Positions 1 to 64,000 of a stretch of 64,000 bases of DNA are shown in pieces. The stretch comes from a virus. How positions within the stretch are numbered: the first letter of the stretch is position 1; the number at the start of each line of letters is the position of its first letter. The notes under the pieces are model-generated. The model saw only the letters and a list, made by a program, of their open reading frames with translations. It was not told where the DNA came from and did not search any database. The stretch lies in IMG/VR virus record IMGVR_UViG_3300035532_000260; one strand, written 5' to 3'. The position numbers and the translations under genes were made by a program.

Positions 1-516
1 AAAGAACTGTTCCAGACCGTTTACCGTCATCCAGTCGAGATTGATCGGCACAAGAATCTCGTCCGCGGTCATCAGGATGTTGAGTGAAAGAATGTCCCAT
101 CCCGGACTGGTATCGAAGATCAGGAAATCCGGAATATCGTTCGCATCATACGCTTGGTTTTTTGGAAAGAATTCCGCTTGGATCCTCCGCTTGACCAATT
201 CCGCCTTGATGGTCTTGTCTTTGATCTGCCCGAGCAATGCCTTGAGGCGGATGATCCCCAGCCCTCCCTGCAATAGGCGTAAATTTTTTCTGGCCTCCCA
301 GGTGGCTTTTCCCAACTCTACCTTGTTTCTGATAAAGTCGTTAAAATCGGATTTCAGAGGTTTCCGGCAGCCCAAATAATGTTTCACCTGATTCTGGGTG
401 TCCGTATCGATCAGCAAAACACGATGCCCGAGCTTTGCCAATCCTGCAGAAAGATTGACTGCTGTCGTCGTCTTCCCCACCCCGCCCTTTGCTTGTGCCA
501 CCGCTATTGTGTACAT
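1..516 (-). CDS. parA: ParA/Soj-family partition ATPase (3' end runs off window start; absent from ORF track)
   Basis: Manual translation from ATG at 516: MYTIAVAQAKGGVGKTTTAVNLSAGLAKLGHRVLLIDTDTQ...LIFDTSPG; deviant Walker A KGGVGKTT and Walker B-like IFDTSP. Confidence 0.93.
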   Translation of the reverse strand, partial: MYTIAVAQAKGGVGKTTTAVNLSAGLAKLGHRVLLIDTDTQNQVKHYLGCRKPLKSDFNDFIRNKVELGKATWEARKNLRLLQGGLGIIRLKALLGQIKDKTIKAELVKRRIQAEFFPKNQAYDANDIPDFLIFDTSPGWDILSLNILMTADEILVPINLDWMTVNGLEQFF

Positions 517-680
517 AGTGATTCTGTGCGTTGATTTCTAATTTTTGTCAAGCAATTATCGCTAGGTGAAATCGGGTGTTTTTGGTGGACATTTATGATG
601 ACTTTATTGTATGGTTTTTGACTGACGATAAACGCTAAAAAAATATCGAATAGGACGGTTTTATTCACAGGAGGCAAAAA

Positions 681-1298
681 ATGGGACGCATTTTGGGATT
701 TTTGAGGGTCAGTACGGAGGGGCAGGAACTGAATAATCAGAAACTGGAAATTCTTGAGTGGGCGCAAAAACACGGATTGCGCGTCGAGGAATTTGTTCAG
801 CACAAGATGTCCACACGGAAACGCAAATTGGAAGAAGTGCTGGCCGACCTGCTTGTGTCTGTCAAACCAGGAGATACGGTGGTGGTTGCGGAGCTTTCCC
901 GCTTTTCTCGTTCACTTGGTCAGCTCGTCGGGGTGATCAAGGCTTTGACGGACAATGGCGTTCGGTTGGTGTCCCTCAAAGAGGGCCTAGATATTGATGC
1001 CGGCAACAAGAACGACATCCATACCACGATCACTGTCGGGCTGTTTTCCATGCTTTATGACATCGAACGATCTATGATTTCGGCTCGGACAAAAGCAGGA
1101 CTCGCTCATGCAAAAAGCAAGGGCAAGAAAATCGGACGACCGAAAGGGAAAACAGGCAAGAGCAAGTTGGATGGATATGCAGATGCGATTCAAAGATTGC
1201 GGGATGCGCATGTATCGTACGCGGCTATAGGAAGGATGTTCGGCTGTCACAGAGGAACGGTGAAGGCCTTTGTTGAGAATAAATTGGAAAAATCATAA
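681..1298 (+). CDS. Serine recombinase, resolvase/invertase family
   Basis: N-terminal GFLRVSTEGQ catalytic motif, VAELSRFSRS, ER..IS.RTKAGL, GRP and C-terminal HTH; 205 aa (small resolvase, not a large integrase). Confidence 0.92.
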   Translation: MGRILGFLRVSTEGQELNNQKLEILEWAQKHGLRVEEFVQHKMSTRKRKLEEVLADLLVSVKPGDTVVVAELSRFSRSLGQLVGVIKALTDNGVRLVSLKEGLDIDAGNKNDIHTTITVGLFSMLYDIERSMISARTKAGLAHAKSKGKKIGRPKGKTGKSKLDGYADAIQRLRDAHVSYAAIGRMFGCHRGTVKAFVENKLEKS

Positions 1299-1581
1299 TA
1301 GACGGGGAGGAAGACTCCTACCCACGATTTTTGCAATCGATTGCATTTACTTTCCCTCCCCCAAAAAATGACGGAAGCTCCTTCGGTGTGGAGGCACCGT
1401 TGGAGCTTGTTAGGACTCCCACCCGAGGGAGGCCAGGTCATCGGGGTCGAGGAGGGGTATGAACCCGCCCCGGTCGATGCCGTCTGTGGATATTCGGTAT
1501 GAGAGTATATATAAAGGAGCCGAAACACCGTGTCAAGCTCAAAACCAATTTTTTTGCAAATTATCGAAAAAAGTTCGGGAA

Positions 1582-1682
1582 GACAGATTTCCGTCACCCC
1601 CGTCGATCTGTCACCCCTCCCCCTGACAATCTGTCACCCCCCCTCCCCGACAATCTGTCACCCCCCCCATGACAAATTGGCA
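1582..1682. repeat. Iteron-like direct repeats (GACAATCTGTCACCCC, ~23-24 bp period), probable replication origin with downstream AT-rich tract
   Basis: Near-identical units at ~1602, 1625, 1649 plus degenerate units at ~1582 and 1671; internal dyad TGACA-ATC-TGTCA; AT-rich ~1683-1880 follows; lies directly upstream of the putative initiator. Confidence 0.7.
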
Positions 1683-1882
1683 TATAAAAGTAGTTAGAAA
1701 AAGAAGTGTTCTAAAAAGAAAGTTCATTGAAGAAAGATTTATGGCAAACGAGTTTGCAATAACTGGGTTTGAATCAAAAATTTATTTATGCTAGTTTATT
1801 TGTAAATCAAGGTTTGCGGACTTGTTTGTAATTCGTGCGTATCCTCCAATATGCATAAATTTATTACTGTCCTTTTTTGGTC

Positions 1883-1912
1883 TTGACTTGTTTACGATTA
1901 TGGTGGTATGTT
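1883..1912 (+). promoter_or_regulatory. Sigma70-type promoter for replication operon
   Basis: TTGACT-N18-TATGTT with extended -10 TG, 45 bp upstream of ATG 1957. Confidence 0.5.
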
Positions 1913-1956
1913 GATGCCGGATATTCGGTATTCCTAATAGCTAAGGATGTGAAATC

Positions 1957-3054
1957 ATGTACCAAATTACAGAATCGCTCCGCATGGAGGTTCAGGGCGA
2001 GAGGCAGGTCATGTTTGACCTAAAAAATTTACTTCTCGATAACGGTTGCATCGAAGGCCTTTCTGATGGTTTGGGCGGGCATGGTGCCTCCCGCCAATCA
2101 ATCGTTTCTGTACTCCGCAGAATCGCGGAAGCAACGCTCATTTGGGGCAAGCCCTATGAGTTGATCCGCGTCTCCCGTCTCGCCAATGGCGATACCCGTC
2201 TTGGCTTCCCCGCCATTACTCTAAGTTCTCGTACTGTTCAGCGAGCATTGAAAGTGCTTGTTGGATCCGGTCTTGTCCGCATGTTTACCGCGAACAGGGG
2301 CAGTGACCGGTATTACGCACTTGATTTTTCCCGTGTCCTCTCTTCTCTTCGCTCGATTGTCTCCCATGATCCAAAGACGTACCGAGCCCGTGCGTCTCTT
2401 GAATTGCTTGAAAATTTGGAAAAATCTGACGGATTTGCACGTATAGCCTCGCTTATACGTTCTCTTTCTGGTAAGGTTGTATCCAACGCAAAGGAATTCA
2501 AGGAAGAAATTTCAAATCTCTGGACGAAGGGGGTCAAGGTGCTTTCACAGAAAATTGAGCGGGCGAAGGATAAGGCGCAGACTGGCGCAAAAGTGCGGAT
2601 GCAGAAAAAGGCTGAAAAGCCTTTGTTCACGAAGACCGGCAAGCCGGTGGCCAAGACTGCAATGGCCGTCTGGCACACAGCGGTCCGTGATCTCGACAAA
2701 TATGGGAATTACACCCCACACACGACTGGTAAGATGCTTGGGATGATGAAGAATTATCTCAATGAATTGAGGGAATTAGGGTATAGCGAGGAAGAGATAC
2801 GGCAGATTATCTTCGACGTGGTGACTGCGTGGGCCCATATCCCGGAACACAAGAGACAGTTGCAAGCGATAAGTCAGAAGGGCAGGCCTTACAAAGTGAT
2901 GATTCCCCAGGTGCCCGCTTTTGATTTTTTCTATACCATGCGCGGCGAATTGAACAAGCTTTTCGCAGAGTTTCAGGTTTTGAACACGCCAAAGATTCAT
3001 CCGGCGCAGGAAGGCGATGACGATTTTCTGGAACATGAAATTATTGATTTCTAA
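1957..3054 (+). CDS. Putative replication initiator (winged-HTH)
   Basis: LSSRTVQRALKVLVGSGLVR wHTH-like segment; first gene after the iterons and upstream of loader/DnaB/primase. Confidence 0.5.
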   Translation: MYQITESLRMEVQGERQVMFDLKNLLLDNGCIEGLSDGLGGHGASRQSIVSVLRRIAEATLIWGKPYELIRVSRLANGDTRLGFPAITLSSRTVQRALKVLVGSGLVRMFTANRGSDRYYALDFSRVLSSLRSIVSHDPKTYRARASLELLENLEKSDGFARIASLIRSLSGKVVSNAKEFKEEISNLWTKGVKVLSQKIERAKDKAQTGAKVRMQKKAEKPLFTKTGKPVAKTAMAVWHTAVRDLDKYGNYTPHTTGKMLGMMKNYLNELRELGYSEEEIRQIIFDVVTAWAHIPEHKRQLQAISQKGRPYKVMIPQVPAFDFFYTMRGELNKLFAEFQVLNTPKIHPAQEGDDDFLEHEIIDF

Positions 3055-3064
3055 GGAGTCTTGA

Positions 3065-3880
3065 ATGCAGACCGACGTTTTGAGAAACTGCATCCGCTTT
3101 CCTTGGGATGTTTCAAAGAGTCCTGTTAACTCAGGAAAATTCAATGATTCTGCTGTCATGGAACGGTTGGAGCATGAATCGGGATTTTCTTCCTGTTTTA
3201 TGGTTCGACCAAACGACAAGGCGCTTCCGCATGTCATGCAATCGATTGCACTTCCAACATTGATGTCGCTTCTGCACACGAAAACGCGGACGGTGACAGA
3301 ACGATCTTTGTGGAAGGGGTTGCGTCCGGATGTTCAGGATCAGATTCTTTCCCTGTATCCTGACTTTGATCGGGAAGATCATATTTTTTTGTTCCACATG
3401 GTTCAGAAGCAGAAGCAGATTTTGACCATGGCAAGTTACATGGCCGCGACGTTTGCATTTACGACGTACACGGTTCCGTTGATGATTGACTTCGACGACG
3501 TTACTCGGGCGTTGTTTTCCAGTATGAATGGCGACTTCGCTTTGTCGAATGCGATTGAGCATGCTGGTTTGTTGATTGTCTTGTACCCTTTGGGCGTTTA
3601 TCCTGGAGTCGATAAAATTTCTGGACCACTATTTACGATGTTTGCAAAGCGTTCCGATCTTGGTCGTCCTACGGTGTTTCTTGATCTTCCACAGCATGAT
3701 TTTGCGCGGAAGATTTCTGAAAACCGGGTTCCGACCAGGGAAGATTTTAAGACAATGGCGCAAATGAGTGTCGCAGGTGCAACCCGGTTTGGTTACTACC
3801 TAGCAGGACCGAACACGTATCGAAACTCTACGATTCCAATAAGGGGGCTCAATGTCGGTAGGGAAGCACTTTATTTTTAG
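3065..3880 (+). CDS. Hypothetical protein, possible degenerate DnaC/IstB-like helicase loader
   Basis: Position between initiator and DnaB; FTMFAKRSDLGRPTVF resembles the DnaC C-terminal R...PT segment; no intact Walker A seen. Confidence 0.35.
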   Translation: MQTDVLRNCIRFPWDVSKSPVNSGKFNDSAVMERLEHESGFSSCFMVRPNDKALPHVMQSIALPTLMSLLHTKTRTVTERSLWKGLRPDVQDQILSLYPDFDREDHIFLFHMVQKQKQILTMASYMAATFAFTTYTVPLMIDFDDVTRALFSSMNGDFALSNAIEHAGLLIVLYPLGVYPGVDKISGPLFTMFAKRSDLGRPTVFLDLPQHDFARKISENRVPTREDFKTMAQMSVAGATRFGYYLAGPNTYRNSTIPIRGLNVGREALYF

Positions 3881-5159
3881 CTTGCTGAGTGGCGATGACC
3901 ACGCCAAAAAAATGATCCAGGCACTTGATGTCGGGGTGGATGACGGTTATTTTTTGGACGATGCAGAACGCTATGCTTGGCAGTATATTAGAGACAGGTA
4001 TCTGGAACACGGATCTGTCCCGAGTATTTATACGGTGGAAGTCGAGACTGACCTCCGTTTCCCTGATTACGAACTACAGGATCCGTTTTCATTTTGGTTG
4101 GACGAACTCCGAAAGTACAATCGTTTAGTTTTGATGCACAATGTCGCTCATCAGTTGTCAGAGTATTTGAATGAGGGGCAGGAGCAGGATGCTTTTGATT
4201 TGATTCAGCAATCGTATTCTCGGCTTAAATTGATGCGGGAGTCGCGCCGGCAGGTGAAATCGCTTTCAGAGTTATCTGAAGAGATTTTGCAGAGGCACCA
4301 CCTGATACAGACTGGTCAGCTTCAGGAGGGTATTCCGTTTGGTATTCCGTATTTGGATCAGATTACTGGTGGCGCACAGCCCGGCAACCTGATAGCTGTC
4401 GTTGGTGAATCCGGAGCTGGGAAGACGTTTACGACTCTCCGTTTTTGTGAGGGAGCGGTTCGAGCCGGTTACAAGGCCATGTATGTAACCATGGAAATGA
4501 CCAACGCCGAAGCTGCACAGCGATCATTGGCACTTCATACCCATGTTGACGGCACGGCATTGCGTCTTGGTCGTTTGTCTCATTTTGCAATCGATTGCAT
4601 CCGGAATTCCTTGTCCCGATGGGCGGACGCGGGCTATGATGACAAATTGATTTTCGTCGAGGGACAGTTGCGTATGACAGTCGATGACATCATGGCGAAT
4701 GTGCAGGAGCACAAGCCTGATGTACTTTACATCGATGGTGCTTATATGTTGAAGTTGGCCGGTTCGCAGAATCGTCAGCGGTGGGAGACCAGCACTGAAA
4801 TCATGGAGATGGTGAAGAGGGTTGCGATCATTACTCCAATCCCTGTAATAGCTACGTTTCAGTTTGATCAGAAAGCCCGGGACAAGAAGTTGCACAATAT
4901 CATGGGTGGTCAGCATATTTCGCAGATTGCTTCATTGGTGTTGGGGTTGGAGAATGATCAAGCATTGGCGACTGCTTCGTATGAGTCCCGTGTATTCAAA
5001 ACCTTATCTTTTATGAAAGGAAGATTTGGTGAACAGGGAAAAATTAGGTTAAGATATGATATGCAGAGGACGGAAATTGAACAGGAAGAGGTTTTGATGG
5101 GTGACCGCAGGTTTACTGCAGAGCCTACTGAACCGGATATGTCTGACGAGTTTGAATAA
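3852..5159 (+). CDS. dnaB: Replicative DnaB-like helicase
   Basis: Walker A GESGAGKT, YVTMEM, Walker B LYIDGAYML, TFQF, KGRFGE. Confidence 0.92.
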   Translation: MSVGKHFIFSLLSGDDHAKKMIQALDVGVDDGYFLDDAERYAWQYIRDRYLEHGSVPSIYTVEVETDLRFPDYELQDPFSFWLDELRKYNRLVLMHNVAHQLSEYLNEGQEQDAFDLIQQSYSRLKLMRESRRQVKSLSELSEEILQRHHLIQTGQLQEGIPFGIPYLDQITGGAQPGNLIAVVGESGAGKTFTTLRFCEGAVRAGYKAMYVTMEMTNAEAAQRSLALHTHVDGTALRLGRLSHFAIDCIRNSLSRWADAGYDDKLIFVEGQLRMTVDDIMANVQEHKPDVLYIDGAYMLKLAGSQNRQRWETSTEIMEMVKRVAIITPIPVIATFQFDQKARDKKLHNIMGGQHISQIASLVLGLENDQALATASYESRVFKTLSFMKGRFGEQGKIRLRYDMQRTEIEQEEVLMGDRRFTAEPTEPDMSDEFE

Positions 5160-5183
5160 CCTATCTATATCTTTGGAGGTTTT

Positions 5184-5684
5184 ATGAATTTGACAACCGC
5201 TCGTAAACTTCACATGAATGACGCTTCTTTAGTTGACGATAACCTGAAAAATGTTGATCAAGTTATTGACAAAAGCATCAAGTTGGTTGATAGGCTGGAA
5301 GAGAGTATTGTTGCTGACATCAACCGGGCTATTTTGCTGGATGCAAAAATCAAAAAAGTGAAGGCATCGATCAGAGAGGAAGAAAAAGAATTAAAGGAGA
5401 TTAAGGCTAATTTACTTGATTATGCAAGAACGAATGATTTGAAAACAATGGAAGGCGGTGAAGGCAAGGTTTGTTTTTCTCCCCGAGTTTCCCGTAATGT
5501 GAATGTGAAGAATTTGTTTTTGTTTCTTCAGCGAGAAAAGAAACTTCCCACATTTTGGAAGTATGTAAAGGGGGTTCTGAAAGCTCTTACTGCCGATTAT
5601 GGAGAGCAGGTACTTGAAAATGAGGGGGTTATTTCTTCATCGGCCGACTTATTTGGGTCGATGAAAGTTGTTGCCCGTAAATAG
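5184..5684 (+). CDS. Hypothetical coiled-coil protein
   Basis: 166-aa ORF with RBS GGAGG, within replication operon. Confidence 0.6.
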   Translation: MNLTTARKLHMNDASLVDDNLKNVDQVIDKSIKLVDRLEESIVADINRAILLDAKIKKVKASIREEEKELKEIKANLLDYARTNDLKTMEGGEGKVCFSPRVSRNVNVKNLFLFLQREKKLPTFWKYVKGVLKALTADYGEQVLENEGVISSSADLFGSMKVVARK

Positions 5685-5693
5685 GAGAAAGGA

Positions 5694-6866
5694 ATGGATA
5701 AAGCTCAGATCAAGCAGTTCTTATATGCGATTGGGGCGGAGCGTGTGACATCGGATGGCGGGTCGTGGGTGCGTGCGTCTTGCCCTCTTGCTCCCTGGTT
5801 CCATGAAGGGCATAAAGACGCGAACCCGAGCTTTGGTATTAAAGAAGGGGTTGGTGACGACTCCCCCTATTATCATTGTTTTGCTTGTGGCAGTCATGGA
5901 TCATTGATCAAGTTGTTGCACAATTTGCAATTTTTGTCTGGTGTACACCTGAAAGAGGCGTCTGCGCTATTATCGAGCGATGCTTCGTTTTTTACACAGA
6001 AGGAAGTTACTCGGGCACGTAAGCGTATTGTTGTGGACAAGTTTGCCAAGCATTCCGATAGAAAGTCCCGGGAGGTTCGTAGCAATCCTCTGGTCCCTGA
6101 TGACGTATTAGCCAAGTATCCACTGTTGGTCGATAGCGATTTAGAAGAATCAAATACGGTGATGCGTTGGTTGACACAAGTTCGTAAATTGTCTGTGCAA
6201 TCAATTGCAGACGCACAACTGCGACTGTATATGGATAGTTTTATTGGTTATCTTGGTGTGCTGTTTCCGGTGATCGGCCGGGATGGTGCCGTACGCGATT
6301 TGTGGGTGCGCATGATTCATGACAAGTCGTTTTTTAGATTGACCAAGAAATTGTCGGACTCTCCGGTTGATTATGCCGCCCCAAATCTTTGGTTTGGAGG
6401 GGAGCGTATGAATGCCGATAAGCCCGTCATTTTTGTGGAGGGGCAGATTGATGCGTTGCGGTTGGAGACGCTTGGTATAAAGAATGTAGTGGCCTGTGGT
6501 CCTGGTGGTCCTTCTTACGCGCAGATGGCGTCGATTCATGTTTCCGTTGCGTATTTTGGGTTTGATGCGGACAAAGGCGGTCGTGGTTTCGCAAAGAGGG
6601 CGTATGAAAATATGTCTGCATTGACCATGTTTTTTCTTGATTGGTCTGTTGTTGGAAAGAAAGATCCTGGTGAATTAGACAATCTGTCACAGTTTAAGCG
6701 TGTTTTTGAGAAGCGCCGTCGATTACTACGAGTACCGAAGATTGATTTAACAGGAAACCGACGAAGAAAGTCCATTCATGAAAAGAGCAGTACATTCAAA
6801 AGGCTTACGATGGGTTGTTTTTGTGATTTGACAAGCCTGTTTTTTATGCTATTATGGTGTTGTTAG
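5694..6866 (+). CDS. DNA primase (Zn-binding domain + TOPRIM)
   Basis: CPLAPWFH...HCFAC zinc motif; TOPRIM VEGQIDAL and FDADKGG; KDPGE. Confidence 0.9.
   Translation: MDKAQIKQFLYAIGAERVTSDGGSWVRASCPLAPWFHEGHKDANPSFGIKEGVGDDSPYYHCFACGSHGSLIKLLHNLQFLSGVHLKEASALLSSDASFFTQKEVTRARKRIVVDKFAKHSDRKSREVRSNPLVPDDVLAKYPLLVDSDLEESNTVMRWLTQVRKLSVQSIADAQLRLYMDSFIGYLGVLFPVIGRDGAVRDLWVRMIHDKSFFRLTKKLSDSPVDYAAPNLWFGGERMNADKPVIFVEGQIDALRLETLGIKNVVACGPGGPSYAQMASIHVSVAYFGFDADKGGRGFAKRAYENMSALTMFFLDWSVVGKKDPGELDNLSQFKRVFEKRRRLLRVPKIDLTGNRRRKSIHEKSSTFKRLTMGCFCDLTSLFFMLLWCC
6828..6855 (+). promoter_or_regulatory. Sigma70-type promoter upstream of SSB
   Basis: TTGACA-N16-TATTAT with extended -10 TG. Confidence 0.6.
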
Positions 6867-6912
6867 CCCAAGGATCATAAAGATCGAAAGGGCAAAAAGT
6901 AAGGAGTTTGGT

Positions 6913-7659
6913 ATGAGCGACCAGAGCTGGTTTGCAAAAGGTGCGGCAGGGGAACAGAAAGCAAAGGAACTCAAAGATCAGCAGGCAGCAGCGGGCGGGG
7001 TCGGGAACAGGTTTTACCTGAAACCCGGCAATTCCGCTCTTGTCACGTTCCTTGACAGTGAGGGGTTTTACTTCAACGAGCATCAGTTGTTCCGGAACAA
7101 TTCTTGGCGGAATTGGGTGACGTGCGTTCGAGATTTCTCCGAGTGCCCGGTGTGTGAATCTGGTGACCGTGCTTCGTATGTGTGTGCGTACACGATCATT
7201 GACCACAGCAAGTACGTGAACAAGGCCGGCATCGAGGTCACGAGTCAGAAACGTCTTCTTGTTGTCAAGCCGTCTGTCATGAACAAGCTTGCGAGACGGC
7301 GGGAGCAGTGTGAGGGTGATTTGACCTATGCTGTTTTTGAGTTTGCAAGAGACAGCAAGGACGAATGTTCGACCGGCGAAGACATCACGTTTCGGAAGCG
7401 GCTTTCTACCCAGGAGATCCTGCAGTTCAAGCCTGACAGCATTTCTGACGAAGAGTGGCTGAAGCCGTTTGATTATTTGAAGCTTTTTGCCCCGAAGCCG
7501 ATCGAGGCTCTTCGTCAGATTGCCGGACAGGCTCCTCCGGTGGGTGCTGGGACGGGTATGCCTCCGGCTGGTGGGTCGTACATGCCTCCGCCGAATTCCC
7601 AGGCTTGCCCGGAGACGGACATCAACGCCCTTTTGGGTGCTTCGGATGCCCCGTTCTAG
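6913..7659 (+). CDS. Phage single-stranded DNA-binding protein (gp32-like, Zn-binding)
   Basis: RFYLKPG..VTFLD, H..WRNWVTC....CPVC, flexible Pro/Gly tail ending DAPF; located after primase. Confidence 0.65.
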   Translation: MSDQSWFAKGAAGEQKAKELKDQQAAAGGVGNRFYLKPGNSALVTFLDSEGFYFNEHQLFRNNSWRNWVTCVRDFSECPVCESGDRASYVCAYTIIDHSKYVNKAGIEVTSQKRLLVVKPSVMNKLARRREQCEGDLTYAVFEFARDSKDECSTGEDITFRKRLSTQEILQFKPDSISDEEWLKPFDYLKLFAPKPIEALRQIAGQAPPVGAGTGMPPAGGSYMPPPNSQACPETDINALLGASDAPF

Positions 7660-7680
7660 CATGTGATTTACTGGTTGATT

Positions 7681-7707
7681 GGGGTGGTTTCGGCCACCCC
7701 TATTTTT
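7681..7707 (+). terminator. Intrinsic terminator after SSB
   Basis: GGGGTGGT-TTCG-GCCACCCC followed by TATTTTT. Confidence 0.75.
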
Positions 7708-7725
7708 ATTTGGAGGAAAGGGATT

Positions 7726-10107
7726 GTGAGTTATTCTGACATCATATTGGGGACACATGCATTTCTTCGCACATCCGAATTGCGGCATTCTCCCGAGCAG
7801 CTTCGACACATTTTTTCTGTCAAATCCAAGTTTGATCCAGACAAGCTGATCCCGATTTACAAAGAATCCGGGGACTGGTTCGGTATTCCGCTTTATTACC
7901 ACAAGGATTTGAGCAAGCTTTCGTCGAACATTATTGACCGGCGCACGCTTGGGCAGGATGTGTCTTTTAGATGCACGGCTACGCTTCGGGAGAGGCAGGT
8001 ACCTGTTTATGACAAATTTATGCAATCGATTGCACGCGGGAAGACGGGATTTCTTTTGCATGCTCCTACGGGGTCGGGAAAATGTTTGGGGAAGGGTACG
8101 CCTGTTTTGATGTTTTCAGGACAAATTAAGCTTGTTGAGGATATAGTTGTCGGAGATGTTTTAATGGGTCCGGACAGCCAGCCTCGTACAGTGGTTTCTA
8201 CTACGACAGGCCGGGAAGAGATGTTTCGTGTTATTCCGACAAAGGGTGATTCTTTTACCGCGAACCGTTCTCACATTTTATCTGTTCAAATGACAGGAGC
8301 AGCGGGCGGGTTCTCTAAAGATGAGATAGTCAATCTTTCCATAAATGACTATCTTGCCAAGAGTCGCACATTTAAGCATTGTGCTAAGTTGTGGCGTACG
8401 GGTGTTGATTTTTCCGAGAAGTTTGTTCCCGGCGAACTGCCTGCATATCTTCTTGGCGTTTGGTTGGGGGATGGGTCCACTCGTTGTGCATCTATTACAA
8501 ATTCTGATCCTGAGATATTAGAGTATTTGTACAGGTATGCGGACACGCAGGGTTTGTCTGTTCGAGACACAGCTTCTAAAGATCGGTGTCCTACGTATTC
8601 TTTGTCGAATGGACATGATGGCGTTTCAAAAGGCAACCCGTTTTTATACGCTCTTCGGCATTTCAATCTGATTAGTAACAAGCATGTTCCTGATTTGTAT
8701 AAATTTACTTCTCGGGAGCGTCGATTGGATTTGTTGGCGGGTCTGCTTGATACAGATGGTTATTTAACGAGGGGTTCGGTTTATGAATTTTTGACCAAGT
8801 TTGATGTGTTGAGCGATGATGTTTTATTTTTAGCTCGTTCTTTAGGATTCGCCGCGCATAAGAAGCGAGTGACAAAAACTATCAAATCTTTAGGATTTTC
8901 TGGAGAGTATTGGCGTATTTTTATTAGCGGTGATGTTGATGAGATACCCTGCAAGGTAGTACGTAAGCAAGCAAGCCCACGAAGACAGAAAAAGAATGTA
9001 CTTCGTACTGGCTTTTTTTTGGAGTCTCTTGGAGAGGGCGATTATTACGGGTTTGAATTATCTGGGAATGACAGGCTGTTTCTGTTGGGCGATTTTACAG
9101 TTACCCATAACACCGTTATGATGATCAGTTTTATGGCGCAGATTGGAAAGACCGCTTTGATCATTGTCCCACGGTCCAGCATTATTGATCAGTGGAAGCA
9201 ACGCCTTTTGGAACACACGGATTTGACGGAAGATCAAATTGGGCTGGCACGACAATCCACCTGTGATTTTGACGGGAAGGCTGTTGTCATAGGCATGATC
9301 CATTCGTTGTCGCGGGACAAGTATGGGCAGGAGTTCAAGCGTTATTTTGGACAGGTGTGGTGGGATGAGGTGCATACGGCTGGAGCACAGGTTCTTGGTC
9401 GTACTTTGAACATGTTTCCTGCCAAATATCGGGGTGGTGCATCCGCTACGATTGATAGGGCTGATGGGTGTGCTGATGTCTATAAATTGACTCTGGCGCA
9501 GTGTCTGCTTGAGCCGAAGACGCAGCTTACTGATGTTCGCCCTACCGTATTTTTGCGTGAATATCGAACCAAGAAGCGTCATCCCTATTTACAGCGGATG
9601 ACAGATGTCAAATCTCGCCGTGGCGTGTTGATTACCTCGTTGGCTGATGATTTATCCCGCAATGTTTTGTTTGCGGTTTACATATCCAAGTTTCGGCAAT
9701 CTGGCCGGCGGGTCCTGATGCTGTCTGATCGTATCAAGCAATTGGAAACGGTTCGCAATTTACTGACCGGCCGATATGGCATGGCCCCGGGTGAAGTTGG
9801 TTTGTACATCAATAAAACTCGTAAGCTCGAAAAGGAGCGTATTGCCCGGACCTGTCCTGTGATTTTGGCCACCTACGGGATTTTTTCCATGGCGGTGGAT
9901 ATCCCCAATTTGCGTGGTTTGGTTCTTGGCACTCCCATGTCTGATGTTGAGCAGTCTATGGGGCGCATCCTCCGGATTTGTCGAGGCACGAAGGATCCGG
10001 TGATTTTGGATGTGATTGATACTGCATATCCTGATTGTATTCGGTGGGCGGGTAATCGTCAGAAGAATTACGAAAAGCAGAAATCGAAACTCGTAATGGT
10101 CAAATGA
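7726..10107 (+). CDS. SF2 (UvsW/Rad25-like) helicase containing an intein
   Basis: Walker A APTGSGK|T split by intein, DEVH, SAT motif, QSMGRILR; start moved to GTG 7726 behind RBS (ORF-track start overlaps the terminator). Confidence 0.9.
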   Translation: MSYSDIILGTHAFLRTSELRHSPEQLRHIFSVKSKFDPDKLIPIYKESGDWFGIPLYYHKDLSKLSSNIIDRRTLGQDVSFRCTATLRERQVPVYDKFMQSIARGKTGFLLHAPTGSGKCLGKGTPVLMFSGQIKLVEDIVVGDVLMGPDSQPRTVVSTTTGREEMFRVIPTKGDSFTANRSHILSVQMTGAAGGFSKDEIVNLSINDYLAKSRTFKHCAKLWRTGVDFSEKFVPGELPAYLLGVWLGDGSTRCASITNSDPEILEYLYRYADTQGLSVRDTASKDRCPTYSLSNGHDGVSKGNPFLYALRHFNLISNKHVPDLYKFTSRERRLDLLAGLLDTDGYLTRGSVYEFLTKFDVLSDDVLFLARSLGFAAHKKRVTKTIKSLGFSGEYWRIFISGDVDEIPCKVVRKQASPRRQKKNVLRTGFFLESLGEGDYYGFELSGNDRLFLLGDFTVTHNTVMMISFMAQIGKTALIIVPRSSIIDQWKQRLLEHTDLTEDQIGLARQSTCDFDGKAVVIGMIHSLSRDKYGQEFKRYFGQVWWDEVHTAGAQVLGRTLNMFPAKYRGGASATIDRADGCADVYKLTLAQCLLEPKTQLTDVRPTVFLREYRTKKRHPYLQRMTDVKSRRGVLITSLADDLSRNVLFAVYISKFRQSGRRVLMLSDRIKQLETVRNLLTGRYGMAPGEVGLYINKTRKLEKERIARTCPVILATYGIFSMAVDIPNLRGLVLGTPMSDVEQSMGRILRICRGTKDPVILDVIDTAYPDCIRWAGNRQKNYEKQKSKLVMVK
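8083..9111 (+). mobile_element. Intein with LAGLIDADG homing endonuclease (343 aa) in helicase P-loop
   Basis: Starts CLGKGTPVLM, ends FLLGDFTVTHN, +1 residue Thr; endonuclease motifs YLLGVWLGDG and LLAGLLDTDG. Confidence 0.93.
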
Positions 10108-10556
10108 AAACGTCACCAAAGGATGTGGACCGTCGCCGGAGATGGCGCAAATGGTATGCGCGTAACCGGGAAAAGGAATTGGCACGATATCGGGAACGGT
10201 ATGCGAGTATTCCTGAATTTCGTGAGCGCGGGAAGGTGCGGGCGCGTGTTTCCGAGATAAAAAAACGATGTACCCGGATAGTTCAGCATCCGTTGAATCT
10301 TCAAATGACAAGTGAATTTATTGGAATACCGTCCTCTGAGATGCTCCGTTTGGAAAAGGCAGGATGTATCCCGAAGGTTTCTGGGAAAAATAAAAGTCGC
10401 ATTTACACGCCTCGACAGGTTCTTGCTTTGCTATTCGCTGTTCAAAATGCTAGTGTAAAGACATCACATGGGGAAGCCCCTACTTTGGATGACGAAAAAT
10501 TTACATCTTGCATTGAACGCTTTTGGGAGGAGAACGAAAATGACGAAGATCCATAG
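10104..10556 (+). CDS. Putative MerR-like HTH DNA-binding protein
   Basis: EFIGIPSSEMLRLEKAGCIP...SRIYTPRQV resembles the MerR winged HTH; basic N-terminus. Confidence 0.5.
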   Translation: MKTSPKDVDRRRRWRKWYARNREKELARYRERYASIPEFRERGKVRARVSEIKKRCTRIVQHPLNLQMTSEFIGIPSSEMLRLEKAGCIPKVSGKNKSRIYTPRQVLALLFAVQNASVKTSHGEAPTLDDEKFTSCIERFWEENENDEDP

Positions 10557-10902
10557 TGAAGAAGGTATGCTCAAGGTTCGTCGCACCATTTTTGGGGCGG
10601 TGGAAGAGGATTTGGAACCCATAAATGTCCGGCTGTTTGCTACCGATCCTGCGCGTGTGCGGTTGAGTCGTGGGTACACGATCAACCTGGGCAATTATGA
10701 ATCTGCCCGGGTGGATGTTAGCATTGATGTGCCATGCTATCAGGAAGAGGCATTGGGCGTGATTGAACAGCTTTCCAGTTTTGTGGAAGCGCGAGCACAG
10801 CAGGAAGCTGAACGGATTGCTGCAACGACTGGTGTTTCCTCCAATCCTGCCTTTGCCAGCTCCCCGCAGAACAGCCCATCGACGATTGAGGAAATGCTGT
10901 AA
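10540..10902 (+). CDS. Phage hypothetical protein
   Basis: VRLSRGYTINLGNYESARVDVSI segment of a type seen in phage replication regions; RBS GGAGG. Confidence 0.55.
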   Translation: MTKIHSEEGMLKVRRTIFGAVEEDLEPINVRLFATDPARVRLSRGYTINLGNYESARVDVSIDVPCYQEEALGVIEQLSSFVEARAQQEAERIAATTGVSSNPAFASSPQNSPSTIEEML

Positions 10903-12212
10903 TGGCCGGGCTCAATCAGACATTGAAGGCAAAGGCCAAGGGTGGGACCGTTTTGCACGGGTTGTCCGAGTGGCGGGAGAAGCAAAGCAACATTGTTGAT
11001 TTTCAGCGGATTCCGACCGGCATTTTTCCGTTTGATTACGCCGTGGGTGGTGGGATCCCCTGCAATGTGATTACTCAGTTTTATGGGCCGGAGCAGTCGG
11101 GGAAATCGACGTTGAGCTACATTGCCGCGCGTGGTTTGTCTCGTTTTTGTATGCGCTGTATGCAACCGATTGCACTCTGCCAGTGTGAGAAGGATGCTTT
11201 CGGATTATACTGTCCCACATGCGGGAAGCCTGCTGGCGAGTGCAAGCACGCATCCCTGCCAATTGAATTGTGTAACAAGTGTGGGAAGTCCCGTATCGAT
11301 TGTACGTGTGGCACCCAGTTGATCCAAAAAACGTTTCTGTGTCATTTTGAAGGCATGCCTCCTGATGATTTGTATTTCCGGACATTGCAGTATGATGCCG
11401 ACCAGCATCTGGTTGTCGGGCTTCCTGAAGTTGGGGAGGAAGGGTGTGAGATGATTGAAGCAGCCGCCAAGTCAGACGATTGCGGATTGATTATCGTGGA
11501 TAGTTTGGCGGGTATTGTTCCCCGTGCAGAGCTTGACGCTGCATACGATGACGCCCTGGTTGCCAATCAGGCCAGATTGATTGCCCGTTTATTCCGCAGA
11601 CTGTCCGTGATTTTAGTAAACGAATATCGTCGGGGTCATCGGGTGGGTGTTATTTTTATCAATCAGCTTCGTGCCAAGATTGGGGCGGGGAAGTGGGAGT
11701 CGAATGAGACGACACCGGGTGGGTGGGCATCCCGCCACGGTTACCGGTTGTCTGTCCGGGTGAGCCAGTTGTCCAGTGAGGACAAAGACACGACGAACCA
11801 GTTGAAGAATGCTTCTCGGTTTTCCGCTTCTTTGCTCGGCCCGAGTTCCAAACAGCAGATGCTTATTTTGGCGGGGAAGGCCGAGTATAAAATTGTCATG
11901 CAGGACTTTGATGGGTACCAGGCGGGTGCTATCATGGATGCCAATGCGATTACCAATTTTGGCAAGAAGACCGGTTTGCTTGATAAGGGATCGAAGTATT
12001 ATGAGCTGAAGACTACAGACATGCAATTTCGTGTATTGTCTGATTTGGAGAACATGTTGAAGGCTGGCGAATACGCCGATCCCGAAACTGGTGAGGTTTC
12101 TGCCATGCCGTTTCCCGATGATGTTGCCAGATTTATTATTATGAAGCGGGCGAAGGAACAGGCAACACGGGCATTGTTGACATCTCGGGCCGCCAAGTTG
12201 TCAAGCATGTAG
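10902..12212 (+). CDS. recA: RecA/UvsX-like recombinase with Cys-rich insertion
   Basis: RIPTGIFPFDYAVGGGIP, Walker A GPEQSGKST, Walker B IIVDSLAG, IFINQLR. Confidence 0.88.
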   Translation: MAGLNQTLKAKAKGGTVLHGLSEWREKQSNIVDFQRIPTGIFPFDYAVGGGIPCNVITQFYGPEQSGKSTLSYIAARGLSRFCMRCMQPIALCQCEKDAFGLYCPTCGKPAGECKHASLPIELCNKCGKSRIDCTCGTQLIQKTFLCHFEGMPPDDLYFRTLQYDADQHLVVGLPEVGEEGCEMIEAAAKSDDCGLIIVDSLAGIVPRAELDAAYDDALVANQARLIARLFRRLSVILVNEYRRGHRVGVIFINQLRAKIGAGKWESNETTPGGWASRHGYRLSVRVSQLSSEDKDTTNQLKNASRFSASLLGPSSKQQMLILAGKAEYKIVMQDFDGYQAGAIMDANAITNFGKKTGLLDKGSKYYELKTTDMQFRVLSDLENMLKAGEYADPETGEVSAMPFPDDVARFIIMKRAKEQATRALLTSRAAKLSSM

Positions 12213-12220
12213 GGGACATT

Positions 12221-12742
12221 ATGAAATGCAGTCGTTGTGGCTGTGACTTTACTATACCGAGGGGTGACCATAAATTTTTTGATTTGGGCACCCCTCAATT
12301 TTGTTCTTTGGATTGTCTCAAAAGGTATGTTTTGTCATTGCCTGCAAAACGGGTAGAATCGATTCCAGGGGTTCATCGATCCATGGATCCTTTGGTGATG
12401 GTGGATGCTGTAAGTTTTTCGCCGTTACTTGGCTGTTCGTTTCGCAGTGATTACGAGCGATTATTTGCCGAGACGTTGTGTCTGTCATGGCATTGGCGGA
12501 CGGTTGTTTATGAGCCGTACACGATCCCGGTCACTTCCCGCAGAACGTACACGCCGGACTTTTATTTGCCCCGACCCGGGGTGTGGTTTGAGGTAAAAGG
12601 CGAATGGAGAAATGGCGCCAAAAAGAAGTTTTTAACTGCTTCCCAGATTATTGGTGAGAATCATTTGATATTGATTCCACCAACGTACAGGAAGTGGTTT
12701 GTTCGGGAAGAAAAGGTGTTACATAGGGGGTTGGGGATATGA
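12221..12742 (+). CDS. PD-(D/E)xK endonuclease (T7 endo I-like) with N-terminal Zn motif
   Basis: YEP...YTPDFYL...WFEVKG; CSRC...FCSLDC. Confidence 0.7.
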   Translation: MKCSRCGCDFTIPRGDHKFFDLGTPQFCSLDCLKRYVLSLPAKRVESIPGVHRSMDPLVMVDAVSFSPLLGCSFRSDYERLFAETLCLSWHWRTVVYEPYTIPVTSRRTYTPDFYLPRPGVWFEVKGEWRNGAKKKFLTASQIIGENHLILIPPTYRKWFVREEKVLHRGLGI

Positions 12743-13650
12743 GAAGATTGCGGTTTCGTGCATCGATGAATCAGGATGGTGTATCCAGTCAGCTTATCAA
12801 CAGCATGGATGAAATCACAGATCCGTCTTTATTGGCACGTACCATGCTCGATCTTCCGGCGCAGGAAGAACAAGTTGTGTATCCTCGTCAATTTCGTGCT
12901 TCAATGATGGGGACTGCTTGTGTTCGAGAACGTGTTTTGGGTTACCGTTCCTGCTTGATTTACAAGAAAAGAATTGATATAGGTTTGCAAGTTACATTTG
13001 ATATTGGGAATGCGATTCATGATTTTTTGCAGAATCAGCCAAAATATCTTGGTCATCGTTTGGTTGGGTGGTGGGAGTGTCAGGCTTGTGGTCATTTGTA
13101 TTGGGGGATGCGCAGGAAGCAACAATGTCCGCAATGTGGGGCGCGGTCCCGTGCGTACCGGTACAAAGAACATGAAGTTTCGTTGACTGATCCGTATTTG
13201 GCGTCTGGCCACCAGGATATGTTTTGGGAGTTGTCGCCTGTGGACATTCGGATTGGCGATTTGAAAACCATATCGGCCAAGGAGTACAAGACGCTATCTT
13301 CTCCAAAACCGAATCATGTTTTGCAGGTTTTGACGTACATGATTTTGTCAGAATATGACAAAACGCTTCCTGTCCCGTTGAATCTTCACAAGGGGTTTTT
13401 GTTTTATATATCGAAGCAGCATCATTTTAAGGGGTTGCCGTTTAAGGCGTTTACGATTGACCGCAGTAAATTGATTCGGGAAGAACGATTTATCCGTGGA
13501 ATTTATGAAGCATTCACTCGGGGAGTCAATGATCCAACGTATTTTCCGCCGTGTCTGCCCTCCTGCTTAGAAAGCAATTTTACGTCGCGGATGGCTAAGG
13601 ATTGTCCTGTGCGCCAAGCATGCATTGAAGCTTCTCCGGCCGGCAAATAG
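12739..13650 (+). CDS. Cas4-like PD-(D/E)xK exonuclease
   Basis: S.MGTACVR, GNAIHD, GHQD...IGDLKT, QVLTY, C-terminal C...CPVRQAC Fe-S-type cysteines; internal CxxC ribbon. Confidence 0.7.
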   Translation: MRRLRFRASMNQDGVSSQLINSMDEITDPSLLARTMLDLPAQEEQVVYPRQFRASMMGTACVRERVLGYRSCLIYKKRIDIGLQVTFDIGNAIHDFLQNQPKYLGHRLVGWWECQACGHLYWGMRRKQQCPQCGARSRAYRYKEHEVSLTDPYLASGHQDMFWELSPVDIRIGDLKTISAKEYKTLSSPKPNHVLQVLTYMILSEYDKTLPVPLNLHKGFLFYISKQHHFKGLPFKAFTIDRSKLIREERFIRGIYEAFTRGVNDPTYFPPCLPSCLESNFTSRMAKDCPVRQACIEASPAGK

Positions 13651-13671
13651 TCCATTCTTTGCTGGTATATT

Positions 13672-13730
13672 AAGCTTCTGTGGGCTTTCCTATATAAAAC
13701 CCCTCGGGGATGTTGTTCAAAGGCCTTAAA
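13672..13730. repeat. 59-bp element copy 1 (AAGCTTCTG..TTTCC.ATATAAAACCCCTCGGGG(A)TGTTGTTCAAAGGCCTTAAA)
   Basis: Near-identical to 46512..46570; intergenic. Confidence 0.85.
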
Positions 13731-13797
13731 AAGCCATTTTGGAATTAGTCAATCACGTTTTTATATGGTGCAATCAATTGCACAGGAGGCATGTCGT

Positions 13798-16554
13798 ATG
13801 GGAAAGTCGAGTCCTATGGTTCGGTTATCAAAAAAACAGGTGAAGAAGAAAATCCAGTTTATTCGGGATTACATGGCCGCAGGGAATGCAGCGACGGGAT
13901 CCGTGCTGGATGCAAATGCCAATGTCAATCAGAAAAATATCAGCACGTTGCACAGTGAATTGAATAAAGATGTTAACATTCAGGTAGGCCGCCGTCTCTT
14001 GTATGAAAAGATTATCGAGTTATTTGATAAAGAATTGGCGGACGAATATATTCGGCAATTGGAAAGTCATGAGATTTACTGCCACGATGAAACAACAATT
14101 TACCCGTATTGCGTCTCGATTTCCATGTATCCTTTTTTGAAAAATGGGACCCGTGATTTGGGTGGAGAGTCGTTGGCCCCAAAGCATTTTGAGTCGTATT
14201 GTGGCAGTTTTATCAACATGATTTATGCCATTTCGTCACAGTACGCCGGCGCGGTAGCTACTGTGGAGTTCTTAATGCACATGGATTATTTCGCTCGGAA
14301 GGATTTTGGACCAAATTACTTGGAGACGAACGAGCGCGATATCAATGATGGATTGCAACATGTTGTTTACAGCTTGAATCAGCCTGCAGCGGCCCGGGGG
14401 TATCAGTGTGTTAAAGAAACTACGGAACTGTTGACCCCTGATGGCTATAAGAAATTGGGTGACCTGAAAGTTGGGGATGTATGCTATACGTGGAAGGATG
14501 GAAAGCTTTTCAAGGAAAAGATTCAACGATTGAATACATATCAATTTGATGGGGAGTTGATGGAGTTTTCCGGACAGAATTACAAGCAGACGGTAACCCC
14601 CAATCATCGAGTTCTTTACAAGAAACCGAATTGTCCAGGTGAATATGCAATCAAAGAAGCGCATGAAGTGTTTGGCCATTCCAAGCTTTCGCTTCCGATT
14701 TCTGCTGACAACGACTTTGAAGATTATCCGATTTCAGACGCAATGCTTGAGTTGGTTGTCTTTGTTCTTACCGAAGGTAGTATTGATAGGAGCAGGCTAC
14801 AGATTTACAAATCCGCGAATCGGTGGGGACATGAACGTCTTAAAGAATTGTTGGAAATCACCGGGACAGGTTATACATGTTCTGAGTTTTCCAGTGAATT
14901 TGGGTTTGTTGATGTGTTCCGGATTTCTTCTGTTGATTCTGCCACGTTGATGCATTTGGTTCATGGAACGAAGAAAGAATTGCCTTTCTTTTTTTCCATG
15001 TTGAGCCAGCGTCAGGCCAAGCTTGTTATTGAAGCATGGAGTCGGCTTGATGGCATGTGGCAGGATGGCAGGCCTCGTCTGCAATGTGATAATGAATTGA
15101 TTGCGGATCAGCTTCAGCATGTTGCGTTTCTTGCGGGCTATGGTAGCACTCTTGAACATGTTGAATATTCTCGCATTGATGGTTCTGGTTCTGTTCCCGG
15201 GCTGTATGTGAAGACCTTTAGGCGGGATGCGAAGCGCGTGTCCTCGTATAATCTTGTGCCCTATAAAGGGACTGTCTGGTGTCCTACTACCGAGACGGGT
15301 GTTGTTATTTTCCGGGAGGAGGGTACGCCGTACATTTCAGGCAATTCTGTTTTCTGGAACATTTCGATTTTTGACCGACCGTATTTTGAATCGATTTTTG
15401 AAGGGTTTGTTTATCCTGGGACGGATGACCGGCCGGATTATGACAGCATTGCCAAGTTGCAGAAGTATTTCATGCAGTGGTTTAACAAAGAGCGGGAGCG
15501 TAGTTTGCTTACGTATCCCGTAGTGACTGCGGCGATTTTGAATAAAGAGGATCGTTCGGGCTTTGAAGATCCGGAAATGGTTGATCTTGTTTGCAAGGAA
15601 TTGGCGGCAGGAAACAGTTTTTTCGTGTATCAATCGGAAAGTGCAGACTCGTTGAGTTCCTGTTGTAGATTAAAGAACAAATTTATTGAAAAGCCTGAGT
15701 TTTCCTACACGCTTGGGGCGGGTGGTGTTTCAACCGGTTCTGTAAATGTGATCACGACAAACATTTCTCGGCTGGTGCAGGATGGCCGGGATTTGCGGGA
15801 AGAGATCCGGAAGGTCCATAAGTATCAGGTTGCGTACAGATCGATTATTGAGGATTTTTTGCATGCGAAGATGCTTCCGGCCTATGATGCTGGGTATATT
15901 ACGCTTGATAAACAGTATTCGACAATCGGGATTATCGGCCTTGTTGAGGCTGCTGAATATCTTGGGATCACGCCCGGCAATACTGAAGAGTACAAGAATT
16001 TTCTCGTTTCGATTTTACAACCTATTTACGAAGAGAACCGAAAGGCGACCAAGAAATACGGGATTCCGTTCAATACTGAAATGGTTCCCGGTGAGTCTCT
16101 TGGGGTGAAGTTTGCCGGTTGGGATCGTAAGGCTGGTTATTCTGTTCCCAGGGATTGTTACAATTCGTATTTTTACGTTGTTGAGGACGCATCGACAGAT
16201 ATTTACGACAAGTTCTGTCTGCATGGGGAGGATGTTGTTTCATATCTTGATGGTGGAAGTGCTTTGCATCTTAATTTGGAAGAGCATTTGTCAGAAGAAG
16301 GGTACAAGAATCTGTTGAAGTTGGCCATGCGCACCGGTTGCAATTATTGGACGACCAATGTTTTGTCCACATGTTGTGAGGATTGCGGGTACATTGATAA
16401 AAAGACTCGTACGCAATGCCAGAAATGCGGGTCCACGAATATCTCGCATGCCACCCGGGTGATTGGTTATCTGAAAAAGATTTCTGCATTTTCAGAAGAT
16501 CGGCAAAAAGAGCATGCAAGAAGGAGTTACCATGCATCTATCGGAACAGTTTGA
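13798..16554 (+). CDS. nrdD: Anaerobic (class III) ribonucleoside-triphosphate reductase with intein
   Basis: QYAGAVA, NQPAAARGYQ|SVFWN, LSSCCRL, GSVNVIT, EMVPGES, CEDC..CQKC Zn site, TRVIGYL glycyl-radical motif; ORF open from 13765. Confidence 0.95.
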   Translation: MGKSSPMVRLSKKQVKKKIQFIRDYMAAGNAATGSVLDANANVNQKNISTLHSELNKDVNIQVGRRLLYEKIIELFDKELADEYIRQLESHEIYCHDETTIYPYCVSISMYPFLKNGTRDLGGESLAPKHFESYCGSFINMIYAISSQYAGAVATVEFLMHMDYFARKDFGPNYLETNERDINDGLQHVVYSLNQPAAARGYQCVKETTELLTPDGYKKLGDLKVGDVCYTWKDGKLFKEKIQRLNTYQFDGELMEFSGQNYKQTVTPNHRVLYKKPNCPGEYAIKEAHEVFGHSKLSLPISADNDFEDYPISDAMLELVVFVLTEGSIDRSRLQIYKSANRWGHERLKELLEITGTGYTCSEFSSEFGFVDVFRISSVDSATLMHLVHGTKKELPFFFSMLSQRQAKLVIEAWSRLDGMWQDGRPRLQCDNELIADQLQHVAFLAGYGSTLEHVEYSRIDGSGSVPGLYVKTFRRDAKRVSSYNLVPYKGTVWCPTTETGVVIFREEGTPYISGNSVFWNISIFDRPYFESIFEGFVYPGTDDRPDYDSIAKLQKYFMQWFNKERERSLLTYPVVTAAILNKEDRSGFEDPEMVDLVCKELAAGNSFFVYQSESADSLSSCCRLKNKFIEKPEFSYTLGAGGVSTGSVNVITTNISRLVQDGRDLREEIRKVHKYQVAYRSIIEDFLHAKMLPAYDAGYITLDKQYSTIGIIGLVEAAEYLGITPGNTEEYKNFLVSILQPIYEENRKATKKYGIPFNTEMVPGESLGVKFAGWDRKAGYSVPRDCYNSYFYVVEDASTDIYDKFCLHGEDVVSYLDGGSALHLNLEEHLSEEGYKNLLKLAMRTGCNYWTTNVLSTCCEDCGYIDKKTRTQCQKCGSTNISHATRVIGYLKKISAFSEDRQKEHARRSYHASIGTV
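14407..15345 (+). mobile_element. Intein (313 aa) in NrdD with degenerate LAGLIDADG-like domain
   Basis: Starts CVKETTELLT, block B VTPNHRV, block F VWCPTT, ends YISGN with +1 Ser; removal restores RGYQSVFWN. Confidence 0.9.
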
Positions 16555-17014
16555 ATTTGATCCATGGCTTCGCTCGCTGAATTTGTATGTGACTGGTTGC
16601 CGGCGAAGATGTCCCGGTTGTCATAACCCCGAATTGCAGACGTTTAGCTGTGGAGTTCCGTGGGAAGACATTTATCCATCTATTGCCCGGGAGTTATCGG
16701 GATTGCGTGGCATTATTACTCGGGTGTTTTTGTGGGGTGGCGAGCCGTTGGACCAGCCTTTGGACGAATTGAAGAGCCTGTTGTCTCGGATCAAGGACAG
16801 TGGCTTGCAGGTTTGGCTGTTTACAGGGAATGAATTGTCTCAGGTTCCTCCCTCTGTTTTGTCGTCGGCGTATTTGGATTATATCAAGACGGGGGCGTAT
16901 CGGCAGGAGTTCCGAAGTGATTCTTATTTTCGTGGTGGACTCCGCCTAGCTACCACGAATCAGCGTTTGTTCCGGCTTGTGGCGGATCATAAAGTAGAAG
17001 AGATTTTGTCATAG
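16532..17014 (+). CDS. nrdG: Anaerobic RNR activating enzyme (radical SAM)
   Basis: GCRRRCPGCHN CxxxCxxC, WGGEPLDQ, DYIKTGAY, TTNQR. Confidence 0.93.
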   Translation: MHLSEQFEFDPWLRSLNLYVTGCRRRCPGCHNPELQTFSCGVPWEDIYPSIARELSGLRGIITRVFLWGGEPLDQPLDELKSLLSRIKDSGLQVWLFTGNELSQVPPSVLSSAYLDYIKTGAYRQEFRSDSYFRGGLRLATTNQRLFRLVADHKVEEILS

Positions 17015-17024
17015 GGGGATCCGT

Positions 17025-17858
17025 ATGTGCCACAAGATTTTGGAGGAAAAGCTGTCTGATTTTGTCATGTTGCGGGATGTGGCGGAGGCGGGTGTTGTCT
17101 CTTCCGCCCGCTCCCGCATCTTGGCTGATATATGTGCCGCATACGGATCCGTTGTGCAATCGATTGCATCGATGTTGATGACGAAGTATAAAACGACAAC
17201 GACATCTATCACGTTTGATGATTTTGTTTCGGCCGGATATGTTGGGCTGGTGGAGGCTACGGACGCTTTCGATATTGAATTGGGGGTTCCGTTCAGTGCT
17301 TACGCCCGCCTGCGTATCCGGCTTTCTATGTTTGAGGAGTTGCGACGGTATGATGATGTCCCGCGCAGTTTACGTCGGGAGAAAGCTGCATTGGATTATG
17401 CAGAGGAGTCTTTATCCCGTTTACACCAGGGATCGGTGAAATCGGAGCATCTGGCTGATTATTTACAGATTGATTGTATTTCGTTGGAAGCGAAACGGTC
17501 GAAGTTGAGTTATTCGATTCCCTGGTTTGTTGCGAACACGATTTGCGGGGAGGATGGGACCGGCATGTCGATTTTTGATATGCTCCCCGCAGACAATGAT
17601 TGTGAGCTTGAGGTTTTGTATAGGCAGGTGGCGTCCGTTATCAATATGTATTTGGAGCGGTGTCGATCATTGGAGCAGCGGGTATTGGAGTTGTATTTTT
17701 TTCGAGGCCTTACTTTGCGTGAGATTGGGCAGATGATTGGCGTGACCAAGCAGCGGGTGGGCCAGATCAAGGACCAGGTGCTGATAGAACTGAAACAATT
17801 ATTTTTGGAAGAAATGGACGAGGCTACGCTTATTGATTTAGCGTCCATGGAGGAATAG
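17025..17858 (+). CDS. RNA polymerase sigma factor, FliA/WhiG-like
   Basis: DDFVSAGYVGLVEA.DAFD, FSAYARLRIR..MFEELRRYD.VPRS, region 4 LTLREIGQMIGVTKQRVGQI. Confidence 0.88.
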   Translation: MCHKILEEKLSDFVMLRDVAEAGVVSSARSRILADICAAYGSVVQSIASMLMTKYKTTTTSITFDDFVSAGYVGLVEATDAFDIELGVPFSAYARLRIRLSMFEELRRYDDVPRSLRREKAALDYAEESLSRLHQGSVKSEHLADYLQIDCISLEAKRSKLSYSIPWFVANTICGEDGTGMSIFDMLPADNDCELEVLYRQVASVINMYLERCRSLEQRVLELYFFRGLTLREIGQMIGVTKQRVGQIKDQVLIELKQLFLEEMDEATLIDLASMEE

Positions 17859-17860
17859 TC

Positions 17861-18484
17861 ATGTTGGTTTCTTTTGAAGGGATTGATGGGGTGGGCAAAA
17901 GTACGGTGATGGCAGAGGTGTACAAAAGATTGAAGCAGGATGGGTTACCTGTTTCAACGACTCGTACTCCGGGAGGCACAAAATTGGGAGCCAAGATTCG
18001 GGAGTTTCTTCTGGATCCGGATAATGCCCATGATGCCAGGGCAGATTTTTTCCTTTTCATGGCCGACTTTTTGTTGACAGAGGCCTCCCTGCCCTCCGGA
18101 ATTGTACTGACTGATCGCTTCAAGGATTCCACTCTCGTGTATCAGCTTTTGGGGCAGAATATATTTACGCCGCACGAGTTGAAAGCACTTTATCGGGTAT
18201 TGCAGGATGTGGGGCGCATTCCGGATGTCACGTTCGTGTTGGATGCTCCGTATAATGTCGCTTGTCGTCGGTCTTTGACCGCGGAGTTTAGTAAACGGGA
18301 TCGTTTCGAGGACGTCGATTCTGACGTATGGCAAAAGCGGAGGGCGTTGTATTTGTCATTGCCTGACCGGTTTCCCGAACGGAGGATTTTCCTTGTTGAT
18401 ACGGATGTGTTGTCTTTTGAGGCGGTGGTTCGTGTCATATCGCTTCATATCCTCACCCTGTATCCTGATATAGGAGATATGTGA
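17861..18484 (+). CDS. tmk: Thymidylate kinase
   Basis: FEGIDGVGKST, TRTPGGT, LTDRF, PDVTFVLD. Confidence 0.92.
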   Translation: MLVSFEGIDGVGKSTVMAEVYKRLKQDGLPVSTTRTPGGTKLGAKIREFLLDPDNAHDARADFFLFMADFLLTEASLPSGIVLTDRFKDSTLVYQLLGQNIFTPHELKALYRVLQDVGRIPDVTFVLDAPYNVACRRSLTAEFSKRDRFEDVDSDVWQKRRALYLSLPDRFPERRIFLVDTDVLSFEAVVRVISLHILTLYPDIGDM

Positions 18485-19110
18485 TGTCTCCGAATGCGAA
18501 GAAGTTGATGCAAAGGTTTTCCATCCCGCAGACGAATTCTCTTCGTATGGAATTATCGATGTTGGTCCGTTACCGTTGTCCGGGGTTGTACGGCCTGCGT
18601 TTTTTGAATTACTCTTTTGATTTTGAAGGGTTGGAGTATGTGGTAGATTATCGTCCGGTTATTCGGCACGATCGTAAGGTCAGTCATTTGGGTGTGGTTC
18701 CTGGCTACCGGTTTTTTAATGATTATTGGACGAATGAAGAGATTGTTGTTTTCGATCCTGAACATTCTCTTCCGGAGGAGGGACCGACCCGCACCGTATT
18801 TGATATTCGTAGGTTTTTTCAGAAGGGTGATGATGTATTGCTCAAGCTTTACAGGCACCCGATCATGTTTGTCGCGCCCCTTGTTGCAGTTGGCGATTTG
18901 GTTTACGATAGTAGGTATGTTGATCGCGTTTACTCCATGTTTCCCGACTGTCGCCCTGTTTTATCTCCAGAGCATCCGTATTTATGTTTTTGGTTGGAGG
19001 ACGTACCAGTTGCTTGTCTGAGTCCTGTTGAGCTGTCTGTGGAAGGTCACGGCAAGATGTTGTATTTGAAACAGCGTGAGGAGGATCATTATGCGCTTCG
19101 TAGGTGTTGA
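18481..19110 (+). CDS. Hypothetical protein
   Basis: 209-aa ORF overlapping neighbours, RBS GGAG. Confidence 0.6.
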   Translation: MMSPNAKKLMQRFSIPQTNSLRMELSMLVRYRCPGLYGLRFLNYSFDFEGLEYVVDYRPVIRHDRKVSHLGVVPGYRFFNDYWTNEEIVVFDPEHSLPEEGPTRTVFDIRRFFQKGDDVLLKLYRHPIMFVAPLVAVGDLVYDSRYVDRVYSMFPDCRPVLSPEHPYLCFWLEDVPVACLSPVELSVEGHGKMLYLKQREEDHYALRRC

Positions 19111-19660
19111 CCCGTCTTTGACAAGGACTGGTGTTTATATTTTTACGTTGGATGGAGAGGGTACTGCTTTTTCGTTGAGGTCTGATCCCAGGGATTCTGA
19201 TTTTGTTCGGCAGACCCGGCTGGTTGCGTCATTGCGTACCCTTTTGGCGAAAGACGATTTGTTATGCTATGAGTCTTTTGGTAATGCTGGTCGATACCAG
19301 CCTTCCGGCAAATTTGCTGAACGAATTGAATTGCTCGGTATGATGAAATTGATGATGCGCGTTCATACCGGTGTTCCGTTTTTTGTTTGTCCTCCAAACA
19401 GGTTGAAGCAGTTTTTGGCGGACAGGGTGAGTGCCCACAAGGAAGAAATGTTGGAGAAAGCGAAAGCATGTGATCCGAAAATTCGCAATCATGACGAAGC
19501 TGACGCATTTGGTTTAGCAAGTGTTTGTCGTGGGATTGTCAATGATTGTGGTTTGAAAGGAAAACAATTGAAAGTCATTGAATCGCTCCGTGAGAATAAT
19601 GCAAATCAATCGGTATTGGTTTTTTTGCGGCGTACGGGTGCAATCAATTGCATTGAATAA
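19091..19660 (+). CDS. RuvC-like Holliday junction resolvase
   Basis: FVGVDPSLTRTG, catalytic E in CYES, PNRLKQF, NHDEADAFGLA. Confidence 0.82.
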   Translation: MRFVGVDPSLTRTGVYIFTLDGEGTAFSLRSDPRDSDFVRQTRLVASLRTLLAKDDLLCYESFGNAGRYQPSGKFAERIELLGMMKLMMRVHTGVPFFVCPPNRLKQFLADRVSAHKEEMLEKAKACDPKIRNHDEADAFGLASVCRGIVNDCGLKGKQLKVIESLRENNANQSVLVFLRRTGAINCIE

Positions 19661-19696
19661 ATTTTGAAAAAACTCTGAAAAATTCCGAAAAAACAC

Positions 19697-19770
19697 TTGC
19701 ATTTTATTTTTTCTCTGAAAGTCTGAAGTTGTAGGGCAAGGAATTACAATTTCAAACCTTTGGAGGAAGG
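19697..19770 (+). promoter_or_regulatory. Promoter-stem-loop-RBS element (divergent copy)
   Basis: A-tract, TTGCAT, hairpin GAAGTTGTA/TACAATTTC, GGAGG. Confidence 0.65.
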
Positions 19771-20094
19771 ATGAAACGCTTACAGAAGGGAACACAAAAC
19801 CAGCTTAATGCCGCAATTGCAAATGCAGCTCCCGGCTGTTACAACGATGATTGTTGGATCGGGGTGAAGAAGGTTTTTAACGCTCTTGATGAAAAGACCA
19901 AAGAGCTTGGAATTGATTGGGCCGTTGAATCGACCAGATACCATACAGATTCAGAAGGCAATCCTTGCAGAAAGACTTACTATATCTCAGCAGGAACCAA
20001 GGATGCCCGGAGTTTTGGGGTTGTAATTGCATCTGCCGCGGGAAGTGTCCACAATCCTTTTGATAGATACGACATTTGTTCTTACTTTTTGTAA
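19771..20094 (+). CDS. Hypothetical protein
   Basis: 107-aa ORF behind promoter element. Confidence 0.7.
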   Translation: MKRLQKGTQNQLNAAIANAAPGCYNDDCWIGVKKVFNALDEKTKELGIDWAVESTRYHTDSEGNPCRKTYYISAGTKDARSFGVVIASAAGSVHNPFDRYDICSYFL

Positions 20095-20101
20095 AATTTT
20101 G

Positions 20102-20130
20102 GGGGGAGGGGCGAAAGCTCCTCCCCTTGT
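20102..20130 (+). terminator. GC-rich hairpin, probable terminator
   Basis: GGGGAGGGGC-GAAA-GCTCCTCCCC, short T tail. Confidence 0.5.
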
Positions 20131-20137
20131 CACGTAA

Positions 20138-20428
20138 ATGGAGGTTTACATGGCAGCTCGAAGAGGACGAATTCATGATGGTATCCCGGTTTATGTTGCG
20201 GGCATCCCGGCCCTAGCTGGCATTGTGTATTCAGTTAAGGTAGAGGGAAGTTACAGTTACAATGCCCCGAGCGATCTGGATTACTATGGGTATTCTGATA
20301 TTGAGTTTCGTCTGCATGACCGAAAGGGTTATTTTGCTCCCTGGCTGGAAGCCAAAGCGGACGCTCTTGATTTATGGGGAGATTTGGAAGCGCAGGTTGA
20401 GGATTATATGGACAATGACCGGTTTTGA
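20138..20428 (+). CDS. Hypothetical protein
   Basis: 96-aa ORF; stop codon abuts a palindrome copy. Confidence 0.6.
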   Translation: MEVYMAARRGRIHDGIPVYVAGIPALAGIVYSVKVEGSYSYNAPSDLDYYGYSDIEFRLHDRKGYFAPWLEAKADALDLWGDLEAQVEDYMDNDRF

Positions 20429-20496
20429 TGCAATCAATTGCACTTGTTATTTGATTGCATCTTCGTTAGAATTTAGGGAAACGAAGGAGGAAGGAA

Positions 20497-22080
20497 ATGG
20501 CATTACAAATGACCAAGTATCTGGATGCGGGATACCCGGTGTTGTATTTCACGACATCGGAGCAGGAACGCGCCCTTGAGGAGATCGTCCATGAATTGAA
20601 GGTTTCTGGTTTGGGGAAGACCTTGGACCTGTATTTGTGGAAGATCACGAAGGGTTTGTATCCATACACTGCCCAGCATCCGGAGGAGGAACGGTTGGGG
20701 TTGGAGTTTCGGGAATGTTTGCAAATTATCGAGGGTGGTGGGGAGGCCGCACCGCCGGCGGACCGGCTGTACATCATGTTCAATGTGAAGGACCTGCTTA
20801 CTCAGTCTCCGGTGATCCGACAGCAATTCCGGGATACCGCATACGCGATTCGTACCGTTGGGAGTTACATTGTATGCATTGGCGGACAGTTCGATATTCC
20901 TGAAGAATTGTCGGATGTGGTCACGTTTTTGGATTTCCCGCTACCCACGAAAGCGGAGATCAGGGAAAAGTTCGGTCTGCTTTGTAGCAAGTATCGGGAT
21001 GTTATGAAGTCTCCGGTATCGCCTGAAGAATTGGAGCTTGCTGCTGAAAATGCGTGTGGGTTGTCTGCGTTTAAGGCTGAAAATGCCATTTCGCTCTCCA
21101 TTGTCGAGACACAGGGTGTCGATATTGAAATGTTGCGAAAGGAAAAGGAATTAGCTGTCCGGCAGACGGGGGTGTTGGAGTACATCCATCACAATGAGAC
21201 ATTGGATACCTTGGGTGGATTTGATCTTTTGAAAGAACACGTATTGACACGGAGAAAGTATTTTCGTAATACCGACAAGGCTGCTGAATTTGGGTTACAT
21301 CCTCCCAAGGGTTTGCTGCTTGTGGGGCTTGCTGGATGTGGGAAGACTCAAGCAGGGAAAGCAGTCAGTGCGGCACTGGATTTGCCTTTGTACAAGTTTG
21401 ACATGGGAAGTGTGTTCAAGGGTGTCGTAGGTCAGTCGGAAGCAACGGTTCGTACCGCATTGAGGATGGCGGAGAATATAGCCCCGTGTGTTTTGCTTCT
21501 GGATGAATTTGAAAAATCAGTTGCTGGTTTGGAGTCTTCTGGGAAGTCGGATTCTGGTGTCACGTCTCGGGTTGTATCGACGATTTTGACATGGATGCAG
21601 GAAACCAAGGCACCGATTTACAAGATGGCGACGTGTAATACGATTCGCAATCTGGATCCTGCATTGTTACGTCGTGGCCGGTGGGATGCTGTTTTCGCAG
21701 TCGATCTTCCGACTCCCGAAGAGCGTGAGCAGATTTTTGCGATTCATCTGAAAAAGCGTGGCAGGAATCCCGAGAATTTTGATTTACGAATTTTGTCCAA
21801 GTTTTCAGACGGGTTTGTTGGGGCGGAAGTTGAGTCTGCGGTTGAGGAGGCATTGTATATTGCCTTTGATTCAGATCGTGATTTGGAGACGGCCGACATT
21901 GCTCGGGTATGTAAAAGCATCGTTCCGATTTCCAAGACTGATGCAGAAACAATCCGAACATTTCGTGATTGGATTCAGGGAAGGGCGCAGAATGTAAGTC
22001 GATCAAAAGAGTTAACGGCAGAGGCGGCCCGAAAAACTACGACAGAACGTAGTTTGCGGGTTTCTACGAAATTACAGTAA
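20497..22080 (+). CDS. AAA+ ATPase (Ycf46-like)
   Basis: PKGLLLVGLAGCGKT, LLLDEFEK, ATCN, ALLRRGRWD; degenerate N-terminal AAA domain. Confidence 0.88.
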   Translation: MALQMTKYLDAGYPVLYFTTSEQERALEEIVHELKVSGLGKTLDLYLWKITKGLYPYTAQHPEEERLGLEFRECLQIIEGGGEAAPPADRLYIMFNVKDLLTQSPVIRQQFRDTAYAIRTVGSYIVCIGGQFDIPEELSDVVTFLDFPLPTKAEIREKFGLLCSKYRDVMKSPVSPEELELAAENACGLSAFKAENAISLSIVETQGVDIEMLRKEKELAVRQTGVLEYIHHNETLDTLGGFDLLKEHVLTRRKYFRNTDKAAEFGLHPPKGLLLVGLAGCGKTQAGKAVSAALDLPLYKFDMGSVFKGVVGQSEATVRTALRMAENIAPCVLLLDEFEKSVAGLESSGKSDSGVTSRVVSTILTWMQETKAPIYKMATCNTIRNLDPALLRRGRWDAVFAVDLPTPEEREQIFAIHLKKRGRNPENFDLRILSKFSDGFVGAEVESAVEEALYIAFDSDRDLETADIARVCKSIVPISKTDAETIRTFRDWIQGRAQNVSRSKELTAEAARKTTTERSLRVSTKLQ

Positions 22081-22097
22081 TTTTATGAAAAAATTTC

Positions 22098-22177
22098 TTG
22101 CCACACTGTTTTCTTTTGGCAAGAAAGAAGTATGGGCAGGGAATATTTCAAAAAATCTCAAAACAAGGAGCAGTAAA
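22098..22177 (+). promoter_or_regulatory. Promoter-stem-loop-RBS element (divergent copy)
   Basis: TTGCCA, GCAAGAAA, hairpin GAAGTAT/ATATTTC, AAGGAG. Confidence 0.6.
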
Positions 22178-22957
22178 ATGAGTGTAAAGGAAGCGGAAGT
22201 AATGAGTGTTCATGATGTAGCAGCGACCAAGTGCAAACAGAAAATTGAAAGCGCACTCACTGCAGCAAGTGTGGCGTTCTATGATCTGGCCATGGGCCTT
22301 CTGGAAGCCTGGGAAAATGACTATGCCCGTTCGTGGGGGTACGAGGCCTTCCGCGATTACGTCGAACAGAAGCTCGACATGAAGTATCGTCGGGCCATGT
22401 ATCTGACGGATGTCGGCAAGGCGATTCGCCGGGTGGGTCTGGAGCAGAAGCAGGTCGAGAAGATTGGCTGGACCAAGCTGAAAGAAATCGCTCCCATCCT
22501 ACAGAGCAATCCCGATGACGCTGACAAGTATCTCGACATGGCTGAAAACATGTCCACCAGTCAGCTTAAAGAGGAATTGCGTACTGAGATCAAGGTCACG
22601 GATGGGAGGGATTCATCCCCGGGCATCATGAGAATGTCCTTCAAGTTCGAGGGTGACAGCATGAAACTGATGTCTGATGCCCTGAATCTCGCATACAGTG
22701 AGATCGGTAGGGAGGATGCTGAATCTGCCCTGGAACACATGGCCGCCGAGTGGCTGATGCTGAAGGGCACAGCTACCGAGGCCGTTGCCGACCTGGATGA
22801 CTGGATCGCGTACTTGGAAAAGCAGTTCGGGGTGAAGCTCTCCCGTACTGAAACCCATGAATCCATTGATGCTGTTCTCGGTGACGGAATCGATGATGTC
22901 AACGAAGTTTTTCAGGACGACGATCTGAATGAAGCGCTCGGTTTGGTGACAGAATAA
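22178..22957 (+). CDS. Hypothetical helical protein, possible DNA-binding
   Basis: GYEAFRDYVEQKLDMKYRRAMYL HTH-like segment, acidic tail, C-ending codon bias. Confidence 0.6.
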   Translation: MSVKEAEVMSVHDVAATKCKQKIESALTAASVAFYDLAMGLLEAWENDYARSWGYEAFRDYVEQKLDMKYRRAMYLTDVGKAIRRVGLEQKQVEKIGWTKLKEIAPILQSNPDDADKYLDMAENMSTSQLKEELRTEIKVTDGRDSSPGIMRMSFKFEGDSMKLMSDALNLAYSEIGREDAESALEHMAAEWLMLKGTATEAVADLDDWIAYLEKQFGVKLSRTETHESIDAVLGDGIDDVNEVFQDDDLNEALGLVTE

Positions 22958-22963
22958 TGACCA

Positions 22964-23003
22964 GGATAGAGGATAGTGCAATCGATTGCATTATCCTCTA
23001 TCC
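22964..23003. repeat. 40-bp near-perfect inverted repeat centred on a TGCAATCGATTGCA copy
   Basis: GGATAGAGGATAG-TGCAATCGATTGCA-TTATCCTCTATCC (one G.T pair). Confidence 0.9.
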
Positions 23004-23030
23004 CTTTCCTCAATCGCTGTGGAGGCTGCG

Positions 23031-23690
23031 ATGATAGAAGAATACTTGAAGGTCCGTGACGGCAGGGGTGCATGGCAGGCATTTGCAAAAATGCTTATGA
23101 AAGAGGGCGCAGCGACCGCGCATAAAGAGCTTCGGAAAACTGTCTGTGAGCATTACTGGTGGTTATCCGGAGAACTTTATGATTTGGAGGGTGACCTGGG
23201 GTGGTCTGCAGGGTTTCACTCATGGGAGGGTGATTCCTATTTTCCCATTCCTCAGCCGAACCCTGCGGCGCGTCTGCATCGTTTTATTGATTGTCTTGCC
23301 GAATTGCCTTTTTCTTCTTCCGTCTCGCATTTGAAACAGCTATATCGTAGTAAAGTGAGTCCCAAGGCTCTTGAACCCCGCATGATTCAGTTTCTGTTTA
23401 CGAAATTTCCGGGTCATCCCGAAGAGGCGGTGGCTTTTGCTTACAACCGAATTGCAACGGTGCGTTCCGAATATGAGTTGGGGGCGGCCCGGCCATTTTT
23501 ACGTTTATCTTTGGATGATGGCCTGCATCTTTCGGCCTTGGCCGGATTGGTGATGATTCTGTGCCGCGGCCTCTCCCAGTTGACTGTGCGTGCGGACATG
23601 GTGAAGCTGGTTCGGTTTGGGCGAGGGCAATCGTTTTATCTTGCCGCTGATGTTCCTGACTATACGGAAAGTCTTCAGATCAACGAATAG
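23031..23690 (+). CDS. Hypothetical protein, first gene of sugar-modification cluster
   Basis: ORF with RBS GGAGG; no recognised motif. Confidence 0.6.
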   Translation: MIEEYLKVRDGRGAWQAFAKMLMKEGAATAHKELRKTVCEHYWWLSGELYDLEGDLGWSAGFHSWEGDSYFPIPQPNPAARLHRFIDCLAELPFSSSVSHLKQLYRSKVSPKALEPRMIQFLFTKFPGHPEEAVAFAYNRIATVRSEYELGAARPFLRLSLDDGLHLSALAGLVMILCRGLSQLTVRADMVKLVRFGRGQSFYLAADVPDYTESLQINE

Positions 23691-23748
23691 TTTTCGATAC
23701 GGTATGCATCTGCATGCCGTATTTTTATGTTTAGCAGTTGAGGTCTTT

Positions 23749-24426
23749 ATGTTACGGGTTGCCAGCCACCAGCCTTCGTTTATGCCGTGGGTTGGATTTT
23801 GGAATAAGTTTGTTCATTCCGATGTTTTTGTATTGTCTGCCGGCGTACAATATAGTAAATCCGATGTTGTTTCCCGGGTGCGTTTTGGTGATGGTTGGTT
23901 GTCTCTTCCCGTTGTTCGTTCAACGCGATCCGGATTTATCAGAGACGTTCGATTTGACCGGTCCGTATTGCCGACGATTGCGAAAAGACTGCAATTTTCG
24001 TTTTCTCGAAAACTCCCCGGATTTGTTCATGTCGATGCTGTGTGTCGGGTGCTTATGAATTGTCATTCTGATTTTTTGTTGGATTTGAATTTGGGTATTT
24101 TCGGCGTAATGGCTGAAGCGTTGCCGGAGAGGCCCCGGCTCGTTTTAGATATGGAAGGCCCGTCTGGTGATTGTATGGACAAAACGACTCGGTTGTTTGC
24201 TCGGATTTCTCGTCATATTGATGTTGCCCAATATGTTTATTTGAGCGGGAGAGGTGCATTGGATTACCTTTCCTCCTCTTCCATCCCCGATGGTGTGTCT
24301 GTACAGGTTCAACGCATGTCCTCCGATCTTGATAGCGGGACGGCGTTATCGTTGTGGGCCAAATCTTTATCTTTGACTGATACAGTTCGGTCAGCAGGAG
24401 TTTTTGAAAATGCTTCCATTCAGTAA
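23749..24426 (+). CDS. WbqC-like protein (copy 1)
   Basis: SHQPSFMPWVGFWNKFVHSDVFVL..VQY, YLSGRGALDY. Confidence 0.85.
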   Translation: MLRVASHQPSFMPWVGFWNKFVHSDVFVLSAGVQYSKSDVVSRVRFGDGWLSLPVVRSTRSGFIRDVRFDRSVLPTIAKRLQFSFSRKLPGFVHVDAVCRVLMNCHSDFLLDLNLGIFGVMAEALPERPRLVLDMEGPSGDCMDKTTRLFARISRHIDVAQYVYLSGRGALDYLSSSSIPDGVSVQVQRMSSDLDSGTALSLWAKSLSLTDTVRSAGVFENASIQ

Positions 24427-25552
24427 GCCTACGATAGGTGTCGAGGAGATCGATGCTGTAGCGGATGTTTTACGTTCTGGCTGGTTGACAACGGGAAAGC
24501 AGGCGAAGGCATTTGAGGAGGAATTTGCCGAGTATGTGAATGCCCGTCATGCCTTGGCTGTGTCATCGAATACTGCCGGCATGTCTTTGGTGTTAGCAGC
24601 TTTGGGGATCGGTCCCGGGGACGAGGTGATTTGCCCTGCGTACACATTTTCCTCCCCTGCGATGGAGATTTTGCATACTGGTGCCACACCTGTTTTCGTT
24701 GACAATTTTTTATCGACGTTCAATCCTGATCCTGACGCGATTCAGCGGGCGATCACAAAACGTACAAAAGCGATTTTGGTTGTGCATTTTGCGGGTCTGC
24801 CTTGTGATCTGGCCGCGGTGCAATCGATTGCACGAAAAGAGGGTCTGCCTGTCATCGAGGATGCTGCCCATGCCCTACCGGCGTGGTATTATGGCCGAAA
24901 GATCGGCAGTTCGGGGAGTCTGGCCACGGTGTTTTCATTTTATGCCAACAAAACGATCACGACCGCAGAGGGTGGGATGGTGACGACGAATGATCCCGTT
25001 TTTGCAAAAAAGCTTAGTAAGTTTCGTCTTCATGGGATCGACCGTGATGTTTTTGATCGGTACACGACTGGATCCGCGGGATGGGCCTATGACATCGTGG
25101 CCCCGGGGTTTAAGGCGAATATGCCGGACGTGTTGGCCGCGATAGGGCGTGTCCAGTTGCAAAAGAGTGACGCTTTGTGGCGACGTCGGGTAGAAATCGC
25201 ATCGTTTTATTTGTCTGAACTGGCTGATTGCCCTGGGTTGATTTTGCCGCCGAAATCATCCTTTGATGTGGTGTCTGCGTGGCATTTGTTTGTGGTACGT
25301 ACACAGAAGAGAGATGAGTTATTTGCGTATTTGCGGAAGCATGACATAGGGGCTTCTGTTCATTTCATACCGTTACCGATGTTTTCGTTTTGGCAAAAAA
25401 GATTGGGAGTTGATCCGGCCGATTATCCGAATGCCTATCGTCTGTTCCATGAGGTGTTGAGTTTACCCCTGTTTCCCTTGTTGACTGAGGCGGAAGCAGG
25501 CCGTGTTGTGTCAGTTGTCCGTTCGTTTTTTGAGGAGTTTGGTAATGACTAA
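24410..25552 (+). CDS. DegT/DnrJ/EryC1/StrS PLP-dependent sugar aminotransferase
   Basis: SGWLTTG, IEDAAHA, PLP lysine FSFYANKTITTAEGG, HFIPL. Confidence 0.95.
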   Translation: MLPFSKPTIGVEEIDAVADVLRSGWLTTGKQAKAFEEEFAEYVNARHALAVSSNTAGMSLVLAALGIGPGDEVICPAYTFSSPAMEILHTGATPVFVDNFLSTFNPDPDAIQRAITKRTKAILVVHFAGLPCDLAAVQSIARKEGLPVIEDAAHALPAWYYGRKIGSSGSLATVFSFYANKTITTAEGGMVTTNDPVFAKKLSKFRLHGIDRDVFDRYTTGSAGWAYDIVAPGFKANMPDVLAAIGRVQLQKSDALWRRRVEIASFYLSELADCPGLILPPKSSFDVVSAWHLFVVRTQKRDELFAYLRKHDIGASVHFIPLPMFSFWQKRLGVDPADYPNAYRLFHEVLSLPLFPLLTEAEAGRVVSVVRSFFEEFGND

Positions 25553-26633
25553 ATGCAATCATGCTTCAGATTACGCATTGTTGGGGCGGGCACCGCATAT
25601 TGATGCTCCTCCCGAATATCTGGCGGGCAGGACTGTGTTGGTGACCGGTGCGGGGGGAAGCATTGGCAGTCAATTGTGTCTGCAATTGGCGAATGTGGGC
25701 GCGAAGCTGATTGTTGTTGATATGAACGAATTTGCTTTATATCAAATTGACCGAACGCTTCGTGCCATGGGTGTTGTTGCCGAGACATTATTGGCCGATA
25801 TCCGTCATGAATACATGGTTCAGCGGTTGTTTTGGCAGTATCGGCCGGAGATTGTTTTTCATGCTGCAGCGTTGAAGCATGTTCCATTATTGGAGAATAC
25901 GCACAATGCGATTGAGGCGGTTCGCACGAATGTTTTGGGAACCCGGGTGGTGATGGAGACGGCGCGTCGTTGTCCGTCTGTCCGAATGTTTGTGTTCATT
26001 TCGACGGACAAGGCCGTCAATCCGACATCATGGATGGGTGCGACGAAACGATGTGCAGAAAAGCTTGTGTTTGGTTCTGCGAAGAATGTTCCACACATGC
26101 AGCATATTATCGTCCGATTCGGCAACGTATTGGGTTCTTCTGGTTCTGTCGTCCCGCTTTTCCGTGATCAAATTGCTAGGGGAGGGCCGGTCACGATCAC
26201 TCATGAAAAGATGACCCGTTATCTGATGACGATTCCGGAGGCGGTCAGCCTGGTTCTTCAGGCATCTGTTTTGGGTCAGCAACAGGAAGAAAATTTCGGC
26301 CTGTATGTTTTGGATATGGGCGAGCCTGTCCTGATTTCTGATATAGCAAAACGATTGATGAAAAGTATGGGAAAGACTGTTCCCATTGAGATAATAGGTG
26401 TTCGTCCTGGGGAGAAATTGTTTGAGGAGTTGTTTTATGATTATGAGTCTCCTTTGCCGTCTGATGTCCCTGGTGTTACTCGGGCGTCCGCCTTTTTGAC
26501 GACTACGATAGTTCAGCGTTGCCTTACGGATTTGATCGATATGGTGGATCGTCGTGATTACGAAGCGGCTACTCGTGTATTGTGTCAAATTGTTCCTGAA
26601 TTTCATCCGGAGAATGCTCATGGAGAAGGTTGA
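25545..26633 (+). CDS. NDP-sugar 4,6-dehydratase, PglF/WbpM/CapD type (soluble, no TM domain)
   Basis: TGAGGSIGS, HAAALKHVP, STDKAVNPTSWMGATKR (Met in place of Tyr), RFGNVLGSSGSV, GVRPGEKLFEEL. Confidence 0.95.
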   Translation: MTKCNHASDYALLGRAPHIDAPPEYLAGRTVLVTGAGGSIGSQLCLQLANVGAKLIVVDMNEFALYQIDRTLRAMGVVAETLLADIRHEYMVQRLFWQYRPEIVFHAAALKHVPLLENTHNAIEAVRTNVLGTRVVMETARRCPSVRMFVFISTDKAVNPTSWMGATKRCAEKLVFGSAKNVPHMQHIIVRFGNVLGSSGSVVPLFRDQIARGGPVTITHEKMTRYLMTIPEAVSLVLQASVLGQQQEENFGLYVLDMGEPVLISDIAKRLMKSMGKTVPIEIIGVRPGEKLFEELFYDYESPLPSDVPGVTRASAFLTTTIVQRCLTDLIDMVDRRDYEAATRVLCQIVPEFHPENAHGEG

Positions 26634-27261
26634 GGCGCATTATCGTGACTATCGTGCGCGTGCATTGGAGGGGGCTGGCGACCCGGATTATTACGGTTTG
26701 ACTCAAGGGGAGTATGGAACCGCTCTTCGTCATGACGCGGTTTTGTCTGTGATGCCACCATTGCATAACTGTACAGTGCTGGATTTGGGTTGCGGGACTG
26801 GTTTGTTTCTTGAAAAGTTGTGGAAGGATGGTAATTTACCGGAGCTGTATATTGGTGTTGATCAGATTGAAGAGTATGGGTTTTCAATTGCTGATCGCGC
26901 AAAGAAATTTGGCGTATTGCATAGTTTTTATCACAAGCCTGCACAGTTTCCGTTTGAACGGTTTTGGTCTGCGATTTCCGTGGATGTAGTGTTGGCCGTA
27001 GGTCTTGTTGGTTTTTGGGGTTATCACACGTATCGTCAGATTCGATCTCTTGTCCGTTGGATGCAATCGATTGCACCGATATCTGTCATCACGTTTCCCA
27101 TGATTTACGATGACATTTTGGGAGATCCGAATTTGGTTCGGTACGACCCGGAGGATATGGTGTGTTGGCTGGGAGGTGGCAGTTGCATAAAACTTGAACG
27201 GGAATTTGTTTTAACTTTTGGACAACATTTTGACTTAGGTGTTTCTTATGTTAGAAGTTAG
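26620..27261 (+). CDS. Class I SAM-dependent methyltransferase
   Basis: VLDLGCGTG motif I, IGVD motif II. Confidence 0.82.
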   Translation: MEKVEAHYRDYRARALEGAGDPDYYGLTQGEYGTALRHDAVLSVMPPLHNCTVLDLGCGTGLFLEKLWKDGNLPELYIGVDQIEEYGFSIADRAKKFGVLHSFYHKPAQFPFERFWSAISVDVVLAVGLVGFWGYHTYRQIRSLVRWMQSIAPISVITFPMIYDDILGDPNLVRYDPEDMVCWLGGGSCIKLEREFVLTFGQHFDLGVSYVRS

Positions 27262-27294
27262 TTTGTTGTTGTTACTTTTAACAAGGAGCATGTA

Positions 27295-28482
27295 ATGGAC
27301 AAATCAGTTGTGTTTTCTCATTTGCCGGAAGAGTGGGGAAAGGCGGGTGTCGTAATTCCTCCAGACGATATGGAAGATGAAATTTTTGCAATAGCACGAA
27401 AGCGTATTGCAGAATTTACTCTTCCTGATAAATTGATGACGACCAAGTGTAAGAATGATAAGTGGCGGATCGTATCAACGATGCAAAAGGCAATCCGTCA
27501 CGGGGACGTCCCGATGGCTATGCACATGGCGAATGCCTGCATGTGCATTGAGCCAAAATATCTTTGGCGACGCCTGGGTGTCTGTTCCATCGAGGATGTT
27601 GGCCTTGGGAATCTGTCCACGATTATGATTGTCCTTGCGAGCATGGGCAATGCCTCGTTTCGCCGTGAAATCGGGGAGCAGCGGCTTGCTGTTTGGTTGG
27701 CTGGACGATTAGCGGCGGGATGCAAGGACCGACTGGCTTGTGAGTTTCTTGTCTGGACGGAATATGATCTTGCCCTGGCTGAAAAGAAAGAGTTGTGGGC
27801 GATTTTGCCGGATGATGATCTTGTCGCTTTGATCAACAATAACGACTTGCCGTTGGTTGAGCGTGTGCTTGCTACTTGGTTGCTTGCCGGGACGAAAAAG
27901 TATTGGGGCTCGACTGTCCCGAAAACCAATGATCGTCCGCGGAAGCGTCTGATGCAGCTATTTCTGGAATGGAAGATGCCTCCGGCAATTTATTATGTGG
28001 CCGAGATGGTTGCCCGTCGGATAGTTGAGGGTATGTTTGTTTCCCTTCTCTGGCAGTGGTTTCTGCTGAACCGAGCTGATTCTGTTGATTACCGGGAATT
28101 GCCATTGCCTCCTGCCAAAAAAATTGGCCCGTTGAATGCCGCGGGCTATGACATGCATACTCAGGAAGGCAAGATTGCGATCAACAAGTTTTTTCGGGAA
28201 ACGCCTTCATTGCTTGAGTTTTTGCCGTATGCGCGGACGCCAGAACATGAGGCAAAAATGAAGAATCGTGGCATTTTTGTAGCGGAGAGCGGTGTTTTGG
28301 CTAAGCGTCTTGTATATAGCAGTTCTGAATCGTACTATGACATCGCGCATAAGCATGAGCTTTTAGAGACGGGGCTGCCTGTTGATAAGCACACGGCTTT
28401 TTTGAATGAGATCGTATCGAACATAGACCATTTACATGAATGCAGGAGGAGGGTGGTGTGGGCCAGACACAACAAACGGTAG
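27295..28482 (+). CDS. Hypothetical helical protein within modification cluster
   Basis: 395 aa; STMQKAIRHGD..W.RL.V...ED and YDMHTQEGK weakly recall the MgsA/RarA C-terminal helical fold; no P-loop. Confidence 0.45.
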   Translation: MDKSVVFSHLPEEWGKAGVVIPPDDMEDEIFAIARKRIAEFTLPDKLMTTKCKNDKWRIVSTMQKAIRHGDVPMAMHMANACMCIEPKYLWRRLGVCSIEDVGLGNLSTIMIVLASMGNASFRREIGEQRLAVWLAGRLAAGCKDRLACEFLVWTEYDLALAEKKELWAILPDDDLVALINNNDLPLVERVLATWLLAGTKKYWGSTVPKTNDRPRKRLMQLFLEWKMPPAIYYVAEMVARRIVEGMFVSLLWQWFLLNRADSVDYRELPLPPAKKIGPLNAAGYDMHTQEGKIAINKFFRETPSLLEFLPYARTPEHEAKMKNRGIFVAESGVLAKRLVYSSSESYYDIAHKHELLETGLPVDKHTAFLNEIVSNIDHLHECRRRVVWARHNKR

Positions 28483-29153
28483 TCGTCCACCAACCGCAGT
28501 TCATGCCTTGGGCCGGTTTTTGGTTCAGAGTTTTGTCTGCGGATGTTTATGTCGTTTACGCTGGTGTGGATATGAGTCGGGGCGGACACGGTAATCGCGT
28601 AACGATCAACGGGAAGTGGGCTACAGTACCTGTCCAGTTTGGTCCTTCCAAAAAATATTGTGATTTGCGTGTGCCTGATGTCCGCGCTGTACAAAAGGTT
28701 GGTCGGCGTGTTCAGCAGGAAGTGGCCAACAAGAGAGCACCGTATCGGGACAGATTGGATCCGATTCTTCGGGTTTTATTGGGTCAGTCCAAGCCCGGGC
28801 TGTTTTTGCTTGATCTGGACATTTCTTTGATGAATGCATGTATGCAGGCTATGAGCGTCAGGCCGCCAAAAAAGACTTGTTTGGACGTGCTGGCTCGCTC
28901 TGGTACTCCCGTAGCCAATTTGCAGTCCTGCATCGATTTGTACGCTCCCAGGGCTTCTGTGTACCTGTCTGGGGCTGGGGGTCGTGACTATCTTAATAAT
29001 GATTCGTTGTCTGGTGGTATTCAGGAGATTCGATTTCAGCGTCAGGTGCGGCCGTGCTCTCCGGATTCGGTGGTGCAATTGATTGCACAGGAGGCAGACC
29101 CGGTGGCGAAAATCATGAAGACGTTTAGTTGGGTTGGTGCGGAGGAGATGTAA
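28440..29153 (+). CDS. WbqC-like protein (copy 2)
   Basis: VHQPQFMPWAGFW....ADVYV, NRVTING.WATVP, YLSGAGGRDYL. Confidence 0.85.
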   Translation: MQEEGGVGQTQQTVVVHQPQFMPWAGFWFRVLSADVYVVYAGVDMSRGGHGNRVTINGKWATVPVQFGPSKKYCDLRVPDVRAVQKVGRRVQQEVANKRAPYRDRLDPILRVLLGQSKPGLFLLDLDISLMNACMQAMSVRPPKKTCLDVLARSGTPVANLQSCIDLYAPRASVYLSGAGGRDYLNNDSLSGGIQEIRFQRQVRPCSPDSVVQLIAQEADPVAKIMKTFSWVGAEEM

Positions 29154-29873
29154 ATGAAGAATGTTGATAGTGAATTTGAAGAAACCGCAGATGCTGCAGA
29201 AGAAAATGCAGATGTTCGTGTTTTAGTGGTCAGTCCTCATGCTGATGACGCAGAGTTCGGGATGGGTCCGCTGTTGGCCCGTTTTGTTGATTACGGCATG
29301 CATGTCACGCTTCTGCTTTTGTCTGCCAGCACGTACACGGCATCATCCGGGGAGACGGTTTTGGGTGGAGACCGGATTCGTGAGCAGCAGTGTGCGGCCA
29401 AGCGACTTGGAATTGATTTGCGCATAGACCGTGTGGCGGAGGAAAACGAGTTTTTCAATGCGCCCCGCGGTCAGATGGTGGCGGCGATTGAAAAGTGTTT
29501 CGATTCAGTGCGTCCGGATATATTTTTTATCCCTTCTCCGTCCGTTAATCAAGATCATGTTGTTGCCTATGACGCATGTCTGTCCGCGATTCGACCGCCG
29601 CGTGATCGAAATTTGTCTGCAGTCCATGTTTATGATTCGACGGTTGTTGGCCGGCCGGCGTCCATGCCTGGAGTTCCTTTTGTTTGGGAGGTGCTTCCTT
29701 CGGATGTCTCAGCAGCACAGGACGCATTGCACATGCATAAAAGCCAGATGACTGGTGCATCTCAATCGCTTGTTCGGCTTGCACCTGTTCGCTGGCTTTA
29801 TTCTGGCCAGCAGAATGGGTTGTCCCATGCCGTTGTTACCTACGTGTTGCAGGGGAGAGCGTTATGTCCTTGA
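29154..29873 (+). CDS. PIG-L/LmbE-family deacetylase-like protein
   Basis: VVSPHADDAEFG, R..EQ..A...LG, NQDH, HKSQ. Confidence 0.85.
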   Translation: MKNVDSEFEETADAAEENADVRVLVVSPHADDAEFGMGPLLARFVDYGMHVTLLLLSASTYTASSGETVLGGDRIREQQCAAKRLGIDLRIDRVAEENEFFNAPRGQMVAAIEKCFDSVRPDIFFIPSPSVNQDHVVAYDACLSAIRPPRDRNLSAVHVYDSTVVGRPASMPGVPFVWEVLPSDVSAAQDALHMHKSQMTGASQSLVRLAPVRWLYSGQQNGLSHAVVTYVLQGRALCP

Positions 29874-31369
29874 AAGTTTTGTTGGATCCGATTTATTCTG
29901 CACGTCCGTCAAATTGTTCATCGGCGTTCAAGTGTCGCCGGTTGATCGAGCACACGTTGGCGAAGCGGGATGATATTTTTTTCTACTGGATGATTCCTGA
30001 TTGGGAGTTGGATGATATCGACAAGGATTGGTTCCCGAAGCATCCCAATATCCGGTACATTGAATTTCCGTATCATAAAGACAGGATGCGTGAGTATTTA
30101 CGCTACCCGGATGAATTGGATAAAATTCAGGCATTCAACGGCGATTTTTGGGATTTTGACTTTGTATTTACGAGTCGCACGGCACAGATCCCGAATACGA
30201 AATTGGTGATGACCGCTCCCCGGCAGAAGAAACAGGCGAAAAATCCATTGAAAGTGGTTGCTTGTTTTGAGGAGATGATTGTGATGTCTTCCCGCCCCAC
30301 GGTAGCCAAGTCGGATGATTTGATTCAGGATATGGCTACGATCAACGGGTATTTGGCTTCTGATGTCACGTATTTACAGACTGAGAAAGAGGTCAAGGAG
30401 ATTATGACGATAGCCCGTCAGTATTATTCTCCTGCCACACTGAAGCGTCTGCGGTCGAAGTTTGAATTGGTGACTCCCATGCCGTTTCGAGAGGTTTGTC
30501 AAAAAGAATCGAAGTTTCGATATGACGGAAAGCGTGAGTTTTGTTTGGCGTATGCCGGCCGCATGGAGAAAGTGTCAGCGAATTTGAAAGACCTGTATCG
30601 GGTGATGGGGACACAGCATGCGTTTGGCGGTGAAAGTGTCAAATTGTTAATTTGTACTGTTACCCCAAGCATCAGCTTTGCGCCACCGAGTGTAACGGAG
30701 TATCGGGTGGCCTCCCGCGAGGAATTCTGGCGTTCTGCAAAGGAAGATATGGATGTATTGCTGTCTTTGCATTATGAGTCTGAATTTTCCCTGACACGGT
30801 TTGAGCCGGTGATGTTCGGTGTCCCTGTGGTTATTATTGACCGAAAATGGTCGCGTACGTTATTTGGGGATCATTATCCGTTTTATGTGCAGAACATGGC
30901 GGAGGCTTGTGCCATGATTACCCGGATCCGTGCAGACTATGACAAGTATTATGATTTATTCGTTGAGTGGCAGACCACGCATTTTGCTCCCATGTTTCGG
31001 CCGGGCGGGGTGTTTGGTACTGATATGTTTGCCCGCACGTTTGAGTTGATGGAACAGCAAGAACAGAATGTTTTGAACGTAGTTCGTACTGACATGAAGG
31101 ATCGTCCCGCCCTCTATGCGTTGGTTGATCAAATCGAAGATGCGGCGGGTGGGAAGCCGTTTGTCTTGTTTGAGATTCTGCGCAAATTAGGATCGGAGGG
31201 AAAGTTGGACATGCTTCACCAAAAGACAAAGGATGGGGACAGGGACCGGCGACGGTTGTCTTTTTCGACTCCCTGGAATGAGATTCGTGCTGTTTTGTTG
31301 TTCCGGGGGTGGGTGGATGCCAGTACGACTGTCGGTTCTTTCATGAAACCCGTGCAATCGATTGCATAG
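29864..31369 (+). CDS. GT-B fold glycosyltransferase (GT4-like)
   Basis: YAGRM and ESEFSLTRFEPVMFGVPVV, matching the GT4 E-x7-E..G.PV signature. Confidence 0.65.
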   Translation: MSLKVLLDPIYSARPSNCSSAFKCRRLIEHTLAKRDDIFFYWMIPDWELDDIDKDWFPKHPNIRYIEFPYHKDRMREYLRYPDELDKIQAFNGDFWDFDFVFTSRTAQIPNTKLVMTAPRQKKQAKNPLKVVACFEEMIVMSSRPTVAKSDDLIQDMATINGYLASDVTYLQTEKEVKEIMTIARQYYSPATLKRLRSKFELVTPMPFREVCQKESKFRYDGKREFCLAYAGRMEKVSANLKDLYRVMGTQHAFGGESVKLLICTVTPSISFAPPSVTEYRVASREEFWRSAKEDMDVLLSLHYESEFSLTRFEPVMFGVPVVIIDRKWSRTLFGDHYPFYVQNMAEACAMITRIRADYDKYYDLFVEWQTTHFAPMFRPGGVFGTDMFARTFELMEQQEQNVLNVVRTDMKDRPALYALVDQIEDAAGGKPFVLFEILRKLGSEGKLDMLHQKTKDGDRDRRRLSFSTPWNEIRAVLLFRGWVDASTTVGSFMKPVQSIA

Positions 31370-31377
31370 GAGGGTGT

Positions 31378-32163
31378 ATGTCTGAAATAAGACTAAATGA
31401 TCAGATTCAGATTTTGATGATTCCGATTGATCAAATTGATGTGAATGAATGGAACCCGAACGAGTTGAGTGACGAGATGTTCAATCGTTTGGCAGAGGAT
31501 GTTCAATCGATTGGGTTTCTCCAACCGATTTTGGTGATCAAAAAAGAGGATGGACGGTTTTTGATTATAGACGGGGAGCATCGTTATACCGCAGCGATGT
31601 TGATGGACATGGCCGAGATTCCTTGTATAGTTTCTGAATCACTGGCGGACGATGAAGATTTGCAAAAATTCCAGACTATGAGAATGAACCAGATTCGCGG
31701 AAGCCTGAACAGGAAAAAGTTTCAGGCAATGGTTGAGGATTTGGCAAAACGCCATTCGATTTCCGAGATTGCGGAGGGGATGGCTTTTGATGATGAAGAT
31801 TACCTGCAGTCTATGATTTCAGACGCCCGGGCATCCCTTCCTCCAGAAATGAAGGGTGAATTTGACAAGGCCAAGGAGGAGATCAAAACGGTCGATGACT
31901 TGTCTTTGGTTTTGAATCGTCTATTTACGAAATACGGTTCAACATTGCCGTGCAATTTTATGATTATGGATTTTGGTGGGAAGGAGCATTTGTGGGTTCG
32001 ATTCAAGGACAGGCATGTTTATGATCTTGCAAAAGAGAAGGCGTCCTTGTGTCTGTCGAATAAGGTCACGTTTTCTTCATTGGTAGAGCGGTTGTTGTTG
32101 CAGGCGGATGACGATTTTATGGACGAAAATCGTGAATTTTTGGAGCCTGCGAAGGAGGAGTAA
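31378..32163 (+). CDS. ParB/Srx-fold protein
   Basis: NEWNPN, IGFLQPILV, IIDGEHRY (GxxR), N.IRG; helical C-terminal region. Confidence 0.88.
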   Translation: MSEIRLNDQIQILMIPIDQIDVNEWNPNELSDEMFNRLAEDVQSIGFLQPILVIKKEDGRFLIIDGEHRYTAAMLMDMAEIPCIVSESLADDEDLQKFQTMRMNQIRGSLNRKKFQAMVEDLAKRHSISEIAEGMAFDDEDYLQSMISDARASLPPEMKGEFDKAKEEIKTVDDLSLVLNRLFTKYGSTLPCNFMIMDFGGKEHLWVRFKDRHVYDLAKEKASLCLSNKVTFSSLVERLLLQADDDFMDENREFLEPAKEE

Positions 32164-32164
32164 T

Positions 32165-32881
32165 ATGGAACGCAGTGAGATTTTGGAACGAATTTATGCA
32201 TTGGTGAATTCTGAAAAGGTTCAAGACCCATTGGCGAAAGAGGGCACTTTGTTGCTGTCCACATATTCGCCTGATGATTTGTATAAAGTTTTTCGCCGTG
32301 TTGTAATGGAGAGAGAGCCGGCCAAGGAGGTCGTAGTTGACCTGTCTGCTGATCCGAAAGTGCAAGAAAAGCTGGTTCCCGCACTTCGACGTTTACTGTT
32401 TGTCGGCGTCAATTTGGCCAATGACATTCGGTCTGCAGAACGGGAACCTGTTACTCGCGAAGACCCAAAAAATTTGGAGTTTTCCCCTGCCCATGATTTC
32501 AATGAAGTGTGGGAGGCCTTGGAGTCTGGACCTGTTGATTCGATCAAGGATTTGGAACTATGTTGTAAGGTCCAAAAGCTCCGATTGAAGCAGATGATGA
32601 AACAGGTGGCTGCGGTTGGGTCTGGTGCGTTCTTGTCTGCCAACACATTGAACGGGACCATGGAGACGTTGCGCAAGTTGGAAGAGACTTTGTTTGCGCA
32701 GAAGGTCCGTTTGGGTGTTTTGGATGAGGTGCCCCGAAAAGTTGAGATGCAGCTTCAGGGTGCCGTACAGACTGCCCTCGGTGGTGGGGTTACTGTCACA
32801 GACAAGGAGGTAATGGAACGATTTGCCACGGACTTGATTGATTCGATGGAGTCACGATATGCCTGCGCAGACTCAGATTAA
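32165..32881 (+). CDS. Hypothetical protein, candidate terminase small subunit
   Basis: Helical ORF overlapping the terminase large subunit start; positional inference only. Confidence 0.4.
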   Translation: MERSEILERIYALVNSEKVQDPLAKEGTLLLSTYSPDDLYKVFRRVVMEREPAKEVVVDLSADPKVQEKLVPALRRLLFVGVNLANDIRSAEREPVTREDPKNLEFSPAHDFNEVWEALESGPVDSIKDLELCCKVQKLRLKQMMKQVAAVGSGAFLSANTLNGTMETLRKLEETLFAQKVRLGVLDEVPRKVEMQLQGAVQTALGGGVTVTDKEVMERFATDLIDSMESRYACADSD

Positions 32882-34916
32882 CCTTGGCCATACGCACCGG
32901 TTGTCGTCGGCTGAAATTTCGCTGGATGATGCTCTGGTTCAGGCGTACGACATGTTCACCGCTATCCCTGGTGCCAGGGAGGCGGTGTTTCACCTTATTT
33001 CGGATTGTTTGGCCGTCATGGCTGGCGATTCTGGAAGGCTGGCCGTCACGGAAGTGATTAACCTTATGAAGAATGTTCGTCAGGCATTCTCTGATGGTGA
33101 TTTTTCCATTTTGACGCAGCCGCGTGGGTTGCGTGTGGACAAGATTGTTGATGTGCAGGAATTTGTTGAAAGTAAGTTTTACATGAATCAGAAAGGGTAC
33201 GTGCGCCCCCGGGTCATGGAGACTTTGTATGATCTTTTCCATGGAAAGGATAATGCGAACAAGGTCGAGGTTGTTCTTGGTGGTGCGATTGGGTGGGGGA
33301 AATCGTATTTCTCAGAAATGGGAATTGCTTATTCTTTGTATATGCTCAGTTGTTATCACACGCCCCAATTAGAATTTGGGTTGGCCCCGGGGTCGAGCAT
33401 GTATTTCATTTTTCAATCGATTAGACTGGATCAGGCCAAAAAGGTTCTTTTCCAACAATTTGGCGAACGATTGAAAAACAGCAAGTATTTTCACCGATAT
33501 TTTCCGTTTGACCCCAAAGTGTCTTCGGAAATGCGGTTCCCGGGACAGATAACCGTTATGCCGATTTCGTCTGCAGATACAGCCGCGTTAGGTTTGAATG
33601 TTTTTGGCGGTGTCCTTGATGAATTGAACTTTTTGGCCAAGGTGGCCAACAGCACCCGGGCTCATGGCATTGATCAGGAGTATGATCAGGCGGAGAAATT
33701 ATACACCACGATTGTTCGTCGTATGCGCTCTCGTTTTAACGTACATGGGCGATTACCGGGCAAGGTATTTTTGGTATCGTCTGCCAATTATCCGGATGAT
33801 TTTATCGATAAAAAACGAAAAGAGGCGGAGGAGGCTGCACACGAGGGCCGGCCGACGTCGATTTATTTTGTTTCCATGTCACAATGGGATGCATTGCCTG
33901 CGGATAGGTTGAGTGACGAGCGATTTTTTGTTGAGGTCGGGGATGCGACCCGTCGTTCTCGCATCATACAGACTGAAAACGATGCTGTTGATCCGTCTGC
34001 TGTGATCACTGTTCCTATGGATTACTATGAAGATTTTCGTAGGGATCTGGAGGCGGCGTTACGGGACTTGGCCGGCATTCCGATAGGTGGATCAAACAAT
34101 TTTATCAAGCAGCGTGAAAAGATTGTGGACGCTGTGAATCGGCATGTTGCGGCATTTGAAGGCAAGAGCTTGTTCGTGCATCAGGCAGTGGAGTTGAGTC
34201 AGTATATCGGTCGATTGTCCTCGGTCATTGATTGGGACTATCTGAATTTGATTGATCCGAACGAGGAGTATGTGGCGCATGCGGATTTGTCGCTGACTTC
34301 TGATTCATGCGGGCTTGCGGTATCGAGTTGTGGCGGGATGAAGGCGGTTGGCCGCAGTTTTATCTGGGACGAGGATTTGAAAAAATTTGCAGAGTCTCCT
34401 CCTGGGCAGGCTCCGATTTTGATTACCAACGGGGCGTTGGAGATTGTTCCGCCATTGACCGACGAAATTGATTCCAATTTGATTGGTGATTTGTTGGAGT
34501 TATTGGCTGCACGAATTAACTTGACTACGGTGACTGCAGACTCATTTCAGTCTGCAGCATTGTTGTCTCGTATGCGGAAGGTCCGTAATTGCAAGGGCCG
34601 AAGGATCAAGGCCATGGTGTTATCTGTTGACACATCTTTGGCCCCGTATGCGGAAGTGAAGCAAAGTTTGCGGGATGATCGTGCGTATTATCCTGATCAC
34701 AAGAAATTACAGGCGGAGTTGCGTGATTTACAGCTTGATGAAAAGAAACTGCACGTTGACCATCCACCGGCCGGTTCCAAGGATGTCGCTGATGCAATGA
34801 CTGGATCGAATTATACCATAGCTTTGAAGAACAAGGGCGTTCGGAATTCACGTCCTCGTGATGCTGATCAAAAAGTTTCTACAAAAAGACAACGATCCCG
34901 TCCTCGACTGTTTTGA
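32859..34916 (+). CDS. terL: Terminase large subunit
   Basis: Walker A GGAIGWGKS, Walker B GVLDE, coupling motif VSS, nuclease HADLS, TADSFQS, DHPPAGSKDVADA. Confidence 0.88.
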   Translation: MPAQTQINLGHTHRLSSAEISLDDALVQAYDMFTAIPGAREAVFHLISDCLAVMAGDSGRLAVTEVINLMKNVRQAFSDGDFSILTQPRGLRVDKIVDVQEFVESKFYMNQKGYVRPRVMETLYDLFHGKDNANKVEVVLGGAIGWGKSYFSEMGIAYSLYMLSCYHTPQLEFGLAPGSSMYFIFQSIRLDQAKKVLFQQFGERLKNSKYFHRYFPFDPKVSSEMRFPGQITVMPISSADTAALGLNVFGGVLDELNFLAKVANSTRAHGIDQEYDQAEKLYTTIVRRMRSRFNVHGRLPGKVFLVSSANYPDDFIDKKRKEAEEAAHEGRPTSIYFVSMSQWDALPADRLSDERFFVEVGDATRRSRIIQTENDAVDPSAVITVPMDYYEDFRRDLEAALRDLAGIPIGGSNNFIKQREKIVDAVNRHVAAFEGKSLFVHQAVELSQYIGRLSSVIDWDYLNLIDPNEEYVAHADLSLTSDSCGLAVSSCGGMKAVGRSFIWDEDLKKFAESPPGQAPILITNGALEIVPPLTDEIDSNLIGDLLELLAARINLTTVTADSFQSAALLSRMRKVRNCKGRRIKAMVLSVDTSLAPYAEVKQSLRDDRAYYPDHKKLQAELRDLQLDEKKLHVDHPPAGSKDVADAMTGSNYTIALKNKGVRNSRPRDADQKVSTKRQRSRPRLF

Positions 34917-34997
34917 TTTTTCTTTGTTTTTGGTTATACTGTTGTTATGAGTAGGAAGTGCAATCAATTGCATTTGGCCATAATGGAGGGTATGGAA

Positions 34998-35306
34998 ATG
35001 AGTGATGTTTTTTCTTTGTTTGATGATTTTGGGGATGATCGTGCCGGCAGGAAACCGAAAAGCACTAGAAATAAGAGAGGCGGGTTTGTTTCGCGGAATG
35101 GGTTGGTTGTCCGTACTACACCAAAGGCTGTCCTGTTTTTCGATGATATAGTGGGTTATGAGTATTGGGTGCCTCGCACATCCGTTCGGGATTGGTCATT
35201 TATGACGGGTGTCAAGCGTGGCCTTGGTCTGTCTGACTTGGAGCCTGACGACGAGATTTCATTGGAATTGCCGAGGTGGCTATTGGTAAAGGAGAAGATT
35301 TTGTAA
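34998..35306 (+). CDS. Hypothetical protein
   Basis: ORF with RBS; T.KAVLF...WVP.S SH3-like phage pattern. Confidence 0.55.
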   Translation: MSDVFSLFDDFGDDRAGRKPKSTRNKRGGFVSRNGLVVRTTPKAVLFFDDIVGYEYWVPRTSVRDWSFMTGVKRGLGLSDLEPDDEISLELPRWLLVKEKIL

Positions 35307-35414
35307 AAAAAGAGAGGGACCACAATGGTCCCTCTGGGAGGAAAGGAATGGCGGAAGGGATGCCGCCTGCAAATTTTTAATGGGCTGCTATATCCAAAAG
35401 TAAAGGAGTAATCG

Positions 35415-35669
35415 ATGTTTCGTGTATATTTGGTTTGGGGAAGCGAGGCGATAGCCCTGGTGTATGATGTCATGAAACGGGATGCAACTTCCTTGCATGC
35501 TATTTTGGGTGCCACGGAGATTTACGAGTTTGAGACCGATGCGGAGGCGGAGGCCTTCAGAATAGGGTTGTGTGAGGTATCCCGATATACGGAATCCGTG
35601 CGGGATTTTGCCGAGATTCCACCGGCAATGTTTCATTCATTACGGAAGATGTCGCGTCTGTCTGCTTGA
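35415..35669 (+). CDS. Hypothetical protein
   Basis: 84 aa, RBS AAGGAG. Confidence 0.55.
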   Translation: MFRVYLVWGSEAIALVYDVMKRDATSLHAILGATEIYEFETDAEAEAFRIGLCEVSRYTESVRDFAEIPPAMFHSLRKMSRLSA

Positions 35670-35730
35670 CCTCTGTTGTTGCCATAGAAATTGTTAATCG
35701 TTTGTCGTACAAGGTAGTATATTTTTTTGT

Positions 35731-35758
35731 TTGACAATTTGAATTTTTCTGTTATTGT
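35731..35758 (+). promoter_or_regulatory. Sigma70-type promoter
   Basis: TTGACA-N16-TATTGT with extended -10 TG. Confidence 0.5.
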
Positions 35759-35803
35759 TCTCACTTCATTAGAAATTATGACTCGTGTGTACATGGAGTT
35801 TGT

Positions 35804-36172
35804 GTGTCAAATATATCAGAAGTACCAGATTTGAGACGATTGCGTTTTCGGGTAGCTGACACCGCCACGGAAGAACCGGTTCCCCGGGAGGCTTTGCAGT
35901 TTGAGAAATGCCGCAATTGTCTTTTTTGTGATCCCTCAAAATGTGAAGTAATCCGATCGTTGCGCCAAGTTTTGGATTCGGCGCGAATGGAGCATGATCC
36001 TGTTACGTCTTTGACTCATGTTACGGTGGATTGCACATTGACTCCTGGGACATTGGCGGCTGCCCGGATAGCGGATATTTTGGAATTGTGTGGGGTGCGT
36101 TGTTCGTATCTGACTGAGACTGAAGCACGAAAATCGAAAATATCTAAGAAAGTAGAAATGTTACAGTGGTGA
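35804..36172 (+). CDS. Hypothetical protein with Cys motif
   Basis: CRNCLFC...C; GTG start. Confidence 0.5.
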   Translation: MSNISEVPDLRRLRFRVADTATEEPVPREALQFEKCRNCLFCDPSKCEVIRSLRQVLDSARMEHDPVTSLTHVTVDCTLTPGTLAAARIADILELCGVRCSYLTETEARKSKISKKVEMLQW

Positions 36173-36223
36173 TTGCTTTGTTTTGTCCATGGTGTTACGC
36201 CTCCGCCTAAAGTGGAGGTGACC

Positions 36224-36553
36224 ATGATCAGAGCAAAGATTACGATTCAATGTGATTTGATTGACAAGAAAAAATTGGATGATCTGATGATTGAAATACA
36301 AGATAGACTTTCTGATTATGCTCTGAGCACTGCAACCACGTCTGTGGTATCCCAGACGGTTCCCCTGGATGTCGATGAAATGTTTTCTGTTATGGCGACC
36401 ATGGAAACGGAGGGTGTGCGGACTTTGCTTGGTATGGATGAGTTTGGTCCTGAGATTTGCCCGTACTGTGGAAGTGTTATGCAGGATGGAGAATGCCTTG
36501 GATATCAAGAGGATCCGGCTGGCCATGATGCGTTTCGTAAGAAAAAGACTTGA
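36224..36553 (+). CDS. Hypothetical protein with C-terminal Zn ribbon
   Basis: CPYCGS....EC; RBS GGAGG. Confidence 0.55.
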   Translation: MIRAKITIQCDLIDKKKLDDLMIEIQDRLSDYALSTATTSVVSQTVPLDVDEMFSVMATMETEGVRTLLGMDEFGPEICPYCGSVMQDGECLGYQEDPAGHDAFRKKKT

Positions 36554-36615
36554 CATATTCCGGATTCCGATAGAATTCGGAGGAAGCTCTGGTTGACTCA
36601 TACGAGTCAGCTTTT

Positions 36616-36649
36616 CCCCCTCAAGTTTCAGATTTGAGGGGGATTTTTT
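36616..36649 (+). terminator. Intrinsic terminator
   Basis: CCCCCTCAA-9nt-TTGAGGGGG + ATTTTTT. Confidence 0.75.
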
Positions 36650-36880
36650 GTTGACCAGTAACACCCTTTGTGTTTTATGAAATCGCTTGTTCTGTTTATT
36701 TTTGGCATAAACAGTTGTATTTTTTGCAATGCATTTTCCCCATACCCATACATTCAAAACAATCGTCTCTTTGTTTTTACGCAGTTTCAATTTTAATAAA
36801 TTTCAAAGGTTTACAGCAAAAAATGCTGAAATTACATTTTTCGTGGATAAGTAACACCTTCTGCACGGCGAAAAAACTTT

Positions 36881-36982
36881 GAAAAAATACTTGCATTCTT
36901 TTTGGTCCTTAGCAAGAAAGAAGTTAAGGGAAATAAGGCACTTAACTTCAAAACGGAGGAAAAAGAAAATGACAAGTCAGGA
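36881..36982 (+). promoter_or_regulatory. Promoter-stem-loop-RBS cassette (copy A)
   Basis: TTGCAT..GCAAGAAA-GAAGTTAAG-GGAAATAAGGCA-CTTAACTTC-AAAACGGAGGAAAAAGAAAATGACAAGTCAGGA; near-identical at ~41830 and ~47380. Confidence 0.85.
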
Positions 36983-37220
36983 ACTCGCAAACAAGCTGGA
37001 CCAAAGCATAAGCCGGACGCAGGCAATGAAGCAGCTTCCCGTTCACGTTATCACGGTGACCGAAAATGGGTATTCGGCAGCGACGATCTACTCTCAGGAA
37101 GGGGTTGCTTATTGGGAAGCGAATGTTGAGACCAACGGGTTCCGCCATTGTCATTTTTACAATTACTTTGCAGACCGTGCAACCGCGGATGACGTTGCAA
37201 AGGGTTTGACTGAGGGTTAA
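36969..37220 (+). CDS. Hypothetical protein (MTSQE...)
   Basis: Starts in cassette A. Confidence 0.7.
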   Translation: MTSQELANKLDQSISRTQAMKQLPVHVITVTENGYSAATIYSQEGVAYWEANVETNGFRHCHFYNYFADRATADDVAKGLTEG

Positions 37221-37294
37221 AATTGGATAGGATGAAGTCAAATCCATCATCTATTTACAGTGCAATCGATTGCACAAAATGCATGGAGGTGCTT

Positions 37295-37747
37295 ATGGCA
37301 GCGATTTATGTGGATCATTCGGTATTGCATAAAGATGGTTTATTGTCTTTTGCTTCTCTGGTCAGATTTCCGAGTGGTGCTTGCTCTGAAGTGTCTGGGA
37401 CGGCGGAGGTTGATGATTATGAGAATGCGTTGGATTTTTCCATGCTGCCTTTGATTCATTCTTTACCGCAGGGGTGTTCGATCAATTTTGTAATTCCGAA
37501 GGAAACCACGCCCCGCGAGGCGCGACTGCTTGTGTCGTCTTTTTCTCGCAGGGCTATCAGCATCCGGGTATTATACGAGCCTGCTGTTGTTCCGGTTAAG
37601 GATCTTCCGATTTTTATGTCTGCTCTTCCGTTGCGGATACAGGTGCATCGTGCTTGGAATCGAATGGAGAAGTTTCCTGCGGGTGCGCGGATGTCTCTTT
37701 CCGGGAAGAGGTATGTATCCCCCGCGTGGATGGACCGAACAGCTTAA
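37295..37747 (+). CDS. Hypothetical protein
   Basis: Bracketed by palindromes at 37261 and 37748. Confidence 0.6.
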   Translation: MAAIYVDHSVLHKDGLLSFASLVRFPSGACSEVSGTAEVDDYENALDFSMLPLIHSLPQGCSINFVIPKETTPREARLLVSSFSRRAISIRVLYEPAVVPVKDLPIFMSALPLRIQVHRAWNRMEKFPAGARMSLSGKRYVSPAWMDRTA

Positions 37748-37781
37748 TGCAATCGATTGCATAAATTGTGGAGGATCAGGA

Positions 37782-38279
37782 ATGGAAAAGATCATTTTGG
37801 ATTTGGTTGGTATCGATCGTTTCAACCGGCCGGTGTTTGTGGATAAGAAGCACAATTTGTTTTATTGTTTCACGGATAAGCTGTACTCGCATTATGCCAT
37901 GGATGATTTGTTACGCGATATTGACGATGGGTCTTTGTTAAAGTCAGGTGATCTGACAGTCAAATCGGGCGATATGGACGGCGAACCGTGTAAGTCGGTT
38001 GCTAAGTCTCGGTTTGAGCTTCGTATCAGAAAGCCTATGCGGCCTATGCGAATGGTGATTTTTTCTGATAAAGATGGCCTCCAGGATGTTCTCCTTCCTC
38101 AGAAATTTGTAGATGGGAAAATGATGGAAGCTCTCTTTATCGACTATGATGTGGAGGGCGTGGACGAGGATCAATTGGTGAGTATAAACGGCAGTCCTGC
38201 TCTTTGTTCATCCCTCGGTGTGAAGTTTTGTGAGCAGAAGGAATTGGATTTTTATTTTAATTGCAGAAATAGCAAATAG
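37782..38279 (+). CDS. Hypothetical protein
   Basis: MEKIILDLVGIDRFNRPVF; RBS GGAGG. Confidence 0.6.
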   Translation: MEKIILDLVGIDRFNRPVFVDKKHNLFYCFTDKLYSHYAMDDLLRDIDDGSLLKSGDLTVKSGDMDGEPCKSVAKSRFELRIRKPMRPMRMVIFSDKDGLQDVLLPQKFVDGKMMEALFIDYDVEGVDEDQLVSINGSPALCSSLGVKFCEQKELDFYFNCRNSK

Positions 38280-38356
38280 GAGGAAGGAGAAACCCCATGT
38301 CTCCAGATGGATATACTAGATAAATTAAAGATATATAACTTTTAGGAGAAAAAACC

Positions 38357-38983
38357 ATGGACATTACAAAAGAGCAATTAAGCGAGATTATTAAGCAGAC
38401 TACCGAACAGATTACCTCTCAAGTTGCAGAACAGATTACAAATCAGGTCTGGTCCTCGCTAAGCAAACCTGTGGCCAGGGATAGAGATGGAAATATTTTG
38501 AAAACCGATGAGGAAATACTAATAGCTGCAAGACATGGCCATCTTCCTGATGATTTTGATTTTATGGCTTTTAAGGACTGCAAAGGCAATAATGGGTATA
38601 CCCCTGCTCATGTGGCCGCATTAAATGGTCATCTTCCCGATGATTTTGATTATCTGGCTTTCAAAGATTGTAGAAATAAAGATGGAAATACCCCCGCTCA
38701 TTACGCAGCATACCATGGTCATCTTCCTGATGATTTTGATTTTATGGCTTTCAGGGATGTTAAAAACAGTATTGGAGAGACTCCCGCACACGTAGCTGCA
38801 TATTGTGGTCATCTTCCTGCTGATTTTGATTTTATGGCTTTCAAAGATTGTAAAAATAATGGTGGAAGTACCCCCGCAGATATAGCAGAACGATGTGGCC
38901 ATCTCCCCGGACGCTTTGCAAATGCCAGAGAAGCCGAAGCCTTTGACTATTCAATGGCAGAGTTGGATGATGGACCAAGGTAA
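38357..38983 (+). CDS. Ankyrin-like repeat protein (30-aa tandem repeats)
   Basis: GHLPDDFDFMAFKDC...G.TPAH.AA units with exact 90-nt period (38540, 38630, 38720, 38810, 38900). Confidence 0.8.
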   Translation: MDITKEQLSEIIKQTTEQITSQVAEQITNQVWSSLSKPVARDRDGNILKTDEEILIAARHGHLPDDFDFMAFKDCKGNNGYTPAHVAALNGHLPDDFDYLAFKDCRNKDGNTPAHYAAYHGHLPDDFDFMAFRDVKNSIGETPAHVAAYCGHLPADFDFMAFKDCKNNGGSTPADIAERCGHLPGRFANAREAEAFDYSMAELDDGPR

Positions 38984-39013
38984 TTTTTTATAAAAAAAAT
39001 ACAAAAAAAGGAG

Positions 39014-39715
39014 ATGCCTAATCATGTACATAACAGGTTGGAGATTTTGGGAAGTCCAGAAGAGGTTACTCGGATTCGTGAAGCTATCAAGGGTGGTCCT
39101 TGGAACGATGGTGGGATTGCTGCGATTGATTTCAATAAAATCATTCCGATGCCTGCAGTGTTACGTGAACGTGATGGTATAATGCATATCCCTACTGGGT
39201 TATTGCAGCGTGTTGCAAATGGGGAGGAGACTGCAGAATGTGCCGCTGAGGAATGGGCGAAAGCTACAAAAACTTCTGCAGTAGTTTTTCCGTCTTTGGT
39301 TAAACAGATTGATTGGCAGTCACGTTGTCTTCATGATACAGGATTTACCTCGTGGTATGATTGGTCGGTTGAAAATTGGGGGACGAAATGGAATGCCTAC
39401 GGGACTCCGGATCGACGAGATACCGATAGCACGATTTGGTTTGATACAGCATGGTCTGTTCCCCAGCCTGTTATTGAGGCTCTGACTGCTATGTTTCCGG
39501 AGGTCACGTTTTGCATTACGTGGGCGGATGAAGATACGGGCAATAATTGTGGATCAGTGACATTGCGTAACGGGGAGATGTTGTCTCATCAAATACCTGT
39601 TCCGAATTCTCGGGAAGCTTATGAGATTGCTTTTGCGCTTAACCCCGGGATAAGTGATTTGTATGAGTTGGTGGATGGCAGGTATGAGTACAAGGAAGAG
39701 GCTTTGCACATTTAG
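39014..39715 (+). CDS. DUF1281/YubB ferredoxin-like family protein
   Basis: MPNHVHNRL, WYDWSVENWGTKWNA, FDTAWSVP. Confidence 0.7.
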   Translation: MPNHVHNRLEILGSPEEVTRIREAIKGGPWNDGGIAAIDFNKIIPMPAVLRERDGIMHIPTGLLQRVANGEETAECAAEEWAKATKTSAVVFPSLVKQIDWQSRCLHDTGFTSWYDWSVENWGTKWNAYGTPDRRDTDSTIWFDTAWSVPQPVIEALTAMFPEVTFCITWADEDTGNNCGSVTLRNGEMLSHQIPVPNSREAYEIAFALNPGISDLYELVDGRYEYKEEALHI

Positions 39716-39730
39716 ATGGAGGCGTGTCAC

Positions 39731-40135
39731 ATGCATGATATTATTTCTGAAGAACAGCAATTCGAGGATGCGTTTAGTGCGATGATCGAAACGATCCGAA
39801 CGGCAGCAATGATTGAGGGATGGACTGTCGAGACTATCAAGATTTTTCAAAAGGGCGGGGAGGCCGCAGTCAAGGCACAGGAAGAAGCCCGGGCTATTAT
39901 GGCTCCAAAGTCTTCCGAATTTGCGGAAGCAACGCATAAAATTTCGGCGGTGTATTTTCCCGGATCAGGAGAGGTTGAATTAACTTGGGAAGATATTGAG
40001 ACTGGAGAGGTCGCGGCGTTAACGGTTGGGGTGTCTCCCGAACAGGGAGAGACAATTGCGCGTGTTGTTGTTCCGTGTGGGTATTCTGATGCAATAATGA
40101 CTGATATGGTAACGAAGGATGTAGCGCCTGATTAA
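39731..40135 (+). CDS. Hypothetical protein
   Basis: ORF with RBS GGAGG. Confidence 0.55.
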   Translation: MHDIISEEQQFEDAFSAMIETIRTAAMIEGWTVETIKIFQKGGEAAVKAQEEARAIMAPKSSEFAEATHKISAVYFPGSGEVELTWEDIETGEVAALTVGVSPEQGETIARVVVPCGYSDAIMTDMVTKDVAPD

Positions 40136-40141
40136 CAGGAG

Positions 40142-40330
40142 GTGATGGGAATGGAGGGTTACATTGCAGAAAATGGCAGGTTGTGGATTCAAAGGCGCGG
40201 CGCATACAAGCAACAGGTTTGCCCGAATGATTCGACTCGTCATCCGTGTGGTGATTGGTGCCCGTTGTTTCGAGAGCCTCAAGAAATCGGGAGGGTGGTG
40301 TCGTCCTTACTCTTGGTAACCAGACATTGA
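40142..40330 (+). CDS. Small hypothetical protein
   Basis: CP....CGDWCPLF; RBS CAGGAGG. Confidence 0.5.
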   Translation: MMGMEGYIAENGRLWIQRRGAYKQQVCPNDSTRHPCGDWCPLFREPQEIGRVVSSLLLVTRH

Positions 40331-40669
40331 GGTTCAATCGATTCGAGGACAGGCGTGGAAGGGTGTAGTTCTGCAGTACAAAAAAGAGAAAAGAATCATG
40401 ATACGATCAGTAAGGGGTGGGAAGCGGTAGTCCGTTTCTTCGCCCTTTTTTGTTTCCTTCCAGAAAAAGTGGGAAGGGTGCCTGTCCCCCGATAAAAAAG
40501 GCGGGAAGCGAAGTCCTACACAAGTCATAAACAAGCATCATAGAAGAAAACCCTACCCATACCTATTGCTGTCAGCCTATCAAAGCACAAATCAGTTCTC
40601 TCGCCATAAGACGTTCAGACCTATTATTACTTATTTGGTGCATGTCGCTTATTTGTTGTATATCCGAAG

Positions 40670-40770
40670 AAATAACGCCAAATAACGCCAAATAACGCAG
40701 AAATCACGTAGAAATCGACGTCAAATTACGAAGAATTGAAGAAAATCCCGTAGAAATCGAAGAAAATCCT
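40670..40770. repeat. Short tandem repeats AAATAACGC(C) x3 followed by degenerate AGAAATC/AGAAAATCC units
   Basis: Read directly in a non-coding gap. Confidence 0.7.
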
Positions 40771-40942
40771 ATGCCGTTCCGACTGGTAGCCGTAGTAGAT
40801 TCGATGAAAATTCGGTCTGTGCAGGAAATTGCCTCTTTTGGGTACTAGGGGAGGTGGCTGATTTTGGTTTGTGTTTTTGCTCTTCCCGCATTTTTTGATA
40901 TGCTGAACGCAGTTATCAGGAAACCGTAAAAAGGAGCTGACC

Positions 40943-41329
40943 GTGATTTTTGAATTTCCGCAAATTGATTCGTATGGCCGATATGACAATCCTGGATATG
41001 GGGCGCACACAATGCTTGTTTCGTTTCTGGGATTACGGGTATGGTTTTCGTATTCGACTCCGATTGCCTTCTCCACCCCTGGGCATGGGAGGGTGGTTCG
41101 TCAGAATGATTGGGGTCCGACGACAGGGAAGCATCTGAATATGATCGATGGTGGTGACAAGAAAAATCGGCTGGACAGTGAAGAATTTGAAAAACAGTTG
41201 GATGCGGTCATGTCGTCTGTTTGGGAGGCTACCGCGGCCCAGGTGCTTCGTGACCACCGGGCGCAACGAGATGGTTTAGCTTTTGCTGAATCCGGGATCC
41301 GGCGACTGCGCGTCCGGGTTGGTAAATAG
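40943..41329 (+). CDS. Phage hypothetical protein
   Basis: WFSYSTPIAF...RQNDWGPTTGKHLN pattern typical of phage early proteins; RBS AAGGAG. Confidence 0.65.
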   Translation: MIFEFPQIDSYGRYDNPGYGAHTMLVSFLGLRVWFSYSTPIAFSTPGHGRVVRQNDWGPTTGKHLNMIDGGDKKNRLDSEEFEKQLDAVMSSVWEATAAQVLRDHRAQRDGLAFAESGIRRLRVRVGK

Positions 41330-41368
41330 GTGCAATCGATTGCACACAAAATGGAGGTGGAGTTGGTT

Positions 41369-41725
41369 ATGAATAACACGAATTGTTTGGCGGGCATGTG
41401 TTGTCCGAAATGTGGGAAGGGTGGGCCGTTTGATATGGCATGCCGGGCGTTATGCAGAATGACGGACGATGGATGCGAGAAAGTGACTGATATTGAATGG
41501 GCGGACGGTGACACCTGTCGTTGCCCGTGTGGGTTTGTTGGTACTGTTTCTGATTTTCGGGATGGGTGCCGGGCGCGTATTTGTCAGCTTGCTCGGATCA
41601 TTTTGGATATTGAAAATGCGGATGATCAGCGTATCGATGATGATTCCCGTGTGTATCGTGTGGCGGATGGTGTGTGGGTCCCGGTCATGACATTTATTTC
41701 GTACGATGAATTGGATGGCGTGTAG
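41369..41725 (+). CDS. Hypothetical Cys-rich protein
   Basis: CPKCG...C.CPCGFVGTV.DF. Confidence 0.6.
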   Translation: MNNTNCLAGMCCPKCGKGGPFDMACRALCRMTDDGCEKVTDIEWADGDTCRCPCGFVGTVSDFRDGCRARICQLARIILDIENADDQRIDDDSRVYRVADGVWVPVMTFISYDELDGV

Positions 41726-41829
41726 AGCGTCGTAGGAGGAGTGGGCGTATCTTTGTCGTAGTATGGAGACAGCCTACGACGCCTGTCCTCCCGGAGGATT
41801 TTGTGCCTGAATATTTTTTTGAAAAAACT

Positions 41830-41929
41830 GAAAAAACACTTGCACTATTTTTGGCCTCCAGCAAGAAAGAAGTTAAGGGAAATAAGGCACTTAACTTCAA
41901 ACGGAGGAAAAGAAAATGACAAGTCAGGA
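41830..41929 (+). promoter_or_regulatory. Promoter-stem-loop-RBS cassette (copy B)
   Basis: Near-identical to copy A including the first codons ATGACAAGTCAGGA. Confidence 0.85.
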
Positions 41930-42137
41930 GTATAGGTCAGAACTTTTTGAAGAACTGAATACGGCCCTCGGAAATATTTCTGCAATATCAAAAGAATTGG
42001 AGTGGCTGAGAGTGGCAGTAACCCAAGCACTTGAAGAGCCTGCACTATCCTATAGGCTCTTATCTTCATCTAGCAATAGAATTTTGCAGGATGCTGAGAC
42101 TCTTTCAACTCTCCTTAATAGTCTTGTAGGCAAGTAG
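41916..42137 (+). CDS. Hypothetical protein (MTSQE...)
   Basis: 73 aa, AT-richer; flanked by direct repeats 41813..41848 and 42149..42182. Confidence 0.65.
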   Translation: MTSQEYRSELFEELNTALGNISAISKELEWLRVAVTQALEEPALSYRLLSSSSNRILQDAETLSTLLNSLVGK

Positions 42138-42232
42138 TCCTCGAAATTATTTTTTTGAAAAACTGAAAAACACTTGCACTATACGGGATCGATGCGTCCC
42201 GGTTACGTCGAATTTCATAGGAGGATGGAAGG

Positions 42233-43210
42233 ATGGTTGATATACGAAATGAATATGACATCGATGCGCCTCGGGCCAAGGGTGCATATCTTGAAAAGTT
42301 GCCGGCCGATGCAATAGATCATCCGGATTGGGTCTTGGAGGTCAAGGAGGATGGTTTCCGCATGACCATGCAAATCGGGGAGGAGAGGTCGTTGTTACGT
42401 GGCCGGAACCGGAAGGATTTCATGAAAGGGGTGAAAAAGGCCGGGAGGTTCCAAAGCCTCCGAGCTTGTAATCCCGGGATGGCCGAAATAGGCTCTCAGC
42501 GGCTCGTAGGGACCGTTCTCGACGGTGAGCTGACCGAGATACTCAATTCGGACGGAACGCCTTCAAAAGACACCGCAGAGCGCGAAAAACAGGGCATCTT
42601 TTGTGGTTACACGGTATGGGGTGTTCTGTTTTGGAAAGGGTATGATGTCCGGCATTTCCCGGAGCGATATCGGAGAAAATTGGCGGAGAGGGCGTGCGTG
42701 ATTTTGGCCCACCCGAAAATCCGTATAGCTGAGCAGGTTCCGTTGACCATGGAGAACATTCGGATGATCTGGAATCGCGGGTTGGAGGGTGGCATAGCCA
42801 AGCATTTGAAAAAATCTATCCCGGCTAGCCAGAAAACGATGCCCTGGTGGTACAAGATCAAGACCGAGATCACGACGGATGCGTTTGTCTCGGATGTCAT
42901 CGAGGGCAAGGCGGGAGGATCCGGCGTCCGGGGTGTGGCTCCGAAAAAGAATCAGACTGCTGCGTCATTTGTTATGTCCATGTACAAAAATGGGGAGGTA
43001 GTCGAAGTATGTAAATTGAAAGATCTCCCGGATGATGTGAAGGCGGATGGTTATTTGAATTTTGGGAAGTATCAGTTTCGGGTGATTGAGATGACGGTTT
43101 CTGGCTGGAATGGGAAAGCGTTCCGTTGGCCCCGATTCAAGAAATTCCGGGAGGACAAGGGTGCGTTGGATTGCCAATTCGACGAACAGATTGGGGGGAC
43201 GCATGTCTAA
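42233..43210 (+). CDS. ATP-dependent DNA ligase
   Basis: Motif I EVKEDGFR, VLDGEL, EGGIAK, WYKIK, OB-fold RWPRF..FREDK. Confidence 0.88.
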   Translation: MVDIRNEYDIDAPRAKGAYLEKLPADAIDHPDWVLEVKEDGFRMTMQIGEERSLLRGRNRKDFMKGVKKAGRFQSLRACNPGMAEIGSQRLVGTVLDGELTEILNSDGTPSKDTAEREKQGIFCGYTVWGVLFWKGYDVRHFPERYRRKLAERACVILAHPKIRIAEQVPLTMENIRMIWNRGLEGGIAKHLKKSIPASQKTMPWWYKIKTEITTDAFVSDVIEGKAGGSGVRGVAPKKNQTAASFVMSMYKNGEVVEVCKLKDLPDDVKADGYLNFGKYQFRVIEMTVSGWNGKAFRWPRFKKFREDKGALDCQFDEQIGGTHV

Positions 43211-43418
43211 AAAACCGATATTCTTGAAAGTGGATTGGGAGTTGTTGGAGGAGCAAAAAAACACATTAGCCGAGCTTGCAGCTTCTGAATGTATCTCGGT
43301 CAAGCAGCGTGATCATTTACGTGGCCTGCTTTGTCTTCTGGATGCGTTTCAGGATGCAGCGGCTGATTATTTGCAAAAATATAGTGAAATGGTTTTTCGT
43401 TTGGAGGAGAAGCCATGA
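43203..43418 (+). CDS. Hypothetical protein
   Basis: Overlaps ligase stop. Confidence 0.55.
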   Translation: MSKKPIFLKVDWELLEEQKNTLAELAASECISVKQRDHLRGLLCLLDAFQDAAADYLQKYSEMVFRLEEKP

Positions 43419-43831
43419 AATATGAAATGATTCGATGCGATGTCTGCGGGAAAACGGCCCCTGCTTCCCGGGTAGGCGATGAGTGGGATTTTTGGTAGAA
43501 TTGAAATACCCTGGGAATAATATATGGTGTCATACCCACGCTGTCCCGTATGTATGTCCTGAGTGTCGGGAAGCGATGGCGGAGCGGCTGATCAATGCCC
43601 TTGATGACACATTACGAAATTATGGATACGGGATGGTTCCCGTTGCCAATTGATGTGCAATCGATTGCACTATTTTCGGCCTCCGGCAAGAAGAAAGTTA
43701 TGGGAAATCAGCACTTTAACTTTGGAAGCCTGTTTCTCATTCAAAAATCTTCGGGCGAAATTCTCAATTTCTTAATTGAATTTGGCCTCAATTTTGGGGA
43801 GCATCTTTTCAAAAAAATGGGAGGGCGGTGT

Positions 43832-44032
43832 ATGCAACGACGACGAATGTTAGCACATGGATACAATGCGTTTACCGGTGTTGTTCCTTCTGACGATCAG
43901 ATTGACAGGTACAATCGGATTCAGGAAAGAATCAATTCGTTTATCGATGCGGGCATGCCTGTATCGGAGGCGTTGTTGAATGAGTCGCATGTATTTTTTA
44001 CGATGATCACGCATCCCGGATGGTCGGGGTAG
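43832..44032 (+). CDS. Small hypothetical protein
   Basis: RBS GGAGGG; ends 3 bp before a palindrome. Confidence 0.5.
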   Translation: MQRRRMLAHGYNAFTGVVPSDDQIDRYNRIQERINSFIDAGMPVSEALLNESHVFFTMITHPGWSG

Positions 44033-44367
44033 GTGTGCAATCGATTGCATTTTTTGAAGAGTCGCACACATATCAGTTTCGGCATTGTACGTTGAAGATT
44101 TATCGAAAGCGTGGAGGGCGGGAGCCTTGGGGATTTACGACTGTTTATCAAGGACGGTTGTACCGCAGTCCTGATATGCATGTCAGTAAAGAAAATGCCT
44201 TGCATCAGGGGCGTTTATATGCCAAAAGTTTGATAGAACAAAGTGGGAAGGACAAATGAAAATTACGGTGCATGACATGATTACGGGACGGGTGGTCCTT
44301 GCCAAGGCGGTAGTTGGGTCGGTGATTTGGTGTAGCGTTGCAGTATGAAAACACAAGGAGTGATTTG

Positions 44368-44808
44368 ATGGAACTGAAGATTGTTTATTTGGAGAATTAC
44401 CAGGGATCTGACCTTTTCCGAAAAGATGGGGATGGGTGTTTTGATCTGCGGGCGGCCATCCCGAAACCGGTGACTCTGTTGCCTGGGGAGATCAAGAAAC
44501 TTCCTCTTGGTATCAAGACTGAGTTTCCGGCTGGCCGGGTGGCCCGTGTGTACCCTCGTTCCGGGCTGGGCTCTCGCGGAATCACGCTGGCGAACAATGT
44601 CGGCATCATTGATTCCAGTTATCGTGGTGAGTGGATGGCTCCGATGATCAATTTGGGGAAGGAAGAATACACGATTCACCCGGGTGATCGGATTTTGCAG
44701 GCGGAAATGGGGAGGGTGCTTCCGGTTGATTTTGCCACTGTGGATGAAGCGGATTTGGGATTGTCTGATCGCGGGGAGGGCGGCTTTGGTTCGTCTGGTG
44801 TGAAATAA
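44368..44808 (+). CDS. dut: dUTPase (trimeric)
   Basis: GCFDL, PRSGL, GIIDSSYRGE, DRILQ, RGEGGFGSSG. Confidence 0.96.
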   Translation: MELKIVYLENYQGSDLFRKDGDGCFDLRAAIPKPVTLLPGEIKKLPLGIKTEFPAGRVARVYPRSGLGSRGITLANNVGIIDSSYRGEWMAPMINLGKEEYTIHPGDRILQAEMGRVLPVDFATVDEADLGLSDRGEGGFGSSGVK

Positions 44809-44904
44809 TTTGATGCAATCGATTGCACGTGTCTTGATTTTTCTGCTCACTTTGAAAGTATGAATGTATGGTTATTTTTATTTACTAACGGGAGGTTCAG
44901 TACA

Positions 44905-45132
44905 ATGTTGACTTATGTGACATTTGGCCAGAATCATGTTCATAATATCGGTGGCAAGACATTCGATAAGAATTGTGTTGCTGTGATTGAGGCAAGGGAT
45001 GCGGCGGAGGGGCGGAAGAAGGCATTTGAATATTTCGGTCCGTATTTTTGTTTTGAGTATCCGGAGGATTATTGGGATGAGTCAGAGCGTCTGAAGTATT
45101 TTCCTCGCGGGTATGTTCACGTCAATTGTTAG
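44905..45132 (+). CDS. Hypothetical protein
   Basis: YVTFGQNH..; RBS GGAGG. Confidence 0.55.
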   Translation: MLTYVTFGQNHVHNIGGKTFDKNCVAVIEARDAAEGRKKAFEYFGPYFCFEYPEDYWDESERLKYFPRGYVHVNC

Positions 45133-45149
45133 AAAATGGGAGGAAAGGA

Positions 45150-45848
45150 ATGGGTATTCGGTATAGACTGGAAAAATACAAGAAGCGGGGGGAGCGGCTT
45201 GAGAAAGATTGGCGGGATGTGCGCTGGGAGAAGCATTCTTTGCCGGATCGTCCTATTTGGTCTGCAGATAGGTCCGAAATGTATTTGGATGATTTCTCGA
45301 TTGGGGAGGATCTGGGTCCCGCGCATGAACTTATCGATCTGGGGCATACGGGATGGTTTATTGACTATCTGAATCATGAGGATGCCAGGGGTCATGTAGT
45401 GAAGCTCCGAACGCGGGATGGTGTCCTTTTGATCCCCGCTGTAACGATATCTGATTATGATGGTGTCACGTACTATATGGAAGCCGCTGTTTCCTTATCG
45501 AAACAACAATTGGATGAATCTGAATTTGGTTATTATGTTGGCCGTGTTGCCTGGGATGCGGACAGATACGCCGAGCATGTGGCTGATGATTGTCGGGAGG
45601 AGTGGGTGAAAGACGTGGCCCATGAGTGGTTGGTGGAGAAGCGGGAGGAGTTGCACAATGCAGCAGTTTCTTCTTCCCGGTTACGCAAAGCACTTAAATC
45701 GCAGATTTCGGATTTGTCTATAGTGATTTTGTCTGCAGTCACCGGGTATCAGAAAGTGCTTTCGGATAAGATTTGTTCTTTGGTAACAGACATTAAAAAG
45801 GGGACGGATGACCCGATGTATTGTGTTTCTCGTAAATTCGCATTGTAG
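45150..45848 (+). CDS. Hypothetical protein
   Basis: ORF with RBS; stop abuts a palindrome. Confidence 0.6.
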   Translation: MGIRYRLEKYKKRGERLEKDWRDVRWEKHSLPDRPIWSADRSEMYLDDFSIGEDLGPAHELIDLGHTGWFIDYLNHEDARGHVVKLRTRDGVLLIPAVTISDYDGVTYYMEAAVSLSKQQLDESEFGYYVGRVAWDADRYAEHVADDCREEWVKDVAHEWLVEKREELHNAAVSSSRLRKALKSQISDLSIVILSAVTGYQKVLSDKICSLVTDIKKGTDDPMYCVSRKFAL

Positions 45849-45879
45849 ATGCAATCGATTGCACGAAAGGGAGAGGGTG

Positions 45880-46395
45880 ATGTTGAAAAGAAAATTCTTT
45901 TATATTTATGGATGGGTGTTTGTTCGTCCCCTCCGTTGGTTGTTTTGGAAAATGTGTTGGGCGTCTCATCCTCGATGGCGGTTTGACCGGCTGTATCCGG
46001 GGGGGCCGATGCGCTACCCAAACATTCATTGGTATGTTTTGTATGTCACTGTATTTCGTTTTTGCGCTTGGTTGTATTGGGATGCGTGGCGGGCGTTTGC
46101 AGTTTGGAAGGATCGGGGAGAGGGTCATCGTTGGTTACGCCGACACACATGGTTGAGCAGGATGATTCAAACGATTGGGAGGGGGACGGCTGGCTATACG
46201 ATTAGTGGCGGATCTTGTCCTCATTGTGGGAGTCGGGAAGGTGATCCTGTAGAATTGTCACAATCTGATGATTATTTTGAATTGTTGGAGACGTGGGCAT
46301 CTTCCACGATGGACGGAACGGATCATCGTTTTCGGGGGATTACGACTTGTCCCCGTTGTGGATATAGGGCAGAGTATGAAGATGGTTCCTTGTAA
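45880..46395 (+). CDS. Hypothetical protein with C-terminal Zn ribbon
   Basis: CPHCG...CPRCG; Trp/Arg-rich N-terminus. Confidence 0.55.
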   Translation: MLKRKFFYIYGWVFVRPLRWLFWKMCWASHPRWRFDRLYPGGPMRYPNIHWYVLYVTVFRFCAWLYWDAWRAFAVWKDRGEGHRWLRRHTWLSRMIQTIGRGTAGYTISGGSCPHCGSREGDPVELSQSDDYFELLETWASSTMDGTDHRFRGITTCPRCGYRAEYEDGSL

Positions 46396-46511
46396 TTCTG
46401 GTTGGCTGAGGGTTTTTGCCGGGTGTATATGGGATATTTTGTTGTTTAGTGCGGGATCTATGATTTTATTGTCAGTTTTCTGAAAAGTGGATGAAATAAT
46501 GGCCTTATTTC

Positions 46512-46570
46512 AAGCTTCTGCAAGTATTTCCCATATAAAACCCCTCGGGGTGTTGTTCAAAGGCCTTAAA
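46512..46570. repeat. 59-bp element copy 2
   Basis: Matches 13672..13730. Confidence 0.85.
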
Positions 46571-46644
46571 CAGGCGCACACAGCCTCGTTTATTGTAAAC
46601 AAATCAAAAGGTTATGGGTGCAATCGATTGCAGTGGAGGAATGC

Positions 46645-46959
46645 ATGATTGGTGAAAGAAGGGAAGAGCGGGTGTTTTTTGTTCGCACATACGAGGATGA
46701 TGGGACGGTATCGTCTGCAGGTGATTGTCTTGAGCGGGATCTGTTCAAATTGTTGCAAGCTACTGCAGAGGAATCGACATTGGATGACCCACCTGCGTCA
46801 TTGGCGGAGATTCCTGATAAGGGGAAGTTTTTGTTTGGGGATGCGATCATTGGGAATGAGATTGGTTTCCCCAGGGTGACATGGTGTCCCAGTAATTTGC
46901 CACAGCGAGGAATCGGGTTTCTGTATCCGTTTGAGAGCGGAGGGAAGCGAGGGCATTGA
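46645..46959 (+). CDS. Hypothetical protein
   Basis: RBS GGAGG directly after a palindrome. Confidence 0.5.
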   Translation: MIGERREERVFFVRTYEDDGTVSSAGDCLERDLFKLLQATAEESTLDDPPASLAEIPDKGKFLFGDAIIGNEIGFPRVTWCPSNLPQRGIGFLYPFESGGKRGH

Positions 46960-46972
46960 TAGGAGGACAGGG

Positions 46973-47191
46973 ATGGTTGAGATCGAGATGTTGGTGAGAT
47001 GCTGGAGTTGTAGGAAGTGGTTTACGGCCGGGAGCCTCTCCGGTCAGTCTGTCTGCCCGAAATGTGGAGGAAGGCTTGGGGTCATGGTAACGCCGGCGTG
47101 GCTCGATCTCATACTGGAGTGGGATGGTGAACAGACGATACTGATAGGGAGGAATGGTGATGATCGAACTCGGGATGGTTATGCAGTGTAG
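46973..47191 (+). CDS. Small Zn-ribbon protein (paralog 1)
   Basis: CWSCRKWF...CPKCG. Confidence 0.6.
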   Translation: MVEIEMLVRCWSCRKWFTAGSLSGQSVCPKCGGRLGVMVTPAWLDLILEWDGEQTILIGRNGDDRTRDGYAV

Positions 47192-47357
47192 TGGTTGCAA
47201 GAAGTGGTTTACGAATGATTTGGTATCAAGCAACGTAATTTGTCCTGAATGCGGGGAGAAGATGGGATTTGTTGCCTCTCCCCGCTGGTTGGGTTTGATG
47301 CTTGAGCTGGACAGGCAGGATGATTTGGAAAAAGCAATGGAAGAAGAAATTTTTTGA
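47154..47357 (+). CDS. Small Zn-ribbon protein (paralog 2)
   Basis: CSGCKKWF...CPECG. Confidence 0.6.
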   Translation: MVMIELGMVMQCSGCKKWFTNDLVSSNVICPECGEKMGFVASPRWLGLMLELDRQDDLEKAMEEEIF

Positions 47358-47377
47358 AAAAACTTTGAAAAAAAATG

Positions 47378-47466
47378 AAAAACTTCTTGCATTCTTTTTG
47401 GTCTCCAGCAAGAAAGAAGTTAAGGGAAATAAGGCACTTAACTTCAAAACGGAGGAAAAAGAAATG
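47378..47466 (+). promoter_or_regulatory. Promoter-stem-loop-RBS cassette (copy C)
   Basis: Near-identical to copies A and B up to the ATG. Confidence 0.85.
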
Positions 47467-47688
47467 CGAATCGACAACACACAGTATCTCAACGCTCATG
47501 GTTGCAACCCTAAAGGCAAGGGTTTCTGGTTTTTTGATCTTCTGGGAACAGATGGTGAAGGTCGATATACTCGTGATACATTTTCCGGAAACGGGACGGT
47601 AGCCCAGGCTCGCAAACAGGCGGTTGCAGCATTCAAGCGGCAGGTGGGTGGGGTGAAGCAGGTTGTCGAGGCAGTCACTCTTCCTTAG
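47464..47688 (+). CDS. Hypothetical protein
   Basis: MRIDNTQY..HG..PKGKGFWFF. Confidence 0.65.
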   Translation: MRIDNTQYLNAHGCNPKGKGFWFFDLLGTDGEGRYTRDTFSGNGTVAQARKQAVAAFKRQVGGVKQVVEAVTLP

Positions 47689-47697
47689 TTTTTTCTC

Positions 47698-47738
47698 CCC
47701 CCTCTTAGGCGAAATGTTTGAGAGGGGTATTTTTTTTC
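47698..47738 (+). terminator. Intrinsic terminator
   Basis: CCCCTCT...AGAGGGG + TATTTTTTT. Confidence 0.7.
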
Positions 47739-47793
47739 GATTGGAGCATGTGTGATGCAATCGATTGCACAAACAATTTACAAGGAGCAGTGA

Positions 47794-48399
47794 ATGAACA
47801 TTGAATTGATGTATGTGACGCCTTTGGTTTTGGTGATGGATGGGATTCGTACATGCTGGAAGACAATAAACAAATCTGATTCAGAACGTGTCGGGGACGT
47901 CCTGGGGACGGCGGACGCCAATTTGTTACGAATGATAATCAAGAAAGATCACACGTCCACGCTTGAGCACAGTCTGGTCACGTACAGCGTAAGTGGTATT
48001 TCTCGGGCAGTCTTGCAGGAGGTTTCCCGGCATCGTGTGGGTGTCAGCCCGAGTGTTGAGAGCACGCGATACACCCTGGGAAGATTATTGGCGGGAGCCC
48101 GGCCGGAATCACTCATTGTCAGAACCGGGGATGTGGAGTTCGACGAATTTCTTGAAATGTATATGGGTGCGTTCCAAGAGTATTTGCAGACACACGATCT
48201 TCCGAACGATGTTGCGAAATATGGGATACCCGAGGCGTTCAAGACGAACCAGATTTTGACATTTAATTTCAGATCGCTTCGTCATTTTTACAAATTGCGA
48301 ACCAGCACCCGGGCATTGGCCGAGATCCGGGAATTGGCGCATACGCTTGTCAACATTTTACCTAGAAAATATCAGATTTTGTTTGAAGATTTGAAATAA
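47794..48399 (+). CDS. thyX: Flavin-dependent thymidylate synthase
   Basis: HTSTLEH, SRAVLQEVSRHR-x7-S.RY, NFRSLRHF..LR, EIRELA. Confidence 0.93.
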   Translation: MNIELMYVTPLVLVMDGIRTCWKTINKSDSERVGDVLGTADANLLRMIIKKDHTSTLEHSLVTYSVSGISRAVLQEVSRHRVGVSPSVESTRYTLGRLLAGARPESLIVRTGDVEFDEFLEMYMGAFQEYLQTHDLPNDVAKYGIPEAFKTNQILTFNFRSLRHFYKLRTSTRALAEIRELAHTLVNILPRKYQILFEDLK

Positions 48400-48457
48400 G
48401 TGCAATCGATTGCACAAATGCCCTTGACGTTTTTCTTGTTGTGACAATTACGAGGGC

Positions 48458-49054
48458 ATGAAAAGTCCAATTGTTCCGATTCTCAAATCTGACAGTTTGA
48501 GTGGGGGGATGCACTATGTGTATGGTGTAGTGTATTCCCCTTTACAAGTTGATTCGGATTGGGAGTCGATGACCGCCTCTGATATCCGCAAAATGGCGCA
48601 TGATTTCATCGCATCTGGGAAAGCGGGCCAGATCGACATGTACCATGAGACTGTTCCGTGTGGGGCGGAGGTAGTGGAATCGTTCATAGCACGAAAGGAT
48701 GACCCTGATTTTCCGGAAGGAGCCTGGGTGCTCGGCGTCCGCGTGGAGGAGGGTCCTGTATGGGATCTTATCCGAAAGGGTGAGCTGAATGGCTTTTCGG
48801 TTGATGCATTTGTTTCCAAGGTTCCCAAAAAGGTCATGGTTGATTTGGTCCAGATCTGCATGGGGGACACGGAGCTGAATGTAGATATTGAAAATGTCCG
48901 GCCCCACACGCACCAGTTTTATGTTGAATTTGACAGTCAGGGCCGGGTTAGTGCCGGATACACGGATGAGGTGGAGGGTCATACCCATTTAATTTATGGG
49001 ACTGTAGTAACGGAGTCTGCTGATGGGCACAATCACAGGTTTACGGTGGAGTAG
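48458..49054 (+). CDS. XkdF-like putative prohead protease
   Basis: YGVVYSP..VDS....MTASDIRKMAHDF, ESFIA, GAWVLG, GELNGFS. Confidence 0.8.
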   Translation: MKSPIVPILKSDSLSGGMHYVYGVVYSPLQVDSDWESMTASDIRKMAHDFIASGKAGQIDMYHETVPCGAEVVESFIARKDDPDFPEGAWVLGVRVEEGPVWDLIRKGELNGFSVDAFVSKVPKKVMVDLVQICMGDTELNVDIENVRPHTHQFYVEFDSQGRVSAGYTDEVEGHTHLIYGTVVTESADGHNHRFTVE

Positions 49055-50119
49055 ATGATAGTCGAAAAAGTACAGGAAGAGCGTGATGTCACGTTTTTGG
49101 TCAATCCGACGGCCTCCTTCGTAAGCCTGGTTCCTCGGGGTGCGAATCAAATTCCGTTTCGTATTGTCAAAAGTCAGAGAGGGGCAGAGATGAACACGAA
49201 AGTTTTGCATAAGTTGATCATTCCCAAGGATGTGGATGTGGAAGCGGTCAAGAAATCGTTTACGGAAGACACCCGGGATTTGTTGAATCTGGAAGATGGG
49301 ATTTGCTCGAACAAATTCCGGGTGTTTGAACAGTATCCCGCCAAGAAATGCCAGCAGGATACATTTGAAGTCGTGACACTGGACGAAGAGCTTGGTGTTA
49401 GGGCGATCCAGGCTAGTCCGGTGGAGGAGCCCAGCACGAATCTTATCAAGAAAATGTTTGTGAAGACGCCGGTTTCGGTGATCACGCTTGATAACGCTCC
49501 CGCCCTTGATGCGGAGGTCGTCAAGACGCAATACGTTGAAGGGCTTCATGAGGAGATTTGGGGCCTGTCGGATGCAGTGGCTGCAATAGCCGAGCAGGAA
49601 ATGGGTGAAGGGGCCGCCAAGCTGGAGGCGATCAAGACCGTAGTTGCCAATTTTCTGGCGTTTGTTGAAGAGGCGATCAATGTCACGAAGTCTGATCTTG
49701 TCATTCCTGCTCGGGCGGAGAAGGCGGATGATGCTGTTGTCGATGCCGCAGAAGATGCTGCAGATGCCGGTGGAGAAGCCGGTGGAGATGTTGCAGAAGA
49801 AAATGCAGAAGTCGGGGATGCAGTCGGAGAAGCTGTCGAGAAGGCGGAAAAAGCGGTTGCTGTTACTCCCCCGACTCTGGATGATGTTCTCGCCGTGTTG
49901 CGTGATGTAGTTACTCCGATTCAGAAAAGCGTTTCCGACCTTACTGAAACGGTTACCGGCCTGTCTGAGGGCATGGCGGGTCTGCAGGATCAGGTAGTTA
50001 AGGTTGAAAAGTCCATTCCAATTGTTGTGGATGGTGCACATGATGGCCATGTTGTTCGTAAATCCGAAACCCCGAACGGTGCAGATACCTTCCGCGGTAT
50101 TTTTGGACAGTTGGGATAA
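49055..50119 (+). CDS. Probable capsid scaffolding protein
   Basis: N-terminal VSLVPRGAN, acidic/Ala-rich coiled-coil C-terminus, directly before the MCP. Confidence 0.6.
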   Translation: MIVEKVQEERDVTFLVNPTASFVSLVPRGANQIPFRIVKSQRGAEMNTKVLHKLIIPKDVDVEAVKKSFTEDTRDLLNLEDGICSNKFRVFEQYPAKKCQQDTFEVVTLDEELGVRAIQASPVEEPSTNLIKKMFVKTPVSVITLDNAPALDAEVVKTQYVEGLHEEIWGLSDAVAAIAEQEMGEGAAKLEAIKTVVANFLAFVEEAINVTKSDLVIPARAEKADDAVVDAAEDAADAGGEAGGDVAEENAEVGDAVGEAVEKAEKAVAVTPPTLDDVLAVLRDVVTPIQKSVSDLTETVTGLSEGMAGLQDQVVKVEKSIPIVVDGAHDGHVVRKSETPNGADTFRGIFGQLG

Positions 50120-50146
50120 GAAAAAGGTCTCAGGAGGACAAAAATT

Positions 50147-51064
50147 ATGGGAAAGCCCGCAGTAAAGGATATCATTAAAAAGGCTGATATGACCGTTCAG
50201 GGTCTGATCGACAACGGTGGATATCTGCAGGAAGAGCAGGTCAAGACCTTTCTGAAAATGATGCAGGATCAGGATACGATTCTGAAAGGTGCTCGTCGCG
50301 TCAATATGAACTCGCATACCCGGGAAGTTTCCAAGCTTGGTTTCTCCTCCCGCATTCTGAATGCCGCCCCTGCCTCTGGCAATGCGCTGGATGCTGATAA
50401 GCGTGCGGCTCCCACGCCGGACAAGATCGAGATGGTGGCCAAGAAAACCATGGCCGAGGTCCATATTGATTACGAAACGCTGGAAGACAATATCGAGAAG
50501 GGCGGGATAGAGAACACCATCATGACCCTGATTGCGGAACGTGCCGCTGTTGACCTGGAAGAAATGTTCATCCGGGGTGATACGACTTCTGATGATCCGT
50601 TTCTCGCTCTGCATGATGGTATCCTGAAGCGTGTTACCACGAATCAGATTGATGCTGGTGGTCCTATCGGCAAGAATGTTTTCAAGAACGCGATCAAGGA
50701 ACTGCCCAAAAAGTATTTCCGCAATCGCAATCAGTTTCGTTTTTATGTCGATGACAACAACGAAACTGAATACCGGGATACCCTGGCAGATCGCCAGACC
50801 GCTCTCGGTGACGATGCCAGTCAGAATTACCGTCCGGTGAACGCATACGGTGTGCCGGTTGTTCCTGCTACCCTGATGCCTTCGACCAACGGTCTGCTGA
50901 CCCATCCCAAGAACCTGTTGTGGGGTGTGTATCGTGACATCATGATCGAGACTGACCGGGACATTCGTTCCCAGGTTCTGATCATTGTTCTGTCCATGCG
51001 TGTTGCGATTCAGATCGAGGAAGAGCAGGCTTGTGTTCTGATCAACGGCATTACTTCGGCGTAG
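50147..51064 (+). CDS. Major capsid protein (HK97 fold, XkdG-like)
   Basis: GGYLQEEQVKTF, E.LEDNIE, DLEEMFIRGD, G.PVV, NL.WG..RDI. Confidence 0.85.
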   Translation: MGKPAVKDIIKKADMTVQGLIDNGGYLQEEQVKTFLKMMQDQDTILKGARRVNMNSHTREVSKLGFSSRILNAAPASGNALDADKRAAPTPDKIEMVAKKTMAEVHIDYETLEDNIEKGGIENTIMTLIAERAAVDLEEMFIRGDTTSDDPFLALHDGILKRVTTNQIDAGGPIGKNVFKNAIKELPKKYFRNRNQFRFYVDDNNETEYRDTLADRQTALGDDASQNYRPVNAYGVPVVPATLMPSTNGLLTHPKNLLWGVYRDIMIETDRDIRSQVLIIVLSMRVAIQIEEEQACVLINGITSA

Positions 51065-51072
51065 TCTGCAAC

Positions 51073-51108
51073 GGCCTCCCGCCTTGTTGAAGGTTGGGAG
51101 GCCTTTAT
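51073..51108 (+). terminator. Terminator after MCP
   Basis: GGCCTCCC...GGGAGGCC + TTTAT. Confidence 0.7.
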
Positions 51109-51126
51109 CTGTAGGAGAAAAAGCTT

Positions 51127-51477
51127 ATGGCATTGACGACTATCAAGACGTTGACTGGTAATTTCGGGGAGGGTGGTGCCTGCCTGTCTGGCAAGGATCC
51201 CGATTCGCTGAGGGCCAATCTGGAAAATATTAAGGCTGTTGCCGCTGAATTGCAGGGGTTGTCGTTTGCATTGGTGAATGGTGCGGCCGCAGACACGGCG
51301 ATCACAGTCACTGGTATTACCGATGAAGATACCCTGAAGTTTGTCCTCGGTCTTGCCGAGGGTACGTTGTCTGATTTTACGGCTGATTTTGCCATTACGG
51401 CCGACGATGAAATCACAGCGGCGACGCAGGCCACAACCGGCAATCAGTTGCTGGTGATCTGGTACGACAAACAGTAA
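51127..51477 (+). CDS. Probable head decoration/structural protein
   Basis: 116 aa, Ala/Thr-rich, follows MCP. Confidence 0.5.
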   Translation: MALTTIKTLTGNFGEGGACLSGKDPDSLRANLENIKAVAAELQGLSFALVNGAAADTAITVTGITDEDTLKFVLGLAEGTLSDFTADFAITADDEITAATQATTGNQLLVIWYDKQ

Positions 51478-51512
51478 TCCGGTGCAATCGATTGCACTGA
51501 TGGAGAATTACC

Positions 51513-52115
51513 ATGCCTCTTGTGACTGGTATCGCTGACCCGCTCGCTGACAGCTACGTTTCTCTTGAGGAGGCCGCAGCTTATATTGCCGCGCGGGAGG
51601 GTTTTGGTGATGATTGGGGATCTTTGACAGAGGAGGCACAGGAGCTTCGGCTACGGCTCGCTGTTTTGTTTCTGGATAATCTGACTGCGTTTCGTGGCGT
51701 TGTGGCGACCCAAGCACAGGTGTTGGCGTTCCCCCGTTTGTATCCGCGTGATGCTTTATATATTGCCGGGGAAGCGGAGGATGAGATTCCATTTGTATCG
51801 TGGGAGGCCCTTACTGATTTTGCTGAATTGTTAGGTGTTACATCATTGCCGATAATTCCCACATTTATTAAGAATGCACAGTGTGAATTGGCGTATCAGG
51901 TAGTTCATTCGCATTTGTTGACCTTGGATCCGTTTGATCCCGGGGATGTCAATGTGACATCGGTTTCGATTGGTGGGAAGATTGATGTGGCATTGTCTTC
52001 CGCTACTGGCGGTGGCTCGTTGGGTTTGTTGACTCGGGATTCGGTTGACGCACTGTCTTTGGTGACCATGTATCTTCGTCCGTTCATGCAGAGAATGCGT
52101 GGGAGTTTGGTATAA
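51513..52115 (+). CDS. Head-tail connector/adaptor
   Basis: DSYVSLEEA.AY, LAFPR, IKNAQCELA; position. Confidence 0.65.
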   Translation: MPLVTGIADPLADSYVSLEEAAAYIAAREGFGDDWGSLTEEAQELRLRLAVLFLDNLTAFRGVVATQAQVLAFPRLYPRDALYIAGEAEDEIPFVSWEALTDFAELLGVTSLPIIPTFIKNAQCELAYQVVHSHLLTLDPFDPGDVNVTSVSIGGKIDVALSSATGGGSLGLLTRDSVDALSLVTMYLRPFMQRMRGSLV

Positions 52116-52501
52116 TGCCGGTGATTTCTGGGGCGATAACCCGTGCTTTGTCTTCGGTACTCCCGAAGTTGTTCAATGATCCACTTTTTCGGGTAAATTG
52201 TTCATACGTTCAGGTTACTGGTACCTCTTACGATGAAGCCACCGGTCGAAATGTAACACAGACCCGTTCGTTCGATTTGGTTTGTCTTTTATTGGCAGAC
52301 GGCATGTTTTTGACGAGTTCTGAAGAATCGAGTTTTCCCCGGCGGGAAGTTGTGTTGTTTGCGTATCAATCCTCGTTCCCTGAAGAGTTTACTTTGGCCG
52401 GGGTTTTGGATGATACGATTCTCATTGGTGGAGAAGAGTTGTCCATTATCGAAGCCGATCCCATCCTTGATGTGTTGTTCACGTTCAAACTGCAGCGGTA
52501 G
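52115..52501 (+). CDS. Head closure/neck protein
   Basis: Position; beta-rich ORF with YDEATG. Confidence 0.5.
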   Translation: MPVISGAITRALSSVLPKLFNDPLFRVNCSYVQVTGTSYDEATGRNVTQTRSFDLVCLLLADGMFLTSSEESSFPRREVVLFAYQSSFPEEFTLAGVLDDTILIGGEELSIIEADPILDVLFTFKLQR

Positions 52502-52506
52502 GCATT

Positions 52507-52956
52507 ATGCAAGAGCTTGCGTTTGAGGTTGATGAGACCTTGCTTGGAAGGATCCGTCAGCGATTGGGCGATGCCCCCGAGGATGTTAATAAGGGCATTT
52601 TTGAGCTGGCGGCGTACCTGAAAAAGACCATGCAGGCGGCTACTCCGGTTGGTATTGAGCCGAAGCCGTCTTCCGAGCGAGCAAAGAATAAATGGCAAGC
52701 ACCCGCTCCTTTTGGTTCGGGTGCTTTTGTAATTAAGAATACTGCTCCGTATGCGGTCACGCTTGATCGTGGTTATTATCCTGGGGTGGGGCCGCGAACC
52801 ATGCGGGCCAAGGATTTGATGGACGGGCATGATGGCATTTATTCCAAGCAGGCTCCAGGCGGGATGTATGGTTTGGGTGTTGCGGCCATGAATTTGGATA
52901 AAATGCTTGATTCGATTCTGGACAGAATTGAGGAGGGTTTCAGTGCCGACAAGTGA
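52507..52956 (+). CDS. HK97 gp10-like tail completion protein
   Basis: TPV, NTAPYAVTL..G, SKQAP.GM. Confidence 0.7.
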   Translation: MQELAFEVDETLLGRIRQRLGDAPEDVNKGIFELAAYLKKTMQAATPVGIEPKPSSERAKNKWQAPAPFGSGAFVIKNTAPYAVTLDRGYYPGVGPRTMRAKDLMDGHDGIYSKQAPGGMYGLGVAAMNLDKMLDSILDRIEEGFSADK

Positions 52957-53407
52957 AGTCGGGATACGTGAGCGTATCCTGCGTGATATAACTCGACGAT
53001 TGTGGGGGATCAAGGAGGATGCTGGATTTCCGCTTTCTGTTGCGGTTGTTCGCAGAAATCCTGAAAGTCCTAGTCATAATTACCCTGCTGTCCATTTGTT
53101 TGAGATGGAGGACATAGTTGTTGATCCTGACCACACGGGCGGGCATTCTCACCAGCGACGTTTTCAGTTATTGCTTGAGTTTTGGGTACGGGTTGCTCAT
53201 AAAGATGATGCATCAATCATGGTGCGGTCCTTGTATGATGCGATCCGGTGGGCGTTATTGTGTGACAAGGGGCGGATGGGAGGTTTGTGCCGTATGCTTG
53301 AGGTACAGGCATCCCGGATTGTGAAGCCAAAATTTGGTGATGTCCTTATTGCAGGGCAGGGTGTGACGTTTGACATTTTGTATGTCGATAAAATTATTCG
53401 ACCATAG
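52943..53407 (+). CDS. Tail terminator
   Basis: YPAVHLFE, position before tail tube; GTG start inferred. Confidence 0.55.
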   Translation: MPTSEVGIRERILRDITRRLWGIKEDAGFPLSVAVVRRNPESPSHNYPAVHLFEMEDIVVDPDHTGGHSHQRRFQLLLEFWVRVAHKDDASIMVRSLYDAIRWALLCDKGRMGGLCRMLEVQASRIVKPKFGDVLIAGQGVTFDILYVDKIIRP

Positions 53408-53416
53408 GAGCAGATT

Positions 53417-54385
53417 ATGCTAGCATCTCCGAGTGTAGAAAACTATTTGTATGGCAAAGGTGAGTTGTTCTTCAAGAAAGATGGTGAGTCCAATTTTGTT
53501 CATCTCGGCAACGCTCCCGCATTTGGGATCAATGTTGCGTTGGAGAAAACCGAGCATTATTCCAGTATGTCTGGGACCAAAGAGAAGGATTTGTCCAAGG
53601 TAATTCAGAAGACTGCGACATCTTCGATCACGCTGGAAGAATTTTCGTCCTCTAACCTGAATATCGCTTTTTTGGGGGATGGTGTTTCTGCCACGGTTCA
53701 GTCGGCCGGAAACAGCGATAGTGTTACCGTATCGGTTGTTGATGATGAGTATATTGAACTTGGGAAGATGGGTGTATTTATCACCAAGTTGTTTCATGCT
53801 TCGGTGACTGACGGCCCTTTTTCTGTTGGTGAAACGGTTACTGGTGGAACGTCTTCCGCCACAGGCGAGGTTGCCTTCGTTGGTAGCGGTTATTTGGATG
53901 TGATCAATGTTTCTGGCACGTTTGAGACAAACGAGGCAATTACTGGTGGGACGTCTCTCGGCTCTGCCTCTTTGGTCGCCGTAAATGAGGAGCCTGATGT
54001 TGTCGTCACGGACTCCGAGGGTACGACTCGTTATGTTTTGGGCACGGATTATCGGTTGTCTGCTCCTGCCGGTATGCTCATGGTCATGTCTTCTGGTTCC
54101 ATTGATGCCGCGTCTGTCAAAGTTTCGTTTGATTATCCTGAAAAGAATATGCAGTCGATCAATGCGTTGGCGAATTCCTCTTGTCAGGGTCACCTTCGGT
54201 TTGTTGGCAACCCTGATATTGGGCCGAAGATGATCATTGATGTGTGGAAGGCATCATTGACTATTTCTGGGGAAGTGGCATTTATAGGTGAAGATGCATC
54301 TTCGTTTCCCATCGAGGGTGAATTTTTGTCTGATGCCGTGAACCACCCGAGTTGCCCGATTTTCAAGGTAGTTCGTTTCGATTAA
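53417..54385 (+). CDS. Major tail (tube) protein
   Basis: YLYGKGELF, HLGNAP.F, EH.SSM.G, NP.GP; no sheath gene nearby. Confidence 0.8.
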   Translation: MLASPSVENYLYGKGELFFKKDGESNFVHLGNAPAFGINVALEKTEHYSSMSGTKEKDLSKVIQKTATSSITLEEFSSSNLNIAFLGDGVSATVQSAGNSDSVTVSVVDDEYIELGKMGVFITKLFHASVTDGPFSVGETVTGGTSSATGEVAFVGSGYLDVINVSGTFETNEAITGGTSLGSASLVAVNEEPDVVVTDSEGTTRYVLGTDYRLSAPAGMLMVMSSGSIDAASVKVSFDYPEKNMQSINALANSSCQGHLRFVGNPDIGPKMIIDVWKASLTISGEVAFIGEDASSFPIEGEFLSDAVNHPSCPIFKVVRFD

Positions 54386-54460
54386 CCGACAATGCACTGC
54401 GGAGGAGGGTAGGTGGTTGCTGCCTCCGCAGTGCAATCAATTGCACACAAGAGGCAAGGT

Positions 54461-54847
54461 ATGCGGAAGAATAAAGTTTTTAAGATCGATGACAAGGAAT
54501 TTACGATGAAGGAGTTGCGTATTACTGACATCATCGAGCTTGGTGACGTATTGAAAGATTTTTCCCTGGAGGGATTTGTAGATCGCATTGCGGAGTTTTT
54601 ACCCCGGGTGACTGACATTACTTTTTCCGACATGGTTGAAATGGCCCCGAGCGAACTGGAGACGGTATATGAGACGTTTAAGGAGGTAAACGCCTCTTTT
54701 TTCTCGATAGGGAAAAGGCTGGGAATGGCGGATCTTCTCGCACAGATCAAGAAGTCGATGATTGCAGATTTTTCGCAGGCCTTTTCCGTCTCATTGAAGC
54801 AGGCCACAGCCACGCATGGGAATACGGGTATTCCGTCTATACAATAG
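54461..54847 (+). CDS. Tail assembly chaperone (gpG-like) with probable -1 frameshift extension ending at 54957
   Basis: EVNASFF; heptamer T-TTT-TTC at 54697..54703; the -1 frame stays open, encoding LIEAGHSHAWEYGYS, until TGA 54955..54957. Confidence 0.7.
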   Translation: MRKNKVFKIDDKEFTMKELRITDIIELGDVLKDFSLEGFVDRIAEFLPRVTDITFSDMVEMAPSELETVYETFKEVNASFFSIGKRLGMADLLAQIKKSMIADFSQAFSVSLKQATATHGNTGIPSIQ

Positions 54848-54953
54848 CATTGGAAGAGCATGCATCATTGGAGCATGAGCGTCTTCGTGTTTTTGCAACC
54901 GCATTTCGTGTAGCACAGAATGCAACCAATGAAGATTGGAGTAAATTTATCTC

Positions 54954-57900
54954 ATGAGCGCAAGCAGAACCCTAGAGATTATTGTACGTGCCCGGGATGC
55001 TGCATCTGGCGTTCTGAATAATTTTGGGCGGGCTTTGAAGCAGACGTCTGCAAATTTGGAAGCCGCTCGTATTCATTACAAAGCGTTAGGTGACGCGGCT
55101 GTACAAGCGGGCCAGCAAATGATTAAAACAGGAGCTGTTCTTGGAGCAGCTTCTGTTTTTCCTATTAAGAAAGCCGCAGACTTTGAACATACCATGTCCA
55201 AAGTCACTGCCACCATGAAGGGGGCGGGTGCGGCTTATTCTGTTTTGGCGAGTGCTGCCCGAGAACAGGGACGTACGACGCAATATACGGCGGAAGAGGC
55301 GGCCCAGGCCCTTTATTATCTTGGCCTGTCCGGGATGGATGCGTCTGACGCTTTGAAAGCTTTACCTCGTACATTGGAATTGGCTGCTGCAGGTGAGATT
55401 GAGTTAGGTGAAGCGGCCGACATCGCCACCAACGTATTGACGCAAATGGGTTTGGCTGTTGAGAAGCTTAGTTCTGTCAATGACGCCATGGCGTACACAG
55501 CTTCCAATTCAAATACCGATGTTCGTGAATTGGGTGAGGCGTTCAAGTATGCCGGCCCGTTTGCCAGTTCTCTTGGTGTTGATATTTCTGATTTGTCTAG
55601 CATGTTGGGCGTTTTGGCGAATGCTGGTTTTCGTTCAACGATTGCTGGTAATAATATCAAGCGAATGCTGGTCAAATTGTTGGATCCCTCGGAAGCTGCC
55701 CAGCAGGCGTTGAAGCGACTCAACGTCGAGATTTTGGATGAAGAAGGGAAGCTGCGTAATGTCACAGATATTTTTGTCGATTTGCGCGAGGCGGGGATGG
55801 ATGCCAACGACGCGCTGGCTTTATTTGGCTCGTATGCTGTTTCTGCTGCCACCAAATTGGTGGATGGTGCAGATAAGGTCAAATCGTTTGCGCATAGTAT
55901 CGACGGTGCGAAGGGTGCGGCCGAAGAGATGGCCGGGATTCGTTTCGATGATACGACTGGTGACTTGTTTAAGTTGACTTCTGCATTGGATGGTCTTGGC
56001 CAGTCTATTGCAGATCCCCTGCTCCCGTCTGTTCGTGCTGTATTGTCTGGCCTGACTTCTATGGTGTCGTCTCTTCGGGAATTGAATGAGGCGTCGGGTG
56101 GGGCCGGGTCTGTTTTATTGGCTTTGTCCGCGTCGCTTGCCGGCCTGTTGGCGGTGATTGGGTCTTTGACTTTGGCGTTTGGTGGTTTAATGCGACTGTT
56201 TGCCGCAGGAATGGGCACGGTTACCCTATTTGGTACACGATTAGCGGGGGCCACTGCTGCTGTTCGGGCTTTTGGTGCTGCCATTACGGCTGTTGCGGGC
56301 TCTGTAACGGCTTTTGGTATCGCATTGAATGCGGGGCTTGGTATTGTTGTTCTTTGGTCGGGAAGCAAGGTTTATGGTGCGATTAAGGCGTTGTGGGAAT
56401 GGCGGGACGCCGCGAATGCCGCTGCAACCGCCCAGGAGCGTTTGAACACAACGCTTGAAAAGAACATGAACAAGTTTAAGGACTATGCTGCATACGAGCC
56501 CCCTGAATTGACTGGAGAGGAGACCCTGGACGATTTGGAGACGCAGAGAGATGCGATACGCAAGGCATTGGCGTATGCTATTTCTTACAGGGCCTCGCTT
56601 GAGCAGAAGTCTAAGGAAACGAATTGGATGGGGGCGGCCACCGACGATGCCAAAAATGCGAAGAAGGCATTGGTGGATGTTATCAAGCATTTACAAATTC
56701 TTCGGAATGGACTGACAGATGTCTCTGGTGCAATAGCCAAACTGCAGGAAGATGCGAGCAAGCCTGTTATTGTTCCCAAAGATTTGGTGACTTCTTCTCC
56801 CATGTTTGACATGATATCTGAGCTAGAACTGTTCAAGGAAAAGTCTCAGTTAGAATTGGACATGCTTGAGCAGAGTTATCAGGATGGTGTAGTTTCTCTC
56901 GACACTTATTTGAAAGAACGCTCCAAGCTTGTTTCTGCCGAGTTTGATAAAGAGATTGCGACAAACAGGGAAATGCTTCAGGCCATGTCTTATGACAAGA
57001 AGGGAGCGTATATTCCTGTCAAGAATCAACAGGAATATGAAGAGCGTGCTGCCCTCAAAAATAAGATTGTTTCTTTGGAGATTCAGAAACAAGCACAATT
57101 GCGAGAAGTGCATCAATCCGGTGTTGAGGCGCGTGATCGGATCGAGGACGTTGCAGCAGAAAATTCTCTTGCACGATCTAAGGCTGCGGTTAAGGAAGAA
57201 TTGGATATTTTAGATAACGCTCTTGACGACCGTGAAATATTGTGGGAAGAGTATCTTGACCGCAAATACGAACTCAAAGAAGCGTCAATTTCTGACGAGA
57301 TGCAATCAATTGCACTCGAACTTGATAATTTTAAGGGAACACTCGATCAGCGATTGGCCCTTGAGCAGAAGTATTACGAAAAGAGTGCTGAACTCCGAGC
57401 CTTACATGGTGAGAAGGACGAAGAAGAGGAAGACTTTGAGAAAAAGGATGAAGAGAACGGAAATTCTATTTTGTCCCTTATCCGTGGCGTAAAGATGGAA
57501 GGAACGGATGACCCCGAAGCCTTGTTTGACTTGGAAATGGAAGCAACGCGGGCGGAGTATGATGAAAAGCTGAAAATGCTAGAAGAGTATGGCGCGTCAA
57601 AATCCGAGTTACAAGAATTCCAGGCTGCGGCCGAGATGGCTTTGGATAAGAAAGTTGCTGACCATTCCAAGGAAGTTTTTCAATCGCGGGTGGAGAGCGT
57701 ACGTTCTTTGTTTGGGAGTACAGCTTCTGCGTTACAGGAATTTTATCAGGCATTTGGTTCCCAGAGTAAAGAGGCGTTTGCTGCGTATCAGGCGTTCGCA
57801 ATAGCGGAAACGATCATCTCCACGTATGAGAGCGCTCAAAAAGCCTATAGCTCCATGGCATCGATCCCCCATGTTGGGCCTGTACTCGGAGCGGCGGCCG

Positions 57901-58367
57901 CCGCCGCCGCAATTGCTGGAGGCATGGCCCGTGTAGCCGCCATCAAGTCCGCTAAACCCCAGGGCTACGCCTACGGCGGCCTGATAGGTGGTCCAGACGA
58001 GGGAAATCGGGCGGACAATGTGACTATCCGGGCGACTCCGGGTGAATACATGATGGATCGGCCTACCGTAAGGCACTATGGTGTCCGTGTCATGGAGGCA
58101 TTGAGACAGCGGTTAATACCCAGAGACTTGTTTTCGGGCGTCCGGTTACCCGCTATGCGCCCTGCTTATGCTGGCCCGGGGTTCGCATACGGTGGACAGA
58201 TAGGACGCCAAAATGCCCCCTCACCGGCTCCACAACAGACTACCATTGTCAATCTGACCGATAAGTCCGAGTTGGATCGTTATCTGGCGTCGGTCGAAGG
58301 ACAAAACGCAATCATGAATATCATCTCTACACGGAGCCAGACTGTCCGGCGAATAGTGGGGGACTAG
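54954..58367 (+). CDS. Tail tape measure protein (TP901-like core)
   Basis: T.YTAEEAAQALYYL, L.LAAAG, NT.V.ELGEAFKYA, GYA.GGLI; 1137 aa. Confidence 0.93.
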   Translation: MSASRTLEIIVRARDAASGVLNNFGRALKQTSANLEAARIHYKALGDAAVQAGQQMIKTGAVLGAASVFPIKKAADFEHTMSKVTATMKGAGAAYSVLASAAREQGRTTQYTAEEAAQALYYLGLSGMDASDALKALPRTLELAAAGEIELGEAADIATNVLTQMGLAVEKLSSVNDAMAYTASNSNTDVRELGEAFKYAGPFASSLGVDISDLSSMLGVLANAGFRSTIAGNNIKRMLVKLLDPSEAAQQALKRLNVEILDEEGKLRNVTDIFVDLREAGMDANDALALFGSYAVSAATKLVDGADKVKSFAHSIDGAKGAAEEMAGIRFDDTTGDLFKLTSALDGLGQSIADPLLPSVRAVLSGLTSMVSSLRELNEASGGAGSVLLALSASLAGLLAVIGSLTLAFGGLMRLFAAGMGTVTLFGTRLAGATAAVRAFGAAITAVAGSVTAFGIALNAGLGIVVLWSGSKVYGAIKALWEWRDAANAAATAQERLNTTLEKNMNKFKDYAAYEPPELTGEETLDDLETQRDAIRKALAYAISYRASLEQKSKETNWMGAATDDAKNAKKALVDVIKHLQILRNGLTDVSGAIAKLQEDASKPVIVPKDLVTSSPMFDMISELELFKEKSQLELDMLEQSYQDGVVSLDTYLKERSKLVSAEFDKEIATNREMLQAMSYDKKGAYIPVKNQQEYEERAALKNKIVSLEIQKQAQLREVHQSGVEARDRIEDVAAENSLARSKAAVKEELDILDNALDDREILWEEYLDRKYELKEASISDEMQSIALELDNFKGTLDQRLALEQKYYEKSAELRALHGEKDEEEEDFEKKDEENGNSILSLIRGVKMEGTDDPEALFDLEMEATRAEYDEKLKMLEEYGASKSELQEFQAAAEMALDKKVADHSKEVFQSRVESVRSLFGSTASALQEFYQAFGSQSKEAFAAYQAFAIAETIISTYESAQKAYSSMASIPHVGPVLGAAAAAAAIAGGMARVAAIKSAKPQGYAYGGLIGGPDEGNRADNVTIRATPGEYMMDRPTVRHYGVRVMEALRQRLIPRDLFSGVRLPAMRPAYAGPGFAYGGQIGRQNAPSPAPQQTTIVNLTDKSELDRYLASVEGQNAIMNIISTRSQTVRRIVGD

Positions 58368-59576
58368 GTGATAGCTAATGAGATCCTTGCGGTGCGCCCT
58401 GACTGGTCCGATACCTTGCGTATGGAATATGCCTGGAAGACGACCATCAAGCGCGGGCTCGCCGGGCATGAAAAACGATCCGGCCTTTTGTCGGCACCAA
58501 GACGCGCCTTCGAGTTTACAGTGCAAGCCCGCACCGGTCTTGAATCCGAGATGCTGAAAAAGCGGCTCTATACGGCACATGGGAAGATATTTGGGGTGCC
58601 GCTATGGACAGACGCGACCGCTCTTGCGGTGGGAGTTAGTGCCGGGGCAACCTCTTTGCCGGTTCTGGAAACCGGATTTCGTCTTTTCCAGGCTGACCGC
58701 CTCGCGATTATCGTGTCCGGTGGTTCCTATGAGGTTGTGGAGGTCTCGGGCGTTTCGACAAGTGTGCTCTCCCTGGCCGAGGCCGTGACACAAGACTGGC
58801 CGGCGGGATCTTTTGTAGCCCCATTCTTCCAGGGTCGTGTCGATGACTCAAAGACGACGGTCACGGGGAAGACGGATCGTGACGGCACAGTCTCCTTGCG
58901 TTTGCTTGAAGAGTTTGACGAGCGTTTTTCAGTCCCGACACCGGACATGACCGATTACCCTACATACAACGGCTTGCCGGTCTTGAATACCCCGCACAAC
59001 TGGTCTGACAGGTATAGCCAGACGATGGAGATGGACACAGAAGCTTTTTCGTTCTCTTCTCTGGCCGGGCTGACCGAAAGGGTTCTGACGCAAAATGAAC
59101 CGCGACTCACCATATCCCTGTCCGCCAGTGCTTTCACACGGGAAGAATCCCGGCGACTGCTCGATTTCTTTATAGACAGAAAGGGGCGGCTCTTGCCATT
59201 CTGGGTGCCCTCACCCGCCTCGGACATTATCTTGGCCGGTGCCTTTTCGTCAGGAGATACGATCCTCGATATTGGCGGGGTCGATATGTCAGCACTTTTC
59301 GGACAAGGCTATCCGACGACCGGGAAGCACCTTTGGTTTCGTTTCCCTGATGGTACGACTGCGGCACGGGAGGTTGTGGGGTGTGATCCTTCAACAGGGA
59401 GGATCAGCCTTGGATCGGCAATCGGAAAGACGGTGGAGCATTTCGTGAATGTCACCGTTTCACTTCTCTATCCGGCAAGATTCGATAAGGACACGCTCGG
59501 CATGGATTACGAAACCCTTGATGTGGCAAGCACTACGCTCCACGCGACGACACTTCCCCGGTGGGAGGTTGAATAA
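58368..59576 (+). CDS. Distal tail/minor tail protein
   Basis: PDWS...EYAWKT, GRLLPFWVP; follows TMP. Confidence 0.7.
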   Translation: MIANEILAVRPDWSDTLRMEYAWKTTIKRGLAGHEKRSGLLSAPRRAFEFTVQARTGLESEMLKKRLYTAHGKIFGVPLWTDATALAVGVSAGATSLPVLETGFRLFQADRLAIIVSGGSYEVVEVSGVSTSVLSLAEAVTQDWPAGSFVAPFFQGRVDDSKTTVTGKTDRDGTVSLRLLEEFDERFSVPTPDMTDYPTYNGLPVLNTPHNWSDRYSQTMEMDTEAFSFSSLAGLTERVLTQNEPRLTISLSASAFTREESRRLLDFFIDRKGRLLPFWVPSPASDIILAGAFSSGDTILDIGGVDMSALFGQGYPTTGKHLWFRFPDGTTAAREVVGCDPSTGRISLGSAIGKTVEHFVNVTVSLLYPARFDKDTLGMDYETLDVASTTLHATTLPRWEVE

Positions 59577-60776
59577 ATGAGAGACACTTCACCAGCCTTT
59601 ACGACCCGGGAAAAGGAAGAGTTCCTATCCCCGGTCGAATTGTTCCATATCTGGGAAGGTGGGGACGATCCCCAAGCGCGGCATTGGTATTACACCAGCT
59701 CTGACGAGGCCGTTGATTACAATGGGAACACCTACGAACCGGCGGCAATCAAGCGGTCTTCCCTGTCCTTTGACTCCGACCTGACCGCGACGAAGTGCGG
59801 AATTACGGTCGGTGCCCTGGAAGAGAACTTCCGCGATTACTTGGCACAGAATCCGTTGGCACAGATGTGGGTTAGTGTTTCGCGGGTCCATCGGGGAGCG
59901 GCCAGCGACGCGGTGGTTTTTTTCGTTGGGCAGGTCAAGACAGTGGCGTTTCAAGGGGCACAAGCCGAAGCCGAATGCGTGGGCTTTGAGCACTTCTTGT
60001 CAATGAAGATCCCAAGGTATCACTTTCAGGCGCACTGCAACAACACGCTCTATGACGCCAAGTGCAACGTGGATCGGGGGGCCTTTTCCAATACATGTGC
60101 GGTGACAATCTCGGGCAATATCCTCACGGCTCCGGAGTTTGCGACCCGTGCAGACGGCTTCTTCACCTACGGTTGGGTCAGTTTTGGGGGCCAAAAGCGG
60201 ATGATCACTGCTCATTCCGGGTCTTCTATCGTCCTGCAATACCCCTTCATTGACATTGCAGACGGGGACGAAGTGACCGCATCTGCCGGTTGCGATCAGA
60301 GAATTACGACATGCCGGGACAAGTTTGACAATCTAGGCGGGAACAATGGGCTTTTGTCTCAATCTGCGCCGGTATCGACTCCAAGTAAGATCACGGGAAA
60401 CCAGACCCTTGTTACTCCAACGGTCTATACATCTGGTCCGGTGACAAGCGTTACGGCGAATTGCAAGTTTGTTCAATGGCGAGATGATTACAGATATACC
60501 GCAAGATGCTATATCACGGTGAACGGGATAGATCACTTGGTGGATACAGTCAGTGGGGTCAGGGAGTTTGACTTTACAAGGACAGTTACGGTTGCAGTTT
60601 CAAACGAACGAGCCAGTGTATCGGCAAGGATAGAGGCTGAAAACTCCACATTGTCTTGTCAATTACAGTTTTTGGTACAAGTTATGGGCGGAACATGCCA
60701 AGGGGAAGGAGCCTCCGGCGGTGGTTTCTTTGGAACCCCTTATATCCCAACAGAAAACCCCTCGATGATGTCATGA
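59577..60776 (+). CDS. DUF2163/BR0599-like tail hub protein with inserted domain
   Basis: CNNTLYD..C, AGCD....TCRDKFDN, C-terminal FG.PYIP.ENP. Confidence 0.8.
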   Translation: MRDTSPAFTTREKEEFLSPVELFHIWEGGDDPQARHWYYTSSDEAVDYNGNTYEPAAIKRSSLSFDSDLTATKCGITVGALEENFRDYLAQNPLAQMWVSVSRVHRGAASDAVVFFVGQVKTVAFQGAQAEAECVGFEHFLSMKIPRYHFQAHCNNTLYDAKCNVDRGAFSNTCAVTISGNILTAPEFATRADGFFTYGWVSFGGQKRMITAHSGSSIVLQYPFIDIADGDEVTASAGCDQRITTCRDKFDNLGGNNGLLSQSAPVSTPSKITGNQTLVTPTVYTSGPVTSVTANCKFVQWRDDYRYTARCYITVNGIDHLVDTVSGVREFDFTRTVTVAVSNERASVSARIEAENSTLSCQLQFLVQVMGGTCQGEGASGGGFFGTPYIPTENPSMMS

Positions 60777-61219
60777 CGAAATACTTTTACGACCAAGAAA
60801 AGCTACAGGAATTACGCACGGAATGCGCCGCATGGCTTGGAACCCCGTACCGTCACAGGTCTTCCAGAAAGGGTCTTGGGTGTGACTGTATCGGCTTTGT
60901 GGTGGGTGTCTTGACCGGAATAGGATACAAGAAGCGATGGAAGATGCCGGACTACCCGAAGGATTGGCATCTGCACAACGTGGAATCCATTCTGCTCCAA
61001 GAAGTCAGTAGCCAGATGAAGCATGAAAAGGTTTCCATTGACGACCCTCAAGACGGGGACATCTTGCTTTTCCGCTTCGGGAAGACCACCAGCCATGCCG
61101 GGATCGTTTTGGACGGCTGGATTTGGCACTCTGTTATCGGAATCGGGGTTGAGCGTTTTGTTTTGAATGATCCCACATGGTGGCACCGCAGGACATACAA
61201 CATTAGGCTGGTGAAATAA
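60773..61219 (+). CDS. NlpC/P60 tail peptidase
   Basis: WLGTPYRH....GLGCDCIGFV, SHAGI. Confidence 0.88.
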   Translation: MTKYFYDQEKLQELRTECAAWLGTPYRHRSSRKGLGCDCIGFVVGVLTGIGYKKRWKMPDYPKDWHLHNVESILLQEVSSQMKHEKVSIDDPQDGDILLFRFGKTTSHAGIVLDGWIWHSVIGIGVERFVLNDPTWWHRRTYNIRLVK

Positions 61220-64000
61220 TGGCAACAGCGGCAATCGTTATCGGCGCAGTGGTCGTGGGGGCATTTGTCGCCACCGCCATGTTTTCAGCGGCGCGGCCAC
61301 AGACTGGATCGCAGAAGCCGCAAGACATAAAGTTTGCAACGAATAAATTTGGCATCCCGATTCCCGAGGTGCTGGGGACTATCAAGCTGGCCGGGAACTA
61401 TATTTGGACCGGGGAACAGCGTTCCGAGGCGATCAAAAGCAAGAGCTCCAGCGGTGGAAAGGGGGGAGGCGGCGGAGGGTCTTCCAGCACCATCGTGGGG
61501 TACAAGTACTATATGCACTTTGCCCTTGGAATATGCCTGGGGCCGGTGGACAAGCTCTGCACGATATATCGCGAACAGGAGCTGATCTGGTCCGGGGAAT
61601 TGATCTGTCCGGCCTCCGGGGTGCAGACTATCCAGGCAGACAAGACGGGCGCGATCACGTTCTACTTTGGCACGGCAACACAGCCGCCAAACGAGAATAT
61701 AGGAAAAAGTCTGCCGGACGGCACACTGAACACGGCCTACCCTGGGCTTTGCTGGGCGTATTTCAATGACGTGTTTATCGGAGAGTCCCCAAGGGTGCCG
61801 ACCTATCATTTTGTGGTCCAAAAGGCACCTGCGCAATCCTTCGGGGGGGAGGCTGTTCTGTCCGCGTATGACTATAACCCCGCTCATGCTATCTGGCACA
61901 TTTTGACGAACATGACCGGGCTTCCCGAATCATGGCTAGATGCCGCCTCCTTCTTGGCCGCCTCTGAAACGCTGGACACGGAGGGCCGGGGGATCTCCAT
62001 GGTCTTTGACGAGCAGAAAACCGCTCTAGACTATATCGACAACGTACTTTCACACGTTCTAGGAATGCTCCGGTTTGGCGCAGACGGGCGGCTATATCTG
62101 GCTTTGATGCGCGGGGATTATGACAAAGAGACTGTCCCCGTGATTACCGAACGGGAATGTTTGGAGCCGCCGACCCTAAAGCGAAAATCCTGGGTGGACA
62201 CTATCAACGAGGTCAAGGCTACCTACAATGAAAGGTGCTATGAGCAGGGGATCAAGCACGTTATCATCTTTTGTTTATGGATTGACGAAGCTGAATTTTA
62301 CGGGACTTTTCCCGAAAGTGGCGACCCCACGACGAATGGATATTACGATGAGGAAACAGGTGGAGGTGCTTTTTCATGCTGGTTTGAGGACCTTGTAACC
62401 GCAAGGGCAAAGCTGGCCGACCTCCGGAAATACGCGGATGTGTATGTCAAGATCTTCGACGTAAACAACACCACTGGCCACAGGATCTATCCCCCCGATG
62501 AGTCGTGGCCGTCTGATATAGCACAGAGGGTGGAATGCCCGCGAAACCCGTCTTTTGAGTTTTTGAGGGACCAAGTGCAGGGCATGGTCCCGGGGGATAT
62601 TACAGGACGAAAAACCTATATTGGCTTTACGGTGGACACCTCCGGTTCCATGACCATGAACACTATCGAACCCGCGTATTCACAGCTTAAAGAATGGGTC
62701 GGGTCAACCTATCCTGAATCTACCTTTCTGGGGAACACGGAACCGAGATCCGACGAGCGCTGGTTGTCTTGGCTTGCTGGCGACCTTGATTTTGCGTTCC
62801 CCGGTGTAAACTACCGGGAAGGCATCTCCGATCCTTCAAGTGTAAACATTGCCAACCAGCAAATCCAGGGCCGGACTGAAAGCCAGACGCTGGACCTTCC
62901 ACTGTTCACGGTGAACTCGAATGCGTCTTGGGCCGCTCGCGAGGCGCTACGGAAAGACTCGTACCCGTTGGCTACGCTCAATGTGACCCTTTCCAGAGAT
63001 GCGTTCATGCTCCAGCCTGGGGACGTGTTCAAATTTAGTTTCGCCCCCTACGGCATCGAATCCATGTTCTTTCGCCTGAAACAGGTGGACGAAGAAGACC
63101 TGGAGCATGAAGCTATCGGGATCGTGGCCGAAGAGGAATACACGGTTGTGAGCGAAACCATGATTGAGCCGCCGGAAACCCTGAACCTTTCAAGCCCCCC
63201 TTCGTCCTATATGATTGGCGGCGATCCCGTGGTCGTGCAGGAGGTGCAGGCCGTACCATTGACCGGAGGGCCTATCGCTATCGGTACGGTGAGTCCCTGG
63301 GAAATCTCCGTGTCCTGGAACGGCATCGAGATGACAGAGGGCGAAGATTACACTGTGGACCTGTCGGCTGGAACGATCACCCCCATTCCCGGTGGAAGCA
63401 TTACACCAGGAATGGATTTGACTATAGAGAGCAAGATGAACCCTCAAGAAAAGGTCAGGTTTTATGAGCTACCGTACCTTTGGGCCGGTGAAGAAATCAA
63501 AGTCTTGCCGGTGGTTTCGAGGCCGAACATATTGAACTCCGGGTATCAGATCTTCTATTCGGCAAGCGGCACGTCCTATGAAGAGGTTGGCACGTCCAGC
63601 GCCTTTGCCGTCCATGGAACTGTGGTTCGGGACTATCCAAAGACCTTCCAGATAGACGATGAGATATGCCTTGACGTGTTTTTTGCCACCAGCGACGTGA
63701 TGAGTATTGAATCCTGCACTCGGGAACAGTTGCTTTCGCAACGCAATCTTGCGCTGATTGGGGATGAATTGATCACCTTTCAGAGTATCGAGCCACTGAC
63801 CGGCAAAACCTATAGGCTCACGGGCGTATATCGGGGTCGGTACGGAACCGGAATGAGCGAGCACCTACGTGGTACCGATTTTTTCTTCCTTGGCTCGAAC
63901 ACTGCGGAACCGATCACGAATCCAGACTTTTTGCTTGGCGAAACCCGATACTTTAAGGCCGTCCAGTATAACCCGCGATATCAAGGGGATGAATCTTTTG
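61219..64000 (+). CDS. Central tail tip/host-specificity protein (gpJ-like), runs off window end; absent from ORF track
   Basis: Manual translation MATAAIVIG..., IPEVLGTIKLAGNYIW, NPAHAIW, LQPGDVF, GVYRG.YGT; no stop seen. Confidence 0.85.
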   Translation, partial: MATAAIVIGAVVVGAFVATAMFSAARPQTGSQKPQDIKFATNKFGIPIPEVLGTIKLAGNYIWTGEQRSEAIKSKSSSGGKGGGGGGSSSTIVGYKYYMHFALGICLGPVDKLCTIYREQELIWSGELICPASGVQTIQADKTGAITFYFGTATQPPNENIGKSLPDGTLNTAYPGLCWAYFNDVFIGESPRVPTYHFVVQKAPAQSFGGEAVLSAYDYNPAHAIWHILTNMTGLPESWLDAASFLAASETLDTEGRGISMVFDEQKTALDYIDNVLSHVLGMLRFGADGRLYLALMRGDYDKETVPVITERECLEPPTLKRKSWVDTINEVKATYNERCYEQGIKHVIIFCLWIDEAEFYGTFPESGDPTTNGYYDEETGGGAFSCWFEDLVTARAKLADLRKYADVYVKIFDVNNTTGHRIYPPDESWPSDIAQRVECPRNPSFEFLRDQVQGMVPGDITGRKTYIGFTVDTSGSMTMNTIEPAYSQLKEWVGSTYPESTFLGNTEPRSDERWLSWLAGDLDFAFPGVNYREGISDPSSVNIANQQIQGRTESQTLDLPLFTVNSNASWAAREALRKDSYPLATLNVTLSRDAFMLQPGDVFKFSFAPYGIESMFFRLKQVDEEDLEHEAIGIVAEEEYTVVSETMIEPPETLNLSSPPSSYMIGGDPVVVQEVQAVPLTGGPIAIGTVSPWEISVSWNGIEMTEGEDYTVDLSAGTITPIPGGSITPGMDLTIESKMNPQEKVRFYELPYLWAGEEIKVLPVVSRPNILNSGYQIFYSASGTSYEEVGTSSAFAVHGTVVRDYPKTFQIDDEICLDVFFATSDVMSIESCTREQLLSQRNLALIGDELITFQSIEPLTGKTYRLTGVYRGRYGTGMSEHLRGTDFFFLGSNTAEPITNPDFLLGETRYFKAVQYNPRYQGDESF

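Follow-up and report, generated by a model that had tools for sequence, protein, structure and literature searches.

A palindrome, TGCAATCGATTGCA, occurs in 20 perfect and 9 one-mismatch copies between positions 1332 and 57314 of the viral DNA analysed here (64,000 nucleotides, referred to as the window), and the same word, or sister words of the general form TGCA-N6-TGCA, recur in distantly related phages of 60-134 kb and 38-63% GC, including cultured phages of Vibrio, Rhizobium, Rhodobacter and Stenotrophomonas, with about 30 evenly spaced copies. We refer to such a set of sites as a lattice; no description of this system was found in the searchable literature. We interpret the palindromes as operator-like sites, likely read by the product of gene 22085-22957, and favour, at about even confidence, a global regulator resembling KorB.

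The copy number matches that claimed in an earlier note on this DNA, and all copies were recovered at exactly the coordinates it implied (Table 1). Dinucleotide-preserving shuffles, which served as the null model, gave a mean of 0.02 and a maximum of 1, compared to the 29 copies observed, in agreement with the claimed excess over chance. The motif is preceded by A or G in 27 of the 29 copies and mostly followed by C or T, giving the extended form RTGCAATCGATTGCAY. Eight of the nine variants are transitions at the central CpG, and seven carry one and the same change, TCGA > TCAA. The reading frames given earlier hold: copies deep within ORFs (3237, 6196, 8021, 17155, 24819, 27062 and 57301) read (M/V)QSIA, the one-mismatch copies at 11161 and 29074 deviate (MQPIA and VQLIA), and those in DnaB (4586) and RuvC (19639) read AIDC and AINC. 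In the related phage G008, identical 14-mers occupy the codons orthologous to sites 3237 and 8021, despite protein identities of 24-48%, which supports the earlier claim that selection acts on the DNA site itself. The SF2 helicase orthologue of G007 contains a copy with one mismatch at 44339 (residue 57, unaligned position). In general, site positions turn over between relatives, whereas density, roughly one site per 2-4 kb, stays.

Table 1. Palindromic sites and associated genes in the window
Feature	Position	Strand	Context
Site, perfect	1332..1345	.	Intergenic, 3' of resolvase gene
Site, perfect	3237..3250	.	In ORF 3065-3880 (VMQSIALPT); same codons in G008 at 4440
Site, perfect	4586..4599	.	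Within DnaB-like helicase, frame AIDC
Site, TCAA variant	6196..6209	.	Within primase, frame VQSIA
Site, perfect	8021..8034	.	Within SF2 helicase (FMQSIARG); position conserved in G008 (9321)
Site, one mismatch	11161..11174	.	Within RecA-like gene
Site, TCAA variant	13769..13782	.	Abuts AGGAGG and likely NrdD start
Site, perfect	17155..17168	.	5' part of sigma-factor ORF
RuvC-like resolvase gene	19076..19660	+	Conserved upstream neighbour of candidate reader in relatives examined
Site, TCAA variant	19639..19652	.	Final codons of RuvC-like gene
Site, TCAA variant	20429..20442	.	Begins directly 3' of TGA stop; upstream of AAA ATPase gene
Candidate reader gene F22085 (phrog_17202)	22085..22957	+	Predicted ParB/KorB-type HTH core, residues ~39-175
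Site, perfect (22977-22990), inside ~40-bp extended palindrome	22964..23003	.	19 nt past candidate reader stop
Site, perfect	24819..24832	.	Within DegT aminotransferase gene, sugar cluster
Site, perfect	27062..27075	.	Within methyltransferase gene, sugar cluster
Site, TTGA variant	29074..29087	.	Within WbqC-like gene, sugar cluster
Site, perfect	31353..31366	.	Final codons (VQSIA, stop) of ORF 29864-31369
ParB_N-domain protein, main candidate of the earlier note	31378..32163	+	Precedes TerS, TerL; poor lattice correlate
Site, TCAA variant	34959..34972	.	Junction 3' of large terminase gene
Site, perfect	37261..37274	.	Junction; SD and ATG within next 20 nt
Site, perfect	37748..37761	.	TAA stop on 5' side, TAA on 3' side; SD and ATG 20 nt downstream
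Site, perfect	41331..41344	.	Junction: stop, site, SD, ATG
Site, perfect	43656..43669	.	Right arm replaces TTGCAC box of repeated ~60-nt cassette
Site, perfect	44036..44049	.	3 nt past stop of ORF 43595-44032
Site, perfect	44814..44827	.	Directly 3' of TGA stop
Site, perfect	45850..45863	.	Junction: stop, site, SD, ATG
Site, perfect	46619..46632	.	Abuts GGAGG and ATG
Site, perfect	47756..47769	.	3' of TGA stop and strong terminator-like hairpin (47699-47727)
Site, perfect	48401..48414	.	Upstream of XkdF-type protease gene
Site, perfect	51483..51496	.	Junction within head-gene block
Site, TCAA variant	54432..54445	.	5' edge of ORF 54413-54847; ATG 15 nt downstream
Site, TCAA variant	57301..57314	.	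Within tape-measure gene, frame MQSIA

The emphasis of the earlier note on copies inside genes is borne out by the deep in-ORF copies, but about half of the copies in the window, with a placement that had been missed, lie outside genes, with a stop codon on one side and the next Shine-Dalgarno (SD) sequence on the other; such stop-codon/RBS junctions are the favoured location of sites. The stop codon directly after site 31353 shares bases with the ParB_N gene's SD (tAGGAGG), the junction of site 48401 also has a site in G008 (62290) and in V-YDF132 (25108), and a promoter-like TTGTTA-17-TAGAAT can be read from the sequence 3' of site 20429. The gap CV in the window is 0.85 for the perfect copies alone and 0.48 with the variants, compared to 0.95 in the null (p<0.0002), the one-mismatch copies occupying gaps between the others. 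In a comparison of 13 genomes, the gap CV was 0.38-0.77 in 12, versus ~0.95 for random placement, and 0.89 in G006 (perfect sites only counted). The sugar cluster (23-31 kb), which is specific to the window and absent from G008, is bounded by sites 22977 and 31353 and holds three coding sites 2.0-2.3 kb apart; the corresponding junction of G008 lacks a site. In terminal-repeat genomes, the ends show no clustering of sites.

Across the clade, the half-site is TG(C/A)AAY. In sister lattices the central CG is swapped for TA or for any dinucleotide, and the centres track phage lineages: for example, in L338C the arms are fixed and the centre is free, and in DLP3 and RcZahn the centre is CA. The resemblance to a LacI-type operator, to which the earlier note had pointed, is thus coincidental. 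Several lattice centres are 4-bp restriction-type palindromes, and palindromy is perfect, loop included, in five independent lineages. Asymmetric centres face both ways relative to transcription (ACGC 11 versus GCGT 10 in G015; GG 4 versus CC 2 in L449), indicative of recognition of double-stranded DNA with two-fold symmetry. In G009 and at site 22977, the core is nested in longer hairpins with varying outer stems. The hosts of relatives mostly lack the word: of 41 genomes sampled from the Reyranella family, 36 have no copies, three have one, and two have 19 and 29. Outside the prophage, the chromosomes of these two contain 11 and 19 copies, seven of them at orthologous positions and several inside housekeeping genes, at a density of ~1 per 300-500 kb, compared to 1 per 2-4 kb in phages. 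The host-chromosome comparison supports the lattice being a phage feature, not a host-wide repeat.

The best candidate for the site reader is a phage protein with a predicted ParB-family DNA-binding fold, the product of F22085, which is the HTH protein 22178 of the earlier note (translation may in fact begin at the ATG at 22178). The predicted core resembles the DNA-binding domains of ParB, KorB and SopB; the top 50 matches include ParB-parS, KorB (two entries), SopB (two entries) and P1 ParB, and the Atlas structural neighbours are DUF3102 and ParB_N+KorB+HTH_ParB clusters. No ParB_N (CTPase) domain and no spreading domain was detected in F22085, and some homologues have long Lys/Ala-rich and acidic tails. 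The gene sits between the replication and packaging modules, with RuvC on one side and the ParB_N-TerS-TerL block on the other; it directly adjoins RuvC in G006, G007, G011, G013 and three cultured phages, and one gene separates the two in the window, G008 and DLP3. The idea of a phage-encoded reader among the proteins listed earlier thus survives for this protein and is not supported for the others: a BLAST comparison with five lattice phages gave no homologue of the HTH protein 10104, ParA is confined to the window (0 of 12 related records), which argues against segregation as the common function, and the ParB-fold protein at 31378 is weighed below.

Every complete lattice genome (G006, G007, G011, G013, G015 and G028) carries the reader gene, and the lattice-free relatives G014, G019, G020, G022 and G029 lack it. 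Phylogeny confounds this co-occurrence, since the gene and the lattice could be no more than two markers of a single clade; G009 and G010, which have lattices on incomplete contigs, were left out of this scoring. Among 81 terminase-relative loci, a lattice was found in 4 of 4 with the gene and in 6 of 77 without it. In the Reyranella sample, only the two gene carriers have many motif copies. Four cultured phages, picked solely for a reader gene next to RuvC and predicted beforehand to have a lattice, carry 28-48 TGCA-N6-TGCA sites each, compared to 0-2 in controls. In cultured members, the candidate reader proteins are UOX39973.1 of V-YDF132, DLP3_062, gp66 of RcZahn and L338C_074. There are exceptions: in G012 a weak lattice of about 7 sites (CGACTAGTCG) occurs although the reader gene is missing, and conversely G016 and the L437 group carry the gene but no lattice, the protein motifs of these carriers being altered (GWTH in L437, a changed recognition helix in G016). 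GW-T/S-K proteins pair with TGCAAT half-sites (244 versus 32) and GW-A-K proteins with TGAAAT half-sites (33 versus 3); one reader residue (GW-T/A-K) thus appears to covary with half-site base 3, through one or two evolutionary switches. Counting against this reader, the same 14-mer goes with proteins just 22% identical, whereas the closer protein of G011 goes with a different word.

A link to promoters is seen in three lineages, in which sites stand upstream of the -35 box. Sites within 12 nt of TTGAC number 12 of 32 in V-YDF132, 11 of 47 in L338C and 5 of 19 in G011, compared to a background of 2-3%, and the offset is mostly 7-9 nt in the first two and 1-10 nt in G011. Sites in the window, G008, G007, DLP3 and RcZahn are not beside sigma-70-type -35 boxes; therefore, the regulatory reading leans on the other lineages.

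The same reader could have another job, that of a structural organiser of the phage chromosome instead of a transcription regulator, with compaction, protection, marking of phage DNA or preparation of branched concatemers for packaging as possible tasks. The even spacing, the turnover of positions at kept density, the sites written into newly acquired cargo genes, the location of the gene between RuvC and the packaging block, the charged tails of some homologues and the lack of a promoter beside most window sites are all consistent with this role; we nevertheless consider it rather unlikely, given that the -35-box offsets point to transcription, that genome ends are not enriched for sites and that the protein has no CTPase or spreading domain. 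It is improbable that the reader is instead the ParB_N protein at 31378, with parS-like loading at the palindromes and CTP-dependent spreading. This protein has the ParB_N domain, a site ends 2 nt ahead of its SD, homologues occur in G008, G007, G010, G011 and G013, and the gene order ParB-like, TerS, TerL is repeated in DLP3 and V-YDF132; however, it is missing from the complete lattice phage G006 (Pfam and iterated profile) and found in lattice-free G014, its PHROG family is annotated as a ParB-like nuclease, and no DNA-binding HTH domain was detected in it.

A host protein might read the sites, with phages copying a host repeat or regulon operator, as the chromosomal copies in the two Reyranella genomes and the match to the LacI-type pattern would suggest. 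This is highly improbable, since the other genomes of that family have at most one copy, the two copy-rich genomes are exactly those with a prophage and the candidate gene, chromosomal density is far below that in phages, the centres track phage lineages, and the hosts range over Vibrio, Rhizobium, Rhodobacter and Stenotrophomonas. We give as little credence to an RNA hairpin (5-bp stem, 4-nt loop) acting between cistrons in processing, stabilisation or translation: sites do lie directly after stops and 1-25 nt before the SD, and the nested cores of G009 and site 22977 are compatible with it, but palindromy extends without a flaw through the loop in five independent lineages, asymmetric centres occur equally in both orientations, the centre is free and the arms fixed in L338C, and many copies are intragenic, with some upstream of promoters. 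The least probable explanation invokes no reader, the sites being a by-product of methylation or repair bias, as proposed for cyanobacterial HIP1, or short homologies for module exchange. The central-CpG transitions, the restriction-type centres and the sites flanking the sugar cluster are in line with it, whereas an evenly spaced 14-bp word is hard to obtain by repair bias and the CA centre of DLP3 and RcZahn contains no CpG; as for module exchange, G008 has no site at the corresponding junction, and evolvability alone would not keep 14 of 14 bases at orthologous codons.

Among known systems, KorB operators include some beside -35 boxes and others that are distal or intragenic. Lattice sites are likewise found near -35 boxes in some cases and at distal or intragenic positions in others, and the likeness extends to a ParB-family HTH reading a short palindrome repeated around the replicon (KorB/OB operators of IncP plasmid RK2; PDB 1r71, 8qa8). 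The differences are that the candidate reader, whose role is predicted, has no ParB_N/CTPase domain and no known KorA-like partner, and that the sites are denser and more even, on a phage and not a plasmid. Cluster O mycobacteriophages have 17-bp dyad-symmetric repeats, TGTTCGGNNNCCGAACA, in more than 30 copies through a ~70-kb genome (34 in Corndog), about a third each intergenic, near 5' ends and coding; no clear sign of a temperate lifestyle is seen in these phages, whose genes include those for a ParB-like protein and an AAA ATPase, and the authors predict a dimeric DNA-binding protein and call the function of the repeats unknown (PMC4351075). Unlike the lattice, these repeats have another sequence and a 7-N3-7 architecture, belong to an unrelated phage group with unrelated hosts, and have no proposed reader. 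The stoperators of Cluster A mycobacteriophages (L5 gp71-type repressors) resemble the lattice in number (~30 sites per ~50 kb), in their location mostly in short intergenic gaps and in a lineage-specific consensus that co-evolves with the phage's own protein, but are asymmetric, oriented with transcription and bound by the monomeric immunity repressor of temperate phages (PMC9283540, PMC6550527), whereas lattice sites are palindromic and occur also in RcZahn, which is reportedly virulent. Noc-NBS and ParB-parS share ~16-bp palindromes read by a ParB-type HTH, with NBS chromosome-wide, and their specificity shifts via few residues in the HTH and adjacent helix (PMC7383237), in parallel to the GW-T/A-K covariation; both, however, are cellular CTPases with ParB_N, parS sites are few and near the origin, and Noc binds the membrane. 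HIP1 (GCGATCGC) of cyanobacteria is also an iterated palindrome in coding and non-coding DNA, but is 8 bp long, host-wide and far denser, whereas the lattice word is mostly missing from the sampled host chromosomes and is regularly spaced.

Under the favoured KorB-like reading, a phage-encoded homodimeric DNA-binding protein, most likely the product of 22085-22957, would dock on the palindromes through a ParB/KorB/SopB-type HTH core without a CTPase domain. Each phage maintains about one site per 2-4 kb, placed where possible in the stop-codon-to-RBS gap; where no gap serves, a gene takes up the site in the frame that costs least, (M/V)QSIA. Some bound sites may act beside promoters, because in the Vibrio and Rhizobium relatives a distance of 7-9 bp separates sites from the -35 box downstream of them, and others, at even spacing, would serve from a distance or as roadblocks where two genes meet. 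RcZahn is reported as virulent and DLP3 as temperate, suggesting that the function of the lattice is not specific to lysogeny; the bound protein may act in the manner of KorB, as a single regulator over the whole one-directional gene train.

The palindrome lattice of the window is real and strongly selected. We found 20 perfect and nine one-mismatch copies of TGCAATCGATTGCA, compared to 0.02 in dinucleotide-preserving shuffles, and in nearly every copy the flanks prolong the symmetry, with R on the 5' side and Y on the 3' side. By reading of the flanks, about half of the sites occupy the gap from a stop codon to the following Shine-Dalgarno (SD) sequence; the stop codon often precedes the site by 0-6 nt, and the start codon follows it by 8-25 nt. 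At least 14 of the 29 sites are outside genes, in a window whose non-coding share is only ~15% by a crude gene call. A copy that lies well within a gene is nearly always read as xTG-CAA-TCG-ATT-GCA, which is the mildest of the three possible readings for the protein. Because this (M/V)QSIA-type frame is the least harmful one, the choice of frame looks like cost minimisation and is no signal in itself.

The gaps between sites in the window are even, with a coefficient of variation (CV) of 0.48 when one-mismatch copies are included, versus 0.95 in the null (p<0.0002); the CV for perfect copies alone is 0.85. Since the evenness needs the one-mismatch copies, these variants are working members of the array. 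Relatives space their sites evenly as well: 12 of the 13 genomes have a CV of 0.38-0.77, and the thirteenth, G006, for which perfect sites only were counted, gave 0.89. The sugar cluster at 23-31 kb, which the syntenic relative G008 lacks, has three coding sites at intervals of 2.0-2.3 kb and is flanked by two further sites. Relative to G008, this cluster is an insert (WbqC twice, DegT, methyltransferase, PIG-L and others) that separates the gene of the candidate reader, discussed below, from the ParB_N gene. Related glycosyltransferase/deacetylase genes stand at the position of the cluster in the cultured phages V-YDF132 and DLP3.

The window is from a tailed phage, with all genes on the + strand and a strongly positive GC skew, and its DNA occurs in oil-field metagenomes. 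The genes for replication and metabolism encode DnaB, a DnaG-like primase, an SF2 helicase with an intein, a RecA-like protein, a Cas4-like exonuclease, NrdD, a sigma factor, thymidylate kinase and RuvC; other genes encode an AAA ATPase, the sugar-modification cluster, the ParB_N protein, TerL, an XkdF protease, capsid and tail proteins, and the left end carries ParA and a small serine resolvase. Several further elements were observed (see table). The G008 orthologue of the helicase is ~300 residues shorter, and NrdD may have an insertion or another intein in its long N-terminal part. The ~97-nt cassette may serve the phage's own sigma factor as a promoter; at 43656, the right arm of the palindrome stands in place of the TTGCAC box of the cassette.

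Features of the window and their coordinates
Feature	Position (nt)	Description
Palindrome array	1332-57314	
Iteron-like repeats	1598-1668	Three tandem 24-nt copies (CCCCGNCNATCTGTCACCCC...) between resolvase and replication genes, near ParA; may be an origin or plasmid-type centromere
SF2 helicase	7663-10107	Intein at residues ~141-411 (Hint domain and LAGLIDADG homing endonuclease)
Hairpin element, ~40 nt	13689-13733, 46530-46573; weaker third copy at 60747	CCCCTCGGGG hairpin; first two copies just upstream of sites 13769 and 46619
NrdD ORF	13765-16554	929 aa; Pfam match limited to residues 528-923, in two stretches
Cassette, ~97 nt	36872-36968, 41821-41917, 47368-47464; also 19662-19715, 42143-42182, 43665-43722	80-92% identity; A-rich GAAAAAAC repeats, CTTGCAC/T box, hairpin, GGAGG
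Candidate reader gene (phrog_17202)	22085-22957 (+)	
Sugar-cluster insert	22986-31369	~8.4 kb; faces G008 23.6-24.4 kb
ParB_N gene	31378-32163	
Tandem repeat	38525-38884	Three overlapping 180-nt copies at 90-nt offset (90-nt period), 73-77% identity, in ORF 38357-38983

Scanning IMG/VR for the 14-mer returned many viral contigs with multiple copies, and the whole records G006-G010 have 14-35 copies each when one mismatch is allowed. These genomes are diverse: G006 is 134 kb long, G007 99 kb (55% GC) and G009 105 kb, G008 is a 77-kb provirus (63% GC), and G010 has 38% GC. The window and G008 are syntenic, with protein identities of 30-63%; a replication module is common to the window, G007 and G006, and G009 has modules in common with G006 only. 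Megablast of 20 kb of the window against 50,697 phage records gave no match. Between the window and G008, two coding sites are at exactly orthologous codons, and VMQSIALPT is kept in a G008 orthologue despite an overall protein identity of 24%; the other positions are mostly shifted, while the density is kept. We also observed strand asymmetry at the centre of the palindrome: on the coding strand, the window has seven TCAA and one TTGA, G007 the reverse (one TCAA, six TTGA), and DLP3 (L509-L513) 17 TCAA and seven TTGA. Synonymous constraint accounts for only part of this asymmetry.

Among 185,000 genomes scanned with the 16-mer, hits were mostly chance singles, with just 2-3 copies of the word in Flagellimonas and Mucilaginibacter, and only Reyranella was prominent. 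Reyranella has 8-10 copies inside a prophage with a TerL homologue and 11-19 more in the chromosome, seven of the latter at orthologous positions in two species; chromosomal sites were located in the lysogens G001 (e.g., L351, L352, L356, L358) and G004 (L417-L435). Several copies are in frame (xQSIA) within housekeeping genes, among them one resembling gluconokinase and one with a Nudix box. The earlier note had reasoned that an equal frequency in the host chromosome would mark the word as a host repeat. The family of this relative's host does not show such a frequency: 36 of 41 genomes sampled lack the word, three have a single copy, and the two lysogens have ~1 copy per 300-500 kb outside the prophage, unlike a host-wide palindrome of the HIP1 type. 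A mobile mini-insertion does not explain the host coding sites, which are substitutions in conserved motifs (the gluconokinase-like PWL... and the Nudix box) and not 15-bp insertions. A host regulon is opposed by the heterogeneity of the genes beside the chromosomal sites (LysR, AraC, MarR, autotransporter, DegT).

Iterated palindromes are absent from most terminase relatives, and some of these relatives carry sister words: TGCAACTAGTTGCA in G013 (14 copies), TGCAA-RCGY-TTGCA in G015 (30 copies), TGAACCCGGGTTCA in G011 (16 copies), TRCAATCGATTGYA in G028 (34 copies), TGAAATCGATTTCA in L450-457, TGCAAC-GG/CC-GTTGCA in L449 and TGCAGG-NN-CCTGCA in L485. The order stop codon, site, SD recurs in every lineage. 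Asymmetric centres occur about equally in both orientations relative to transcription, and the two bases at the centre are free to vary in Rhizobium phage L338C. Together, these two observations point to a reader that is two-fold symmetric on double-stranded DNA and recognizes half-sites of ~6 bp, and they oppose an RNA hairpin signal. Other terminase relatives have different iterated palindromes, with the candidate gene absent from the stretch fetched: TGACA-N3-TGTCA (five copies, L283), TTGCC-N3-GGCAA (four copies, L308) and ACGACTAGTCGT (~7 copies, G012). Readers other than phrog_17202 may exist for these.

The best candidate for the reader is the putative DNA-binding product of phrog_17202, which has a predicted ParB-type DNA-binding domain and lacks the CTPase domain. 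Its gene and RuvC are the one gene pair that tracks the lattice. Pfam gave no ParB_N (PF02195) match for this protein; one family member had a weak DUF3102 score, family searches gave sub-threshold matches in G006 and G015, and the profile had a single match, to DUF3102 and below threshold, among PDB sequences and Pfam. A profile search collected ~3,900 representatives of the family. An AlphaFold model (64 sequences, pLDDT 83) is all-helical; its structural neighbours in the ESM Atlas are DUF3102 clusters and one ParB_N+KorB+HTH_ParB cluster, and Foldseek found no match in the PDB. The earlier note had proposed that a phage protein of ParB-family flavour reads a genome-wide lattice. That general idea has gained partial support, whereas its preferred candidates fail to track the lattice: the ParB_N protein is missing from the complete G006 and present in the lattice-free G014, and ParA was found in the window alone. 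An integrase or lysogeny is not the common context either, as the only tyrosine integrase among the lattice phages is in G008. BLAST and iterated profiles detected no small protein universal to the first six genomes, because the G009 contig stops where G006 has its TerL/reader/RuvC block; the apparent lack of the reader gene in G009 is thus uninformative, and G010 is only 55% complete.

Several comparisons link the gene to the lattice. Among 81 terminase-relative loci, all four carriers of the gene are lattice-positive, compared to six of the 77 non-carriers. Within the Reyranella-family sample, no genome has the gene except the two with the motif, which are closely related and effectively represent one event. 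Using tblastn, we detected homologues of the candidate reader in 47 cultured-phage records. In Vibrio phage V-YDF132, L338C, Rhodobacter phage RcZahn and Stenotrophomonas phage DLP3, the gene order is RecA, exonuclease, RuvC, reader gene, with one additional gene before the reader gene in DLP3. A prospective test on these four phages found 28-48 TGCA-N6-TGCA sites in each, with the reversed control giving 0-2; in relatives that lack the gene, the density is 0.8-4.7 sites per 100 kb, roughly the chance level. Base 3 of the half-site also varies with the protein: for GW-T/S-K proteins (TGCAAT half-sites) it is C in 244 cases and A in 32, versus C in three and A in 33 for GW-A-K proteins (TGAAAT half-sites). 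The tree permits one or two switches only, so this covariation is suggestive and not statistical. In the model, the GW-T/A-K residue opens a helix that closely follows the putative recognition helix; by our mapping, the helix so opened may match the one beside the HTH that holds the specificity residues of ParB and Noc (PMC7383237). Two gene-carrying groups without a lattice have altered motifs.

For the function, we favour the possibility that the candidate reader, if it binds the sites, would act as a global regulator or roadblock. Under the deposited annotation of V-YDF132, 15 of 33 sites are wholly in the unannotated 7.2% of the genome (gaps summed by hand), and 11 of these 15 are the first element of a cassette that recurs: site, 7-8 nt, TTGACA, 17-nt spacer, -10 box (CATAAT/GACAAT etc.), ~35-nt leader, AGTCAGGAGACG, ATG. 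A -35-like TTGAC is near 12 of 32 sites in V-YDF132, 11 of 47 (23%) in L338C, mostly at an offset of 6-12 nt, and five of 19 (26%) in G011, at 1-10 nt; the background is 2-3%. With these offsets, the site is centred near -50 relative to promoters of consensus host type, a position that points to transcription control like that of KorB in RK2. An adjacent -35 box was not seen in the window, G008, G007, DLP3 or RcZahn, where sites are mainly at stop/SD junctions or in genes, and a sigma-70 promoter scan of the window at 36-55 kb gave a count no higher than shuffles and no consistent link to sites. A chromosome organiser is a serious alternative to a global regulator. It is favoured by the even spacing of sites, by the turnover of their positions, by the location of the reader gene between RuvC and packaging genes, and by the Lys/Ala-rich tails of some homologues. 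RcZahn is reported to be virulent and DLP3 temperate, possibly a phagemid; since both have the lattice, it serves a core function and not lysogeny. It is possible, albeit doubtful, that phrog_17202 (DUF3102-like, no CTPase) and the even TGCA-N6-TGCA lattice form an undescribed chromosome-management system in a large clade of virulent and temperate siphophages of 60-134 kb (among them cultured phages of Vibrio, Rhizobium, Rhodobacter and Stenotrophomonas), its specificity diversifying as in ParB/Noc and its cognate sites accumulating in housekeeping genes of lysogens.

Known systems match this combination in part. In ParB-parS, the reader has the ParB_N CTPase domain, a ParA partner and few, clustered centromere sites, whereas here the candidate reader lacks this domain, ParA is limited to the window and the sites are evenly dispersed. 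KorB has a KorA partner and is a CTP-dependent clamp through its ParB_N domain, which the candidate reader lacks; some of its OB operators are directly 5' of -35 boxes, an arrangement found at part of the sites in V-YDF132, L338C and G011 and not seen in the window, G008, G007, DLP3 or RcZahn. Cluster A stoperators are asymmetric, oriented with transcription and read by the immunity repressor of a temperate phage, whereas the present sites are palindromic, with asymmetric centres both ways, and occur in a reportedly virulent phage. Among published systems, the nearest is the dyad repeat of 17 bp in Cluster O mycobacteriophages, the function of which its authors call unknown (PMC4351075): like the window-type lattice, it has >30 genome-wide copies that are partly coding, but its sequence is unlike the present word, and no Mycobacterium phage was among the 47 tblastn matches by organism name. 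The resemblance to LacI operators, with the central CG step as in TGnAAnCGnTTnCA, is opposed by the varied centres of sister lattices (CTAG, TTAA, CA or any NN) and by the free centre of L338C; no LacI-type gene was among the part of the window ORFs scanned. Sites for sigma-54, primase, Chi, RuvC cruciforms, IHF and serine recombinases fail on spacing, symmetry or length, or the respective genes do not track the lattice. No relevant paper contained any of the 14-mers searched for, the repeats go unmentioned in the papers on DLP3 and RcZahn, and the NAR 2026 paper on hypermodification in 'DLP3' concerns a different, Acinetobacter phage.

Phage arrays of at least 30 dyad repeats were known before and are still unexplained. 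The present results show that the lattice is conserved and under selection across a much larger clade of phages, with a simple general form and lineage-specific spellings, and the occurrence of the candidate reader in cultured phages (V-YDF132, DLP3/DLP5, RcZahn and L338C) makes it testable. Confirmation of the reader would extend the ParB/KorB DNA-binding fold to CTPase-less proteins acting genome-wide in viruses, these phages would offer a natural series in which protein and site are matched and the evolution of specificity can be studied, and the presence of a phage word inside the lysogens' own essential genes would need explaining.
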